DNA of 62,784 nt, filler included, from a bacterium (GCA_024278215.1; 3 parts of 3 records of this genome joined end to end with filler, not necessarily neighbours in it); one strand, 5' to 3'; shown: positions 1 through 62,784, counted from the whole stretch's first letter. Translations and numbers: made by a program. Notes: generated from the sequence alone by a model not told the origin.

Positions 1-510
1 AAGAAAGAAGGCGATGAGGCGGATATATTATTTTCGCAAGCCTTCGACAAGTTCAAAAAAGCAGTTGAGATTAAACCGGATTTCCACGAAGCATGGAACA
101 ACTGGGGAAATGTTTTAGGGAAACTTGCGGAAAAGAAAGAAGACGATGAGGCGGATAGAATATTTTCGCAAGCCTTCGACAAGTTCAAAAAAGCAGTTGA
201 GATTAAACCGGATAAACACGAAGCATGGAACAACTGGGGAACGGTTTTAGGGAAACTTGTGGAAAAGAAAGAAGGCGATGAGGCGGATATATTATTTTCG
301 CAAGCCTTCGACAAGTTCAAAAAAGCAGTTGAGATTAAACCGGATTTCCACGAAGCATGGTACAACTGGGGAACAGATTTAGGGAAACTTGCGGAAAAGA
401 AAGAAGGCGATGAGGCGGATATATTATTTTCGCAAGCCTTCGACAAGTTCAAAAAAGCAGTTGAGATTAAACCGGATTTCCACGAAGCATGGTACAACTG
501 GGGAACGGTT
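1..510 (+). repeat. About 4 near-identical 132-bp intragenic tandem repeats
   Basis: AAGAAAGAAG(G/A)CGATGAGGCGG recurs at 1, 133, 265 and 397. Confidence 0.95.
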
Positions 511-795
511 TTACTTTCACTTCATTCTAAAATGGCAGATGACAAACGGGAGAATGTTCTGGAACAGGCACGAGAAAATCTCCTGACGGCTGAGAGTCTA
601 AAAGAGGGACAATCGGCATATAATCTGGCGTGTGTTTCTGCGCTGGAAGGGAAGAAGACAGAATGCCGGGAGTGGTTAGAAAAGAGCAATAAGAACGGCA
701 AGTTACCTTCGAGAGAGCTTATCGAGGAGGATCAGGATTTAAACAGTGTGAGGAAGGAAGAATGGTACAGGGAATTTATTAACAACTTAAGGTAA
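1..795 (+). CDS. TPR-repeat protein, 5' end outside the window
   Basis: Frame 1 is open from base 1 to TAA 793-795. 44-aa repeats (AFDKFKKAVEIKPDFHEAWxNWG) and a C-terminal AYNLACVSALEG TPR-end motif. Confidence 0.9.
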   Translation, partial: KKEGDEADILFSQAFDKFKKAVEIKPDFHEAWNNWGNVLGKLAEKKEDDEADRIFSQAFDKFKKAVEIKPDKHEAWNNWGTVLGKLVEKKEGDEADILFSQAFDKFKKAVEIKPDFHEAWYNWGTDLGKLAEKKEGDEADILFSQAFDKFKKAVEIKPDFHEAWYNWGTVLLSLHSKMADDKRENVLEQARENLLTAESLKEGQSAYNLACVSALEGKKTECREWLEKSNKNGKLPSRELIEEDQDLNSVRKEEWYREFINNLR

Positions 796-807
796 ATACT
801 CTCGTTC

Positions 808-1671
808 CTAGTAGTGAATATTGTGTATTGCCCCGGTTGGAAGCAGTTCCTTTTTTGCGAAGCGGACGGCGTTTTCGAATATGGCGATGCCGTCGCCTTT
901 GCGGCCTGCTTCGCCGCGTGTCCAGCGCGGGTGCTGCGTGGGTACGACAAATCGCTCGGGGTGCGGCATAAGGCCGAAGACGCGCCCGGTTGCGTTGCAG
1001 ATTCCCGCTATGTGGTCTTCCGAGCCGTTGGGGTTGATGGGGTAGCCGCCGGTCTCTCCCGCAGCGTCCGTGTATTGATATACTACCTGGTTGTTGTCCC
1101 AGAGCCGCCTGCGTGTTTCCTTCGAGTCGAAGATCAGTTTGCCTTCTCCGTGCGCGACAGGCAGTGTGATTATCTCCGTCATCCCCTTTGTGAACACGCA
1201 TGGCGAATCGGCGGGCATTTTCAGGTGGACCCAGCGACATTCGAACTTTCCCGAATCGTTGTCGAAGACAGTGAGACTCTGCGCGCCTGTGCCGGAAGCG
1301 CCGCCGGCGGCGTCGAATCCCGGCAGGAGCCCAGCTTTGACAAGCACCTGGAAGCCGTTGCAGATACCGATTACAAGTTTCCCTTCAGCAACAAAAGCAT
1401 CGACCTGATCGGCGATTTTGAGGCTGAGTTCGTTGGCGAGTACTTTTCCGGCGGAGATGTCGTCGCCGTAGGAGAAACCGCCTGGAACGGCGAGTATGTG
1501 GTAGTCTTTCATATTCTTTTCGCCGCGCGCTATCTGGTTTATGTGGACGAGGTCTGCCGCTGCGCCGGCGATTTCGAATGCGTGCTTTGTCTCGCGGTCG
1601 CAGTTTATTCCCGCCACCCGCAGCACGAGCGCTTTCGGTTTACCTGTTGTTGTTTTTCTTCCGATTCTCAC
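808..1671 (-). CDS. purQ: FGAM synthase glutaminase subunit PurQ
   Basis: Motifs PGGFSYGD, GICNGFQ, AHGEG, GLMPHPER. GTG start at 1671 overlaps the purL stop (GTGA). Confidence 0.95.
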   Translation of the reverse strand: MRIGRKTTTGKPKALVLRVAGINCDRETKHAFEIAGAAADLVHINQIARGEKNMKDYHILAVPGGFSYGDDISAGKVLANELSLKIADQVDAFVAEGKLVIGICNGFQVLVKAGLLPGFDAAGGASGTGAQSLTVFDNDSGKFECRWVHLKMPADSPCVFTKGMTEIITLPVAHGEGKLIFDSKETRRRLWDNNQVVYQYTDAAGETGGYPINPNGSEDHIAGICNATGRVFGLMPHPERFVVPTQHPRWTRGEAGRKGDGIAIFENAVRFAKKELLPTGAIHNIHY

Positions 1672-4109
1672 AGCGCGAGTGGTTCCTTCCATGCTTTTTT
1701 CAGTTTCCCGATCGAGGCTTTTATCGCCGGGTCCGCGTCCGGGGCTCCGATGATCAGCATATCGCCTTCCTCCACGACGCCCACCTTTTTGCAGGGCAGT
1801 CCCTTGAATCGTTCCCTGAATTTTGTTTCTTTTCCTTTTCCGACTTCGACCACGAATCGTGTGTTGGACTCGGAGAACAGCAGGTTGTCCATTCTGTCGA
1901 TCTTGTTGGCGCCGGGAATTTTTTGAGTGTCGACCATCGCGCCGAGCCCGCCGGCGAACGCCATTTCGGCGACCGCGACCGCGAGGCCGCCGTCGCTGCA
2001 ATCGTGGCAGGCGCGCACGAGGCCGCCCGTGATCGCTCCATACATCGCGCGGAATATCTTCTTCGCTTTTTTCGGGTCGACTTTCGGCACATTATTGCCG
2101 ATGAAGCCGCGGCTCTGGTAATACTGCGAGCCGCCCAGTTCGTCGAATGTCTCGCCGACGACAAATATCGCGTCGCCCGCTTCCTTGAAATCCATCGACA
2201 CGCACTTTCGCACATCGTTGACCCGCGCCGCCGCCGATATGAGCAGGGTCGGAGGTATCGCGATTGTCTTACCGTCGACGGCGAATTCGTTGTTGAAGCT
2301 GTCTTTACCGGAGATGAAAGGCGTTCCGTATTCGACAGCGATATCGTAGCAGGCACGCGACGCTCGGACGAGGTCGCCGAGTCTGTCGGGCTTGTCGGGG
2401 TTGCCCCACACGAAATTGTCGAGGATGCACGTACGAGCCGGGTTGCCGCCGACGGCGACCGCGTTGCGCATCGCTTCGTCTATCGCGCTCGCGGCCATCC
2501 AGTAGGGGTCGATGTCGCCGTAGCGTATCGCGATGCCGTTGGAGACGGCCAGTCCGCGCTTCGAGCCGAGCACCGGCGTGACGACAGCGGCGTCGCCGGG
2601 ACCGTCGTCCTGCGCACCCACGAGCGGTTTCAGCACACTGCCCGCCTGCACCTCGTGATCGTACTGGCGCACCACCCATTCTTTGCTCGCCACATTGAAA
2701 GTGCCGAGCACCTTGATCAGCCGGTTCGTCAGGTTCTTCGGGCAGGCGAAAGTGGGTTCGGGATGATCGGGCGCGTCCCACACAGCCGGGCGCGGGTAGC
2801 GCGGCACACCGCCGTGGAGGAAGCTCATGTCGATGTCGGCGATTATCTTCCTGTTGTATTTTACAACGAATCTTTTCGAGCCGGTGAATCTGCCGATGAC
2901 AGTCGCCTCGACGTCTTCGCGCTCGCAGAGTTTCATGAATGTTTTGAGGTTTCGGGGCGGGACGGAGAGCACCATGCGCTCCTGCGCCTCGGAAAGCAGA
3001 ATCTCCCATGGCAGCAGGCCGCCGTATTTTAGAGGCGCTTTTTCGAGATTAACCTCCGTGCCGATGCGTTCGCCCATCTCGCCCACAGCCGACGAGAACC
3101 CGCCCGCGCCACAGTCGGTGATGCAATCGTAGAGTTTCAACTCGCGCGCCTGGAGGATCACGTCGAGCGCTTTTTTCTCGACAATCGCGTTGCCTATCTG
3201 CACCGCGCCGCTCGAGGTGACTTCCGACTTGTCGTCGAGTTCGACAGAAGAAAAAGTCGCGCCGTGTATGCCGTCGCGTCCGGTGCGACCGCCCACCGCG
3301 ACGATGTGGTCGCCCTTGCGCGGGCGCTTCACCACGCGGTCCACCGGCAGCAGGCCGCCGGTGCCGCAATATACGATGGGGTTGCCAAGGTAGCGGTCGT
3401 CGAAGTGGAGCGAACCGTTGATGGTGGGGATACCCATGCGGTTGCCGTAGTCGCGAACGCCGGCGACGACACCTTTCAATATTCGTTTTGGATGCAGGAT
3501 GCCGCGCGGCAGGTCTTCATGGGGGAAGTCGGGGCGCGCGAAACAGAACACGTTATTATTGAAGACGGGCGTCGCGCCCAGGCCGGTGCCGAGCGGGTCG
3601 CGGATGACGCCGCCTATGCCCGTGTTCGCGCCGCCGTAGGGGTCGAGAGCCGACGGGTGGTTGTGGGTTTCGACCTTGAAGACGAAGTGGAAATCGTCGT
3701 CGAACTCGACAACCCCGGCATTGTCGCTGAAGACGGAAACGCACCAGTCGTTCCTGCCGAGTTTCCTGCGTATTTCTTTCGTCGCGCCCACTATCGTCTG
3801 TTTAAAAAGGTTGTCGATCAACTCGCTCTCGCCGTTTTCCGTGTAGTGGATGATGCCGTTGAACACCTTGTGCTTGCAGTGTTCGGACCACGTCTGCGCG
3901 AGAGTTTCGAGTTCGACGTCCGTCGGGTTGCGTTTCTTATTTTTAAAGTAGCGGGCGATCTTCTTCATTTCGAGGAGATTAAGCGACAGAGTGCGCTCTT
4001 TGCTGATGGACATGAGTTCCGCGTCGGTCGCGCCTGTTACATCCACGACTTCAACGCCCGCAACGCCTTTATCCGCCGCAGTTTTTTTCAGCGTAAATTT
4101 ACGTGCCAT
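1668..4109 (-). CDS. purL: FGAM synthase subunit PurL
   Basis: Motifs WSEHCKH, KVETHNHPS, DCGAGG, LSEAQERM, ISGKDS. Confidence 0.97.
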   Translation of the reverse strand: MARKFTLKKTAADKGVAGVEVVDVTGATDAELMSISKERTLSLNLLEMKKIARYFKNKKRNPTDVELETLAQTWSEHCKHKVFNGIIHYTENGESELIDNLFKQTIVGATKEIRRKLGRNDWCVSVFSDNAGVVEFDDDFHFVFKVETHNHPSALDPYGGANTGIGGVIRDPLGTGLGATPVFNNNVFCFARPDFPHEDLPRGILHPKRILKGVVAGVRDYGNRMGIPTINGSLHFDDRYLGNPIVYCGTGGLLPVDRVVKRPRKGDHIVAVGGRTGRDGIHGATFSSVELDDKSEVTSSGAVQIGNAIVEKKALDVILQARELKLYDCITDCGAGGFSSAVGEMGERIGTEVNLEKAPLKYGGLLPWEILLSEAQERMVLSVPPRNLKTFMKLCEREDVEATVIGRFTGSKRFVVKYNRKIIADIDMSFLHGGVPRYPRPAVWDAPDHPEPTFACPKNLTNRLIKVLGTFNVASKEWVVRQYDHEVQAGSVLKPLVGAQDDGPGDAAVVTPVLGSKRGLAVSNGIAIRYGDIDPYWMAASAIDEAMRNAVAVGGNPARTCILDNFVWGNPDKPDRLGDLVRASRACYDIAVEYGTPFISGKDSFNNEFAVDGKTIAIPPTLLISAAARVNDVRKCVSMDFKEAGDAIFVVGETFDELGGSQYYQSRGFIGNNVPKVDPKKAKKIFRAMYGAITGGLVRACHDCSDGGLAVAVAEMAFAGGLGAMVDTQKIPGANKIDRMDNLLFSESNTRFVVEVGKGKETKFRERFKGLPCKKVGVVEEGDMLIIGAPDADPAIKASIGKLKKAWKEPLAL

Positions 4110-4127
4110 AAAGAGACATCCCCTGAA

Positions 4128-4592
4128 TCAGTTTTTCTCAATCGTATATGATTGTATGATATTGTTGGCCAGCAGTTTCCTGCTTATCAGGTCGACATCG
4201 GCCTTCGACAGTCGGCCGCGCAGGACGACTTTTGTGGCGGTTCCGGCAGCGGTAGCACCCGCGATGCCAAGGTCGGCAATGCCCTTCATCGTGGATTCCG
4301 AGACCGGATCGGTAACACCGTGATTATAGCGCACCTCGATAATCCAGGCACCTTTCGTCAGCGGCCCGGAGATGGTGCCGACGACGAATTCCTGCGACAC
4401 GGGGTCGCAGAGGAGTTCCGCGCCGATGCGTTGCGCCTGCTTTTTGCCGATCCTGCCCTCGATCTCGGTCACCCTGATAAAACGCGCTCCGACCGCGCCC
4501 GTGATGTTAAGGTCCTCGATGTCCTTTAGAAGCCCATCGCCTGCGGCATCCACCAGATTTTCCTTTATATATACTTCGATTCGTGTGGTCAT
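4128..4592 (-). CDS. purS: PurS, tandem-duplicated form (154 aa)
   Basis: Two PurS-like halves ending LLCDPVSQEF and LLANNIIQSY; first gene of the pur operon. Confidence 0.85.
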   Translation of the reverse strand: MTTRIEVYIKENLVDAAGDGLLKDIEDLNITGAVGARFIRVTEIEGRIGKKQAQRIGAELLCDPVSQEFVVGTISGPLTKGAWIIEVRYNHGVTDPVSESTMKGIADLGIAGATAAGTATKVVLRGRLSKADVDLISRKLLANNIIQSYTIEKN

Positions 4593-4628
4593 AAGCGTAA
4601 TTCTCCGCGGAATCCGACATCCGGAGCT

Positions 4629-4658
4629 ATCTTATCCTATCGGCTTTGGAAGTGTCAA
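4629..4658 (-). promoter_or_regulatory. Sigma70-like promoter of purSLQ
   Basis: TTGACA-N18-TAAGAT on the minus strand, about 37 bp before the purS ATG. Confidence 0.55.
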
Positions 4659-4770
4659 ATTTATGGGGTAGGTGATGCTGTCCGAACGACACAATCCGTG
4701 TGCGGTTCGATGTAAATATGCACAAAAACCAACCTTTCGCACATATACTGTTGCTATTATCTTAATATTT

Positions 4771-4948
4771 GAGCCAATTGCAAAATTCTGATTCTGCTGC
4801 GGTCGGCTGCTAGTGTCCATAGCTGCGTTGTCGGCATAAAATCGTCCTCGACGTACTCTACAAGTACGCCTGCGGGGATTTTACACCTCCGCCTTGCTCT
4901 GAACAATTTCGCTCGACCTCGCTACGAACATAATTTTGCAATCGGCTC
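4771..4948 (+). mobile_element. Family A miniature palindromic element (178 bp)
   Basis: Terminal IR GAGCCAATTGCAAAATT...AATTTTGCAATCGGCTC; near-identical copies elsewhere in the window. Confidence 0.9.
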
Positions 4949-5077
4949 GTTTTTTGTTATATTTAGTGTAATGAGTAAGCAATATAGAGGATATTATTCC
5001 AAGATAAGAAAACAGTCGCATAAGTATGAATCAGTCGAATGTTTCATGAATTCCGTGCGAAACGGGGAGATTTTCAA

Positions 5078-8000
5078 ATGAAAAGAGTTGTATCGTTAAT
5101 GCCGCTGTGTGCAGCGATAATGATCTTGAGCCTCTGGACTGTTAGCGCAATCGCGGAGGAAGCCGTCGCGCGGGAGTCGAATGCTACCGATACGGTGAAT
5201 TCACAGATGCTGGAAGACGAGCTCGACTCCGTGCTCGACTCGACAAAGGCGAGCGGCACACTCGATAAAAGCGAGAGCAATGTCGATGTCTCCGCGGGCA
5301 ACGGCGAATCGATGACCATACTTGACGACGACCTTGAATATGAAATTATTTTTGAAGAGATAGAAGTGGATGATCAAGATGACGACGGCTTTGTTTTCGA
5401 CGTAACGGGATTCAGGAAATTCAAATGGAAAGACTACAGCAGCAGCGGAAACAGCACGCAGTTCGAGTCCAACAACGGGCTGCGGTATTTCGACACGAAA
5501 ATCGAGCAGTCCAGCCAGATTTCACTTTTCGGACAACACAAGAAAGGTATTTTCATTCGCGGTGATTTTTCCGAACTGCCGTACCAGGAACGTGTGCTGT
5601 CGCTCGAGCTCGAGACCCGGAAAGGGAAAGCACGGATGGGCGACTTCTCGACAAAGTTCCCCGGCGAGAAACTGACGCAGTTCTCGAAAAACGTCGAGGG
5701 TTTCGATTTCTCCTACGATTTCGGCGACTTGAGCTTCGAGACAATTATGTCGAAACAGAAAAGCGCGACCAAAAGAGAAACATTCAAAGGCCAGAACCTG
5801 CGCGGCCCGTATAAACTGAAGACAACGGGCATCGTCGAGGGCAGCGAAAAGATCAGGCTCGACGGCGGCGAACTAAATAAGACGCAATACAGGATTGATT
5901 ACTTCCGTGGCGAGATTACTTTCATGTTCATCGTGGACCCGACACAGGAAATAGAAGTTACTTACGAAACGGAGCTGTTATGGAGCGCCCGCACCGGATC
6001 GGTGAAAGGGTTCGGCCTCGAGTATCAGCCGGGCAAGAAGAATTATATCATCGGCGCTTCGTACCAGAACGAAGGCACAAACGCGCTTTCCAGGAGCGTG
6101 CTCGAGGGTGATACGATTACATTCGCGAGTGTCACGACCGGTCTTCCATACAGTCTCGGCAGAACTCTGATCAACAAGAACAATATAGTCGTTACCAATA
6201 ACACGAACGGACTTGAATACCTGATGGTGGACAGTTCGGGGGAGAACTACACAATAGATTACGCCGCGGGAAACATCACATTCCTGAATACAGTCTTCTC
6301 GGGAGCGAACGCAACGGTGGACTTCTTCTACTACAATCCGGAATTAGTGGAAGCGATGGTTGACGAGAAGCTTATCGGACAGGCGGTATTCGATCTTTCC
6401 AGACGCACGATTTTCGCCGGAACCGAACATGTACGACTATACGAAAATGACCTGTTCAAGCAGGACCTCACTGTGGATGACGACTACACAATCAACGAAA
6501 CACAGAACACGATAACTCTGGATTCGAACATAGCGGGATTACTCACCGCGGATAACAGCAATTACTATGTCCTCATCGACTACCAGTATGTGCAGGAGAC
6601 CGGCGCTGAATTGTCGGAAGCGGAGCGGAATGTATACGACGCTTACCTGAAGTTCAGACCTTTCAAGAACCTCTATCTCGAGACGGAAGTGGCGCAGTCG
6701 GAGGCAGACCTCTACCCCAAAACGATCAGTGTAACCGAAGAATATATCGCGACAGTCGCGGACGCCTCGAAGACTGAGTACTTCCTGGCGAACAGCAGCG
6801 TTGTCGACGGGACCATCGAGGTTTATTACGACGACATCCTCACTCACGGCAACAAACTCAATAATGGGTCGGACTATACTCTCGTCCATAACGGCGCGAC
6901 ACAGACCGACTCCATTGTCTTCATCACCACACCCACACTGGGCAGAACTCTCGTGGCCAACTACCAGTACAGGCCTTCTTTTTCGGGCGACAGAGTGCAG
7001 ACGGGCAACGCTTTCAGACAGAAGATAGTCTTCACCCTCGACAAGTTCAATTTGAACGGCGAGGTTATTACAAAGGACCCGGAATTCTCGCCGATGAATG
7101 TATACAACGATATGCGCGACCAGGAAATAACCGGCGCCATGTCTTATCAATTCAACAAACAAATATCAATTTTCTCCAATTACGACACATACACCGACAA
7201 ATATGATTTCAACTCGGACAAAAATGACGAATATAAGGAAATATCCGGCGGACTCACCTACAGGGGCGACACTATCAGGGAATTGACATATAAACGGACA
7301 CAGGCCGACGAGCAGGACAGCCTGCCGGTCGGACAACATAAAAAAGACAACACCAAGGATATAGACAAACTCACTCTGAACGTGAACCTTATCAAGAATG
7401 ACAAATTGATACTGAATACGACATTCGAGGATTCGGAGTTCAATGACGAAACAGGCGATCTGAGCGACAGGAGCATCGAACGGCGTCACTATGGAATAGA
7501 AGCCAACCCGAGCCAGAAACTCAACCTGAAAACATATTTTGAAACTACATCCGTAGCTTCTGACGCCCCGGCATCTTTCGGAGCGCTTGCGGATTTCAAC
7601 ATTACCACATACTCGAAGAACTTGCTGATAAACTACTATCCGAACGAGATATGGGCTCTTTCGGGCGACATGATGCTGCAGGCACGCACGGACTCCAGAC
7701 CCGATTTTAAAAATGATTTCCAGGACACAGCTAAATTCACTCTCGCGTCAAACCCGTTCGGCAGATTCACACACGTAAACGCCACCCTCTACAGACGCGA
7801 CATCCCCGACGAAATAACCGGCGGCACACGCAGTGACCAGATGAGCTTCGATTTCGGATGGAAACTCGCCCCACGCTGGTCCGCCGTGCCTTCGTTCAAC
7901 AAGACTGTCAATAAAACTGGCAACACCAGCAGGAACGACACCGACACCAAAGGCATCAATTTCATTTTCAACGCGGACAATATCGGCAGATGGGCCGGAA

Positions 8001-8413
8001 ACTTCAGACTCCAGGACAACACGAGAAAAAACAGTACGGAAACTACAAGTTCCACTTCCAGCGACAACCAGTACCTCCTTAACGTGGACTACCACATGAG
8101 CGAGAATGTTGAAATGTTCTGGAAATTCGATTTCAAGGACTCGTCCAGCGGCGCTCAAAACACTCTGCTCAGTTATAATATCAACTATCTCTTCAGCGAA
8201 AAACTGCTTGCAGGACTGAACATAAACAGCAACAAAGCGAAATCCGGCTCCTCCACCACCAGGCGCGACTACTATATTCTCAACGTCGATTACACAATAA
8301 ACGATACGTTCTCTCTCTCCGCCGAGTTCGAGCGTCAGAATTATACCGGTGCCGACCCCGCTACCGATTACAATGGTTTTATCTCCACGCTGGAGTTCAC
8401 TGCTAAATTCTGA
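5078..8413 (+). CDS. Large exported/outer-membrane protein of unknown function
   Basis: Signal peptide, repeated Y-x-I-D-Y-x-x-G-x-I-T-F modules, amphipathic beta-rich C-terminal half ending in Phe. GGAG RBS before ATG 5078. Confidence 0.8.
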   Translation: MKRVVSLMPLCAAIMILSLWTVSAIAEEAVARESNATDTVNSQMLEDELDSVLDSTKASGTLDKSESNVDVSAGNGESMTILDDDLEYEIIFEEIEVDDQDDDGFVFDVTGFRKFKWKDYSSSGNSTQFESNNGLRYFDTKIEQSSQISLFGQHKKGIFIRGDFSELPYQERVLSLELETRKGKARMGDFSTKFPGEKLTQFSKNVEGFDFSYDFGDLSFETIMSKQKSATKRETFKGQNLRGPYKLKTTGIVEGSEKIRLDGGELNKTQYRIDYFRGEITFMFIVDPTQEIEVTYETELLWSARTGSVKGFGLEYQPGKKNYIIGASYQNEGTNALSRSVLEGDTITFASVTTGLPYSLGRTLINKNNIVVTNNTNGLEYLMVDSSGENYTIDYAAGNITFLNTVFSGANATVDFFYYNPELVEAMVDEKLIGQAVFDLSRRTIFAGTEHVRLYENDLFKQDLTVDDDYTINETQNTITLDSNIAGLLTADNSNYYVLIDYQYVQETGAELSEAERNVYDAYLKFRPFKNLYLETEVAQSEADLYPKTISVTEEYIATVADASKTEYFLANSSVVDGTIEVYYDDILTHGNKLNNGSDYTLVHNGATQTDSIVFITTPTLGRTLVANYQYRPSFSGDRVQTGNAFRQKIVFTLDKFNLNGEVITKDPEFSPMNVYNDMRDQEITGAMSYQFNKQISIFSNYDTYTDKYDFNSDKNDEYKEISGGLTYRGDTIRELTYKRTQADEQDSLPVGQHKKDNTKDIDKLTLNVNLIKNDKLILNTTFEDSEFNDETGDLSDRSIERRHYGIEANPSQKLNLKTYFETTSVASDAPASFGALADFNITTYSKNLLINYYPNEIWALSGDMMLQARTDSRPDFKNDFQDTAKFTLASNPFGRFTHVNATLYRRDIPDEITGGTRSDQMSFDFGWKLAPRWSAVPSFNKTVNKTGNTSRNDTDTKGINFIFNADNIGRWAGNFRLQDNTRKNSTETTSSTSSDNQYLLNVDYHMSENVEMFWKFDFKDSSSGAQNTLLSYNINYLFSEKLLAGLNINSNKAKSGSSTTRRDYYILNVDYTINDTFSLSAEFERQNYTGADPATDYNGFISTLEFTAKF

Positions 8414-8473
8414 AAAGCTACAGGAGCTCTTCATCTGCATATTTCGCCAAAACGGGTTGAAAAGGAGTTTCGT

Positions 8474-9595
8474 ATGGGAAGTACTGTTTATTTTTCGGAC
8501 GCACGCACACGGTACGGCTGCAACATGCGCGACAAGCTGCGCAGGCTTTTCGACAGGTGCGGCGCTGCATCCGTCATATCGAAAAACGACACGGTTGCCA
8601 TAAAGATTCACTGGGGCGAAAAGGGGAACCTGACCTACTCGCCGCCACCTCTGATCCGCACGCTTGTCGATTGCGTCAGGGAGGCCGGAGGAAGACCGTT
8701 CATCACCGACACCAACACGCTCTACCGGGGCTCGCGCAGCAACGCCATAGACAACATTATCACCGCTTATGAAAACGGGTTCGGGTACGGCACGGTCGGC
8801 GCGCCGGTCATTGTCGCAGACGGTCTGCGGGGCGACGATTTCGTGCGTGTGAAGATCGACGGAAAGTACTTCAAATCGGTAAAAATAGCTTCTGGCATTC
8901 ATTATGCTAATGTTCTTATCGCTTTCTCCCATTTCAAAGGCCACGAGGCGACGGGCTTCGGCGCAACGATAAAAAATATCAGTATGGGATGTGCCGCTCC
9001 CAGCGGCAAGCAGAACATGCACTCGGATGTCAAACCGAAGGTGAAAAAGAAAAAATGTGTCGGCTGCGGCACCTGTGTCGAAAAGTGCCCTGTGGGCGCG
9101 ATAGAGATACGGACTGACAACAAGGCGCGGATCGACTCCGATAAATGTATCGGCTGCGCCGAATGCACCATTGTGTGCCCCAGCGAAGCGATAGGCGTAA
9201 ACTGGAAGTCGGACCTGAATGTTTTCCAGGAAAAAATGGCGGAATACGCTATGGGAGCGGTCGCGCCGAAAAAGGGCAAGTGCGCTTTCTTCAACCTGAT
9301 AACAAACATTACTCCCGATTGCGACTGCTGCAACTGGAGCGACGTTCCTGTCGCACCGGATGTCGGCGTCGCGGCCTCCCTCGACCCTGTCGCGCTCGAC
9401 CAGGCGTCGGTGGACCTTGTGAACAGGGCGCCGGGCGTGGCTGGTTCGCGACTCGGCGACGACATAGACTGCCCGGATAAATTCCGCGCACTTTACGATG
9501 TAGACTGGGAACGCCAGTTGGACGGCGGCGAGAAAATAGGGCTCGGCAACCGCGATTATGCGCTGATAAATGTCGATGCGGATAAAGAAATATAG
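8474..9595 (+). CDS. DUF362 family Fe-S protein with 2x[4Fe-4S] domain
   Basis: IKIHWGE, SHFKGH, CVGCGTCVEKCP, CIGCAECTIVCP, DPVALD. Confidence 0.9.
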   Translation: MGSTVYFSDARTRYGCNMRDKLRRLFDRCGAASVISKNDTVAIKIHWGEKGNLTYSPPPLIRTLVDCVREAGGRPFITDTNTLYRGSRSNAIDNIITAYENGFGYGTVGAPVIVADGLRGDDFVRVKIDGKYFKSVKIASGIHYANVLIAFSHFKGHEATGFGATIKNISMGCAAPSGKQNMHSDVKPKVKKKKCVGCGTCVEKCPVGAIEIRTDNKARIDSDKCIGCAECTIVCPSEAIGVNWKSDLNVFQEKMAEYAMGAVAPKKGKCAFFNLITNITPDCDCCNWSDVPVAPDVGVAASLDPVALDQASVDLVNRAPGVAGSRLGDDIDCPDKFRALYDVDWERQLDGGEKIGLGNRDYALINVDADKEI

Positions 9596-9876
9596 CCGGT
9601 TTTGTGTGTAAGGTTGTTTTTATCGCATACCGACGATGTGGCACTCCCTCTCCACATTTTTCGCGCAAGGCATGGACTACAGCCACGAGATAAACCAATA
9701 TATTATGTGATGGTGATGCTCTTGCCGGCTGACGTGCGGCATGTAATGTGTATATTGCCGATTTCGATGGCGTTGTGCCGGTAACGCATGTTTCACCGAT
9801 GCGGGTTTTAAATCTTATTGTGCGCAAAACCGGCAAGAGTATAATTACGAAATAGACAGCAGGGAGTACTATCATA

Positions 9877-10809
9877 GTGAAAGAAGTGACGACTTATGCC
9901 CCGGCGTCGATAGGCAATATCGGGCCGGGTTTCGACGTGCTGGGGCTGGCGATAACGAACCTTGGAGATATTGTGCGGGCACGTCGAAAACGCGGGCCGG
10001 GCGTCGAACTGATCGGCATAGAAGGCGACGGCGGCAGACTACCGCAGGAACCGGGCTAGAATACGGCTTCTATTGCGGCGGCGAAAGTGCTCGAAAAGAT
10101 CGGCGCGAAGGAAGGTCTCAATATCGAGATAACAAAAGGTGTTCCCTTCCCTTCGGGGCTCGGCAGCAGCGCGGCAAGCGCGGTGGCGGGCGGATATGCG
10201 GCAAACTACATATTCGGAGAGAAATTGACCAGGAACGAACTGCTCCAGTTATGCACAGAGGCTGAAGAGGAAGTAAGCGGCGGATTTTTCGCGGACAACA
10301 CGGCCGCCGCGCTTTTCGGCGGAGCGGTTGTCACACGTATCGCCGAAGGGCGTATAACTGCGATACCGCTGGGCGGCCCTGCGGACGCGGTGATTATCGT
10401 GGCGCAGCCTGATTTCCCGATGCCCACCAGGGAATCGCGCGCCGTGCTGCCTGAAAAGATAGCTCTTGAAGATTTCGTCGCCAACATGGGCGCGACCGCT
10501 GCTATTACCGCCGCGCTGTGCAAAAAAGACACAAAGCTTTTCGGCGAATCTATTGTCGACCGCGTGATCGAACCGGCGAGGGCCGGACTTATAAAAGGGT
10601 TTTCGGATGTGAAGAAGGCTGCGCTGGCACGCGGCGCACTGGGCTGCGCTATCAGTGGCGGCGGAGCTTCCGTTTTCGCGGTGGCGGACTCGAAGGCACC
10701 TGCCGACAGGATCGGCCAGGCTATGAAAAAGGCTTTCGCCGACAACGGAGCGCCAGCTGCGATCCATATTTGCAGTATAGACAGAAGGGGCGCGCGAATT
10801 TTAAGATAA
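9877..10809 (+). CDS. thrB: Homoserine kinase with in-frame TAG at codon 61 (read-through or pseudogene)
   Basis: APASIGNIGPGFDVLGLA and SGLGSSAAS lie in one frame. A single TAG at 10057-10059 splits them; read through, it gives a 310-aa ThrB. Confidence 0.9.
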
Positions 10810-10880
10810 TACCGGGCCGCGCATGTGCTTTTTTATTACAACGCAAAGGGAATACATACGAAGCGAAAGGAGTGTTTATT

Positions 10881-12257
10881 TTGAGTGACGCCAGGGGAAA
10901 AATTGACAAAAGAACATTAAAAAAACTTGTCGAGGAAGACAAAATACGGACGGTGATCACAGCAGGTGTGGACATGCAGGGCCGCCTGTTCGGGAAGCGG
11001 TTCTGCGCACAGACATTTCTCGATATCTTCAAAGGCGGCGCGGGCACGTGCAGTTGCAACCTCGGCTGGGATATGGACCTCGAACTCATCGACGGTCTCG
11101 AATTCACGGGCTGGCACACCGGCTACCAGGACATGATGGCTATTCCCGACTTCGATACTCTGCGCATATATCCGTGGTTCGAGAAAACCGCTATCGTGCT
11201 GTGCGACTCTGCGAACGAAGATGGCAGCCTCGTCGCCATCGCGCCGCGCACGATACTCCGCAGGCAACAGGAAAAAGCGGGCAATATGGGCTACATTCCC
11301 ATCATGGCCTCGGAACTCGAATTTTTCCTTTTCAATGAAACTGTGGACTCGGCGCGTGAAAAAGATTACACGAACCTGGAACCGCTATCAAAGAATTATT
11401 CCGACTACTCGATTTTCCGCGGCTCGCTGGACGAATGGATTATCAAGCCGATCCGCTAGGGTCTCAACGACCTTGGTCTCGAGGTGGAAAGCACCAAGGG
11501 CGAATGGGGCCACGGACAGGTGGAACTGGCTATCAGGTTCGCCGAAGCCGTCGAGATGGGCGACCGCCACGCGCTCATGAAAAACAGCATCAAGGAAATC
11601 GCCGCGCTCAACGGGCTGATGGCCACTTTTATGTCGAAGCACTCGACCGACGCTTCCGGAAGCGGGCTCCACATTCATACAAGCCTCTGGGACAGCGCCG
11701 GCAGGAAAAACGCTTTCTACGACAGCAAAGACGAACACGGTATGTCGGAACTGATGCGCCATTTCATGGGCGGCATGATGCACCTTGTGAAGGACATGCA
11801 GTTCTTCTACGCGCCGACTATCAATTCCTATAAACGCTACTGCAAGCAGTCGTTCGCTCCTTATAACATCAGTTGGGGTGGCGACAACCGCACGGTGACT
11901 TTCCGTATTTGCGGCCACGGCGGCGGCTGCCGCATCGAAAACAGGATCCCCGGCGCGGACGTGTGTTCATACCTCGCGCTGGCCGCTTGCCTCGGCTCCG
12001 GACTCTACGGCATCGAGAACGAACTCGAACCCATCGGACCTTTCATCACGGGCGATTCCTATGCTCATGATTCGTTGCCCGAACTACCGCGAAACATGAT
12101 GACCGCTGTGAAGAATCTCGACGAAAGCGAGCCGGTGCGCGAGATTTTCGGCGACGATGTCGTCGACCACTACGTGAAGGTCGGCCAGTGGGAGATCGAG
12201 CAGTTTCTCTCCAGTGTCACAGACTGGGAACGCCGCAAGTATTTCGAACTGGGATAA
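10881..12257 (+). CDS. Glutamine synthetase-like gamma-glutamyl ligase (PuuA/GlnA4 type) with in-frame TAG at codon 193
   Basis: AAGGAG then TTG start; DMQGRLFGKR, ASELEFFLF, then TAG 11457-11459, then EWGHGQVEL, GSGLHIH, DNRT, IENR in the same frame; 458 aa if read through. Confidence 0.88.
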
Positions 12258-12270
12258 TATGGAAAGAGCA

Positions 12271-12288
12271 GGCCGATTGCAATCGGCC
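12271..12288. repeat. Perfect 18-bp palindrome matching the fused ends of family A
   Basis: GGCCGATTGCAATCGGCC. Confidence 0.7.
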
Positions 12289-12332
12289 CGTTTGAGATAT
12301 AGATATATGAAGATGACGGAGGATTGCGAATT

Positions 12333-13097
12333 ATGAAAAGACTGAAGGATAAAGTCGCGCTGATTACCGGCGCGGGCATGGGACAGGGACAGGCCGCCGC
12401 GGTGCTTTTCGCCGACGAAGGCGCGAAGATCGTCATCGGCGACGTAAACGACAGCGCCGGCGCGAAAACTGTCGAGATGATAACCGACGAGGGCGGCGAA
12501 GCTGTCTTCCGCCATTGCGATGTGAGCAAGGAGGCCGACTGCAAGGCGCTCGTGGCCAAAGGTGTCGAAGCTTTCGGCAAACTCGACATCCTCTACAACA
12601 ACGCGGGTGTGCTGTGGAAGGATAAAGATAAATCAGTCGTCGACACGAAGGAAGAAGACTGGGACGCGGTGCTGGCGATCTGCCTGAAAGGCGCGTACCT
12701 GATATGCAAATACGGGATACCCGAACTGCAAAAAGCCGGCGGCGGCTCGATTATCAACATCGGCTCGATCTCGGGCCTCACAGGCTCGACGATCCCGCAG
12801 GATGCTTACGCCTCCGCCAAGGGCGCTCTGCGCACTCTCACCAAGTCGCTGGCCGTTCAGTTCGCCAGGGAAAACATCCGCTGCAACATTATCCATCCCG
12901 GCATGATCGACACGCCGATGCAGCATAAGTATATGAAAAACGATGAATGGACCAGGGCGGTCGAGGACAGCATTCCGATGGGCAGATTCGGACAGCCGGG
13001 CGAGATCGCCAAAGTTGCACTGTTCCTTGCAAGCGAGGAGTCGAGCTACATGACCGGCGCGGAACTCGTCGTGGACGGCGGTTTCATCGCAACGTGA
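12333..13097 (+). CDS. SDR family oxidoreductase
   Basis: TGAGMGQG, NNAG, YASAKG, HPGMIDT. Confidence 0.93.
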   Translation: MKRLKDKVALITGAGMGQGQAAAVLFADEGAKIVIGDVNDSAGAKTVEMITDEGGEAVFRHCDVSKEADCKALVAKGVEAFGKLDILYNNAGVLWKDKDKSVVDTKEEDWDAVLAICLKGAYLICKYGIPELQKAGGGSIINIGSISGLTGSTIPQDAYASAKGALRTLTKSLAVQFARENIRCNIIHPGMIDTPMQHKYMKNDEWTRAVEDSIPMGRFGQPGEIAKVALFLASEESSYMTGAELVVDGGFIAT

Positions 13098-13146
13098 TTG
13101 TTGAAAACACGTCATTGTCTTCCGTGTCTGATTATTACTGTAAACA

Positions 13147-13308
13147 GAGCCAATTGCAAAATTATGTTCGTAGCGAGGTCGAGCGAAATTGTTCAGAGCA
13201 AGGCGGATGTGTGAAATCCTCGCAGGCGTACGGACGATTTTGCGCCGATAACGCAGCTATGGACAATAGCAGCCGACCGCAGCAGAATCAGAATTTTGCA
13301 ATTGGCTC
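13147..13308 (-). mobile_element. Family A element, copy with 16-bp internal deletion
   Basis: Reverse copy of 4771-4948 lacking TTGTAGAGTACGTCGA. Confidence 0.9.
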
Positions 13309-13332
13309 AACAAACTGAAACGAGGTAATATT

Positions 13333-14763
13333 TTGTTTAAGAACCATGAAGAGTTGATGAAGTTCGTCAGGGACAACGAGATAGAAATGCTGGATCTGAA
13401 AGCAATGGACATGATAGGCCGCTGGCGACACATGACCTATTCGACGCGCCATATCAAGGAATCGGTATTCACGCAGGGCACCGGCATCAGCATGTCGCCG
13501 TATCCCGGCTACAGGGCCATCGAACAGGGTGACATGCTCGTCAAACCCGACCCGTCGACAGCATTCGTGGACCCGTTCTGCGAGGCGAAAACGCTGGCAG
13601 TGATCTGCGACATCTTCACGCCCGACGGCGAGCCTTATGTGCGCGACCCGCGCCGCATCGCCCGCAAAGCAGAGGAGACTATAAAGGCTGTCGGCATCGA
13701 TGGCCGCTCGCTGTGGCTGCCCGAGATGGAGTTCTACGTTTTCACGGAAGCGAAATACGGCTCGAAGCTCAACAAGGCTTTCTATGAAGTGGACGCATCG
13801 TGGGCTTCCTGGAATGTCGACGCCGACGAAGACCCGAACCTCGGCATCAAGCTGCCCACACTCGGCAACGGTCAGGCCGACGCACCGCGCGACCGCCTCT
13901 ACAACCTGCGCTCTGATATGGTCAAGCGCATCGAAAACGCCGGCTACCCCGTCAAGTACCACCATCACGAACTCGGCGGCCCCGGCCAGTGCGAGATCGA
14001 ACCTTACTTCAACACCCTGCTCAAGGCGGCGGACAGTGTCGCCGTTATGAAATATATGATCGCCAACACCGCGCGCGAATACGGCTGCGTTACGACTTTC
14101 ATGCCCAAACCGCTCGACGGCGTTCCCGGCAGCGGTATGCACTTCCACCAGTATCTCGAGAACAACGGCAAATCTCTTTTCTATGCCGCGGACGGCTACG
14201 CGAAACTCAACGAAATGGGACACCGGTATCTCGGCGGTCTCCTCAAACACACGTCCCCGCTGATGGCGATAACGAATCCGGGCACCAATTCATACCGCAG
14301 GTTCGGCGTTGGCATGGCCGCCCCGATGAGCCTTTTCTTCGCCTCTTCCAACAGGAGTTCCGCACTCAGGATTCCCGGCTACGCTCAGAACGAGATCGAA
14401 CAGCGCGTGGAATACCGACTTCCCGACGGCCTGTGCAATCCATACCTCGCCATGGCCGCGCAACTCATGGCCGGACTCGACGGCATCAAAAACAAAATCG
14501 ATCCAACGGCGGAAGGGTTCGGCCCGTTCGACATCAATAATTACGCGCAGTCGGACGCGGAACGCGCGAAACTCCACACCGCGCCGTCTTCTCTCGAACA
14601 GGCGCTCGCCGCGCTCGAATCGTCCAACGATTTCCTCACATTCAACGACGTGTTCCCTATGGAGGTCATCGAAACATGGATAAAACTCAAGAGGGAGACG
14701 GAACTGCAACCGCTCGGGTTCAGGCCGCACCCCTACGAGTATGAACTCTATTTTGATCTTTGA
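13333..14763 (+). CDS. glnA: Type I glutamine synthetase
   Basis: PEMEFYVF, YHHHELGGPGQCEI, TFMPKP, GSGMHFH, NRSSALRIP, C-terminal RPHPYEYELYFDL. Confidence 0.9.
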   Translation: MFKNHEELMKFVRDNEIEMLDLKAMDMIGRWRHMTYSTRHIKESVFTQGTGISMSPYPGYRAIEQGDMLVKPDPSTAFVDPFCEAKTLAVICDIFTPDGEPYVRDPRRIARKAEETIKAVGIDGRSLWLPEMEFYVFTEAKYGSKLNKAFYEVDASWASWNVDADEDPNLGIKLPTLGNGQADAPRDRLYNLRSDMVKRIENAGYPVKYHHHELGGPGQCEIEPYFNTLLKAADSVAVMKYMIANTAREYGCVTTFMPKPLDGVPGSGMHFHQYLENNGKSLFYAADGYAKLNEMGHRYLGGLLKHTSPLMAITNPGTNSYRRFGVGMAAPMSLFFASSNRSSALRIPGYAQNEIEQRVEYRLPDGLCNPYLAMAAQLMAGLDGIKNKIDPTAEGFGPFDINNYAQSDAERAKLHTAPSSLEQALAALESSNDFLTFNDVFPMEVIETWIKLKRETELQPLGFRPHPYEYELYFDL

Positions 14764-14854
14764 TGAATTTATACGCAATCATTACGCGCACTCGAAGTGA
14801 AGTATATGTGCGCGCTGAAGTCATAACATCTTTCGACACAGGACGATTAAGCCA

Positions 14855-16735
14855 ATGAGCAGAAACGGATATAACGGAAAGATTCTGAAGGTGGACCTGA
14901 CCGACCGGAAATGGGAGGTCGATGAGCGCGAAGACCTTTTCTACCGCAAGTATCCCGGCGGAAGCGCGCTGGGGATGTTCTACCTGCTCGACGAGATGCC
15001 CGCGGGCACCGACGCGCTCGCGCCCGAATCGCTGCTCGTGCTCGCGCCCAGCGTGCTGACGGGCGCCCCGGTGTCGGGCGCGAGCCGTTTCACGGTGACA
15101 TGCAGATCGCCGCTGGGGGGCACGGCGGGCGACTCGCAGTGCGGCGGCCAGTGGGGGCCCGAACTGAAGTTCGCCGGGTTCGACGCGGTTGTCGTCACGG
15201 GGAAAGCCTCCTCGCCCGTTTACATAAGCATCAGCAGCGGCGATGTGGATATAATAGACGCTGCCTCGATATGGGGCAGGCCTACCGCCGACACACGCGC
15301 CGCGATTCGCGAAGAACTCGGCGACGAAAAGGTGAAGATCGCCTGCATCGGCCCGGGCGGTGAAAAGCTCGTCCGCTTCGCCTGCATATCCGGCGGCAGC
15401 TCGCATTACGCGGGCCGCACAGGCGCGGGCGCTGTCATGGGTTCTAAAAACCTGAAAGCTGTCGCCTGCCGCGGAAAACGGCCTTACGAATATGACGATA
15501 AAGATGCTGTGCTCTCATACGGCAGACTTGCAAAAGAACGGCGCGACAACTCGGGCTTCGCTAAAATCCTGCGCGCGCTCGGGACCGCCGGCGTTGTCAA
15601 ACCGCAATACGATTCCGGCAATCTCACAACTCGTAATTTCACTTACAACTCGTTCGAGGGTGTCGAAAAACTGTCCGGCGAGACGATGCGCGATTCCATC
15701 GTGGCCAAATCGGAAACCTGCTTCGGCTGTGTCGTCAGTTGCAAAAAGATCGTAAAGGCCGATAAGCCCTATACGGTGGACCCTGCTTATGGCGGCCCGG
15801 AATTCGAGACAATCGCCCTGCTCGGATCAAACCTGATGATCGACGACATCACGGCTGTCGCCAAAGCCAACGAGTTGTGCAACGCCTTCGGGATAGACAC
15901 GATATCGACAGGCGCGATGATCGCTTATGCGATGGAAAGCTTTGAAAACGGCATTATAACTGAAGAACAGACCGGCGGATTAAAGTTGCGTTTCGGCGAT
16001 GCGGACGCCGCGCTTCGGGCCGTTGAAATGATAGGCGCGCGCGACGGGTTCGGCGATGTGCTCGCCGAAGGCATGTTTGCGGCGATAGAAGAATTCGGCG
16101 CGGAGACAGCACCGTTTGCAATCCATGCAAAAGGGAATCCTTTCCCCGGACACATGGCACAGGTGAAAAAATCGCAGGCTCTGGCCTATGCAGTCAATCC
16201 GTTTGGGGCGGACCACATGTCTTCGGAACACGACTGGCTGATAACCGCACCGAACGACGCCGCGCTCGGGCTCGGACTTTACGAGACTCGCGAAGCGGCT
16301 GCACTCGATACGGAAAAAGCACGGATGGTCGCCATGACCCAGATGTACTACAGCCTGCTCGATACTCTCACTCTCTGCGCTTTCTGCTGGGGCCCCGACG
16401 CGCTCTTCAACTACTACGATCTCGAAGGCTTCGTCAGGGCTGTCACAGGCTGGAATATGTCGTTCTGGGAGTTGATGAAGGTGGGCGAGAGGCGCGTGAA
16501 CATGATGCGCGCGTTCAATGCCCGCGAAGGTTTCACGGCGGACGACGACATTTTGCCCGACCGCGTATTCGAGCCGATGCCGAAAGGAACCGGCAAGGGG
16601 ATTTGTGTGCGGCGCGAAGACTTCGAGGCGGCGAAAAGGGATTATTACGGCATCATGGGCTGGGACCCGGAAAGCGGCAACCCGACACGAGGTAAGTTGT
16701 GCGAGCTGGGACTTGACTGGTTGTGCGCGAAGTAG
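14855..16735 (+). CDS. aor: Aldehyde:ferredoxin oxidoreductase (W/Mo AOR family)
   Basis: GRTGAGAVMGSKNLKA, CFGCVVSC, GPEFET, GIDTISTG, GADH. Confidence 0.93.
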   Translation: MSRNGYNGKILKVDLTDRKWEVDEREDLFYRKYPGGSALGMFYLLDEMPAGTDALAPESLLVLAPSVLTGAPVSGASRFTVTCRSPLGGTAGDSQCGGQWGPELKFAGFDAVVVTGKASSPVYISISSGDVDIIDAASIWGRPTADTRAAIREELGDEKVKIACIGPGGEKLVRFACISGGSSHYAGRTGAGAVMGSKNLKAVACRGKRPYEYDDKDAVLSYGRLAKERRDNSGFAKILRALGTAGVVKPQYDSGNLTTRNFTYNSFEGVEKLSGETMRDSIVAKSETCFGCVVSCKKIVKADKPYTVDPAYGGPEFETIALLGSNLMIDDITAVAKANELCNAFGIDTISTGAMIAYAMESFENGIITEEQTGGLKLRFGDADAALRAVEMIGARDGFGDVLAEGMFAAIEEFGAETAPFAIHAKGNPFPGHMAQVKKSQALAYAVNPFGADHMSSEHDWLITAPNDAALGLGLYETREAAALDTEKARMVAMTQMYYSLLDTLTLCAFCWGPDALFNYYDLEGFVRAVTGWNMSFWELMKVGERRVNMMRAFNAREGFTADDDILPDRVFEPMPKGTGKGICVRREDFEAAKRDYYGIMGWDPESGNPTRGKLCELGLDWLCAK

Positions 16736-16824
16736 GTTTTTATTTTGTACCGCGAGAATAATGGAATGCCCGCAACATGCAAATACTCGTTTGTGCATGT
16801 TGCCGAAACGGTAGAAATGAACTG

Positions 16825-18051
16825 ATGGATTTACTTGGATTCGGAATAGTAATGCTGCTCATAATCGTGAGCGGTCTGATCGCTTATATCGGCGACCTCG
16901 TGGGGCGCCGCGTGGGTAAAAAGCGCGTCAGCATCTTCGGCCTGCGCCCGAAACACACTTCCATAATCATAACAATCATCACCGGAATCCTTATTGTGTC
17001 TGTCACACTTTCTGCACTTTTTGTGGTTTCCAAACAGGCCCGCACCGCATTTTTCGGACTCCAGAAACTGATGACCGAACTGAAAGACAAAGAGGCTGAG
17101 CTTTCCAAACTCACCGCACTTACCAAAAAATATGAGCAGGATGAAGCCCGGCTTGCAAAGTCGCTTGACGATGTGAATTCGCGCTACACCGAAAGCCGGA
17201 AAGAGCTCGATAAAAAACAGGCGGAACTGGACGATATTCTCGGTGCGATCAACCTGAAAAGTATGGAACTTACGGACCTCCAGTCGTCGGCGGAAGAAAT
17301 GAATGTCAGTATCGGAGAACTCGATGCCGAACGTCGAATACTGGAGGCGGACAGGACAAAACTTGAAAAAAAGAAACAGCAGCTCGAAGAGGAAATCGTG
17401 CGGCTGTCGCAGAATAACGCCGAAGTGCTCGGCGACACGAAAAGAGACATACTTTACGGACAAATAATATACGAAAAAGAACAGGCGCTCGGCAGGCGGG
17501 TAGTGCCGCTAAACGCTTCAGACAAAGAAGTAAGAGAAATTCTGCTCGGAATGATCAATGGTATTTTCAGGGAAGCTATCGAGCGGGGGGCCAGGGTCGA
17601 GGACAACGCATACGAGATTTTCAGCGCGCAACTCGAAAGCCTGCTGAAAATCCTTCGCCAATCGAAGACAGACCTCATCGTAGAGGCGAGGTCGAATACA
17701 AACGTGCTCGTGGACCAGCCCATTTACATCACGCTAACTGTCGTCGACGACTACATTGTATACCGCAAAGGGCAGGTGATCGAGAAGGCTGTTGTTTCGC
17801 ACGACAAAGATCAGAAGGAAATCAGTAAAATACTGAGCGGCATGCTTGCGGCGGCCTCGATAGCCGCCCGCCGCAACGGTATGATCCCTGACCCGGAGAC
17901 GGGCCGCGTGGGCTATATTCCGGCAAGGCGCTATCTCGCCGTCGTCAAAGAACTGACCGGCCTGACCGAAGCGGCAGCCGTGGAACTGTATTCCGTTGAG
18001 GATGTGCATATCTCCGAAAGGCTCAAAGTCGACTTCAGGATAACACAATAA
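16825..18051 (+). CDS. DUF3084 domain protein
   Basis: SGLIAYIGDLVGRRVGKKRVSIFGLRPKHTS followed by a coiled coil. Confidence 0.88.
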   Translation: MDLLGFGIVMLLIIVSGLIAYIGDLVGRRVGKKRVSIFGLRPKHTSIIITIITGILIVSVTLSALFVVSKQARTAFFGLQKLMTELKDKEAELSKLTALTKKYEQDEARLAKSLDDVNSRYTESRKELDKKQAELDDILGAINLKSMELTDLQSSAEEMNVSIGELDAERRILEADRTKLEKKKQQLEEEIVRLSQNNAEVLGDTKRDILYGQIIYEKEQALGRRVVPLNASDKEVREILLGMINGIFREAIERGARVEDNAYEIFSAQLESLLKILRQSKTDLIVEARSNTNVLVDQPIYITLTVVDDYIVYRKGQVIEKAVVSHDKDQKEISKILSGMLAAASIAARRNGMIPDPETGRVGYIPARRYLAVVKELTGLTEAAAVELYSVEDVHISERLKVDFRITQ

Positions 18052-18848
18052 TGGACATAAGATTATTCAAATTTCTTATTCTTGTTGTCTCGGAAGGTGC
18101 GTTTTTCCTGTTTCTTCATTTTGCGCCCGCTTCACTTCAGAATATGAAATTTTATGCCATTCTATATACGACTTTGATACTTCTTATGGTTTCTTTACCT
18201 TTGCTCGTGCTTCTGCCTGAAGATAACTGGATATGGCTTATCGAAGAAAACCCCAGAGGCAGGAAAATCTCTCTGCGCTCGAAAGCCTCGAAACATCTTC
18301 ACCTGTCAATGCTCTATTTTTTCGTATTCGGCTTTTTCCCTTTCATAGTATCCATCGCAGCGATATCCGTCTTGCCGAAATACCAGTTTCCATTATTGAA
18401 AGAACTCATCGGCATTGCGGTTGTGTATGGCATCTACTGTGCATGGAAAAACTATAGAAACGTAATGAAATTTGATTCATTGTTTGCAGTCGGCTGGGAC
18501 CGCCGGGCGGCTTTTTTCGAGATATTCGTAGGTTTTAAAGTGTCGAAAAAGGCATATTATTTTTATTCCGGACTGGGGCTGCTCTGCGGATTCATCATCA
18601 TGGGGCTGGCCCTGCTCGCGCCGATTCTCTATTACAAATACATCGAAGCGCCCTTTGTTCCTTACGACATGGAACGATATGTTGTGCTTACAACTCTTTT
18701 GAATTTTTTCATTATAACCGGTTCATGGACAACAACGATGTACGTATTTTTCCAGATAGCCTTCGGTCGCAGGCTCCAGAAATGGGTAAAGACACCGAGG
18801 CACATAGACAATATAAATCCAGGAGGTAAAATCGATGGCCCCGACTAA
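18051..18848 (+). CDS. Hypothetical multi-pass membrane protein
   Basis: About 6 hydrophobic segments; coupled to both neighbours by overlap. Confidence 0.7.
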   Translation: MDIRLFKFLILVVSEGAFFLFLHFAPASLQNMKFYAILYTTLILLMVSLPLLVLLPEDNWIWLIEENPRGRKISLRSKASKHLHLSMLYFFVFGFFPFIVSIAAISVLPKYQFPLLKELIGIAVVYGIYCAWKNYRNVMKFDSLFAVGWDRRAAFFEIFVGFKVSKKAYYFYSGLGLLCGFIIMGLALLAPILYYKYIEAPFVPYDMERYVVLTTLLNFFIITGSWTTTMYVFFQIAFGRRLQKWVKTPRHIDNINPGGKIDGPD

Positions 18849-19914
18849 AAAAGCCAGGGAGATTCTCCGAAACGTCGCAAGGGAAATCGAAGGTCTGGCT
18901 TCCGGTTTGAATAAAAACTTCGACCATGCGCTGGAATTGCTTCAATCATGCGAGGGCGCGATTATCGTGATGGGAAACGGGAAATCGATTCCAGTTGGAG
19001 AAAAGCTGGTATCCTCTTTCAGGAGCGCCGGCAGAAGCGCATGTCTGCTGAATCCCGTAGACGCCTTCTACGGGGAAGCGGCATCTGTTTCGGCAAGAGA
19101 TGTTGTCCTGATAATTTCATCCGGAGAAGATGCCGATGAGATAATTCGTATCATTCCGTGGCTGAAAACGAAAAAAGTGAAAATAATCGCCGTCACTCCT
19201 GTCGCGCGCGGCGGCCTTGCCCGCTCCGCCGATGTGCTGCTCACTTCCGCTATCGCCACAGGTTCGGAAGACGGTCTCATTTCCTACACCACCTGCCTCA
19301 CCGCGCTCGCTGTCGGCGATCTCCTGGGCCTCTGCATGATCCACCAGCAGGACATCGAGCATGAGCGCGCGCCGGCCTCCGCTTCGGACGCGCGCGAAGC
19401 TATCTACACCATCGGCGACCTTGTCGCCACACGCCCCAGCAATCCCACCGTACCGTGGGACACCATCTTCAAGGACGCTCTCCTCGAACTCACTTCCAAG
19501 GGGCTCGGTGCCATAAGCATCGTCGACGACGATGGAAAACTCCTGGGCATCATCACCGACGGCGACGTACGCAGGCTTCTACAGAGATCACAGGGTTCAC
19601 TCACGAGAATCTTCCTCTTGAATGTCGATTCGGTTATGATCAAAAATCCGAAGCATATTTTCGCAAAGAAGACACTCACAGAAGCCCTGACCATTATGGA
19701 AGATAACGCGATTACTGTTCTTCCCGTTGTGGATGACGACATGAAACCCGTGGGTATGATACACCTTCATGACCTTGTACAACTCGGGCTGCTTCGGCGC
19801 GATTCCAACGGTGCCGGCACGAAAAAAACAGCAAAAAAAACAAAAAAGAAAAAAACGGCAGGCAGCCGCTCTGAAAAGAAAGGAAAAACAGCGAAAAAGA
19901 AGAAGCTGCATTAG
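18835..19914 (+). CDS. KpsF/GutQ-like SIS+CBS protein, divergent, with Lys-rich tail
   Basis: SIS domain (MGNGKS), GIITDGDVRR, GMIHLHDL. Confidence 0.85.
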   Translation: MAPTKKAREILRNVAREIEGLASGLNKNFDHALELLQSCEGAIIVMGNGKSIPVGEKLVSSFRSAGRSACLLNPVDAFYGEAASVSARDVVLIISSGEDADEIIRIIPWLKTKKVKIIAVTPVARGGLARSADVLLTSAIATGSEDGLISYTTCLTALAVGDLLGLCMIHQQDIEHERAPASASDAREAIYTIGDLVATRPSNPTVPWDTIFKDALLELTSKGLGAISIVDDDGKLLGIITDGDVRRLLQRSQGSLTRIFLLNVDSVMIKNPKHIFAKKTLTEALTIMEDNAITVLPVVDDDMKPVGMIHLHDLVQLGLLRRDSNGAGTKKTAKKTKKKKTAGSRSEKKGKTAKKKKLH

Positions 19915-20115
19915 CTCGCATATTTCACCAATGCGGGCCGGAAATCGGGAGAATGCCTTTATAATACAAGGCGTGGCAAGTGAGTGGTGAGAGAGCAGCC
20001 GGCCAGCCGGCCTCTTGCGCGAAATGCAGGTATGTGACCGATCCCGAATCGCTGCCGCAACACAGTAGAATAGGCGTTATCGCGATTTTCCGGTTTTCTT
20101 GGTGAGAAATCCGGG
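19915..20115. mobile_element. Family B element, long form (201 bp), flanked by TTAG direct repeats
   Basis: TTAG-CTCGCATATTTCACCA...TGGTGAGAAATCCGGG-TTAG (19911-14, 20116-19); long internal imperfect inverted repeat. Confidence 0.7.
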
Positions 20116-20206
20116 TTAGCGGTCGAGCGCAACCGGGTATGCAGGCGTACAAAACTCTGTTTGTCGCGAAAACACATGTGTATGTCGCACAACTACAGGA
20201 TACTGT

Positions 20207-20638
20207 GTGATTGACAAAACGAAACTAAGAACTGTCGAGATTGTAATACTTATCTGTGCCGTCGCAGGTGCGGCCGCCCTGTCATGGCCTGTTCTGTTCC
20301 AGTCCTCAGCCGCAAAGCGGGCATATATGACGCGCCTTGGCGCGGAAGCTATCAGGATTGCCATGGACCACTACGCCGCCGCCCACCTCGGCAGCTATCC
20401 GCCGCCTGCACAGATCACCGGCACACCCACCGACGACATATTGCTCATAGAAAAACACATTCTCGCATATCCGGCCAACCCATACTCGAAAGACGGCGGC
20501 ACAATGAAAAATGTTCCTTTCAACAAGCCCTCGCCGGGCAATTTTTCTTACATCCGCAACGAAGAAAAACAATACCAGTATAAGATGTCCGTTTACGGGG
20601 ATCCGGCTGTTCTTTACAGTCATGATTTTCAGGATTAA
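20207..20638 (+). CDS. Pilin/pseudopilin-like small membrane-anchored protein
   Basis: N-terminal TVEIVILI hydrophobic helix, AMDHYAAAHLGSYP, YPANPY. Confidence 0.6.
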   Translation: MIDKTKLRTVEIVILICAVAGAAALSWPVLFQSSAAKRAYMTRLGAEAIRIAMDHYAAAHLGSYPPPAQITGTPTDDILLIEKHILAYPANPYSKDGGTMKNVPFNKPSPGNFSYIRNEEKQYQYKMSVYGDPAVLYSHDFQD

Positions 20639-20680
20639 CTCTCTTTTCAGTACAAATTTCAGGCATACAGGATTCGCAAA

Positions 20681-22528
20681 GTGTCTTCATCCGAACATGA
20701 TAATAAACGTACTATTCTGCTTTTAGCATTACTTGTTTTCTTTGCCGCCTGGCTGATCTATGCGGACACACTGGACAATCCTTTTGTATATGACGACCTT
20801 GTAATAATTGCCGAAAACAACAATCTCGACGACCCGTCGAATTTCAGGAATCTCTTCACCCGCGAATATTTCTCATTCTCCGGGGAACGTACCTACAGGC
20901 CTGTCGTCACAGCCGTTTATCTCGCCATATCGAGCATAGCCGGAAAAGAATCCACGCCCTTCAGAACTGCAAGTGTGCTGGCTCATGCTATGGCGGGAGT
21001 ACTGTTGTTTTTTGTAGCGCTGGCAGTCACCGGACGGCGCGATGTCGCAATCTTTGCCGCACTTATCTTTGTTTGCCACCCGCTCCAGAGCGAAGCTGTC
21101 GACGGGAGTTCTTTCCTCGAGGACCCGCTTTCGGCGGTTTTCTTCCTCGGCGCTTTCCTCGCCCACACACGTCTCCGCAGGTCCGGGGCGCTCTCATCGC
21201 TCGCTTCGGCAGGTGTGCTGTATCTTCTTGCAATGTTTACGAAAGAAAGCGCCGCTGTTTTTCCACTGTGGGCACTCTCCTATGAATTGCTCAAACCGGA
21301 TATGCCCGAAAACCGTTCATTGAAATCAAAAACGGTTCCCTTTATTACATACTTCATAATCGCCCTCGTATTTGCGTCGGTTCGTTTCGGACTGATGGCA
21401 AACCCCGCGCAGGCCGCTGCCGCCGCTATGCCGGGCCACGATGTTCAGTCGTCGGTCGCGGTCATGGCTGTCGCATTCCTCAAATATCTGCAATTGTTCT
21501 TTATGCCGTTCGGCTACAGCATCGAGCACTGCATCTCAAGTACTCATTCGCTTACCGACTTCCTGGTCGTCATTTCATTTATCATACATTTCCTGTTCCT
21601 GTTGACGGCGTTTCTTTTCCGCAGGCAGGGCAGATCGATGAGCATGGGGATCCTGTTCTATTTTATCTGCCTGATTCCCATCTCGAACATAGTGCCGTTC
21701 GGCGCTGTGATGGCAGAGCGATACATGTACCTGCCTGTGGCCGGAATGAGCATTTTCATCGCCGCGATGTCCCTCTACAGGGCTCCGGGACAGAAGCTCG
21801 ACGCCGCCGCCGAAAAGTACGAGTTGCTGATGAAAGTGTTCCTCGTCTGTCTGTGTCTTTTTTTCGCATCGCAGACCGCGAAACAGAACGAGAAATGGAA
21901 CACGGGCCTGTCGCTGTGGGGCGAGGCAGCCGGAGTATGCCCCGAGAGTTCGAGGGCAAGGACAAATTACGGGCGCAGGCTCGTCGAAGCCGGAATGTTT
22001 CGCGACGCTGTCGGGCAACTCGACGCCGCTGTCAGACTCGATCCCATGCACTACGAGGCGTGGAACGCTCTGGGAACGGCATGTTTCAACGTGAAAGATT
22101 ATTCGTGCGCGAAACGTTCTTACAGACGCGCGCTCGATATTCACCCTTCAAACGACGTGCGTTATAATATCGCAATCCTGCAAATGAGAACAGGCGCGCC
22201 GGGCAAAGCTGTTTCGATGATCGAGCGCATCCTCGATGTCCAGCCCGACTGGCCGGCGGCGAACTACCTGCTCGGCAACGCTTTCCTCAAAAACAATCAG
22301 TTTAATAAAGCCGTAAAACAATACGAAAAAGTCCTCCGCCTTGACCCCGCTCACATCGGCGCGACTGTCAACATGGGCGCGGCATACATGCGGCTGGGGC
22401 GCAATGATGAAGCTCTGGCATCGTTCAGGCGCGCGCTCGAACTCGAACCCGGCAACAGCTACGCTATCAGCAACATCAAGCTGCTGGAGAACCGCATGAA
22501 ACGTACAAACAGGAATAACGAAAGGTAG
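20681..22528 (+). CDS. TMTC-like membrane glycosyltransferase with C-terminal TPRs
   Basis: FVYDD, YRPV, HPLQSEAV, TKESA, AERYMYLP, then TPR repeats. Confidence 0.85.
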   Translation: MSSSEHDNKRTILLLALLVFFAAWLIYADTLDNPFVYDDLVIIAENNNLDDPSNFRNLFTREYFSFSGERTYRPVVTAVYLAISSIAGKESTPFRTASVLAHAMAGVLLFFVALAVTGRRDVAIFAALIFVCHPLQSEAVDGSSFLEDPLSAVFFLGAFLAHTRLRRSGALSSLASAGVLYLLAMFTKESAAVFPLWALSYELLKPDMPENRSLKSKTVPFITYFIIALVFASVRFGLMANPAQAAAAAMPGHDVQSSVAVMAVAFLKYLQLFFMPFGYSIEHCISSTHSLTDFLVVISFIIHFLFLLTAFLFRRQGRSMSMGILFYFICLIPISNIVPFGAVMAERYMYLPVAGMSIFIAAMSLYRAPGQKLDAAAEKYELLMKVFLVCLCLFFASQTAKQNEKWNTGLSLWGEAAGVCPESSRARTNYGRRLVEAGMFRDAVGQLDAAVRLDPMHYEAWNALGTACFNVKDYSCAKRSYRRALDIHPSNDVRYNIAILQMRTGAPGKAVSMIERILDVQPDWPAANYLLGNAFLKNNQFNKAVKQYEKVLRLDPAHIGATVNMGAAYMRLGRNDEALASFRRALELEPGNSYAISNIKLLENRMKRTNRNNER

Positions 22529-22532
22529 AAAT

Positions 22533-23552
22533 ATGAAAAAAGTAAGAATCGGAATACTGGGCGCGGGCACTATGGCGAAGCGTCACCTTACCGCCATGAA
22601 GAACATCGACAAACTGGAAGTCGTCGGAGTAACAAGCGCAAGGCCGGAGAGCCTCGAACGCATAAACAAGCAGTTTGGAATACGTGCTTACTCGGCACAG
22701 GACCTGCTACTTGAAAATGTGGATGCCGTCGACGTGTGTCTTCCCACATTCATGCACGAAAGTATAACACGAATGGCGGCGGTATTCGGTGTTCACGTGA
22801 TATGCGAAAAGCCGATAGCGCTGGACCCGGTCGACGCGAAGCAGATGGTCGACACATGCGGGAAAGCATGCATAAAATTCATGGTTGCACACTGCCTTAG
22901 ATTTCGATCGGAATATGTTTTTCTTAAAGAAACAGTCGCCAATAAGAGATACGGCGGCCTTGTCGACCTGACCGCATGGAGATATGGAACCTTGCCCGGC
23001 AGCGCGTCCGGCAACTGGCTGATGGACAAAAAGCTAAGCGGCGGACCCGGCGTCGATCTGCATATACACGATGTCGATATGATCAGGTATCTCATGGGTG
23101 AACCGGCGGAAGTCTACTCGGGGCGCATAGAAAAAGAAAAGGTGATATCCGTCAATTCTGCGTTCCGATTCGACAGCGGAGCGATGGCTCGTGCCGCCGC
23201 CGGCTGGTTTATTTCCCCGGAATATCCTTTCACTCAGGGCTACAGGGCCGTGTTCGAAAACGCGATCATCGAGTTCCATTCGCAGAACCGTCAACCCCTG
23301 ACGATTACTACTCCCGACGGTCGGTCGCGCAATCCGTCGATAGAAAAAAGCGACCCCTACGCGAATCAACTTGAATACTTTGCCGATTGCATCCGCCGCG
23401 ACATCGAACCTGAACGCAGTTCGGGCCGCGAAGGGATGGAGTCGTTGCTGCTTGCGCTTGCCGCGGGCGAATCCGCCGCGACGGGCGAGATTGTCAGACT
23501 TCCTTATAATCCTTTTATAGAAGAGCCGATTGCTGATTCCAGGTCGGAATAG
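22533..23552 (+). CDS. Gfo/Idh/MocA oxidoreductase
   Basis: GILGAGTMA, HVICEKP, DLHIHDVD. Confidence 0.92.
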   Translation: MKKVRIGILGAGTMAKRHLTAMKNIDKLEVVGVTSARPESLERINKQFGIRAYSAQDLLLENVDAVDVCLPTFMHESITRMAAVFGVHVICEKPIALDPVDAKQMVDTCGKACIKFMVAHCLRFRSEYVFLKETVANKRYGGLVDLTAWRYGTLPGSASGNWLMDKKLSGGPGVDLHIHDVDMIRYLMGEPAEVYSGRIEKEKVISVNSAFRFDSGAMARAAAGWFISPEYPFTQGYRAVFENAIIEFHSQNRQPLTITTPDGRSRNPSIEKSDPYANQLEYFADCIRRDIEPERSSGREGMESLLLALAAGESAATGEIVRLPYNPFIEEPIADSRSE

Positions 23553-23630
23553 TGTTTTGTTATGGATATTGTTAATGGTGGTTGTTGATTGTAAAATAAG
23601 ACAACAAACAAAATATATGGCTGTGACAAC

Positions 23631-23780
23631 ATGAAATTTTTTGCTGAATTTTTTCAGTTTCTAAAAGAACGTAAAATCTGGTGGCTTGCACCGATAATCA
23701 CAGTGCTGCTGCTGCTCGGGCTCTTGCTCTGGCTTGCCGAATCTTCGGCGGTCGCGCCTTTCATCTACACTTTATTTTGA
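23631..23780 (+). CDS. DUF5989 (SxtK-like) 49-aa membrane peptide, absent from the ORF track
   Basis: MKFFAEFFQFLKERKIWWLAPIITVLLLLGLLLWLAESSAVAPFIYTLF*, with the family hallmarks RKxWW and APFIYTLF. Confidence 0.92.
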   Translation: MKFFAEFFQFLKERKIWWLAPIITVLLLLGLLLWLAESSAVAPFIYTLF

Positions 23781-23825
23781 TAGGTGCCCGATCATATAAT
23801 TACGTTCAGAACATAAACCGCGAAT

Positions 23826-25643
23826 ATGAACATCCTCGGAATATCTGCATATTACCACGACAGCGCCGCCTGCCTGTTGTGCGGCGGAGAGGTTGCCGCC
23901 GCCGCGCAGGAAGAACGGTTCACGCGCAGAAAACATGACCCGGCATTTCCTTATCATGCCGCGGACTATTGTCTGCGCGAGGCCGGCATCGAACCCGCAA
24001 TGCTGGACGCTGTCGCCTTCTACGACAAACCGTTTCTCAAATTCGAGCGTTTGCTCATGACATATCTCAGCTACGCGCCCGCGGGCCTGCCCTCTTTCCT
24101 GCTGGCAATGCCTGTGTGGCTCAAGCAGAAACTGTGGCTGAGCGAGATCATCTCGAAGGAACTCGGCTTCGACGGCAATATTCTCTACCCAAGGCACCAC
24201 GAGTCACATGCCGCCGCCGCTTTTTTCCCATCACCCTTTGATGAAGCGGCTATCCTGACGGTGGACGGCGTAGGCGAGTGGACCACAGCGAGCTTCGGGG
24301 TCGGCAGAGGAAACCGTGTCGAACTGCTCCGCGACATACGCTTCCCCCACTCGCTCGGACTGCTCTATTCCGCGTTCACATACTTCTGCGGATTCAAGGT
24401 CAATTCCGGCGAGTACAAACTAATGGGCCTCGCGCCTTATGGCGAGCCGAAATACGCCGCCCTCATAAAAGACAACCTTGTCGACATAAAAGAAGATGGC
24501 TCTTTCAGGCTGAACCTGAAGTACTTCGGCTACATGGCGGGCCTGCGGATGACCAACCGCCGGTTCGCTGCGTTATTCGGATTGCCCGCGCGAAAACCCG
24601 AGACGCAACTGACACAGGAATATATGGACATTGCAAAGTCCATACAGGTTGTGACCGAAGAAATCATGCTGAAGACGGCGCGCCATATCCGCTCCGAAAC
24701 CGGTTTGCGAAACCTGTGTATGAGCGGCGGCGTGGCGCTCAATTGCGTCGCAAACGGAAAAATAGTGCGTGAAAAAATATTCGACAGCGTGTGGATACAG
24801 CCCGCGGCGGGCGACGCCGGCGGCGCACTCGGCGCGGCATACATCGCCCTTCACCACTACTTCGGCAAACCGCGCCCCTCATCGACAGGCCGCGACCGCC
24901 AGAAGGCTTCATATCTCGGACCAGCCTTCTCCACGCGCGACATCGAAACATATTTAAAAAACAACAACGCACCCTTCGAACAGCTCGACGAAGCGGATAT
25001 CCCCACACGTGTCGCAAAACTAATCACGGAAGGAAACGTCATCGGCTGGTTCCAGGGCCGCATGGAGTTCGGCCCGCGCGCGCTGGGCGCTCGCAGCATC
25101 ATCGGCGACCCGCGATCGCGCCACATGCAATCGACAATGAACCTGAAAATCAAGTTCAGGGAATCCTTCAGACCGTTCGCCCCGACCGTGCTCGAGGAGC
25201 GCGCCGGCGACTACTTCGACATAGATTGTCCAAGCCCCTATATGCTCCTCACAGCACAGGTTCGCGATGAACACAAAGTTCCGGTCTCCGACGACGACAA
25301 TCAGCGCATCGGACTTGATAAGCTGAAGGTCATACGCTCGAAAATCCCCGCCGTTACGCACGTCGATTATTCGGCGCGGATACAGTCGGTAAGCAGCACG
25401 GACAATAAGCTTTATCACGACATGATCGCCGCATTCGAGCGACTCACCGGTTGCGGGCTGGTAATAAACACTTCGTTCAATGTGCGCGGCGAGCCGATTG
25501 TATGTACACCCGGCGACGCATACCGCTGCTTCATGCGCACTCAAATGGATTACCTCGTTATGGGACCGTTTCTGCTTGACAAAAAGCAACAGTCTGAAAT
25601 TGATGTTAAAGACGATTGGGAGAAGGAGTTTCCGCTTGATTGA
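23826..25643 (+). CDS. Carbamoyltransferase (NodU/CmcH family)
   Basis: YYHDSAACL, HHESHAA, GEYKLMGLAPYG, EFGPRALG, NTSFN. Confidence 0.95.
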   Translation: MNILGISAYYHDSAACLLCGGEVAAAAQEERFTRRKHDPAFPYHAADYCLREAGIEPAMLDAVAFYDKPFLKFERLLMTYLSYAPAGLPSFLLAMPVWLKQKLWLSEIISKELGFDGNILYPRHHESHAAAAFFPSPFDEAAILTVDGVGEWTTASFGVGRGNRVELLRDIRFPHSLGLLYSAFTYFCGFKVNSGEYKLMGLAPYGEPKYAALIKDNLVDIKEDGSFRLNLKYFGYMAGLRMTNRRFAALFGLPARKPETQLTQEYMDIAKSIQVVTEEIMLKTARHIRSETGLRNLCMSGGVALNCVANGKIVREKIFDSVWIQPAAGDAGGALGAAYIALHHYFGKPRPSSTGRDRQKASYLGPAFSTRDIETYLKNNNAPFEQLDEADIPTRVAKLITEGNVIGWFQGRMEFGPRALGARSIIGDPRSRHMQSTMNLKIKFRESFRPFAPTVLEERAGDYFDIDCPSPYMLLTAQVRDEHKVPVSDDDNQRIGLDKLKVIRSKIPAVTHVDYSARIQSVSSTDNKLYHDMIAAFERLTGCGLVINTSFNVRGEPIVCTPGDAYRCFMRTQMDYLVMGPFLLDKKQQSEIDVKDDWEKEFPLD

Positions 25644-25667
25644 GCCGGGCCGCGGAAACCGGACAGC

Positions 25668-26084
25668 ATGTCGATAATAAAAGATAAAACGCAGGAAGAA
25701 AGGAAACAGGTCCGGCAGTTCGGCTGGTTCGGATTCCTGTTTTTCACGTTGATAGGTTCGTTCGCACTGTGGCGCGGCCATGAACGGTCCGCATACATAT
25801 TCGGCGGCCTTAGCGCTTTTTTCATATTATTCACGCTCATATCGCCGACGATAATGCGCTATGTCTACAGGGGGTGGATGGCAGTCGTCGGCGTCATCGG
25901 CTGGGTCAACAGGCAACTGCTGCTTTCGCTGGTTTTCCTGCTGTTCATCACACCCACCGCGTTGATACTGCGACTTACAGGCCGCGATTTCATGAAACAA
26001 AAAATCGACGCAGGCGCTTCAACATACTGGAACACGCGCGAGCAGACCTCATTCGATAAAAGTTCTTACGAAAAAAGATTTTAG
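25668..26084 (+). CDS. SxtJ family membrane protein
   Basis: RQFG start, GRDFM, TYW, ends YEKRF; adjacent to the carbamoyltransferase. Confidence 0.85.
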   Translation: MSIIKDKTQEERKQVRQFGWFGFLFFTLIGSFALWRGHERSAYIFGGLSAFFILFTLISPTIMRYVYRGWMAVVGVIGWVNRQLLLSLVFLLFITPTALILRLTGRDFMKQKIDAGASTYWNTREQTSFDKSSYEKRF

Positions 26085-26112
26085 CCCCGCATTTGTGAAA
26101 TATGCGGGTTAG
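26081..26112 (+). repeat. Family B short form with TTAG duplication
   Basis: TTAG-CCCCGCATTTGTGAAATATGCGGG-TTAG; the left TTAG contains the SxtJ stop. Confidence 0.8.
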
Positions 26113-26160
26113 TTGTTCCGGCTGTGCCGTATCAGGAACTCACCGCCCCGAACCCAACTC

Positions 26161-26190
26161 TTGACATTGCAATATGCGGGCAGCTATACT
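26161..26190 (+). promoter_or_regulatory. Sigma70 promoter of the ileS leader
   Basis: TTGACA-N18-TATACT. Confidence 0.7.
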
Positions 26191-26221
26191 GATTCGGAAA
26201 AATTTGAAAGGAAGAGCCATT

Positions 26222-26284
26222 GTGCGGAACATTATAATAAACATCGCTATTATGCGGTCGCCTGTGGCGTCGCCTTTCGCCTGA
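26222..26284 (+). CDS. Putative Ile-rich leader peptide MRNIIINIAIMRSPVASPFA
   Basis: AAGGAAG RBS, GTG start, 5 Ile codons among codons 4-10, TGA stop; lies upstream of ileS. Confidence 0.75.
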   Translation: MRNIIINIAIMRSPVASPFA

Positions 26285-26359
26285 GCGAAAAGAGATGCCG
26301 GGGGCGGCCGAACCAAACAGAGCTGCCCGCGGACTTACGGATAATAAAAGACGAACGCG

Positions 26360-26389
26360 CCGTGGGGCCGCCCCCGCGGTTTTTTATTT
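26360..26389 (+). terminator. Attenuator terminator upstream of ileS
   Basis: CCGTGGGG/CCCCGCGG hairpin followed by TTTTTTATTT; overlaps an 11-bp alternative pairing with 26299-26309. Confidence 0.75.
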
Positions 26390-26450
26390 GTACGAAAATT
26401 TAGACTTGACAATAGGTCCTCAGGAAAAACTTTAAGAAATGGTGAGCGAT

Positions 26451-28604
26451 ATGTTCGAGAAAATGCCGAAGAAACCCGACTTCCCGGGACAGGAAAAAGA
26501 AGTTCTGGCCTTCTGGGAAAAAAATGACATAATGAAAAAAAGCATGGAGCGCAATAAGGGCAAGGAAAGGTTTGTTTTTTATGAAGGCCCGCCGACCGCG
26601 AACGGAATGCCGCATGTCGGCCACGTGCTGACACGTGTGATAAAAGACGTGATCCTGCGGTACCGGTCGATGTGCGGCATGGATGTGCTGCGCAAAGCCG
26701 GCTGGGACACGCACGGACTGCCCGTGGAGATACAGGTCGAAAAGGAACTCGGGCTCAAGGACAAAGGCGAGATCGAGAAGTACGGTGTCGCCGAGTTTGT
26801 GAACAAATGCCGCGAAAGCGTTTTCAAGTATGAAGGCGAATGGCGGAAGATGACCGCGCGTGTGGGTTTCTGGTGCGACCTCGACGACCCGTACATCACC
26901 TGCACGAACAACTACATAGAATCCGTCTGGTGGATACTTAAAAGCTTCTGGGAGAAAAACCTTTTATATAAGGGGCACAAGATTATGCCGCACTGCCCGC
27001 GCTGCGACACCGCGCTTTCCAGCCACGAAGTCGCCCAGGGCTACCAGGATGTAGACGATCCTTCAGTATTCATCAAATGCCCGGTGAAGGGAATGAAAAA
27101 CACGTCTTTCCTCGTGTGGACGACTACTCCCTGGACGCTTATCTCGAATGTGGCGCTGGCAATGTCCGAGCGTTTCGATTACGTAAAAGTCGAAGTCGAC
27201 GGCGAATACCTGATACTCGCCGAGGGCCGCCTTGCCGCCTTATTCGGCGAAAACCGACCGGATGTCGTCGAACGTTTCCGCGGCGGCGACCTCGCCGGAA
27301 TGCAGTATGAACCACCGTTCCACTTCTGCGACCTCGACGGCAAAGACGCTTTCTATGTCATACTCGCCGATTTCGTGTCGCTCGACGACGGCACCGGCAT
27401 AGTGCATATCGCGCCGGCGTTCGGCGAAGACGACTACCGCATCGGTCTCGAATATGACCTGCCGTTCCTGCAGCCTGTCGACCTGAACGGGAAATTCACA
27501 AAAGAAGTCACACCCTGGCATGGTCAGTTTATAAAAGATGCCGACCCGGCGATAATCGAAGACTTGAAGGAAAGAAATGTCCTTTTCAGGTCGGAGCTTT
27601 ACACACACTCCTACCCGTTCTGCTGGCGCTGCAAGTCGCCGCTCATCTATTACGGCCGCAGTTCCTGGTTTATAAAAACAACCGCTTACAAAAACACGCT
27701 TCTCGATGTAAACGAAGAAATAAACTGGATACCGGAGCATATCCGCAAAGGCAGGATGGGAGATTTCCTCGAGAACAACATCGACTGGGCGGTGAGCCGC
27801 GACCGCTACTGGGGCACTCCGCTCAACCTGTGGATTTGCGAAAAGGACGAAGCCCACATTCTTTCCGTCGACTCGGCGGCGGAACTGAAGGAACATGCGC
27901 TGGACTTCCCCGACGGCGAACTCGACCTGCACAAGCCATGGATCGACGACGTCCATTGCAAGTGCCCGCAGTGCGGCGCGCGCATGACACGCACCCCGGA
28001 GGTCATCGACTGCTGGCTCGACTCAGGCGCTATGCCCTACGCCCAGTGGCATTATCCTCATGAGAACAAAGAACTTTTCGAAAGCGTATTCCCCGCCGAT
28101 TTCATCACCGAAGCAGTCGACCAGACACGCGGCTGGTTCTACTCCCTCATGGCGCTCGGTGCCTTCCTTTTCGAGCGCGCGCCGTTCAAAAACTGCATCG
28201 TGATGGGCCACGTACTCGACGGCGAAGGAAGAAAGATGTCCAAGAGCATCGGCAACGTGGTCGAACCGCAGGACGCCTTCGAGAAATTCGGCGCGGACGC
28301 CTTCCGCTGGCTGTTCTATCGCGAAAACAACCCCTGGATCCCGACACGATTCTCGGACGAACAACTTCAGGAAATTATAAAGAATTACTTCCTTAATCTA
28401 TGGAACACTTATTCCTTCTTCACGATATACGCCGATATAGACGGCTTCAACCCGGCGGAACATTCCGTGCCGCGCGAAGACCTTCAGATGATCGACCGCT
28501 GGGTGCTCTCCAGGGTAAACAGCTGCATCAAGGAAATCAGGGGTTGCATGAACGACTACGACATAACGCCCGCTTCGAGAACTATGGAGGTTCTCCTCGA
28601 CGAC
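26451..28604 (+). CDS. ileS: Isoleucine--tRNA ligase (type 2), truncated at contig end
   Basis: GPPTANGMPHVGH, WTTTPWTL, YPFCWRC, SRDRYWG, KMSKS. Alternative start at 26439. Confidence 0.96.
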
Positions 28605-28704
28605 NNNNNNNNNNNNNNNNNNNNNNNNNNNNNNNNNNNNNNNNNNNNTTAATTAATTAANNNNNNNNNNNNNNNNNNNNNNNNNNNNNNNNNNNNNNNN
28701 NNNN
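28605..28704. other. Artificial contig spacer
   Basis: N44-TTAATTAATTAA-N44, a six-frame stop linker. Confidence 0.97.
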
Positions 28705-28780
28705 GGTAGTAAACCCGAGCTTCGCAATAAACCGATTACGGGTGTAAATACTTGATTTTCGGTAACATCAAGATGTGGTT

Positions 28781-30544
28781 TCAGAACTCTTTAAAATCGC
28801 TGTCGTCCATCGGGATAATACTTTCAGGATCATTAGTTGAAACAGTAGCGGCAATGTGCTGACGGCTTTCACCGTCCCTGTCGACTACGTTTTTTACAGA
28901 ATGAAACTTCAACATTGAAGGTCCGTGTGCGTTGTCCCGGTCGCTGTGGCCGATGGACCTTGATTCTTTTCTGTTGCCTGGCGCAACGCTACCCCCCGCG
29001 CTACTGCCTCCCACTATTGCAACCAACTCGAGAACCATGTCGTTCAATGCCTCCGCCTGCGAGCTCATTTCCTCGGCGGCAGACGCTGATTCTTCAGCAT
29101 TGGAGGCGTTTTGCTGAGTTACCTTATCCATCTGGCCCACAGCTATGTTCACCTGGTCTATACCCTGTGCCTGCTCCCTGGATGCGGCGGCAATCTCCGC
29201 CACAAGGTTGTTAACCATTTCCGTGCTGGTGCCGATATCCCTGAGAACGTTTCCAACTCTCTCGGCTATTTTGACACCATTTTCAGAGTTCTTCACAGAC
29301 TCTTCGATCATAGCGGCGGTATTCTTGGCGGCCTCTGCGCTTCGCATCGCAAGATTACGAACTTCCTCGGCCACCACGGCAAACCCCTTGCCCGCCTCGC
29401 CCGCGCGGGCTGCTTCCACAGCTGCATTCAGAGCAAGCAGATTCGTCTGAAAAGCGATCTCGTCAATAGTCTTTATAATCTTGGATGTTTCACCTGAAGA
29501 TTTTTTTATGTCTTCGATGGCCTTGTTCATAAGCTGCATGGCATCGTTGCCCTGCCTGGCGGCACTGGTCGATTCTTCGGATAACTTCTTCGCCTGGTCC
29601 GCATTGTCGGCGTTTCGGCGTGTCATTGATGCCATTTCTTCAAGCGACGAAGATGTCTCTTCAAGCGATGATGCCTGTTCCGCCGCACCTTCCGCAAGTG
29701 ACTGACCGGCCGATGACACCTGCCCTGACGCAGACGATACCTGGTCCGCTCCATCAGACAGATTCCGTATTATATTATTTATCGGTAAAGTAATAGAGCG
29801 TGTAATGAGCAGCCCCAGCACTGCGGCAAGCAGACCGCCCAGAATCATTCCCGCGACAGACATCAGCTTCGCGCTGTTCGCGGTTTTATCAGCTGCTTCA
29901 CGGGCAATGTCGATCTCTCTCCAGATTTCTTCATCCGCCTGTGCTAATTTGTTGTAGAACTTAGCGGAGGCGGCATCATATTCATTTTCGCTCTCAGAAA
30001 TTTTCTTATCCAATTGTTCCATCTGCAATTTCAGATCGGCAATAGCACTTTCACTGCCTTCCCGGTTTTCTTCCATCACACCAAGCTTTGTCCGCAACTC
30101 GATTTCCCTTTTTTTGATGTCGTAAACAGCTTTAGCCGCCGGTCGAAACTCGGCTCCCTGTATATCGGCGGCTTCAGCACTTAGTTTCTGCACCTTTTCA
30201 GCAGCAGCGATATACTCCCGGGCATCGATTTCCGCCCCGGTACTGATCGCGCTCTGGTACTTGTCGAAATGCTCGACCGTTTTTTCGAAATTCTTCCATG
30301 AAGCATCCAGCTTTTCCATGTCGACAGCCGCTATCATCTCCATGAGTTGCGTGTCGCCTTCGGTGGCGCCTATCCTCATCTCGCTGATAGCTGCCAGTTG
30401 CGGAATGTGATCAATCGTGTCACCCAGGTCCCTGTCTATGTTATTTGCGGAAATATAACCCAGAACACCAACCATCACCGTGATTAACGCTACCGCCATA
30501 AAGCCAAGAATAAGTTTTGTTCCGAGTTTCAGATTTTTGAACAT
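28781..30544 (-). CDS. Methyl-accepting chemotaxis protein
   Basis: Two TM segments; [34 protein letters not shown]. Confidence 0.96.
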
Positions 30545-30661
30545 TTGAATTCCCCTTTCTTTTTTGAGCTGTCCACTGATCCTGTGCGTTTGGAAAAACG
30601 GTATGCACCACTTCGCTCTTATGACGAAAAAACGGGTGCCGGCGGGGTGTCCGGAATATCG

Positions 30662-30684
30662 CCCGCATTAGTGAAATATGCGGG
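30662..30684 (+). repeat. Family B short form
   Basis: CCCGCATTAGTGAAATATGCGGG. Confidence 0.75.
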
Positions 30685-30755
30685 GTAACCGAAGAAGCTC
30701 CTGCCTGTACACGATACATTATCTGAAGCGCACAAGTTCAGTTCAGGCATTCATT

Positions 30756-31253
30756 TCAATTACAATTTGTTGACAACTTATTGATTTCTTCCGATGTGAG
30801 CACTTTTCTGATATCGAGAATGATAATAACCTTATCTTTCGCTTTACCGATTCCAAGAATAAATTCCGTATCCACGCTAATCCCGAAAGACGGAGTGTTC
30901 TCGATATCATGGCCCTTTATGTCCAGTACTTCCGATACCTGATCGACAACAATCCCCATCAGGATATCATCCAGGTCCACGACGATTATGCATGTTTCCT
31001 TCGTGTCCACGACCTTGTTCATGCCGAATCTAAGCCTGAGGTCTATCACTGGTATTACCTTGCCGCGCAGGTTGATGACACCTCTTACAAAGTTCGGCAT
31101 TCTCGGCACCAGCGTGATGCCCATCATTCCGATGATTTCACGCACGCGCAGGATTTCAAGCCCGTACTCTTCATCTCCAAGAGCGAAAGTCAGGTATTTG
31201 CCGAGCTTCTCTTCGGCGCGGTTTATCGTTGCTGTCGCACTTTCTACACTCAT
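30756..31253 (-). CDS. cheW: Chemotaxis coupling protein CheW
   Basis: YLTFALGDEEYG, GVINLRGKVIPVIDLR, GIVVDQV. Confidence 0.95.
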   Translation of the reverse strand: MSVESATATINRAEEKLGKYLTFALGDEEYGLEILRVREIIGMMGITLVPRMPNFVRGVINLRGKVIPVIDLRLRFGMNKVVDTKETCIIVVDLDDILMGIVVDQVSEVLDIKGHDIENTPSFGISVDTEFILGIGKAKDKVIIILDIRKVLTSEEINKLSTNCN

Positions 31254-31449
31254 CCGTCTTTCTCCTTTCCATCACCTGCTTTCAGGGTTTCATAGCCCAT
31301 AAAATACAGTTGATCAACCATTGATGACCGGAAGTCACCATCATCATCGACAATCAGAATCGTTTGTACTGCCTCAGTCACTAATGTGTCTTTTCATGAT
31401 GAAAAACTTCTCCACACTCACTGTCGATCTCCGCACTTTTCCGTTTAAT

Positions 31450-31627
31450 GAGCCGATTGCAAAATTATGTTCGTAGCGAGGTCGAGCGAAATTGTTCAGA
31501 GCAAGGCAAAGGTGTAAAATCCTCGCAGGCGTACTTGTAGAGTACGTCGAGGACGATTTTATGCCGACAACGCAGATACGGACAATAGCAGCCGACCGCA
31601 GCAGAATCAGAATATTGCAATTGGCTC
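31450..31627 (-). mobile_element. Family A element (178 bp)
   Basis: Reverse copy of 4771-4948; abuts the stop codon of the receiver gene. Confidence 0.9.
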
Positions 31628-32028
31628 TAATGTTTTTTCATTGCACTTCTCAATTCGTTCACGATGTCACTTTTAAAGATAAAACCATCAACACCGGCTT
31701 TTAATTCTTCGGCCTCATTTCCACTGACCGGATAATTTGTAATGCAGAAAATGAGTGTCTGCGGAAATTCCTGCCGTATCTTCCCTGCGACGGTCTTATT
31801 TCGATTGCATAATGCGAGATCGAAAAGGATTATGTCCGGGCACATCTCAATGACCGATTCCAGCATCTCATCGTTTCTTGCCATTTGTGTTACCGTGTGC
31901 ACCTCCGGCAGCCGCGACAGGATGCCGGATATTCTCTCTCTCAAAAAATGGTCTTCTTCTACGACCAGTATTTTGTATCCAGAACTATCTGCTTGTTCAA
32001 CTTCGGTGGTAGTGTTTTTCTTTGACAT
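31627..32028 (-). CDS. Single-domain response regulator receiver
   Basis: KILVVEED, PDIILFD, GVDGFIFK. Confidence 0.8.
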   Translation of the reverse strand: MSKKNTTTEVEQADSSGYKILVVEEDHFLRERISGILSRLPEVHTVTQMARNDEMLESVIEMCPDIILFDLALCNRNKTVAGKIRQEFPQTLIFCITNYPVSGNEAEELKAGVDGFIFKSDIVNELRSAMKKH

Positions 32029-32458
32029 GTTGTAATATTACTCTATAGTCAAGATGTTGTGCAGTCTTAAAACATACAATTTCAATGTCGGATTTATCAG
32101 ATTTATCCTGTCGTATTAATAAGACAACAGGCAACGCATAAAACAATATTCACCGAGGAATAACATCAGGGAATCGTGCTCCGGAATTGAAGTGCTGATT
32201 ACAGTCATGTCTCCCCGGGAAAGCAAGACTTCATTTAATATAATTGAAGCGTTACAGCATGTGAGATATTGCAAGTATAATTAGCGCATGAACGAAAACG
32301 CCGCGAACCCCGATCACAACTGATGCCAGGTCCAGAAAGCTGATGAAGATATTTGTCTCGCAACGATTGAAAACCTGTGAGAACGAATAATGCAGATACA
32401 ACAGGTTGAAAAAACGACAGTTCTTCTTGGAGAAATCTCATGAGGAAATCAAGGGTAA

Positions 32459-32650
32459 CCTAACCCGGCAAAGCCGGAACCAAACAGGCCGCATTCTAGT
32501 GCCCAAACAAATGCGGTTTGAGCACGGCACACAGAGTTCCAAAGTTCCCAAGGTCTACATTGGAAACGTCTGCAACTGGAAGCTCCAGCTTTCCCCGCTA
32601 TCTTTTCAGCATTTTTCACCATCCTGCGTAGCATTTCATTCGTAAGATAC
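32459..32650 (+). repeat. Family C dispersed element (about 190 bp)
   Basis: CCTAACCCGGCAAAGCCGGAACCAAA...GCGTAGCATTTCA; inverted homolog at 42019-42297. Confidence 0.85.
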
Positions 32651-32761
32651 AAAATTCCTACGACATGTCTGTATTCGCTCAAGTTCATTTCTTTACAGAA
32701 TTATGCTTGTTGTGTATGATTCAGTTACAATATCACAACTTGCCGTACGGGAGGATGTCCC

Positions 32762-33283
32762 ATGACGAATCTGGAAATATTGAAACATTGCCGCCTTTTC
32801 GAGCTACTCTCCGACGAGGAACTTGACAGAGTGTTGGACCTGGTGGAAGAACACCATTTCCGAAAGGGTGACTATATATGCCGCGAGGGCGCATGGGGCG
32901 ACTCGATGTACATCATAGGCAGCGGCGAAGTCAAGATCGTCAAAAAACTGACCACGGAAAGCAACTGGGAAATCACATCGTTACGGCATGGTGACTTTTT
33001 CGGCGAGGTCTCACTCATCGACGGAAGCCCAAGAACTGCCGGAGCCTATGCGATAGCTAACGCCATCGTACTCGAAATTTTCGGTCGCGACTTCAAAATG
33101 CTCATCAGTGCCGACAACGAGTTGTCCAATAAAATGCTCGAGTCGCTCCTGAGAGTACTCATCAACAGGATTCGAGCTACAGACGATGTCGTTACCCAGA
33201 TAATGACTGAAAAGCTGGCCGGAGAAAGCCAGGAAGCAGCGTCGATGCGTGATGTTATGAGCAGAATGATGGTCGGAAGATGA
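32762..33283 (+). CDS. Cyclic nucleotide-binding domain protein
   Basis: REGAWGDSMYIIGSGEV, GDFFGEVSL, PRTA; no HTH evident. Confidence 0.9.
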   Translation: MTNLEILKHCRLFELLSDEELDRVLDLVEEHHFRKGDYICREGAWGDSMYIIGSGEVKIVKKLTTESNWEITSLRHGDFFGEVSLIDGSPRTAGAYAIANAIVLEIFGRDFKMLISADNELSNKMLESLLRVLINRIRATDDVVTQIMTEKLAGESQEAASMRDVMSRMMVGR

Positions 33284-33419
33284 AACAAGCCGGATTTTTT
33301 TGGAGCGGGCTGTTCGGAGAGTAAATCCTCAAGGAAACTCCCCGGAGCAAGCCCCGGAGAATTCTTTTCGATCAAACAGAAAAACAAACACTCCTGAACC
33401 AATTTGTACAGGTGTTTTA

Positions 33420-33496
33420 TTGACTTGCATTTAACATTATGTTAACATTCGTTGCAATCTGCTCAAACGGAGGTTGCCAGCCGTTTGAGTTTTTTT
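33420..33496 (+). promoter_or_regulatory. Promoter plus promoter-proximal terminator upstream of purA
   Basis: TTGACT-N17-TAACAT with extended TG; 9-bp stem CTCAAACGG/CCGTTTGAG followed by T7 (33462-33496). Confidence 0.55.
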
Positions 33497-33557
33497 GTGA
33501 TCAGACGAAAACGTCGGGGTAAAAGAACATTAAAAGAACACGAGGAGGTCCGGGATC

Positions 33558-34841
33558 ATGCCGGCCATAGTAATAGTTGGAGCGCAGTGGGGAGACGAAG
33601 GTAAAGGTAAAATAACAGATATGCTCGCTGAAGGGGTGGACGTAGTCGTCCGCTACCAGGGTGGTGCCAATGCGGGACATACGATGGTAGTGGACGGCAC
33701 GTCATATATCGTTCACATGATCCCGTCGGGAATCCTGTATGATGATAAAATCTGCATCATCGGCGACGATGTCGTTGTGAATCCCAAGATTCTAATATCA
33801 GAGATCGACAAGATGGAAGCGCGGGGCATCAGCACGAAAAACTTGCGCATAAGCTGCAACGCGCATATGGTCATGCCCTACCACATGGAACTCGACCGCC
33901 TCGAAGAAGAGCTCAAGGGCAAACACAAGATCGGCACTACGGGCCGCGGCATCGGACCGACTTATGTCGACAAGGCAGGCCGTCTCGGCATCCGCGTCGT
34001 CGATCTGTTCGATAAAGATGAATTCATCGGCCGGCTCGGCCACACGCTAAAATACAAAAACCTTATCCTGCGCGAGATATTCAAGCACAAAGGCTACGAA
34101 GTCGAGGACATCGCCGGTGAGTATCTCGAATACGGAAAGAGACTCGCGCCGTACGTGGCGGACACGTCCATGATTATCAGCCAGGCGCTCCGCGAAGAGA
34201 AATTCGTGCTGCTCGAAGGCGCACAGGGCACACTGCTCGACGTCACGCATGGCACGTATCCTTATGTCACATCATCGCACCCGATATCCGGCGGCGCCTG
34301 CATCGGCGCAGGCATCGGACCCTGCAAGATCGACCGCGTACTCGGCATCACAAAAGCATACACGACACGTGTCGGCGAAGGCCCCTTCCCGACCGAACTG
34401 ATGGACGACACAGGCGAACACCTCCGCAAGAAGGGCGGCGAGTTCGGCACCACCACCGGCAGACCCCGCAGATGCGGCTGGCTCGACGCTGTGCTCCTTC
34501 GCTACAGTGTCCGCATCAACAGCATGAGCGCACTCGCCATGACGAAACTCGACGTGCTGGACGAGCTCCCCGTGATCAGGATATGCACCGGCTACCAGGT
34601 CGGCGATGAGATCATCAGGGAGTTCACCACGGACATCCGCAAGTTGCGCGAAAGCACTCCGGTCTACGAAGAACTGCCCGGCTGGCAGACAGACACCAGC
34701 AAGATCACCGACTTCCGCGATTTCCCCGACGAAACCAAGAGTTACATCCGCAGGGTGGAAGAACTCATTCACGCGCCGATCGCTATTATCTCCGTCGGAC
34801 CAGACCGGCAACAGACCGTCCTCTTCAGAAAATTTGTCTGA
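33558..34841 (+). CDS. purA: Adenylosuccinate synthetase
   Basis: GAQWGDEGKGK, GGANAGHT, EGAQG, GTTTGRPRRCGWLD. Confidence 0.98.
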   Translation: MPAIVIVGAQWGDEGKGKITDMLAEGVDVVVRYQGGANAGHTMVVDGTSYIVHMIPSGILYDDKICIIGDDVVVNPKILISEIDKMEARGISTKNLRISCNAHMVMPYHMELDRLEEELKGKHKIGTTGRGIGPTYVDKAGRLGIRVVDLFDKDEFIGRLGHTLKYKNLILREIFKHKGYEVEDIAGEYLEYGKRLAPYVADTSMIISQALREEKFVLLEGAQGTLLDVTHGTYPYVTSSHPISGGACIGAGIGPCKIDRVLGITKAYTTRVGEGPFPTELMDDTGEHLRKKGGEFGTTTGRPRRCGWLDAVLLRYSVRINSMSALAMTKLDVLDELPVIRICTGYQVGDEIIREFTTDIRKLRESTPVYEELPGWQTDTSKITDFRDFPDETKSYIRRVEELIHAPIAIISVGPDRQQTVLFRKFV

Positions 34842-34944
34842 ACCTGCTGTTTACAACAGCTTAAAACTCCAACTTCCACGTCGCCGCTCGTGTTCGAGGA
34901 CGGCGTCATCTTTATTTTTCAGCCATTTGACGAACTGCATCGTG

Positions 34945-34980
34945 CAAGGCAACACTTCATCCATCTGAAGTGTTGCCTTG
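34945..34980. repeat. Perfect 15-bp inverted repeat downstream of purA
   Basis: CAAGGCAACACTTCA-N6-TGAAGTGTTGCCTTG. Confidence 0.8.
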
Positions 34981-35300
34981 ACACAAATATTTAATGTTGT
35001 TATGTTTATTCCGTTTAAAATAAGCGGCAGGCAAATAGAAGCGGCCTGATGTCATGTCAAGTCTGTGCTGACGTTTTAAGTTGACACGACACAAGACTAC
35101 CAATAAGAGAAGGTGTTCCCAACGGGATGTAATGGCTATGGAAAAGAAAACCGGTGCAAACTGATTTTTCACGATCAAGTGGCAATAATGACAACAGAAT
35201 CCTCTGTAAAAAAATCACTGCGAGACTTTTCAATTATGGCTTAATGTTATAGTATTGTTATGTTGCAATTTAGTAAATGCGATGGAAGTTGGTCTGATAA

Positions 35301-36644
35301 ATGAAAGGGACACTTTTTAAGAGTTCTGTTTTACCCCTGAAAACAGGCAAGCTGGACCGTTTGCCGATGACCGAAGTCCCGGCGCCGCGCGAGGCGATAG
35401 TTTTTATGCGTCAGCACTCGGGCGAAGTCTGCAAACCGGTTGTCGAGGCAGGCGACAGGGTCCTGTTGGGACAGGTTGTGGGTACTGCGCAGGATCAGCA
35501 GGGTGCGGATGTTCATTCACCAGTTTCCGGGGAAGTTACGCTCGTCGCGCCCCTGGAGGACCCTTACGGCGGTTTCACACTTGCGGCTATGATCGTGTCG
35601 GACGGCAAAGACGAGGCCGCGGAAGCAATGGAGCCGATGGCGGATTTCAACAACATGCCCCCTACACGAATGTTCGAAAGACTGCGGAGGGCGGGAGTCA
35701 CTACCTACGATCTCGAGCCCACACCGCTCTCGGCGGCGATATGTCCGGTAGATACGGCTTCCGACCTGCCCACGGGCATTGCCGAAAGCACGACGGAGTT
35801 GCCGGCTCTTGATACTGTTATTGTCAATACTGTAGATGAAGAACCTCTCACAGTCATCAACCAGCGGCTTTTTATAGATAACCGCGACAGAGCGGCGGAG
35901 GGTATCGCCCTGATGAAACGTCTCACGGGCGCGCCTCGCGTAATATTCGCAGTACGCAAATCGCACGAGAAGATCGCGGTCAAAGCCCTCGGTCCAGATT
36001 CCGGCGCGGAGATCAAAGTCGTTCCTGTCTCTTATCCGGGAACACTGCCGATAGTGATGATAAACGCCCTTACATCAAGGACAATCCCGCCCGGCGGAAC
36101 AGCCCGGGACGCGGGTGTGCTGCACATTTCATTCGAGATCATGCTGGACGCGCTTGAAGCGATAACGAAGGGCAGCGCGAATATTTATGAGATGCTCACA
36201 GTGAGCGGCGGCGCGGTGAACCCGCCGAAGAATCTCAAGGTACGCATCGGCACGCCCCTGCGGGCCGTGTTGAGATTTGTCGGATGCAGGGAGGCGGGCA
36301 TAGAAAAGCTTGTGCTCGGCGGCCCCATGCGCGGCAAAGCGCAATTCTCTCTTGACATGCCCGTCGTCAAAGGGGTAAACACGATTCTTGCGCTCACGGA
36401 GAGCGAAGTCGCGGAAGTGAAAGAGACCTCGTGCATAAACTGCGGCGATTGCGTGGATATATGCCCCGCAAACCTGCAACCGAATCTCTTGAGTCGCTCG
36501 TGTGAATTTTTCAAATACGACAACCCGCAATTTCAGAAGGAATTGCGAGCGTGTATCGAATGCGGACTCTGTGGCTATGTTTGCCCGTCGCACCGGCCGA
36601 TGATGCAGTATTTCCTGAATGCAAAGCATCATCTCGGCATGTAG
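35301..36644 (+). CDS. rnfC: RnfC-like subunit, divergent FMN/NAD region
   Basis: QHSG, VHSPVSGEV, GGPMRG, CINCGDCVDICP, CIECGLCGYVCPS. Confidence 0.9.
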   Translation: MKGTLFKSSVLPLKTGKLDRLPMTEVPAPREAIVFMRQHSGEVCKPVVEAGDRVLLGQVVGTAQDQQGADVHSPVSGEVTLVAPLEDPYGGFTLAAMIVSDGKDEAAEAMEPMADFNNMPPTRMFERLRRAGVTTYDLEPTPLSAAICPVDTASDLPTGIAESTTELPALDTVIVNTVDEEPLTVINQRLFIDNRDRAAEGIALMKRLTGAPRVIFAVRKSHEKIAVKALGPDSGAEIKVVPVSYPGTLPIVMINALTSRTIPPGGTARDAGVLHISFEIMLDALEAITKGSANIYEMLTVSGGAVNPPKNLKVRIGTPLRAVLRFVGCREAGIEKLVLGGPMRGKAQFSLDMPVVKGVNTILALTESEVAEVKETSCINCGDCVDICPANLQPNLLSRSCEFFKYDNPQFQKELRACIECGLCGYVCPSHRPMMQYFLNAKHHLGM

Positions 36645-36721
36645 ATATTGGTGTGACGCGCACATGGTTTTTAGTCTCGCAGGTGGCTCCAAAGGAATAA
36701 AAAACAGGAGATTTTCTTAAG

Positions 36722-37705
36722 ATGATTAAGCCGTCAGGCCTTACAGTAAGTGCAGCGCCGCATGTGCATTGCGGCAGTTCGGTTCAAGAGCGAATGACGT
36801 TGCAGATTCTGGCGCTGGTGCCGGCGACGCTGGTCGGAATATATTTTTTCGGCCTGCACGCGGCGATAGTGGTTCTACTTTCGATGGCTGCTGCTATGGT
36901 CAGCGAAATGGCGTTGCAGAAAGCGCTGAAAAGAGAAGTCTCGGTAGCGGACGGAAGCGCGGCGCTCACGGGCCTGATCTTTGCGCTGCTATTGCCGGCA
37001 AGCGCGCCGTGGTGGGCAGTGGTTCTGGGGTCGGCCTTTTGCATGATAATGGGCAAATGGGTTTTCGGAGGGCTGGGCTCGTATCCGTTCAACCCCGCGC
37101 TTGTGGGATACTTGATGGTCAAGATATCATGGCCTATCCTGCTTACGGAATGGCCTGCGCCGGCCCCGTTCGGGATAACGAACGCACTGCCGATTGAAAC
37201 AGGCGCCGAGATACTTAAGAGATATGGTGTGACGATGGCCGAGCAATTCAGCATGATCAACGCGCTGCTGGGCAACCAGGCGGGCGGCATCGGCGCAGTC
37301 TGCGGCATCGCGCTGATTGCGGGGGGTGTTTTCCTCATTTCACGCAAAGTTTTTTCGTGGCACATTCCGGTAGCTTTCATCGCGGGTGTGCTCCTTGTCG
37401 GAGGCATCTTCCGCATCATGAATCCCGCGGAATATGCAAGCCCGTTCTTTCATCTTCTCTCGGGCACAACGCTTCTGGGAGTATTCTTTATAGCGCCGGA
37501 ATATACGACAAGCCCCTGCACGATATGGGGCAAACTGCTCTACGGGTTCGGTTGCGGCGTGATGGTGATGATCATAAGGGTTTACGGCACATATCCGGAC
37601 GGAGTGGTATTCGCAATACTGCTGATGAATCTTTTGACACCGATATTCGACCGTATAAGGCCGAAGGTGGTGGGAATAATGAAGGAGGCGCAGGCCGATG
37701 GGTGA
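36722..37705 (+). CDS. rnfD: RnfD
   Basis: APHVH, FGGLG...FNPA, YPDGVVFAILLMN. Confidence 0.94.
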   Translation: MIKPSGLTVSAAPHVHCGSSVQERMTLQILALVPATLVGIYFFGLHAAIVVLLSMAAAMVSEMALQKALKREVSVADGSAALTGLIFALLLPASAPWWAVVLGSAFCMIMGKWVFGGLGSYPFNPALVGYLMVKISWPILLTEWPAPAPFGITNALPIETGAEILKRYGVTMAEQFSMINALLGNQAGGIGAVCGIALIAGGVFLISRKVFSWHIPVAFIAGVLLVGGIFRIMNPAEYASPFFHLLSGTTLLGVFFIAPEYTTSPCTIWGKLLYGFGCGVMVMIIRVYGTYPDGVVFAILLMNLLTPIFDRIRPKVVGIMKEAQADG

Positions 37706-38270
37706 AATAATGAAGATGATGGTCGTCCTGACACTGATCAGCGTGGTGTCGGGCGTTGCCTTGGGCACGATGAACGAAGTAACCAGGGACCCCATCATAC
37801 AGGCGGAGTTCAAGTTTGCCAAGGAACCGGCGCTTAAAGAGATTCTGCCGGAATATGACAACGACCTGGTTGCCGATAAGTTTGAAATTGTTTCCGGCGA
37901 AAAGATCGTCACAGTGTATCCCGCGAAACAGAACGGTAAAGTGGTAGCGCTGGGATACGAAAGTTCAGCGAAGGGCGTCAACGGCGATATCAGGATAATG
38001 GTGGGAATCGACCTCGAGAAGAATGTGCTGCGTGGGATCAGGGTTGTGGCGCATTCGGAAACGCCCGGTCTCGGCGCGCGGATCACGGAAGCGGCATTCA
38101 GCAGGCAGTTCGACAATATACCGCTCGGCGCGCCTGTAAAGGTGAAACCCGACGGCGGGCAGGTCGACGCCATCTCCGGCGCCACTATCTCCTCGAGAGG
38201 CACATGCGAAGCAGTCGAAGCAGCGTTCAAGTTCTTTGAAGAACACAAGGCCGAATTGTCAACAAAATAA
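37698..38270 (+). CDS. rnfG: RnfG
   Basis: ETPGLG and the FMN-attachment motif DAISGATISS. Confidence 0.95.
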   Translation: MGEIMKMMVVLTLISVVSGVALGTMNEVTRDPIIQAEFKFAKEPALKEILPEYDNDLVADKFEIVSGEKIVTVYPAKQNGKVVALGYESSAKGVNGDIRIMVGIDLEKNVLRGIRVVAHSETPGLGARITEAAFSRQFDNIPLGAPVKVKPDGGQVDAISGATISSRGTCEAVEAAFKFFEEHKAELSTK

Positions 38271-38293
38271 TACAATAGGATAAGTGAACCGAT

Positions 38294-38905
38294 ATGAGCG
38301 TAGTAAAAGAATTTACAAAAGGATTCTGGCAGGAACTCCCGCCGTTCAGGCTGGTGCTCGGACTTTGTCCTACACTGGCGGTCACGAAGACGGCTTTCGC
38401 GGGAGCGGGCATGGGGCTGGCGACAACATTTGTGCTCGTCTGCTCCAATATTCTCATTTCAATGTTGAAAAACGTGATTCCCGCGAAGGTGAGAATCGCG
38501 TCGTTCATCGTGATCATCGCATCGTTTGTCGTCGTGGTGGAAATGCTTATGAAAGCTTACGCCTATCCACTCTCTCAGGTACTGGGGCTGTTTATTCCCC
38601 TGATAGTGGTCAACTGTATAGTACTGGGCCGCGCGGAAGCGTTCGCATCCAAGAACAGCGTGATCGATTCCGCCGCCGACGGACTCGGCATCGGACTCGG
38701 TTACTCTATGGCGCTTGCTTTGCTCGGCGCGATTCGCGAACTGTTCGGCGCCGGCACAATCCTGGGCGGCACTCCGATGGAGATGCTCGCGTTCGGCTCG
38801 TCATTCAAACCTTTCAGCTTCATGGTGCAGGCACCCGGCGCGTTCATGTGCCTCGGTCTTATTCTCGGTTTTATCGGTTTTTTAAACAGAAGATACAACA
38901 TCTAA
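38294..38905 (+). CDS. rnfE: RnfE
   Basis: LGLCPTLAVT, PLIVVNC, GAIRE. Confidence 0.95.
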   Translation: MSVVKEFTKGFWQELPPFRLVLGLCPTLAVTKTAFAGAGMGLATTFVLVCSNILISMLKNVIPAKVRIASFIVIIASFVVVVEMLMKAYAYPLSQVLGLFIPLIVVNCIVLGRAEAFASKNSVIDSAADGLGIGLGYSMALALLGAIRELFGAGTILGGTPMEMLAFGSSFKPFSFMVQAPGAFMCLGLILGFIGFLNRRYNI

Positions 38906-38921
38906 AAACGGGGAGATACAG

Positions 38922-39518
38922 ATGGAATACAACAGTCTGACGGATTACCTGCTGCTGATAGTTGCAGCCGTGTTTGTTAAAAACATATTGCTCGCGCAGT
39001 ACCTCGGCAACTGCCCGTTCCTGGGAGTTTCCAAAAAAATGGAGACCGCGACCGGAATGGGCATGGCGGTTGTTTTCGTGCTCGTACTGGCAGCGGTCTT
39101 TACATGGATGACCTACACTTACATCCTGGTTCCGCTGAAACTCGAATACATGAAAACGGTTACTTTTATTCTGGTGATAGCGGCGCTGGTACAGTTTGTG
39201 GAAATGTTCATGAAAAAAAGTATGCCCGCACTCTACAAAGGACTCGGCGTCTTTCTGCCTCTCATCACAACAAACTGTGCGGTGCTCGGCGTCTGCCTGA
39301 TAAATATAGATAAAGAGTATTCAATAATGACGGCTACGGTTTTTTCATTCGCATCCGCAGTCGGTTTCGCACTGGCGCTGGCGCTTTTCGCGGGTCTGCG
39401 CGAAAGATTCGAAATCGCCGCGATACCGAAATCATTCGAAGGCACGGCAATCGGCCTGATAACCGCCGGCCTGATAGCGATGGCGTTCTTCGGATTCGCG
39501 GGAATGGTTAATATTTGA
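38922..39518 (+). CDS. rnfA: RnfA
   Basis: CPFLGVSKK, LPLITTNCAVLG. Confidence 0.95.
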   Translation: MEYNSLTDYLLLIVAAVFVKNILLAQYLGNCPFLGVSKKMETATGMGMAVVFVLVLAAVFTWMTYTYILVPLKLEYMKTVTFILVIAALVQFVEMFMKKSMPALYKGLGVFLPLITTNCAVLGVCLINIDKEYSIMTATVFSFASAVGFALALALFAGLRERFEIAAIPKSFEGTAIGLITAGLIAMAFFGFAGMVNI

Positions 39519-39565
39519 AAATATACGTCAGGCCCTTATAAGAGTAATACGGAGGCATTTCAGAA

Positions 39566-41665
39566 ATGGGAATTACAGAGATCATCTATGCGACCGTCGC
39601 AATGCTGGGACTCGGGTTTGTCAGCGCGGCGGTACTGAGCCTGGCTTCGAAGGTATTCCAGATCGAAGAGGACCCGCGCATCGAGGCGGTCGAGGGCGCG
39701 CTGCTGGGCGCGAACTGCGGCGGTTGCGGATACGCCGGCTGCGCGGCGGCGGCCGAAGCGGTGGTCAGGGGCGATGCCGGAGTCGACGTTTGCACTGCCG
39801 GAGGAGCGACCATTGCGATAGGCGTCGCCACCGTCATGGGCATGGAAGTGAAGATTAAAGAACGTGAAATCGCCCAGCTCGGCTGTCGCAAAGGCTTTCG
39901 CATAGACCAGAAATATAAATACGAAGGAATCATGGACTGCCGCGCCGCTGTCGAGATGTGGGAAGGCGCACGCAACTGCGGGCGCGCCTGTATCGGGCTC
40001 GGCACATGCGAAAAATCCTGCCCGTTCGGCGCAATTAAAATCGGCGAAAACGGACTGCCCGTAATCGACGCGAATATCTGCACCGGATGCGGTACATGTG
40101 TAAAGAACTGCCCCAAGGACGTGCTCGAACTCGTTTCCATGACGCAGCGGCTTCTGAGCTTCAACAAGCTCGACGACTGCCTCGCTCCCTGCCGACAGAC
40201 ATGCCCCGCTCAGATCGATATCCCAACATATATTGAACAGATAAAACACGGCCAGTATAAAGAAGCCCTGATGACGATTAAGGAAAGAAATCCGATGCCA
40301 CTGACCTGTGGTCGAGTGTGTCCGCATCCCTGCGAATATGTATGCAGGCGCGGCGCGGCGGACGAACCGGTGAATATCAATCACCTGAAACGTTACGCCG
40401 CGGACATCGAGTTGCGTTCGGGCGAGCATTACCCCATCGACTGCAACCCGGACACAGGCCACAAAGTGGCCATTATAGGCGGCGGCCCCGCCGGCCTAAG
40501 CGCGGCGTTCTTTCTGCGCAGGCTCGGCCACCAGGTGAAGATTTTCGAGATGATGCCCAAACTCGGCGGCATGACACGCTACGGCATCCCCGAATACAGG
40601 CTTCCTAAAGCCGTTCTCGACTTCGAGATCGACGGCACACTAGGCTTGGGCGTAGAGACCGAATGCAACGTGAAACTCGGCAGAGACTTCACGCTCCAGG
40701 ACCTCAGAGCGCAGGGATTCGAAGCGATATTCCTCGCGATCGGCGCATGGAAAAGCAGCCCGATGAGGGTCGAAGGCGAAGACTGCGACGGCGCACTCGC
40801 AGGCATCGAGTTCCTCGAAAAAGAAGGACTCAACGCGGACAACCCGATCGGCGACCGTGTCGCGATCATCGGCGGCGGAAACACTGCCATCGACGTGGCG
40901 AGAACCGCACTCAGACTCGGCGCGAAAGAAGTAACGATTGTCTACAGGCGCACACGAAAAGAAATGCCGGCCGAATGGTACGAAATCGAAGAGGCGGAAC
41001 ACGAAGGCATTAAGTTCCACTTCCTCGCCGCACCGTCGAAAATCATTACAGATGAAAACGGACGATTCAAAGCACTCGAATATTTGAAGATGGAACTCGG
41101 CGAACCGGATGCCAGCGGACGCCGCAGGCCCATCCCCATCGAAGGCTCCGAAACTATCATGGAACTCGACAATATCGTAGCCGCCATCGGCCAGAAACCC
41201 GACCTCGCGCCTTTCCCGGAAGACGAAATAGGTAAAGACATCGAACTGACACGCTGGCAAACGATTATAGGTGACGACCAGACACTACAGACGGCTGTTC
41301 CTTATGTATTTACCGGAGGCGACTGTTTCACAGGCGCACTCACAGTGGTTTCCGCCATCGGCGCTGGGCGACGCGCAGCACGCTCGATCCACCTCTTCCT
41401 CGACGAAGACGCGGAACTGACTCCACCGCCAAAACCACTCATAAAAAATATTCCTGAAAGCATGTTGCCCACCATCTACGGTGTTGTACGCAGACCTCGT
41501 GTTGAAATGCCAGAAATGGAACCGATGGTAAGAGTGAAAAGCTTCGATGAAGTGGCGCTCGGCCTGTCGGAAGAAGCGGCAAAATACGAGGCGTCCCGTT
41601 GCCTCCAGTGCGGCATACTCTGCTACAACCAGGATATTCACACCCCGGCAGAGATCGAAATCTGA
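39566..41665 (+). CDS. rnfB: RnfB fused to a GltD/NfnB-like FAD/NAD(P)H oxidoreductase
   Basis: GANCGGCGYAGC and ferredoxin motifs, then APCRQTCP, GRVCPHPCE, GGGPAG, GGGNTAID, YRR. Confidence 0.9.
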   Translation: MGITEIIYATVAMLGLGFVSAAVLSLASKVFQIEEDPRIEAVEGALLGANCGGCGYAGCAAAAEAVVRGDAGVDVCTAGGATIAIGVATVMGMEVKIKEREIAQLGCRKGFRIDQKYKYEGIMDCRAAVEMWEGARNCGRACIGLGTCEKSCPFGAIKIGENGLPVIDANICTGCGTCVKNCPKDVLELVSMTQRLLSFNKLDDCLAPCRQTCPAQIDIPTYIEQIKHGQYKEALMTIKERNPMPLTCGRVCPHPCEYVCRRGAADEPVNINHLKRYAADIELRSGEHYPIDCNPDTGHKVAIIGGGPAGLSAAFFLRRLGHQVKIFEMMPKLGGMTRYGIPEYRLPKAVLDFEIDGTLGLGVETECNVKLGRDFTLQDLRAQGFEAIFLAIGAWKSSPMRVEGEDCDGALAGIEFLEKEGLNADNPIGDRVAIIGGGNTAIDVARTALRLGAKEVTIVYRRTRKEMPAEWYEIEEAEHEGIKFHFLAAPSKIITDENGRFKALEYLKMELGEPDASGRRRPIPIEGSETIMELDNIVAAIGQKPDLAPFPEDEIGKDIELTRWQTIIGDDQTLQTAVPYVFTGGDCFTGALTVVSAIGAGRRAARSIHLFLDEDAELTPPPKPLIKNIPESMLPTIYGVVRRPRVEMPEMEPMVRVKSFDEVALGLSEEAAKYEASRCLQCGILCYNQDIHTPAEIEI

Positions 41666-41861
41666 TGTTATTCCGTCCCGGCCCGCCGCTTGCTGCGGGG
41701 ATTGTGGTAAACCCGGCTCGAAAGACATGCATTCCGCGCGTGTGAGCCGAAGTCTCAATATGGTGAACTCGGAGCGTTCAGTCTATACGTTCCGGGTCGG
41801 AGCCCCGGAACGATGAAAGCGGCAATAAATCGCCGCACACCAAAGCTTTTGCTTTGATTCT

Positions 41862-41892
41862 CTAACCCGGATTGGTGAAATATGCGGGCTAA
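41862..41892 (+). repeat. Family B short form with CTAA duplication
   Basis: CTAA-CCCGGATTGGTGAAATATGCGGG-CTAA. Confidence 0.8.
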
Positions 41893-42018
41893 CTTAAATA
41901 CCGGTCACTTAAGCAATAATGATGCTCAAAAGTCAGTGGTAATTGTTCACGGGGTATAACATGGAAATGCTTTGACATGGGAATATTCTGGAGTGCAACG
42001 ACTGTGTCGTTGCATATA

Positions 42019-42297
42019 GTATCTACGACTGAAATGCTACGCAGGATGGTAAAGAAATGCTGAAAAGAGATCGGTGAAAGCTGAAGCTTCCAGTTACAGA
42101 CGTTTCCAATGTAGACCCTGGGAACGATGAAACTCTGTGTGCCGTGCTCAAACCGCAGACCGTGCGTGTGCCGTGCTCAAACCGTAGACCGTGCGTGTGC
42201 CGTGCTCAAACCGTAGACCGTGCGTGTGCCGTGCTCAAACCGCATTTGTTTGGGCACGAAAATGCGGCCTGTTTGGTTCCGGCTTTGCCGGGTTAGG
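42019..42297 (-). repeat. Family C element with internal 29-bp tandem expansion
   Basis: Inverted homolog of 32459-32650; GTGTGCCGTGCTCAAACCGYAGACCGTGC repeated about 3.7 times at 42137-42244. Confidence 0.85.
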
Positions 42298-42986
42298 GAA
42301 CTACTATAGTTATTAGAAGGTGCATTTCGCAAAAACTGACATTTTTGCATTCCAAAGTCTTTCTTATAGTGCTGGTCAAGCACAAAAAGCGAGTCTGTAA
42401 TTCTGAGCAAATCCAAAAATCATCAGTTACATAAAAGCTGTTTTATCAACTCCCCCGTAAACAGTTACAGTCAGTGTTTATCGTGATATTATGATTTATT
42501 ATCAACTTAAGTGGCCGGTGTTGTGGGTAACTGAAATGAGAAATTTTATAAACAGCTGAACTTGTGCGTTTTTTATAAAAGGTAGTGCCATGTCAAGAAA
42601 GAAAAGATGTAAGATGGGGTAGAGTAAAAACTATAAAGGTGTAGGGCGGGGGCACCGTACACCTACTTGCGATATTACAAGCCTGACGTGACAGTAGTCG
42701 AATTTCTGGAGATACGATCCGGAATTGAGGTGCAAATTCAAGTCATGTCCCCGAAATTCTCACTTGATTTTCAAAAACGCACAAGTTATGTAAACAGGTA
42801 GAATCAAGCACATAGCCCATTCGCGTTTTATGAGCTCTAATGATCTGTCATCTGAGGAACACGGGCACGCAATACATTGAAAGTGGCGGTGACGATTCGT
42901 TTTTATGATCTCTACTGATTTACCATCTGAGGAACAGGGGTAATCTGGAAAGTTTTTCCTGATTTCACCCCGGAATTTCGTCATAA

Positions 42987-44285
42987 TCATCCCCATGAGT
43001 AGTCCATGAGTTCGAGAACCCGCTCCGGCGCGTGAGCCGAGTAACTTGTCATTTCAGATGTTGTCGACTGCATTATCTGCGCGCGGGTCATTTCGGAAAC
43101 TTCACGCGCCATATCAGCATCCTGAATACTTGAACGCGCCGCCGCTATATTTATCGCCTGTGAGGAGACATCGTCCAGATTATTTTCAAGCCGCCTGTAC
43201 ATTATTCCCATATCGGCCCTGACATTGCTGACCGATTCGATAGCCGAGTCGAGACTGTCTATAGCCTGTTGCGCACTGTCTATCATCGTGAGATTCACAC
43301 TTGCCACGCCAAGACTGTACGGCGTGATCTCCGGCAGCGAAAGCACTATCCTGTCATCTGCCTTGTCGTCCGGCCCTACCTGGAGCACCTGGTTGGAACC
43401 GACCTGGTAGTCGTAATCGAGAGCAACGCCGTGCCTTGTGCCGCCGACATTGGCAGCCTCGATGGCAAGCACGTTTTTACCCGGCTGCAGCGCCGCCGTG
43501 ATGTCATACGTTTCAGGCACAGCCCATGATCCGAAATCCGCACCAATCAGATTCCCGTTGACGTACAGGTCGTACCCGTCGTCCGCAGTGATATGCACAG
43601 TTATTTTTGAAATCTTGTCGAACACCGTGTCAGATATCTCGAATTCACGCCTGAGGTACACTGTGTTACTGTCACTCGGGTCCCATATCCACTGCGCACT
43701 GGAGCCGGAGAAACCCGGAAGCAGGCTCGGCGGACCGTTTAAAGTCGAATTGCCTATCTTCGGTGTGTTCCAGCCTGAAGCGTCGAACCCGGTCATGTTC
43801 CAGCCGGCCGCGAAAACATCCGTTGTCTTCCAGTTGTCGTTTACTCCGCTGACAAGATCGAATGCAAGGCCCTCGAGATAATTCTTGCCGTTATAACTCG
43901 TTGCGCTCGCAACCCTGTTGACTTCATCGACAAGCGACTGGTATTCGTCGTCGAGCCGCGCGCGATCGGCATCCGATAATGTTGCTTCGTTCCCCGCCCT
44001 GACCGACAGGTCTCTCATCCTTATGAGAAGGCCATCGATCACGGATAGTGCCCCGTCGAGCGTCTGGAACAGTGAGATGCCGTCCTGGATATTGTTTTTT
44101 GTAACTTCCAGGCCCCTGATTTTCGCGGTCATCGTGTCGGAAATCGCAAGGCCGGACGGGTCGTCCGCCGCCCTGTTGATTCTCAAACCGCTCGATAGGC
44201 GTTCTCTTGTGTTGTGCAACGTAATCTCAGCCGCATATCTGTCATTGTGCGTAATCAGGTTTGAAATATTAGTTGTTATAATCAT
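42987..44285 (-). CDS. fliC: Flagellin with inserted carbohydrate-binding-like domain
   Basis: ERLSSGLRINRAADDPSGLAI and ARSSIQDADMARE; central AQWIW, ADDGYDLYVNG, GKNVLAI. Confidence 0.9.
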   Translation of the reverse strand: MIITTNISNLITHNDRYAAEITLHNTRERLSSGLRINRAADDPSGLAISDTMTAKIRGLEVTKNNIQDGISLFQTLDGALSVIDGLLIRMRDLSVRAGNEATLSDADRARLDDEYQSLVDEVNRVASATSYNGKNYLEGLAFDLVSGVNDNWKTTDVFAAGWNMTGFDASGWNTPKIGNSTLNGPPSLLPGFSGSSAQWIWDPSDSNTVYLRREFEISDTVFDKISKITVHITADDGYDLYVNGNLIGADFGSWAVPETYDITAALQPGKNVLAIEAANVGGTRHGVALDYDYQVGSNQVLQVGPDDKADDRIVLSLPEITPYSLGVASVNLTMIDSAQQAIDSLDSAIESVSNVRADMGIMYRRLENNLDDVSSQAINIAAARSSIQDADMAREVSEMTRAQIMQSTTSEMTSYSAHAPERVLELMDYSWG

Positions 44286-44488
44286 TTTTCACCCGTTAAT
44301 AATATTTGTCTCCTTCGACTCATACCTGAATAGAATATTTCGGCTTCAGCAACTGAAATAATACCGTCCAGCCGCTGCTGTTCAGGTTGAGTGAAGGGGG
44401 TGTTAGCCGATAGAGGCGCAAAATGTGAGGGAACATTTTCACCTGTCTAAATGGTAGTATACTATTCCTGTATTGTCAACAAATATTC

Positions 44489-44532
44489 TTAACCCGGATT
44501 TCTGGCCCACACTGGTGAAATATGCGGGTTAA
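44489..44532 (+). repeat. Family B intermediate form with TTAA duplication
   Basis: TTAA-CCCGGATTTCT...TGGTGAAATATGCGGG-TTAA. Confidence 0.8.
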
Positions 44533-44696
44533 TGTTTGATTCCGGCGCAAAAAGTCCCAACACGCGAAAAGCAGGTACAGGCACCGCGGAAAAACCGCGT
44601 TGCCAGTCCCCGTTTTTCGCTGACTGTTTTCCATTTAGACTCAACACGGACTTTTTGTGCCGGAATAAATGTTTGCGTGCGAGCACGTAGCGCATG

Positions 44697-45146
44697 TTAT
44701 TCCCCGGATTCTTTCACGATAATTATGATATCAGGTACGTAGTTCGAGTTTTTTTTCGCGCGTCTGTTTAATATGGGGTAGATGACGGCGACACTTGCCG
44801 CGAAAAACAGTATGCCGCTTATCAGTGTTGTGGAATCCTTGTTCAAACCCCGCAACGATGCGATGTGGTCGCCAACTGCGAGTCCGATGATCAGACACAG
44901 GATCGGCACCATATATATGAAGAACGAACTGGAGACGAATGTGCTGTCGGACAACTCGATTTTCACGTGGTCGCCTTCGCGCGCGCCGACGATATTATTG
45001 GCCTCTACGGATACTTCTTCGCCGGACCCGCCCAGCGTCTGGCACATCCCTTTCGAGCTGCAACCCGCGCACGCATCGTTCCGCACTGTTTTCACCAGCG
45101 CGCGTTTTCCCCGTATTTCCATCACAATACCGTCTTCTACCGGCAT
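44697..45146 (-). CDS. rseC: RseC/MucC family protein
   Basis: ACAGCSSKGMC, GAREGDHV, YMVP, two TM helices. Confidence 0.88.
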   Translation of the reverse strand: MPVEDGIVMEIRGKRALVKTVRNDACAGCSSKGMCQTLGGSGEEVSVEANNIVGAREGDHVKIELSDSTFVSSSFFIYMVPILCLIIGLAVGDHIASLRGLNKDSTTLISGILFFAASVAVIYPILNRRAKKNSNYVPDIIIIVKESGE

Positions 45147-45242
45147 CTGCCGCCGCCTTTCCCGTCCCGCATCGGTGAAATATGCGGAAGGACAAATCCA
45201 TTCGCGCAACACTTTATTATTATTATAAGCATCTCCAGCAGC

Positions 45243-46412
45243 TCATTCCGCTTCTTTCATTAAAAAAAACTCGCGCAGCCGACGCATTCCTTCTTTTATG
45301 TTTTCGATTGAATTGGCGTAGCTGAAGCGGATGAACCCCTCGCCGTTGCTGCCGAAGTCGATACCGGGCGTTACGGCGACTTTTGCTTTTTCGAGAATCT
45401 CCAGCGCCAGCCGGTACGAGTCGGTGTCGATGTGTTTCATGTTCACCAGCACATAGAACGCGCCCGTAGGCTCGACGGGAATGCGGAATCCCATTTCCTT
45501 GAGCGCGCCCACGATATAGCGCCTGCGCTCGTCGTAGATGCCGCACATACGTTCCACATCGTCCTTCGTCTCCCTCAGCGCGGCTATAGCGGCCCACTGG
45601 ACAAACGAGTTGGCCGAGATATAGAAATTCTGCTGTAGTTTCTGCATGTCGCGCATGTATTTTTTCGGCGCGATCACATAGCCGATGCGCCAGCCTGTCA
45701 TCGCGTAAAGCTTTGAAAAACCGTTGATAACGAAAGCGTTGCCGGAGTATTCGAGCACACTGTGCGCGCGCGCTCCGCCATAAACAAGTCCGTGATAAAT
45801 CTCATCTGAAATCACCGGCACGTCATAGCGGGTAATCGCGGCCAGAGTCTCTCCGTCGATAATGGTGCCGCCCGGGTTCGACGGCGAATTCACAAGTATG
45901 GCGGCGGTTTTCGGACCTACCGCCCCTTCCGGTATCCCGGCTCGAAACTGGAATCCGTCTTCCTCTGTTACATTCACATACCGGGGCGTCCCGCAGGCGA
46001 ATGTGATAAAGTTGGGGTAGCAGGCGTAATGAGGATTCGTGAGTACGACTTCACTGCCAGCCTCGATCAGCACGGAAAACACAAGGCTCATCGCTGCCGA
46101 AGTGCCGGGAGTTGCAATTATGCAGGAAGGATCGACATCCACGCCGTACCGCTCGAGATAATCTTCGGCGACGGCCTCGCGCAACTCGAGCAGACCCATG
46201 CTGTGCGTGTAGTGGGTCTTGCCCCCGCGCATGGCCCGCACACCTGCTTCGACAACGGCCGGCGGCGTGTCGAAATCCGGCTCCCCCACCTCCAGATGCA
46301 CTATACTCTCGCCCTCGCGCTCCATCGCCTGGGCTTTCTCCAGTATCTCCATCACTATGAATGGAGTAATGCTTTTTATCTTTTCCCTGTTTGAACAGAA
46401 GTGTTCTTCCAT
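45243..46412 (-). CDS. PLP-dependent aminotransferase class I/II
   Basis: GEPDF, NSPSNPGG, SDEIY, FSKLYAMTGWRIG. Confidence 0.94.
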   Translation of the reverse strand: MEEHFCSNREKIKSITPFIVMEILEKAQAMEREGESIVHLEVGEPDFDTPPAVVEAGVRAMRGGKTHYTHSMGLLELREAVAEDYLERYGVDVDPSCIIATPGTSAAMSLVFSVLIEAGSEVVLTNPHYACYPNFITFACGTPRYVNVTEEDGFQFRAGIPEGAVGPKTAAILVNSPSNPGGTIIDGETLAAITRYDVPVISDEIYHGLVYGGARAHSVLEYSGNAFVINGFSKLYAMTGWRIGYVIAPKKYMRDMQKLQQNFYISANSFVQWAAIAALRETKDDVERMCGIYDERRRYIVGALKEMGFRIPVEPTGAFYVLVNMKHIDTDSYRLALEILEKAKVAVTPGIDFGSNGEGFIRFSYANSIENIKEGMRRLREFFLMKEAE

Positions 46413-46592
46413 TATGATCACCATACTCGACAACTGTCGTTTTGAGCAACACAGGCATGTTTTTACACCCCTGCGATCCGTCCGATGATAATAACCCACT
46501 TGCGCGGCATTTTCAATTAAACATATTATGATATAATCATTATATGTAAGTTGCGGGCGCCGTCCGCTATTATTGCTGACAGGGAACGGATC

Positions 46593-47492
46593 ATGACAAT
46601 TAAACGAATTCTGATAACGCTGGTCGCGGCGGCGATACTTTTCGCCGCCCGCGCCGTGGAGGCGACCCGCGCCGCCGAAGGGCACCTTAAGCCGGAGATA
46701 CGCGACGCTGTGAAAGTGACGCGCGCCATGCTTGCGCCCATGCGGTTCGCGAAACAGAAAGTGTGGTACAGCGCACTGCTCGAAGACCCGAGATACGGCA
46801 AGTACAAGGCGGGTTACATGTTCATCGAGTTCGACAAAGATAAGGACGGCAACCTTATTCTCAGGCAGGAGTCCGACATAAGGCAGGTTCTCTACAGCGT
46901 GAAGATGTCCCGCGAGTTTGTAAAATATGAGGAAGTAATCGACAGGCAGACGGGATTGCCGCTGCGTGCTTCGTTCGAATATGATGTTTCAGGCAGGACA
47001 TACTGGCTTATCAGCATCAAACTGCCTCCCGAGTCACGCATGGCAACAAAGAAAACGGCAATCTTCGACTGGACCAGCAATAAAATAAAAATGACATACG
47101 GCGACGGCCCCAACGCCCACGTGCGGATGTTCCCGCTCGAGAGAGACTCCGTGCCCGCTTTCGCGCCGGTGATCTTCATGTTCAGACTCATGGGCCGGCA
47201 GGAAGAGAAAGTGTACAGTTTCAGATATTTCGACATGCAGAGGGAACGATATGAAGACTCATATCTACAGTTCGAGGGACCGCGGGCAAAAGGCATCCAG
47301 AAATACTCGACCGTGCCGCAGGGCTGGGGCGACCAGACAGTAACAAGTTTCTGGTTCGGGCCGCCGTCCGAGGAAGCGCCGAACGGGCGTTTCGAGAAAT
47401 ATATAATCAACCCGCTGATCACCAGATACATAACATTTCTGCCGACTACGAAAGAGAAAGCCCTCGAACCGGTGACGCCTCTCATCGACTGA
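46593..47492 (+). CDS. Exported hypothetical protein
   Basis: Signal peptide; roughly 300-aa open frame. Confidence 0.7.
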   Translation: MTIKRILITLVAAAILFAARAVEATRAAEGHLKPEIRDAVKVTRAMLAPMRFAKQKVWYSALLEDPRYGKYKAGYMFIEFDKDKDGNLILRQESDIRQVLYSVKMSREFVKYEEVIDRQTGLPLRASFEYDVSGRTYWLISIKLPPESRMATKKTAIFDWTSNKIKMTYGDGPNAHVRMFPLERDSVPAFAPVIFMFRLMGRQEEKVYSFRYFDMQRERYEDSYLQFEGPRAKGIQKYSTVPQGWGDQTVTSFWFGPPSEEAPNGRFEKYIINPLITRYITFLPTTKEKALEPVTPLID

Positions 47493-47573
47493 CTCTACAC
47501 GCGGGCTCGCCGGTTCGACCCTGCTCCTGCTTTCAAGTTATCCAAATTCACAATCAGGGAGAAAAACATACTC

Positions 47574-49452
47574 ATGAAAAAACTATTTTACCCATCCGGC
47601 ATAGCGGTTTTCGGCGTGTCCGAGGCACGCGACAACTTTGGCCGCAACATCGTGAAAAACCTGCTGGACTACGATTTCGACGGAAAGATATATCCCATCG
47701 GACGGAAGGAAGGCCGCATCTACGGAATAGATATCCACACCGATATTAACGAGGTGGAAGGCGCTGTCGACCTTGCGGTGTTCCTCGTGCCGGCGCGTTT
47801 CATCCCGGAGCAGATGGAGGCCTGCGCGAAAAAAGGCGTGCGCCGCATGATGATCTCGAGTGGCGGCTTCTCGGAACTCTCGGAAGACGGCGTCGCGCTC
47901 GAGCAGCGGTTGCTCGACATCGCCGCGAAAAACGACATCCGTTTTCTCGGCCCCAACTGTATCGCGGCGATAAACCAGGACATCGGCATGTGCCTGCCTT
48001 TCGTACGCATGCACAGGTTCCTCGACGGGCCGGTGTCGTGCCTCACGCAGAGCGGCGGCGTGGGACTCAGCTTCATCAATCAGCTTACCGGCCAGAATAT
48101 CGGCATAAATAAATATGTCAGCCTCGGCAACAAGCTCAATATCGGCGAAGCGGACATGATACCGTTCCTCGAAGAAGACGAAAATACCGGGCTGATCCTG
48201 TTTTACCTCGAGGAGATCGAGCGGGGCCGCGAGTTCATGAACGCCGTGCGCGGCTGCACGAAGCCGATTGTCGTGCTGAAGTCGAACACCGAACCGGAGA
48301 CTGCATCCGTGGCGCAATCGCACACCGCCGCCGTCGCAAACGACGACCGTGTGGTGGACGCCGCCTTCAGGCAGCTGGGCGTTACCCGTGTGGCGGAGTT
48401 CAGCGACGTCGCGCCCACGTGCAAAGCCTTCTCGATGCCGCCCATGAAGGGCAACAGGGTGGCGATCATCACACCCACCGGCGGCTATGCCGTGATCCTC
48501 GCCGATATGTGCGCTAAATACGGGTTCGATCTGCCCGCGTTTCCGCAGTCTTTTATCGACGAGGTGTCGACGCATGTCAAAGCAGGCGTCATAAAACTTT
48601 CGAACCCGCTGGACCTCGGCGATATGTTCGATTTCGAAATGGTTTCCTATACCGTCGCTCAGGCCATCCGGCAGGACGAATTCGACGCGATCGTGCTCTC
48701 GTGGATTCTACTCCGGGACATCGGCGTCGACAAAATAAACATCTTCTCATACCTGGACAGGATGCGGAAGATGACGCCGAAGCCGGTGGTGCTCTCTCTT
48801 GTGGGCGATCCTGTCGACATAGCGCAAATCCGCAAGCAGACAAAGTATCCCATATTCACATCGCCCGAACAGTCGATACACGCACTGGCCCGCCTGCGGG
48901 ACTTCCATCGCGACGCCATCGCGCTCAGAACTCAGAAACCTGTGCTTAAAGACATCGACGAACAGAAAATCAAGTCGGCCATCGCCGCCGCCCGCAAAGA
49001 AGGCCGCACCGAACTGGGCATGGAATCGCTCGAACTGCTCGAAGCCGCCGGCATCACCGCCGTGCCCTTCGCCCACGCTGCGACAGCCTCCGAAGCAGCG
49101 GAAAAGGCAGCGCGGATCGGGTTCCCGCTCGCAATGAAAATCGCGTCGCCCGATATACTCCACAAAACGGAAGTCCGGGGCGTTCGGCTGGGCGTCGACG
49201 GCGAAGACGAGTGCCGGAAAGTGTTCGGGGAACTGACAAACAATGCGCGGGAAGCAGCGTCCGGCAGCCGCATCACCGGCGTTTACATTCAGAAAATGGT
49301 CTCCGGCGCGCGCGAGATGCTGGCCGGAATAAACTACAATGAATCGTTCGGACATGTCGTGGTATTCGGGCTTGGGGGCACACTCGTAGAAGCGATAGAA
49401 GACGTGTCGATGCGCGTGGCACCCCTGGGACCGCTGGATGCTGAAAGAATGA
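47574..49452 (+). CDS. ADP-forming acyl-CoA (acetate--CoA) ligase, truncated at contig end
   Basis: SGGFSE, LGPNC, QSGG, SHT, NPLD, HKTEVRGV, FGLGG. Confidence 0.92.
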
Positions 49453-49552
49453 NNNNNNNNNNNNNNNNNNNNNNNNNNNNNNNNNNNNNNNNNNNNTTAA
49501 TTAATTAANNNNNNNNNNNNNNNNNNNNNNNNNNNNNNNNNNNNNNNNNNNN
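49453..49552. other. Artificial contig spacer
   Basis: N44-TTAATTAATTAA-N44. Confidence 0.97.
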
Positions 49553-49708
49553 CGTAGCGAGGTCGAGCGAAATTGTTCAGAGCAAGGCGGAGGTGTAAAA
49601 TCCTCGCAGGCGTACTTGTAGAGTACGTCGAGGACGATTTTGTGCCGACAACGCAGCTATGGACAATAGCAGCCGACCGCAGCCGAATCAGAATTTTGCA
49701 ATCGGCTC
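49553..49708 (-). mobile_element. Family A element, truncated by the contig start
   Basis: Matches 31450-31627 from CGTAGCGAGG to ATCGGCTC. Confidence 0.9.
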
Positions 49709-49757
49709 CCAAGTGTATGCAATGGTGATAAACACATAATTATGCAATTGCTGATAT

Positions 49758-49773
49758 TGGCATTATTCTTGAT
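49758..49773 (+). promoter_or_regulatory. Sigma54-like -24/-12 promoter (GA variant)
   Basis: TGGCATTATTCTTGAT, 36 bp before the ATG; same motif upstream of the paralog. Confidence 0.55.
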
Positions 49774-49808
49774 GGACGGTTAAAGCTAAAAGAGAAAGGA
49801 GTCGGACA

Positions 49809-50474
<666 letters not shown>

Positions 50475-50528
50475 GCTTCGAAGGATTTCGGTCGTGAATA
50501 CATTTCAAGCTGAAGGGAGAATAAGGAC

Positions 50529-50981
50529 GTGAAAAAAATAATAGTGATGTTGATTGTAATAGTTGCGGCGGCGGTGTATATCTCCGGATGCGGCGGCGGG
50601 AGTTCCATCGCCGCTCCGCAGTCCCGGACCACATCCGCCAGGATACTCTCGATATCTCCGTCGGACGGGACATCCGGTGTTGCGACCGATACTGTTTTTA
50701 CAGTATCATTCTCACAACCTATGAACATGAGTTCGGTTGACGACAATATACATGTCTATCAGGGAACCGGCACTTCGGGGAGTTCGCTTACGGGAAATAT
50801 ATCATGGAACGATATGCACACGATGATGACTTTCGTTCCTGATCAGGGTTTCATGCCGGGCACAACGCACACAGTGCATTTCGGTACGGGCATGATGAGT
50901 GAATCCGGCGGAATGATGATGAACATGTCGGGCAGCCAGATGATGAACCAGGATATGTATACGTATTTCACTACTCGATGA
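50529..50981 (+). CDS. Lipoprotein with Ig-like (Big_5/SbsA-type) domain, Met-rich
   Basis: Lipobox ISGC; SISPSDG...VSFSQPMN...TFVP...YFTT. Confidence 0.8.
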   Translation: MKKIIVMLIVIVAAAVYISGCGGGSSIAAPQSRTTSARILSISPSDGTSGVATDTVFTVSFSQPMNMSSVDDNIHVYQGTGTSGSSLTGNISWNDMHTMMTFVPDQGFMPGTTHTVHFGTGMMSESGGMMMNMSGSQMMNQDMYTYFTTR

Positions 50982-51676
50982 AAGAGGGGGCGCGGATAGA
51001 AATGGCTTGTTCTACGGATAGCAGGACAAAGGGCTATAGACTCGCTTCGATGATTTACGATCCGGTCATCGAACGCGGGATGCAGCCGGTCAGGAAGAAG
51101 ACACTGGAGATCAGCAGATTGGAACCTGGCGACAAAGTGCTGGACGTCTGCTGCGGGACCGGCAGGCAGGCGGAAATCTTCGCTGAAACGGGAGCGGATG
51201 TCTGCGGCGTCGACCTTTCCGATTTTATGATTGATAAAGCGAGGAAAAAACAACGAAAAAGTCTCACCTTCATTCAGGCCGATGCGGCGGCGACCGGATT
51301 GGATGAATCTTCTTTCGATGTCGCATCAACAGGTTTCTCTCTGCACGAGGTAGATGAAGAAACCAGAACAGGGTTCCTGAATGAAATGGCAAGGGTGACG
51401 AAACCGGGCGGTTTTCTTATATTCACCGATTTCTCGATCCAAACCCGTAACGGGTATAAAAACAGGATGCGAAAAGGGCTTGCGCATTCACTTGAATGGC
51501 TTGCCGGACCGGAGCACTACCGCAATTACATGGACTGGATGCGTGCCGGCGGACTGAAGGGTTTTCTCGCCAGGAAAAATTTGCCTGTGGAAAAAGTATT
51601 TCACATGAACGGTGGTCATATTCTTATTGCGAAAGTGATGAATTCCAAATCCGAAGCGACGATTGCAAAATTCTGA
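50978..51676 (+). CDS. Class I SAM-dependent methyltransferase
   Basis: VLDVCCGTG, SFDV, RVTKPGG. Confidence 0.9.
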   Translation: MKEGARIEMACSTDSRTKGYRLASMIYDPVIERGMQPVRKKTLEISRLEPGDKVLDVCCGTGRQAEIFAETGADVCGVDLSDFMIDKARKKQRKSLTFIQADAAATGLDESSFDVASTGFSLHEVDEETRTGFLNEMARVTKPGGFLIFTDFSIQTRNGYKNRMRKGLAHSLEWLAGPEHYRNYMDWMRAGGLKGFLARKNLPVEKVFHMNGGHILIAKVMNSKSEATIAKF

Positions 51677-51694
51677 TTCCGTTGCGGTCGGCTC
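51659..51694 (+). repeat. Family A left-end fragment providing the methyltransferase C-terminus and stop
   Basis: GATTGCAAAATTCTGATTCCGTTGCGGTCGGCTC. Confidence 0.7.
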
Positions 51695-51781
51695 ATTAAG
51701 TGAACACTATTGGGGATACTGTAATTTGGATATTATAACGAAACTGAGAGCGCCACGCTGTTCGATGCCGTAATGCGTTGT

Positions 51782-52108
51782 TCACGCAAATGCGGCATCG
51801 ACTGTTTCTATGACTGGAATACGACCATCCAGATTTATAAGTTTCAGCATCTTTCCAATGTTTGCAGGAACAGCGGCAAGAATAAAATCAAGTTCTTCCT
51901 TATGTGAATTCTTCCATAGCTTTGTAATGGAGCCGAGCCCCATGCTGTCTATATGGACAACCGCTTCAAGGTCCAACACAATCGGGCCGGTTTTCTCGTC
52001 GATCAGTTTGTACATTACATCTTCGAATCCTTTATATGAGTGATAATCCAGCTCTCCGTCCAACCTGACTATTACGCCACGGTCTTTTTTATCAGTTGTA
52101 ATTTTCAT
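51782..52108 (-). CDS. STAS anti-sigma factor antagonist
   Basis: LDGELD, DLEAVVHIDSMGLG. Confidence 0.9.
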   Translation of the reverse strand: MKITTDKKDRGVIVRLDGELDYHSYKGFEDVMYKLIDEKTGPIVLDLEAVVHIDSMGLGSITKLWKNSHKEELDFILAAVPANIGKMLKLINLDGRIPVIETVDAAFA

Positions 52109-52202
52109 CTCAGCTTCCTCCGCAGTGGGTAGTGTACAAGTTGATTATAACATATACAAGCACATCGAAACCAGTGGTTGATGCGATAGAAACAATATAC
52201 TT

Positions 52203-53282
52203 TCATGCTCTCGCCGCACCCTGTATGTTGCCGCGTCGCTGCAGTTCATTCGCTATGGCTTCGATTATTTTTCTCTTGTCCGCAGCCCATGCGGGCGCTT
52301 TCAACATGCCTCGCGGTGCGTCGCCTGTAAGCCTCTGCACTATTATTTCCGGCGCGAGACGCTCGAGGTAGTCGGCAACGAGTTCAACGTATTCGCCGAA
52401 CCCGGGCAGATCGACTTCGCCCGCGTTATACATCTCTTCCAGCTTCGTATCCGGCAGCACGTGGAGCAGATGGAGCTTGACACCTTCAATACCCATATCG
52501 GAGAGGATGTCGGCGGAGCGGAGCATCATCGCTCGCGTCTCGCCCGGCAGTCCGAGTATTATGTGTGCACAGATTTTCAGGTCCGGGCGTTTTCTTATCC
52601 TCGCGACTGTATTCTCGAACGCGGCAAAATCATGCCCCCTGTTTATCGCCTTCAGTGTTTCGTCATGCACAGACTGGAGCCCGAGTTCCACCCATACCTC
52701 ATAGTCGCGTGCGAAGCCGCCCAGCAGGTCTGCAATTTCGTCTCCGACGCAGTCCGGGCGTGTTCCCACCGCGAGCCCGACAATATCTTCCGGCATCAGC
52801 GCTTCCCTGTATAGTTTATCAAGCGCATCGACCGGCGCGTACGTGTTTGTGTATGCCTGAAAATAGGCGATGAACTTACGCGCTCTGTATCTTTTCGCCA
52901 TCCGGCGCATTCCCTCTTCAAGCTGTTCGCGCACGGGGCGCGTGCGCCGCGCGGGTGTCCACACGCCGGCGCGTAATAAGTCTTCTTTCTCCGGAGTCGG
53001 GGTTTTCTCAGCAACTTCGGACTTTCCAGCCATCGCAACTGGTGTGCCGCACACAAACCCGCCTGTGTGTGCTGCTTCATTTCTATGAGTCCCGGCCCGC
53101 ACGTTCGGACTGAACCCCTCATTGTTGCAGTAGATGCACCCGCCATACCCAAATGTTCCATCCCTGTTGGGGCAAGTAAAACCCGCGTCTATCGTCACCT
53201 TATAGACCTTGCAGCCGAACTTCTCTTTCAGGTAATCGCTGAAAGCCCTGTATGGTTTTGCGTGCGCACGGTTTGCATACAT
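52203..53282 (-). CDS. TIGR01212/YhcC family radical SAM protein with internal insertion
   Basis: GFTCPNRDG...GCIYC, YFQAYTNTY, GTRPDC, ELGLQS, INRGH. Confidence 0.92.
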   Translation of the reverse strand: MYANRAHAKPYRAFSDYLKEKFGCKVYKVTIDAGFTCPNRDGTFGYGGCIYCNNEGFSPNVRAGTHRNEAAHTGGFVCGTPVAMAGKSEVAEKTPTPEKEDLLRAGVWTPARRTRPVREQLEEGMRRMAKRYRARKFIAYFQAYTNTYAPVDALDKLYREALMPEDIVGLAVGTRPDCVGDEIADLLGGFARDYEVWVELGLQSVHDETLKAINRGHDFAAFENTVARIRKRPDLKICAHIILGLPGETRAMMLRSADILSDMGIEGVKLHLLHVLPDTKLEEMYNAGEVDLPGFGEYVELVADYLERLAPEIIVQRLTGDAPRGMLKAPAWAADKRKIIEAIANELQRRGNIQGAARA

Positions 53283-53404
53283 GCTGTTTTGCCGCTCCCC
53301 TCATTGCCGAAGTATACATTATAATATTTGCGCCCGCGAATTGATTTTCTGAAGTTTTGTGTTGTAATGTGTTCAGGGCTGCCGGAGGCATCCGGCAAAA
53401 TACA

Positions 53405-53426
53405 TGAGCCGATTGCAACCGGCTCA
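53405..53426. repeat. Palindrome equal to family A ends without core
   Basis: TGAGCCGATTGCAACCGGCTCA. Confidence 0.75.
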
Positions 53427-53445
53427 CCCGGTGGAGCATTATATT

Positions 53446-53724
53446 ATGGACTGGAAGGTTTTCCTCACGATATTCGGGACCGTGCTGCTGGCCGAACTCG
53501 GCGACAAGACGCAGCTTGCGACAATGATGTTCAGCACACAGGAGAAAAACCCGCTGATCGTTTTTGTCGCGGCCGCGCTGGCGCTGGTGTTGTCGTCGTT
53601 TATCGCTGTCGTCGTCGGCCAGGCCGCCGCGAAGGTCATCCCCGCGAACCTGTTGCAGGGCATCGCCGGATTCGCCTTCATCATTATCGGGCTCCTGCTC
53701 GTATTTCCCCTTATAAAACACTGA
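53446..53724 (+). CDS. TMEM165/GDT1 (UPF0016) single-domain protein
   Basis: AELGDKTQLA. Confidence 0.92.
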   Translation: MDWKVFLTIFGTVLLAELGDKTQLATMMFSTQEKNPLIVFVAAALALVLSSFIAVVVGQAAAKVIPANLLQGIAGFAFIIIGLLLVFPLIKH

Positions 53725-53737
53725 CGGAGGCGCGTTT

Positions 53738-54139
53738 TTGGACCGCGAAATACGGAAAACCAGAGTGCGGCAGCTTGGCAGCGAACTTCAGGTTCTATCA
53801 TCAAATATGCTCGACGAACTCGACGAGTTGAACTTACACTCCAGCCGCGAAGCTGCCGCCGACCTGCACCGGCGACTCGACTCCATCACTGCCGCAATGC
53901 AGAAGATGATCAAGGATATCGTACACAATATGGAACATCTGGGCATGGACGATCTCACCGACGAATGCCGCGAAATGTACTCGATGCTCGACATCTCACG
54001 GAAGTGTTCCGTCGAACCCGGTAGTTTCAGAAACTTCACAAACAAACTTATCCCGCTGATACGTATGCTGGAGAACTGGAGCCGCCGGGGTCCCTTCGAC
54101 GCGGGCTTCACACCGAACGATACGGAGACTGTTTTATGA
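53738..54139 (+). CDS. Hypothetical helical protein
   Basis: GGAGG RBS with TTG start; ATGA overlap with the next gene. Confidence 0.65.
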   Translation: MDREIRKTRVRQLGSELQVLSSNMLDELDELNLHSSREAAADLHRRLDSITAAMQKMIKDIVHNMEHLGMDDLTDECREMYSMLDISRKCSVEPGSFRNFTNKLIPLIRMLENWSRRGPFDAGFTPNDTETVL

Positions 54140-56415
54140 GACGCGCTTATGCCTTTATAGCTGTAATCACAATCATGGCCGCTTCGGCCTGCCCCTGCAT
54201 CGGAGCGATAAATATGGGAGTACACCCCGACAACAACAGTGTGGATATTGTCGTCGACGGACATCAGTTCATACTCGGAATGTTCCCGGAAATACAGGGA
54301 ATGCAGAAGACACTGACGCCGCGCGACGGCTCGCTAAAGCTTACAAGTGTAGCAGAGTCGAAACCTGAAGACACGGAGCTGGGCAGGATAAGCACAACGA
54401 CACTCATCTACAGCGAATCGGGCGCGGAAGATATTCTATATCTTCATCTTACGATCTATCACGACATGAAAGCGGTGGCCGTCGCTTTCGATTATGAAGG
54501 AGAAATGAACCTGCGTCCGGAGAGCGGGCTGCGACTCGTAATAAACGACATGCCGGCGTTCACTTCCGCGATGGGCGCTGAGCGGTACAAAGATCACTGG
54601 ACACGCCCCTCTTTCGCCGACAAACCCGGCGATCTTCCCCGCCACACGCAATTCATTATCTGGAAGGACGACGTCGCGGGTTACGGCGCGGCGATACCAC
54701 TCGTGGGCGGCGGCATGCGCAGCGATTTCTGTCCGCACAGGGAAAAACTCTCGGTAGCTATGTCGAGCTACGACTCGGGTTTCATCCCCGATGTCGCTCC
54801 GGCAATGGCTGTCGCTTGGGGGCTCGATCCCTACGAAACCATACACAGACTCTACAAAGTCGGTTTCGATTTCATGGGTACTCCGGGCAAACTTCGCACG
54901 GAAAAAGAATACCCGGATATATTCAACCACTTCGGATGGTGCTCGTGGAACGCCTTTCATTCGGCAGTGCGCAGCGAAGATATAATCAGCGCGGCGGCTT
55001 CGTTCAAAGAAAACAATTTCCCGCTGAGATATATCCTTGTGGATGACGGATGGCAGGATATCGGCGAAGACCGGAACCAGCGCAAACTTTACAGCTTCGA
55101 CGCAAACAAAAAGTTTCCCGGCGGCATGAAAGCGCTCACCGATACACTCAAAAATGAATACGGCATTTCGTGGGTCGGTGTGTGGCACACATACCAGGGC
55201 TACTGGGACGGAATCGCCGAAAATTCGGAAATCTACAGAAATTACGGCAAGTCACTCATGAAATCATTGGGCGGTTCACTGTTTCCCAACCCGAAGAAAA
55301 GGAAAGGACTTCGTTTTTTCAACGCATACCATGAAAAACTCAAAAGCGAAGGGATCGACTTCGTGAAGGTCGACAACCAGAGTTCGGCCCACAACTTTAC
55401 AATGCACTTGATGCCGATCAGCTACGCATCCCTGGGCTGGCAGCAGAACCTCCAGATGTCCGTCGAAAAGAACTTCGACAACGCGATCATAAATTGCATG
55501 TGCATGACCATCGAAAATATTTATTACTGGATGAAATCGAATATCGCGCGCAGCAGCGACGACTTCTTCCCCAATGTCCCCGACAACGCCCGCACGCACG
55601 TACTGCACAATATTTACAATTCATTGTGGTACTCCGAACTCGCCTGGCCGGACTTCGACATGTTCCAGTCACATCACCCGCAGGCGGAAATGCACAGTGT
55701 GCTGCGAGCGATCAGCGGCGGCCCGGTTTATGTCACAGACACACCCGGCATGCAGAATTGGGACCTGCTGTGGAAGCTTGTTTTCAATGACGGCACGCTG
55801 CCGCGCGCGGACCACCCGCCATATCCCACACGCGACTCGCTGTTCGTCGATCCCGCTGTCGAAGCAGTACCTCTGAAGGCATTCACACATGTCGGCGACA
55901 CAGGTATCCTCGCGGCCTTCAACGTGCTGGGCTCGGGCGGTCGCGTCATGGGCACGGTGTCGCCGTCGGATGTCGAAAACCTCGACGGCAAATACTTCGC
56001 CGTATATGAACATATAACCGGTGTGCTGAAACATGTGCATCACAAAGGCAGACTCCCGGTAAATCTGCCCGAGTTCGGAAGCCGGCTGTATGTAATAGTA
56101 CCGATAATCGACGGCGCGGCGCCCATCGGCCTGCTGAATAAATATCTTTCCACCGCGGCGATAACCAAAACGGAATATGAAGATGAATACCTGCTGGTCG
56201 GACTTCGCGAAGGCGGCGAATTCGGCGCGTGGCTCGAGGCGGAACCCTATGCCGTAGCCGCAGGCAACGACAAAGTCTACCAGAAAGGCGACTGGTATTT
56301 TAAGGACAATTTCTTTAAATTGGACATTCCCGGCAACGACCCTGTCGAGCTCAAAATATACATCCGGCACAAAGGTTGCCAATGCAGGGAAAACAAAGAA
56401 AAGAGATGCGAGTGA
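54136..56415 (+). CDS. Sip1/raffinose-synthase-like GH36 alpha-galactosidase, secreted
   Basis: FGWCSWNAF, DDGWQ, GYWDG, DFVKVDNQ, RSSDDF, PDFDMFQS, ISGGPVY. Confidence 0.92.
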   Translation: MRRAYAFIAVITIMAASACPCIGAINMGVHPDNNSVDIVVDGHQFILGMFPEIQGMQKTLTPRDGSLKLTSVAESKPEDTELGRISTTTLIYSESGAEDILYLHLTIYHDMKAVAVAFDYEGEMNLRPESGLRLVINDMPAFTSAMGAERYKDHWTRPSFADKPGDLPRHTQFIIWKDDVAGYGAAIPLVGGGMRSDFCPHREKLSVAMSSYDSGFIPDVAPAMAVAWGLDPYETIHRLYKVGFDFMGTPGKLRTEKEYPDIFNHFGWCSWNAFHSAVRSEDIISAAASFKENNFPLRYILVDDGWQDIGEDRNQRKLYSFDANKKFPGGMKALTDTLKNEYGISWVGVWHTYQGYWDGIAENSEIYRNYGKSLMKSLGGSLFPNPKKRKGLRFFNAYHEKLKSEGIDFVKVDNQSSAHNFTMHLMPISYASLGWQQNLQMSVEKNFDNAIINCMCMTIENIYYWMKSNIARSSDDFFPNVPDNARTHVLHNIYNSLWYSELAWPDFDMFQSHHPQAEMHSVLRAISGGPVYVTDTPGMQNWDLLWKLVFNDGTLPRADHPPYPTRDSLFVDPAVEAVPLKAFTHVGDTGILAAFNVLGSGGRVMGTVSPSDVENLDGKYFAVYEHITGVLKHVHHKGRLPVNLPEFGSRLYVIVPIIDGAAPIGLLNKYLSTAAITKTEYEDEYLLVGLREGGEFGAWLEAEPYAVAAGNDKVYQKGDWYFKDNFFKLDIPGNDPVELKIYIRHKGCQCRENKEKRCE

Positions 56416-56458
56416 ATGTTATGGAATGTTTGTATCACTATCCCGATTCCGGCCCCGC

Positions 56459-56481
56459 CCCGCATTGGTGAGATATGCGGG
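56459..56481 (+). repeat. Family B short form
   Basis: CCCGCATTGGTGAGATATGCGGG; further copies near 8431-8460, 45166-45188 and 62303-62334. Confidence 0.75.
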
Positions 56482-56524
56482 ACATAGCATATAGTACCTG
56501 AAGGAAAACCTTAAAACGCCTTTT

Positions 56525-56703
56525 GAGCCAATTGCAAAATTCTGATTCGGCTACGGTCGGCTGCAATTGTTAACAGTTGCGTTGTCGGCACAAAATCATC
56601 CTCGACGTACTCTACAAGTACGCCTGCGGGGATTTTGCACCTCCGCCTTGCTTCCGACCAATTTCGCTCGACCTCGCTTCGAACATAATTTTGCAACTGG
56701 CTC
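56525..56703 (+). mobile_element. Family A element (179 bp, more diverged)
   Basis: GAGCCAATTGCAAAATT...AATTTTGCAACTGGCTC. Confidence 0.9.
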
Positions 56704-57000
56704 TTTTAACTATATGGACCGCTTGAGAAGTATGTTCTACATGGAAAAACCTCAATCCCGCCGTACCTCTTTTAACCCTGCTGCACCTCTCGAAAAATGT
56801 GCAGAGAGCAACACAAACAGTTATCACAAAATATGCTGAGGCGGGATACGGAGATCCCGCCCTTTTTCTGCTCTTTCAACTAAATTATTCCCTTACATCT
56901 TTTCATCGTTGGCGCGACACTGGTATCATCCAATTTCAAAATCCTGATCAACGATATTGAAAAAAGTGCCCCGGCGGAGTAAAATGCGTCGTAGTAATAT

Positions 57001-57073
57001 GCGGAAATAGCTCAGTTGGTAGAGCATCAGCTTCCCAAGCTGAGGGTCGCGGGTTCGAGTCCCGTTTTCCGCT
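57001..57073 (+). tRNA. tRNA-Gly(CCC)
   Basis: Acceptor stem GCGGAAA/TTTCCGC, anticodon arm TCAGC-TTCCCAA-GCTGA, GGTTCGA T-loop; CCA not encoded. Confidence 0.96.
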
Positions 57074-57129
57074 CTTTCGTAACGGCAGAAAAGATGCTGT
57101 ATCCTGTGACGGTGATACTGTGCATTATG

Positions 57130-57159
57130 AAAAGAACCGGGCCGAAGCCCGGTTCTTTT
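57130..57159. terminator. Bidirectional intrinsic terminator
   Basis: AAAAGAACCGGGC-CGAA-GCCCGGTTCTTTT between the convergent tRNA and esterase genes. Confidence 0.85.
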
Positions 57160-57189
57160 CATACCTGTTTCAACTTCTGAATTTTACAA

Positions 57190-58806
57190 CTATTTTTTCG
57201 CTGAAGCTTTTTTCTTCTCAGTTTTCGCTGAAGCTTTCCGGCTTTTTTCAAGGCCGGTGACTTCGGCGATGTGCGAGTCGATAGTTTCGAGCACTTTATC
57301 CGCCTCAAGGTCCAAAAGCATCTCGTGACCGGATTTCTTGAACCAGACAACTTTCTTATCCGTCGATTTGATCTTTTGCGGGATTATACGCCCGACTCGT
57401 GGCGACACCACCGTGTCATTCTTTGATTGCACAATAAACAACGGCAGATTGAACTTTTTAAGCCGTTTTTCGACATCGCCCGCGGCATGAAAGAGAGACG
57501 CGAATGATTCTGTGGCGAAGAACGGGTAATTGCGGTTGTTCTGCTCCTTGCAGAAATCGTCTGCGTATGCGTTGGGACTGTCCCAGTATTTAAAGACCTT
57601 GCTCAACACGGGTGTGAGAGCAGACATCGGGTCTGCAAACTTGAGGGCAGGCGCGAGAAGAATAACATCGTCGATGAGTTCAGGCCGCTTGATGCCGAGG
57701 TCGAGCGACACCAGCCCGCCCATAGAGTGACCGCACACAATGATCTTCTCCGCATGTTCGGATAATTCCTCGAGCGCCGCTTCGGCGTCCTAATACCAGT
57801 CGTCATAAGTCGTGCCGACCATATCATGCGGCACCGTGCCGTGGCCGCGGAGGATCGGGAACCTGTATGCTATGCCCCTGTCCTCGAGATACGGAGCGAG
57901 CGGCGACACGCAACTGATGTGAGATGTGAAGCCGTGCAGGACCAGCGCGCCCCATTCCGATTTGCCGCTCTTTTTCGGGTAAAATGTCAGCCCGCGCGTG
58001 TCCGGTTCCTTGATGGGCACTTCAATCGGGACAAAACATCGGTCATGGTCGACAAGGTCGGATATCGCTTTCATCACCTGGTTGGTATACTTGCGCAGTT
58101 TCTTCCTGTCGACATCCTTCATATCGGTTTCCTTGAAATGTATGGGTTTGCCGTAGCGAATCGTGATCGGAAGCTTTTTCTGCACAGGCGGCATCTCAAG
58201 GCGTGGATAAGCCTCGGGCGGAAACGCCTGGCCTGTGCCGGAAATACCTGCTGGAATGATCGGCACACCGGCTCGTATCGCCATGCGCACGACTCCCGTA
58301 TGGCCGCGCAGAAGTCCTGTCTCCGGCTCGAGCTCGGCCCTCGACACCTCTTCCTCGCCCGGGATCGTACCCTCAGGGAATATCGCTATGAGCCAGCCTT
58401 CCTTAAGTTTTTCCACAATATCGCTCAGTCCGTCGTTGTCCCCGCCGCGCTTTATATATACGGATTCACTTAACTCGATCATCTTGCTCAGCACAGGCCA
58501 GTCTACAAAATCGCTTTTCGCAATAAAATGAAGCTTCCTCTCGCTCATCGAGCCGAGCACCTGCGCATCCAGCCAACTCTGGTGATTCGCCGCCACTATC
58601 GCTCCGCTTTCAGGAATGTTCTCGAGACCTATTATCTCAAGATCGTTGTTTTTCTCGAATCCATTCCTCATGTTTGTTTTTATCATATCCGCCATGGCAT
58701 CACGAACCGAGTCGTAAACGCCCACCTGCTTCACCAGGCCAAAAGCGCCCTCGAGCACTTTGTCCATCGGTGTAGCAAGCTTGTTCAATAATTCAAAACG
58801 CTCCAT
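57190..58806 (-). CDS. PlsC-type acyltransferase fused to alpha/beta esterase, in-frame TAG at codon 339
   Basis: NHQSWLD, FPEGT; LHGFTS, LRGHGT, DDWY-TAG(57790-92)-DAEAALEEL...GHSMGG, SGH in the same frame; 538 aa if read through. Confidence 0.88.
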
Positions 58807-59151
58807 TTTCTCTACATCTCCTTTATCACAAATATTTACCCGGTACCTTTAGTCCGAAATCCGAGTTCTTTCCATTTCACTACCGTACATTGCCATCGCT
58901 TTGTAGTGCGGACTCGTGTTTTATATTCTCCTCTGTCACACCGAACCCGTTCTATTGAAATGCTTCCAAATACCTGTACCGAAGCCCGAGATAAGGTTGT
59001 TAAACATCTTGTATTTTAGCCCAGTTGTCTTCAAAATACCAACCCTGATGCAAGATACTATAGCGCGCTTTTACAACTGTTTTTTCGCAGACTGCATCTT
59101 CAGATAATATGTACAGGTTTAGTTGTATAATCTGCTGCAAAGTTCCGCAAA

Positions 59152-60012
59152 CTATACGTTTAATTTTACTGCGGCATTGGTGATAACGTCGATACCACGT
59201 TCTGCAACTTTCGCTTTGAGCAGGATTGTATCGTCGTTTTCCCTCCACATCTGCGTGATGATTGTTTCGCCCGGATAGACACTGCCGGCGAAGCGGACCT
59301 TGATGCTTTTGAACTTGCCGGGATCGTTGGCGCAGTATGCCTGGAGCACTGCGCGTCCAACGTGGCCGAACGTGCAGAGCCCGTGAAGGATCGGTTTTTC
59401 GAACCCACCCATTGCAGCGAAATTCGGGTCGGCATGAAGAGGATTGAGGTCACCGGAAAGCCTGTAGAGGAGCGCTTGCTGCGGTAGTGTTTTCATCTCG
59501 ATAGTTTCGTCAGGGTCGCGGTCGGGCGCTTCGTTTTCGGCTTTTGGACCGCTCTCGCCGCCGAAACCGCCTTCGCCACGCAGGAACAGTGAAAAAGTGT
59601 TGAAGAAAAGAGCTTCGCCATCGGCGGTTTCCGTCAGGCAATCGAGCAGCACAAGAGCGCCTTTGCCCTTGTCGTAGATAGCCTGGATTGAAGGTTTGTT
59701 CACCAGTTTCCCTTTTACAGGAATCGGCGTCTTGCGTATTTCGAGGAATTGCTCGCCGTGGAGCAGCATCATCGGGTTGAAGTCAAGCCCCGGATGTCCC
59801 ATAACACCGGCCAGGGCGGCGAAGGGTGGCACAACACCGTAGGTCGGCAGCACTTTCAGTCCGCTCTCATAGGTAAACCCGAGCTGGTCCTTGTCCGTCG
59901 GCGGCACGCCGGCGCCGATACCGAGCGCATACAGGATGACATCCTTGAAGTTGTATTCGAACTCGATAGGCTTCAACGGAGCCGACATTGCTTTTTCAAC
60001 ATCTATAGGCAT
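59152..60012 (-). CDS. MaoC double hot-dog (R)-enoyl-CoA hydratase 2
   Basis: YALGIGA, LHGEQ, YRLSGDLNPLHADP, ILHGLCT. Confidence 0.93.
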   Translation of the reverse strand: MPIDVEKAMSAPLKPIEFEYNFKDVILYALGIGAGVPPTDKDQLGFTYESGLKVLPTYGVVPPFAALAGVMGHPGLDFNPMMLLHGEQFLEIRKTPIPVKGKLVNKPSIQAIYDKGKGALVLLDCLTETADGEALFFNTFSLFLRGEGGFGGESGPKAENEAPDRDPDETIEMKTLPQQALLYRLSGDLNPLHADPNFAAMGGFEKPILHGLCTFGHVGRAVLQAYCANDPGKFKSIKVRFAGSVYPGETIITQMWRENDDTILLKAKVAERGIDVITNAAVKLNV

Positions 60013-60165
60013 GGAAATTCCCCCCTTGTGTATTTTATGGATTCCCTGATCAGGTATGACTTTATCACATTACCGGAGATTTTGAAAGAATAGAACTATT
60101 GTTCATGGAATTGTAAAATGGATTCCCGCTTCAAGCATGAACTTGTTAACTGACCGGTATTGCGT

Positions 60166-60816
60166 CTAAGTGTATTTCGAGCATACCGGTACGGTGCTGA
60201 TACGTTTTACGACGTCAAGAAACAGGTTGTCTTCTCTCTCGACATGAAAGCCGGAAAGTCGTATATTGTCCATTGTTTTTCTGTTGATATGTGCACCCAT
60301 CATTCTGTACGTCATGTTGTCGAGAAGGTCGAATCGCGCGCCCGGTTTGAGTACACGATTCACCTCTGAGAGCCCTTTCAGCGGGTCCGGCACACTGCAG
60401 AAAACAAAAGTCGTTACAGCCCTGTCGAACGAATTGTTTTCAAAGGGGAGTTCCTGCACATCTGCAAGATGGAAGTCAACATTTTCAACATTCAGTTTCT
60501 CTGCTCTGCGCTTTGCATTATCGAGCATTCTCTCACTGAAATCAATTGCCGTTACCTGGATATTATCCGGGTAATGCGGAATGTTGCGACCGGTTCCGAC
60601 TCCGATTTCTATGACACTATCGCCTGGTTTCAAACCCTGGAACAACTCCTGTCTCCTAGCGGTCCCGGCCATCAATTCCATCGGCAATGAACAAATATCG
60701 TAAGTACCGGCGTGCCGGTCGTATATCAAACGCGCCTCGTCAGTAGCGAGCATGTCGATTTTCGTATCCGCATTTCTATTGCTGTTGTATTTTGTATTCA
60801 TTTCGGTATTGTTCAT
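60166..60816 (-). CDS. Class I SAM methyltransferase, possible internal in-frame deletion
   Basis: EIGVGTG, VFCSVPDP, RVLKPG, HINR; GAGGAGG RBS. Confidence 0.82.
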   Translation of the reverse strand: MNNTEMNTKYNSNRNADTKIDMLATDEARLIYDRHAGTYDICSLPMELMAGTARRQELFQGLKPGDSVIEIGVGTGRNIPHYPDNIQVTAIDFSERMLDNAKRRAEKLNVENVDFHLADVQELPFENNSFDRAVTTFVFCSVPDPLKGLSEVNRVLKPGARFDLLDNMTYRMMGAHINRKTMDNIRLSGFHVEREDNLFLDVVKRISTVPVCSKYT

Positions 60817-60863
60817 CGCGTGCCTCCTCATAAATGGACAGATGCTCAACAAATATCCTGCAT

Positions 60864-61061
60864 TCATGCGGCTCCATGGTTATCGTTTTCATTATTACCT
60901 TTTTTGTTTTGTTCTCTCGTGTCATTATCTGAAAAATGCTTGTCTTCAGGCGGAACATCAGGATTCATCGTCTCGAAATTCCGGAACGACACGACCATGA
61001 GCACTACTATCAGGCTGAAACATGTCAGAAGTATCAATATTATAAAAACCGTATAGAACAC
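60864..61061 (-). CDS. Small membrane-anchored hypothetical protein
   Basis: GGAGG RBS with GTG start, one TM helix; sits inside an apparent operon. Confidence 0.45.
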   Translation of the reverse strand: MFYTVFIILILLTCFSLIVVLMVVSFRNFETMNPDVPPEDKHFSDNDTREQNKKGNNENDNHGAA

Positions 61062-61076
61062 ATCGCTCACCTCCAC

Positions 61077-61511
61077 TCATGGAATCGATCTAAGTGTTGA
61101 TGGTTTCCCCTTTTCCCGGTTTTCCGGTCTCGCTTTATTCTCAGCGTTATCTATGCAATGCGTCAGGTCTTCGCGGTCGACCGGTTTGATGAAATACCGT
61201 CGAGCCCCTTTGATGAAACCGGAAAGGCGTGTCGACAGTTCCCCGCAGCCGGAAACTATGAACACAGGGATATCGGGCACCTGCTTGTCCTGGAATATCT
61301 GCCGCAGGAACTCGATGCCGTCGGCCTCGGGGAGCCCGATATCCAGGATGACAGCATCGGGAGGGAACTTGTCGACAATACGCAAGGCTTCTTCCGTCGA
61401 GGCGGTCTTTATTATTTCCCGTCCATCGCCCTGCAACCACTGTTCGTATATTTCCCGGTAGCTTTCTTCGTCTTCCACAATAAGGATTCTGAAATTGTTC
61501 TTCATTGACAT
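61077..61511 (-). CDS. Response regulator receiver
   Basis: ILIVEDE, ILDIGLPEADG, YFIKP. Confidence 0.9.
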   Translation of the reverse strand: MSMKNNFRILIVEDEESYREIYEQWLQGDGREIIKTASTEEALRIVDKFPPDAVILDIGLPEADGIEFLRQIFQDKQVPDIPVFIVSGCGELSTRLSGFIKGARRYFIKPVDREDLTHCIDNAENKARPENREKGKPSTLRSIP

Positions 61512-61630
61512 TCCCCTCTCGTATATCCATAGTCGTCATCGTTGAGTTTTCAGTAATAAGTGATTATGCACAGGATAGGGACCACCGGCTCCCACCGGGT
61601 GTGTCCCGGCGGGAGCCCGGCCCGAAATCA

Positions 61631-62194
61631 TTACCAGTTGATGTCGTCGGGCAGATCCCAGTTTTCGGAAGAATTGGAACCGCCTGTTTGTGTGACGTAC
61701 TGGTTGCCGCAATGCCACTGGCTGGTTTTGGCAGTGGTATTTGTCGCTCCGTGGCAGGGCATGGAGGCATAGTGCTCTTCGGAAACCAGAGCGAAGGGCT
61801 TGCCGGTTGTCGCGTCGACCAGCAGAACCTCCCTGGTGCCGTCGGAGAACTTCACATCGGCCTTGTACAGCGTCCATCCCCAACCCATCATGCCATGTGT
61901 CGTCTGCTCGACTTCTCCTACGGTCGCATCATTGAGCCTGGCCTTTACGAATGTCTCCGCTGCTTTGCGGGCGGCATCTCTGGAAATCAAGTCGGCATTA
62001 TTCTGCGAATGCATGCCCTGTCCCATCATTCCATGTGCGCCCCCCATCATCATACCTTGCATGTTGCCCTGCATCTGATGGGCCCCCGCGCCCTGTCCAT
62101 TTCCTCCACCGGCTGCGAAGCCGTATCCTCCCAGAGCCACGAGCGCCAGCACTGCTACGATTGTTGCCGCATACTTCTTCATCATGCGAATCAC
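61631..62194 (-). CDS. Exported Met/Gly-rich protein with PepSY-like domain (paralog of 49809-50474)
   Basis: Signal peptide, GMMMGGAHGMMGQGMH, SRDAARK...LLVDATTGKP. Confidence 0.8.
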   Translation of the reverse strand: MIRMMKKYAATIVAVLALVALGGYGFAAGGGNGQGAGAHQMQGNMQGMMMGGAHGMMGQGMHSQNNADLISRDAARKAAETFVKARLNDATVGEVEQTTHGMMGWGWTLYKADVKFSDGTREVLLVDATTGKPFALVSEEHYASMPCHGATNTTAKTSQWHCGNQYVTQTGGSNSSENWDLPDDINW

Positions 62195-62223
62195 TCCCTT
62201 TCTTTAGATTTGCAAATTGTATG

Positions 62224-62239
62224 ATCAAGAACCGTGCCA
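62224..62239 (-). promoter_or_regulatory. Sigma54-like -24/-12 promoter (GA variant)
   Basis: TGGCACGGTTCTTGAT, 30 bp before the ATG. Confidence 0.6.
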
Positions 62240-62784
62240 GACTCGTAAATTTGCGAAAAATAATCACAGGGAAATACACAGCGGGTGTATTAACAAGAGG
62301 CATTAACCCGGACCTGGTGAAATATGCGGGGTAAGAATAATGATTGAGGTCAGTTTCCGGAAGTTTTGTATCGCACTGCCCAATATCGAACAGCACACTG
62401 CCTGTTATAATACAGATAGGTTGAGTCGGGATACGGTGATCCCGCCCTTTTTCTGTTTCTTCTACAACATCATACTCAACCGCAGCATACAGTGGCATGT
62501 TAATTAACACTAAAACCGGTATGATAAAAACGGCTGAAAATTCAGGAGTAAATTTAAATTTCAAAAAATTATAATCCGGCTTAACTATTTTGTTTAACTT
62601 AAAAAATAATATTACTCACAAACACTATTTCGATACGATAAAACAAATTTATCGGCACAGGCAGTACAGCCTGTTGCATAGGATTCCTGTTTACCATCTT
62701 CTAATGTCGCACAAACGGGTTTATATTCATTAGTACAAATTTGAGGCCGAGGTTCCGTACAAGTAACTTTACTTTTTTCTTCAG

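Follow-up and report, generated by a model that had tools for sequence, protein, structure and literature searches.

Three in-frame TAG codons in otherwise intact genes of an uncultured anaerobe are lineage-specific and look young

Three genes of an uncultured anaerobe, a relative of UBP15-type MAGs, are each interrupted by one in-frame TAG. The TAGs are absent from all relatives and look young. Fresh gene-breaking mutations fit the data better than an altered genetic code, and the explanation we put forward, with a likelihood somewhat short of even, is that the three TAGs are recent nonsense substitutions, reflecting either gene loss under way or leaky alleles.

Three interrupted genes

The window, by which we mean the whole stretch of DNA that was analysed (62,784 nucleotides, filler included), consists of three contigs (1-28604, 28705-49452 and 49553-62784) separated by N runs and a TTAATTAATTAA spacer. 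Two of the TAGs, in thrB and in a gene for a glutamine-synthetase-family ligase (GS-like), lie on the first contig; the third, in an acyltransferase-esterase fusion gene, lies on the third contig. The curated gene set comprises 49 genes and 17,561 codons, and 47 of these genes are complete. The stretch 26113-26403 is probably no gene. The features referred to below are as follows.

9877..10809, + strand: thrB (homoserine kinase), 310 codons, one interruption
10057..10059, + strand: in-frame TAG at codon 61 of thrB, context GGC TAG AAT, creating CTAG
10881..12257, + strand: GS-like ligase, 458 codons, one interruption
11457..11459, + strand: in-frame TAG at codon 193 of the GS-like gene, context CGC TAG GGT, creating CTAG
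57190..58806, - strand: fusion of a PlsC-type acyltransferase and an alpha/beta-hydrolase (carboxylesterase-like), 538 codons, one interruption
57790..57792, - strand: in-frame TAG at codon 339 of the fusion gene, within the hydrolase domain, context TAT TAG GAC
808-1638, - strand: purQ
13333-14763: GlnA, distinct from the GS-like ligase
38294-38905: rnfE
57001-57074: tRNA-Gly(CCC), found by ARAGORN and Rfam, the sole tRNA in the window

The read-through product of thrB matches the NCBIfam thrB equivalog NF002288 with residues 6-307 (profile positions 2-302 of 303), scoring 286.6 bits against a cut-off of 194, and the homoserine kinase structure 4p52 in the PDB aligns to it across the TAG position (X) with E = 5.9e-74. 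Residues 121-454 of the GS-like read-through product correspond to positions 3-344 of 344 in Gln-synt_C (E = 3.6e-93), and PDB entries 11zs and 5dm3 align to the protein over 6-456 and 12-456, again across X. This ligase scores under the cut-offs of the equivalogs for GlnA, type III and GGputSyn. The fusion protein contains an Acyltransferase domain (57-189) and a Hydrolase_4 domain (288-500), and its alignment to solved structures likewise runs across X. The same fusion of about 520 aa is present in 119 of the 120 homologs listed, the remaining one being the window's own 338-aa fragment, P0011. By codon-usage score, both flanks of every TAG are clearly coding (0.21-0.32 in frame), and most other frames are negative. 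The coordinates, coding flanks and full-length family matches confirm what had been noticed in a sequence-only reading of this DNA, namely three in-frame TAGs in otherwise intact genes.

An unbiased scan for internal stops, taking those with 30 open codons on either side (n = 433), returned ten with coding-like flanks on both sides: the three known TAGs, three borders of same-frame adjacent genes and four stops antisense to known genes. As all seven of the others are gene borders or antisense, the sense frames contain no internal TAA or TGA. The tally for the 49 genes (17,561 codons) is thus TAG 3, TAA 0 and TGA 0, and no frameshift was found where family profiles or relatives permit checking, homolog-less genes lying outside such checks. 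The earlier claim that internal TAA, TGA and frameshifts are absent therefore holds, for frameshifts within the checkable genes. Three random nonsense changes would all be TAG with P = 0.07-0.10, so the TAG-only pattern taken alone is not significant. Where relatives cover the window (7,340 nt), there are two internal stops; in 79,955 nt of the relatives, counted with best-frame filtering, there is none (p = 0.007). The high density of nonsense lesions was itself the reason for picking the window. Apparent stops left over in the relatives proved to be upstream ORF extensions or antisense ORFs. A shared sequence or methylation motif was rejected, the three sites having nothing in common beyond TAG. 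Splitting into two genes by re-initiation was also rejected: thrB and the GS-like gene have no convincing ribosome-binding site and start after the TAG, and in the fusion gene the GTG after the TAG would yield a fragment lacking half the fold.

Age and ancestry of the TAG codons

To place the TAGs among homologs, we aligned the three genes to related loci, the best of which, in a contig search, is 71% identical to the window, and to database proteins. At seven related loci the thrB ortholog adjoins the GS-like gene, and in none of these seven genomes is there a stop at either site, making the TAGs lineage-specific. The thrB column holds K in six and N in one of these loci, and the GS-like column holds N in four, R in two and I in one. 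Among database homologs, the thrB column (n = 29) is occupied by K 11, M 6, E 5, N 3, R 2, G 1 and S 1, the GS-like column (n = 20) by N 6, R 6, K 3, D 2, E 1, I 1 and Q 1, and the fusion column (n = 37) by E 20, A 8, D 3, N 2 and one each of S, Q, K and H; not one of these 29, 20 and 37 aligned homologs is broken at the column. The closest homolog of thrB (P0241, 83% identity) is full length with E at the TAG column, next to the invariant N62 that adjoins the TAG codon. The closest homolog of the GS-like protein (P0121, 91% identity, 458 aa) is also full length with E at the column, the next two having D, and the five closest fusion homologs (69-75% identity) all have E. Alignment of homologs at the TAG columns had been proposed as a check on read-through. 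No TAG is conserved in any relative, which speaks against pyrrolysine, and the closest homolog carries Glu at all three sites, which fits a recent suppressor somewhat better.

Since the closest homologs (83%, 91% and 75% identity) are full length with glutamate, the likely change is GAG to TAG, and the ancestral codons were likely GAG. The ancestral residue at the thrB site is uncertain, with E in the closest homolog versus K in most others. Glutamate in the closest homolog at three of three sites has a null probability of 0.004 when the mutation spectrum is uniform or rich in transitions, and of 0.08 when G:C>T:A is the sole change allowed; combined with the TAG-only pattern, the null is 0.0003-0.002, and the probability that all three sites share any one residue is 0.009-0.12. 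Because GAA is twice as frequent as GAG (742 vs 387, counted in an earlier gene list of 17,157 codons), Glu-to-stop changes would be expected to yield TAA more often. The three sites fall at percentiles 0.73, 0.98 and 0.85 of column variability (combined p = 0.03, or 0.09 among Glu columns), the GS-like column being among the most variable 2%. This agrees with the earlier suggestion that the sites are non-catalytic.

The neighbouring bases bear on the age of the TAGs. The window contains only seven CTAG sites (observed/expected 0.03), and C precedes 14 of its 633 TAG trinucleotides. Two of the three in-frame TAGs create CTAG. The probability of this is 0.0015 for a draw from resident TAGs and 0.54 for new changes of GAG, 53% of whose 403 occurrences are preceded by C. 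By this measure, the in-frame TAGs have the neighbour context of GAG, unlike the resident TAGs of this genome, and look very young. As in a young nonsense allele, the stop is absent from close relatives and one mutational step away, and the flanks are unchanged. The divergence of thrB and the GS-like gene does not exceed that of the intact neighbours SDR and GlnA, as judged by three-point branch ratios, which are no true rate test, the window being the outlying lineage for intact genes as well. At columns that are invariant elsewhere, the three genes have 0, 3 and 0 private changes, within the range of other sequences, and GC3 is ordinary. Old or decaying pseudogenes were rejected on these grounds: one lesion per gene, no frameshift, no raised divergence and normal GC3.

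Competing readings of the interruptions

If the TAGs are recent nonsense substitutions, they would have arisen as independent single-base changes of glutamate codons in one lineage, most likely GAG to TAG (G-to-T). A dedicated recoding system would not be involved, and a suppressor would presumably be absent from the remainder of the genome as well. The alleles could be fresh knock-outs, in which case gene loss would be affecting threonine synthesis and two accessory enzymes, the GS-like ligase and a lipid enzyme; or they could be leaky, with a little full-length protein made by ordinary near-cognate read-through. Two of the hits fall in neighbouring genes, thrB and the GS-like gene, of one conserved cluster, as would be expected if the cluster is now dispensable. 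The placement of all three TAGs in variable columns counts against null alleles, for which the variability of a column should not matter. A further point against this reading is the high density of lesions, three in 49 genes, all of them nonsense changes and none a frameshift. Belinky et al. (2021, PMC7918605) describe briefly persisting in-frame stops, on the scale of polymorphism, as widespread in bacterial genomes.

A less probable alternative, to which we give about half the weight of an even chance, is an amber suppressor tRNA (anticodon CUA) that partly reads TAG as Glu, Gln or some other residue and was probably gained recently, so that UAG would have a dual meaning in chromosomal housekeeping genes. 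GAG-to-TAG changes at tolerant positions would then be nearly neutral while RF1 would still mostly terminate at TAG. Such a tRNA would account for internal stops that are TAG in three cases and TAA or TGA in none, for the lack of frameshifts, for the glutamate in the closest homolog at every site (null 0.004-0.08), for downstream parts that are intact, coding-like and retain their invariant residues, and for an in-frame stop density above that of the relatives (p = 0.007); the variable columns (combined p = 0.03-0.09) point weakly the same way at n = 3. However, the 62.6 kb window encodes no CUA tRNA, its sole tRNA being Gly-CCC, no relative examined has an in-frame TAG, and the case comprises three sites. 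Stops in pseudogenes, moreover, can line up with certain residues through mutation alone, as the Codetta paper warns (PMC8629427). The use of TAG as a terminator also speaks against adaptation to read-through. The 47 complete genes end in TGA (25), TAG (12) and TAA (10), which bears out the twelve TAG terminators counted earlier, and TAG ends only 5 of 78 ORFs in UBP15-type loci (p = 0.006). Far from being avoided, TAG terminators are thus about four times commoner in the window than in relatives, and they have no back-up stops: the median distance to the following in-frame stop is 22 codons for TAG and 21.5 for TAA/TGA (p = 0.89). Extensions past five terminal TAGs (DUF362, TPR, response-regulator, SxtJ and AOR) score -0.25 to +0.11, that is, non-coding or weak, the +0.11 belonging to a 29-codon AOR tail that is too short for judging. 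Further hidden in-frame TAGs, including upstream of the raffinose-synthase-like gene, were rejected at scores of -0.44 to -0.03, AOR apart. Complete reassignment of TAG was rejected as well, given 12 terminal TAGs and just three TAGs among 17,561 internal codons; the SxtJ match ends at profile position 98 of 99, before its terminal TAG, in agreement with the earlier view that TAG is not fully reassigned. Because the sites look very young from their CTAG context, any suppressor must be recent, and the GAG-like neighbour context disfavours an old, established dual-use code. Of the amber read-through or expanded code first proposed, then, the TAG-only interruptions, the role of TAG as a true terminator and the non-catalytic, variable columns stand, whereas pyrrolysine is unsupported and an old dual-use code is disfavoured.

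We regard it as improbable that the TAGs are consensus errors of metagenome assembly, caused by G-to-T damage at low coverage or by the assembler picking a minority allele. All three are compatible with G-to-T, a known signature of library damage, and a CTAG context suits any new or false change. The window's fragment proteins P0011 and P0242 are singletons in the protein database, and hence the bases are unconfirmed by any second assembly. Against this, only about 3.5% of random substitutions in these genes make stops (5,406 of the 154,413 that are possible, by the codon counts of the earlier 17,157-codon list), so that three stops imply about 80 errors in 51 kb, far more than short-read consensus sequences contain; private changes at invariant columns are not in excess in the three genes, there are no indels, and the sites are mid-contig and outside repeats. 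Very unlikely indeed is a pyrrolysine reading of TAG through pylT, pylS and pylBCD, a system of archaea that use methylamines and of certain bacteria. In its favour, Pyl-decoding bacteria employ TAG both to terminate genes and to encode a residue, and the thrB column is Lys in many homologs. However, searches of the window proteins with Pfam and NCBIfam found no pyl genes, and the window has no methylamine methyltransferase (mttB, mtbB, mtmB) or corrinoid genes, its lone radical-SAM gene being of the MnmL/YtqA type. No tRNA-Pyl (CUA) was found by ARAGORN or Rfam in the window, nor was one found in eight related loci. The TAG positions are conserved in no ortholog, the nearest homologs carry Glu rather than Lys, and the affected genes encode housekeeping or accessory enzymes; in a study of bacterial Pyl, the TAG-containing proteins examined for Pyl were the methyltransferases (PMC8318568). 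RNA structure 3' of the in-frame TAGs (PYLIS-like) is not evident either, with z = +0.57, -0.74 and +0.64, compared with -0.18, -0.88 and +0.53 for three terminal TAGs. The pyrrolysine suggestion of the sequence-only reading is therefore not supported in the window, where pylTSBCD and a CUA tRNA are lacking, the TAGs are unconserved and TAG terminators are not avoided. A literature search on UBP15, in-frame TAG and pyrrolysine, amber suppressors and UAG tRNAs in MAGs returned no report of TAG recoding for this lineage.

Significance and relation to known systems

If the TAGs are fresh knock-outs, they would reveal gene loss under way in an uncultured, community-dwelling anaerobe, including threonine auxotrophy, and would caution against taking a TAG-only pattern in three genes as evidence of recoding. 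If a suppressor is present, a bacterium would be reading UAG as an ordinary amino acid outside the pyrrolysine system, the first such natural case, and the genome would give a glimpse of how stop-codon capture begins. On either reading, the three genes should be annotated as interrupted, not split. The neighbour-context test, in which an in-frame stop is compared with resident copies of its trinucleotide or with the presumed precursor codon, may help to date such sites elsewhere.

Full reassignment of UAG occurs in TAG-recoded phages, and ciliates have reportedly reassigned UAR to Gln or Glu. As in those systems, the internal UAGs align to Glu/Gln-like positions; unlike in them, TAG ends 12 of 47 genes, with non-coding or weakly scoring sequence beyond, and accounts for 3 of 17,561 internal codons. 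Pyrrolysine decoding (pylTSBCD) shares the codon UAG and its dual use in bacteria, but the window differs in having no such machinery and in placing its TAGs at unconserved positions, in Glu columns and in genes unrelated to methylamine metabolism. In amber suppressor strains (of the E. coli supE, supD and supF type), the anticodon of a tRNA is mutated to CUA. The resemblance there is that TAG would be partly sense yet terminating, with TAG-only interruptions tolerated at non-critical positions, and the difference is that no suppressor tRNA was found within the window. We know of no natural amber suppressor in bacteria that inserts Glu. Comparable in-frame stops in otherwise intact genes are said to exist as the 'pseudo-pseudogenes' of Salmonella. 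The Codetta paper gives all known bacterial reassignments as concerning UGA (PMC8629427). Set beside the polymorphism-scale in-frame stops described in PMC7918605, the window is distinguished by having three in 49 genes, all TAG and all at Glu columns; what it shares with them is that each gene is intact and conserved apart from one nonsense codon, which is restricted to one lineage and possibly subject to low read-through.

Three genes interrupted by TAG

The window joins three contigs (1–28604, 28705–49452 and 49553–62784; GC 0.53, 0.52 and 0.505) through N runs and the TTAATTAATTAA spacer. All three TAGs reported by the sequence-only reading were recovered, in the same genes and at the same positions:

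9877–10809, plus strand: thrB; TAG at 10057–59 (codon 61)
10881–12257, plus strand: glutamine-synthetase-family (GS-like) ligase; TAG at 11457–59 (codon 193)
57190–58806, minus strand: PlsC-acyltransferase/alpha-beta-hydrolase fusion (esterase fusion); TAG at 57790–92 (codon 339)

Family searches were run on the read-through proteins with X placed at the TAG, and each of the three gave an end-to-end match. Residues 6–307 of ThrB align to positions 2–302 of 303 in the equivalog profile NF002288 (286.6 bits versus a cut-off of 194), residues 121–454 of the GS-like ligase align to positions 3–344 of 344 in Gln-synt_C, and the esterase fusion carries Acyltransferase at 57–189 and Hydrolase_4 at 288–500. 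Alignments to solved structures also cross X in all three proteins, bearing out the proposal that each frame continues past its TAG to a full protein. The GS-like protein scores under the equivalog cut-offs for GlnA, type III and gamma-glutamylputrescine synthetase.

Pfam, NCBIfam and codon-usage scoring were used to curate 49 genes, and in their 17,561 codons we counted three internal TAGs and no internal TAA or TGA. An annotation-independent scan of every stop with 30 open codons on either side (n = 433) returned coding-like flanks at ten: the three TAGs, three boundaries between same-frame adjacent genes (all TGA) and four stops antisense to known genes. No frameshifts were seen in the window genes that profiles or relatives allow to be checked. 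The 47 complete genes end in TGA (25), TAG (12) or TAA (10). TAG is a genuine terminator in the window, because the stretches 3′ of terminal TAGs have non-coding codon-usage scores (−0.25 to −0.03), the exception being a 29-codon tail past the TAG of the AOR gene (+0.11). The sequence-only reading thus holds in its TAG-only internal stops, its twelve TAG-terminated genes, its absence of frameshifts (in the genes so checked) and its view that TAG is not fully reassigned.

Curation placed purQ on the minus strand at 808–1638 and rnfE at 38294–38905. At 808–2001 and in other places, longest-ORF calling favours long spurious antisense ORFs over true genes, for example 814–1926 (plus strand) across purQ, and coding-like antisense frames also occur at IleRS, PurA, MaoC and a TPR gene. 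The gene that ends the rnfCDGEA cluster (35301–39518) combines RnfB (residues ~1–215) with an NAD(P)-binding Fe-S flavoprotein domain resembling GltD (205–688) in one fusion (gene at 39566–41665, plus strand). At 23826–26084 (plus strand), the gene for a small SxtJ-family protein comes after that for a NodU/CmcH-type carbamoyltransferase and shares its frame; the ORF beyond them, 26113–26403, lacks a coding-like score and is probably no real gene. A 1,124-aa ORF (5039–8413, plus strand) has a strong coding signal (0.29) and no Pfam or NCBIfam family above cut-off. A flagellin (42987–44285, minus strand) contains a central insert (residues ~205–279) weakly matching glycoside hydrolase sugar-binding domains. 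An ATGA overlap translationally couples the gene for a raffinose-synthase/Sip1-family protein (54136–56415, plus strand; Pfam E = 8e-82) to the gene before it, which encodes 133 aa and has no assigned family. Neither a coding-scored ORF nor a family match was found at 53283–53737 or at 62195–62611, which is AT-rich.

Residues at the TAG columns

For the esterase fusion (368 matches at E ≤ 1e-3, 120 listed), we aligned 37 sequences, namely the closest 29 and eight from further down the list, excluding the window's own fragment P0011. The five closest among the matches listed (69–75%) carry Glu at the TAG column; the 37 aligned of 368 show E 20, A 8, D 3, N 2 and one each of S, Q, K and H. The GS-like ligase gave 5,895 matches (E ≤ 1e-100; 120 listed), the closest listed being P0121 (91% identical, 458 aa), with Glu; the next two listed (76% and 74%) have Asp, and the best 20 of 5,895, which were aligned, show N 6, R 6, K 3, D 2, E 1, I 1 and Q 1. 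For thrB (646 matches at E ≤ 1e-60, 120 listed), the closest listed, P0241 (83%), again has Glu, and the 29 aligned of 646 show K 11, M 6, E 5, N 3, R 2, G 1 and S 1. Because the closest homologs listed carry Glu at all three columns, the nearest known state is Glu, one step (GAG to TAG) from the stop; for thrB, a Lys precursor (AAG) is nearly as plausible. The window's fragment proteins P0011 (338 aa) and P0242 (240 aa) are singletons.

A single scan of the GS-like protein against species-representative genomes, a collection outside which the window's own genome lies, yielded eight loci: seven in 'bacterium' MAGs of UBP15 type (UBA6099, ADurb.Bin236 and others; 65–71% identity) and one in a Hydrogenedentota MAG (54%). 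In seven loci the GS-like gene is immediately preceded by thrB, and an SDR gene and then true GlnA come next after it. The window's cluster spans 9877–14763 (plus strand), its order kept in six to seven related MAG loci; L004, L005 and L007, three of the related loci, have ~3.2 kb between SDR and GlnA. The thrB column in seven relatives reads AAG/AAA (Lys) in six and AAT (Asn) in one, and the GS-like column reads AAC (Asn) in four, CGC/CGA (Arg) in two and ATC (Ile) in one. None of these seven has an internal stop in either gene. By best-frame tblastn, the relatives' conserved sequence (79,955 nt) contained no credible in-frame stop, whereas the window had two in 7,340 nt (p = 0.007).

Age of the TAGs

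CTAG occurs seven times in 62.6 kb of the window (observed/expected 0.03), and 0, 0 and 1 times in the related loci L002, L003 and L006:

CTAG sites: 808, 4810, 10056, 11456, 32496, 40640, 60656

This suggests that CTAG is strongly avoided across the lineage, via a very-short-patch-type repair or restriction system. C precedes 14 of 633 TAG trinucleotides on both strands, and two of the three in-frame TAGs stand in this context. The probability of at least two in three is 0.0015 for long-standing TAGs under equal avoidance and 0.54 for new GAG changes, C preceding GAG in 53% of 403 codons. The divergence of thrB and the GS-like gene is no higher than that of their intact neighbours SDR and GlnA, a comparison that is crude because the window is an outlying lineage. 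Window-private changes at columns invariant in other homologs number 0, 3 and 0, inside the range of other sequences, and GC3 (thrB 0.62, GS-like 0.72, esterase 0.64) is unremarkable beside a window mean of 0.63 ± 0.08. The three lesions are very recent, and an old, settled feature of the genetic code is disfavoured.

Recoding or fresh substitution

Within the window we found no pyl genes, methylamine methyltransferase or CUA tRNA, the sole tRNA being Gly-CCC. The pyrrolysine decoding raised by the sequence-only reading is highly improbable: its machinery is not found in the window, the TAG positions are not conserved and the interrupted genes are not the sort that would host it. The amber suppression proposed with it fared better. 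A TAG-only outcome has a probability of 0.07–0.10 under random nonsense substitution. That the nearest homolog carries Glu at every one of the three sites has a probability of 0.004 under uniform or transition-rich spectra, or 0.08 if G:C>T:A changes alone occur; jointly, the two reach 0.0003–0.002. Variability at the TAG columns is also on the high side (percentiles 0.73, 0.98 and 0.85), with a combined p of 0.03 that becomes 0.09 when the comparison is restricted to Glu columns. A recently acquired amber suppressor would account for this pattern and is still compatible with the young TAG context and unadapted terminators. As hints of a tolerated or translated TAG, however, these are modest and partly interdependent, and some prompted the window's flagging. 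Against recoding, the window lacks a CUA tRNA, and its TAG terminators are commoner than in relatives: TAG ends 12 of 47 genes here, while in the UBP15-type loci L002–L008 the figure for long ORFs is 5 of 78 (p = 0.006), or 2 of 50 in a non-redundant subset (p = 0.003). These comparisons are no more than indicative, because the gene sets differ. No back-up stops are evident past TAG terminators (median distance 22 versus 21.5 codons, p = 0.89), and no stable RNA structure was found 3′ of the three TAGs (z = +0.57, −0.74 and +0.64). We regard a recently acquired suppressor as rather unlikely. Window GC (0.52) lies below the 0.53–0.64 of L002–L008.

A consensus error of the assembly is less probable again, because three stops would imply a calculated ~80 substitution errors in 51 kb and the three genes carry no such load of changes. 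According to the Codetta authors, mutation itself makes the stops of pseudogenes line up with particular residues (PMC8629427). That three GAG codons of a single lineage each changed to TAG recently and independently, with no dedicated TAG-decoding system involved, comes a little short of an even chance. The adjacency of two of the three within one conserved cluster counts for this reading, as do bacterial in-frame stops being reported as common and short-lived (PMC7918605).
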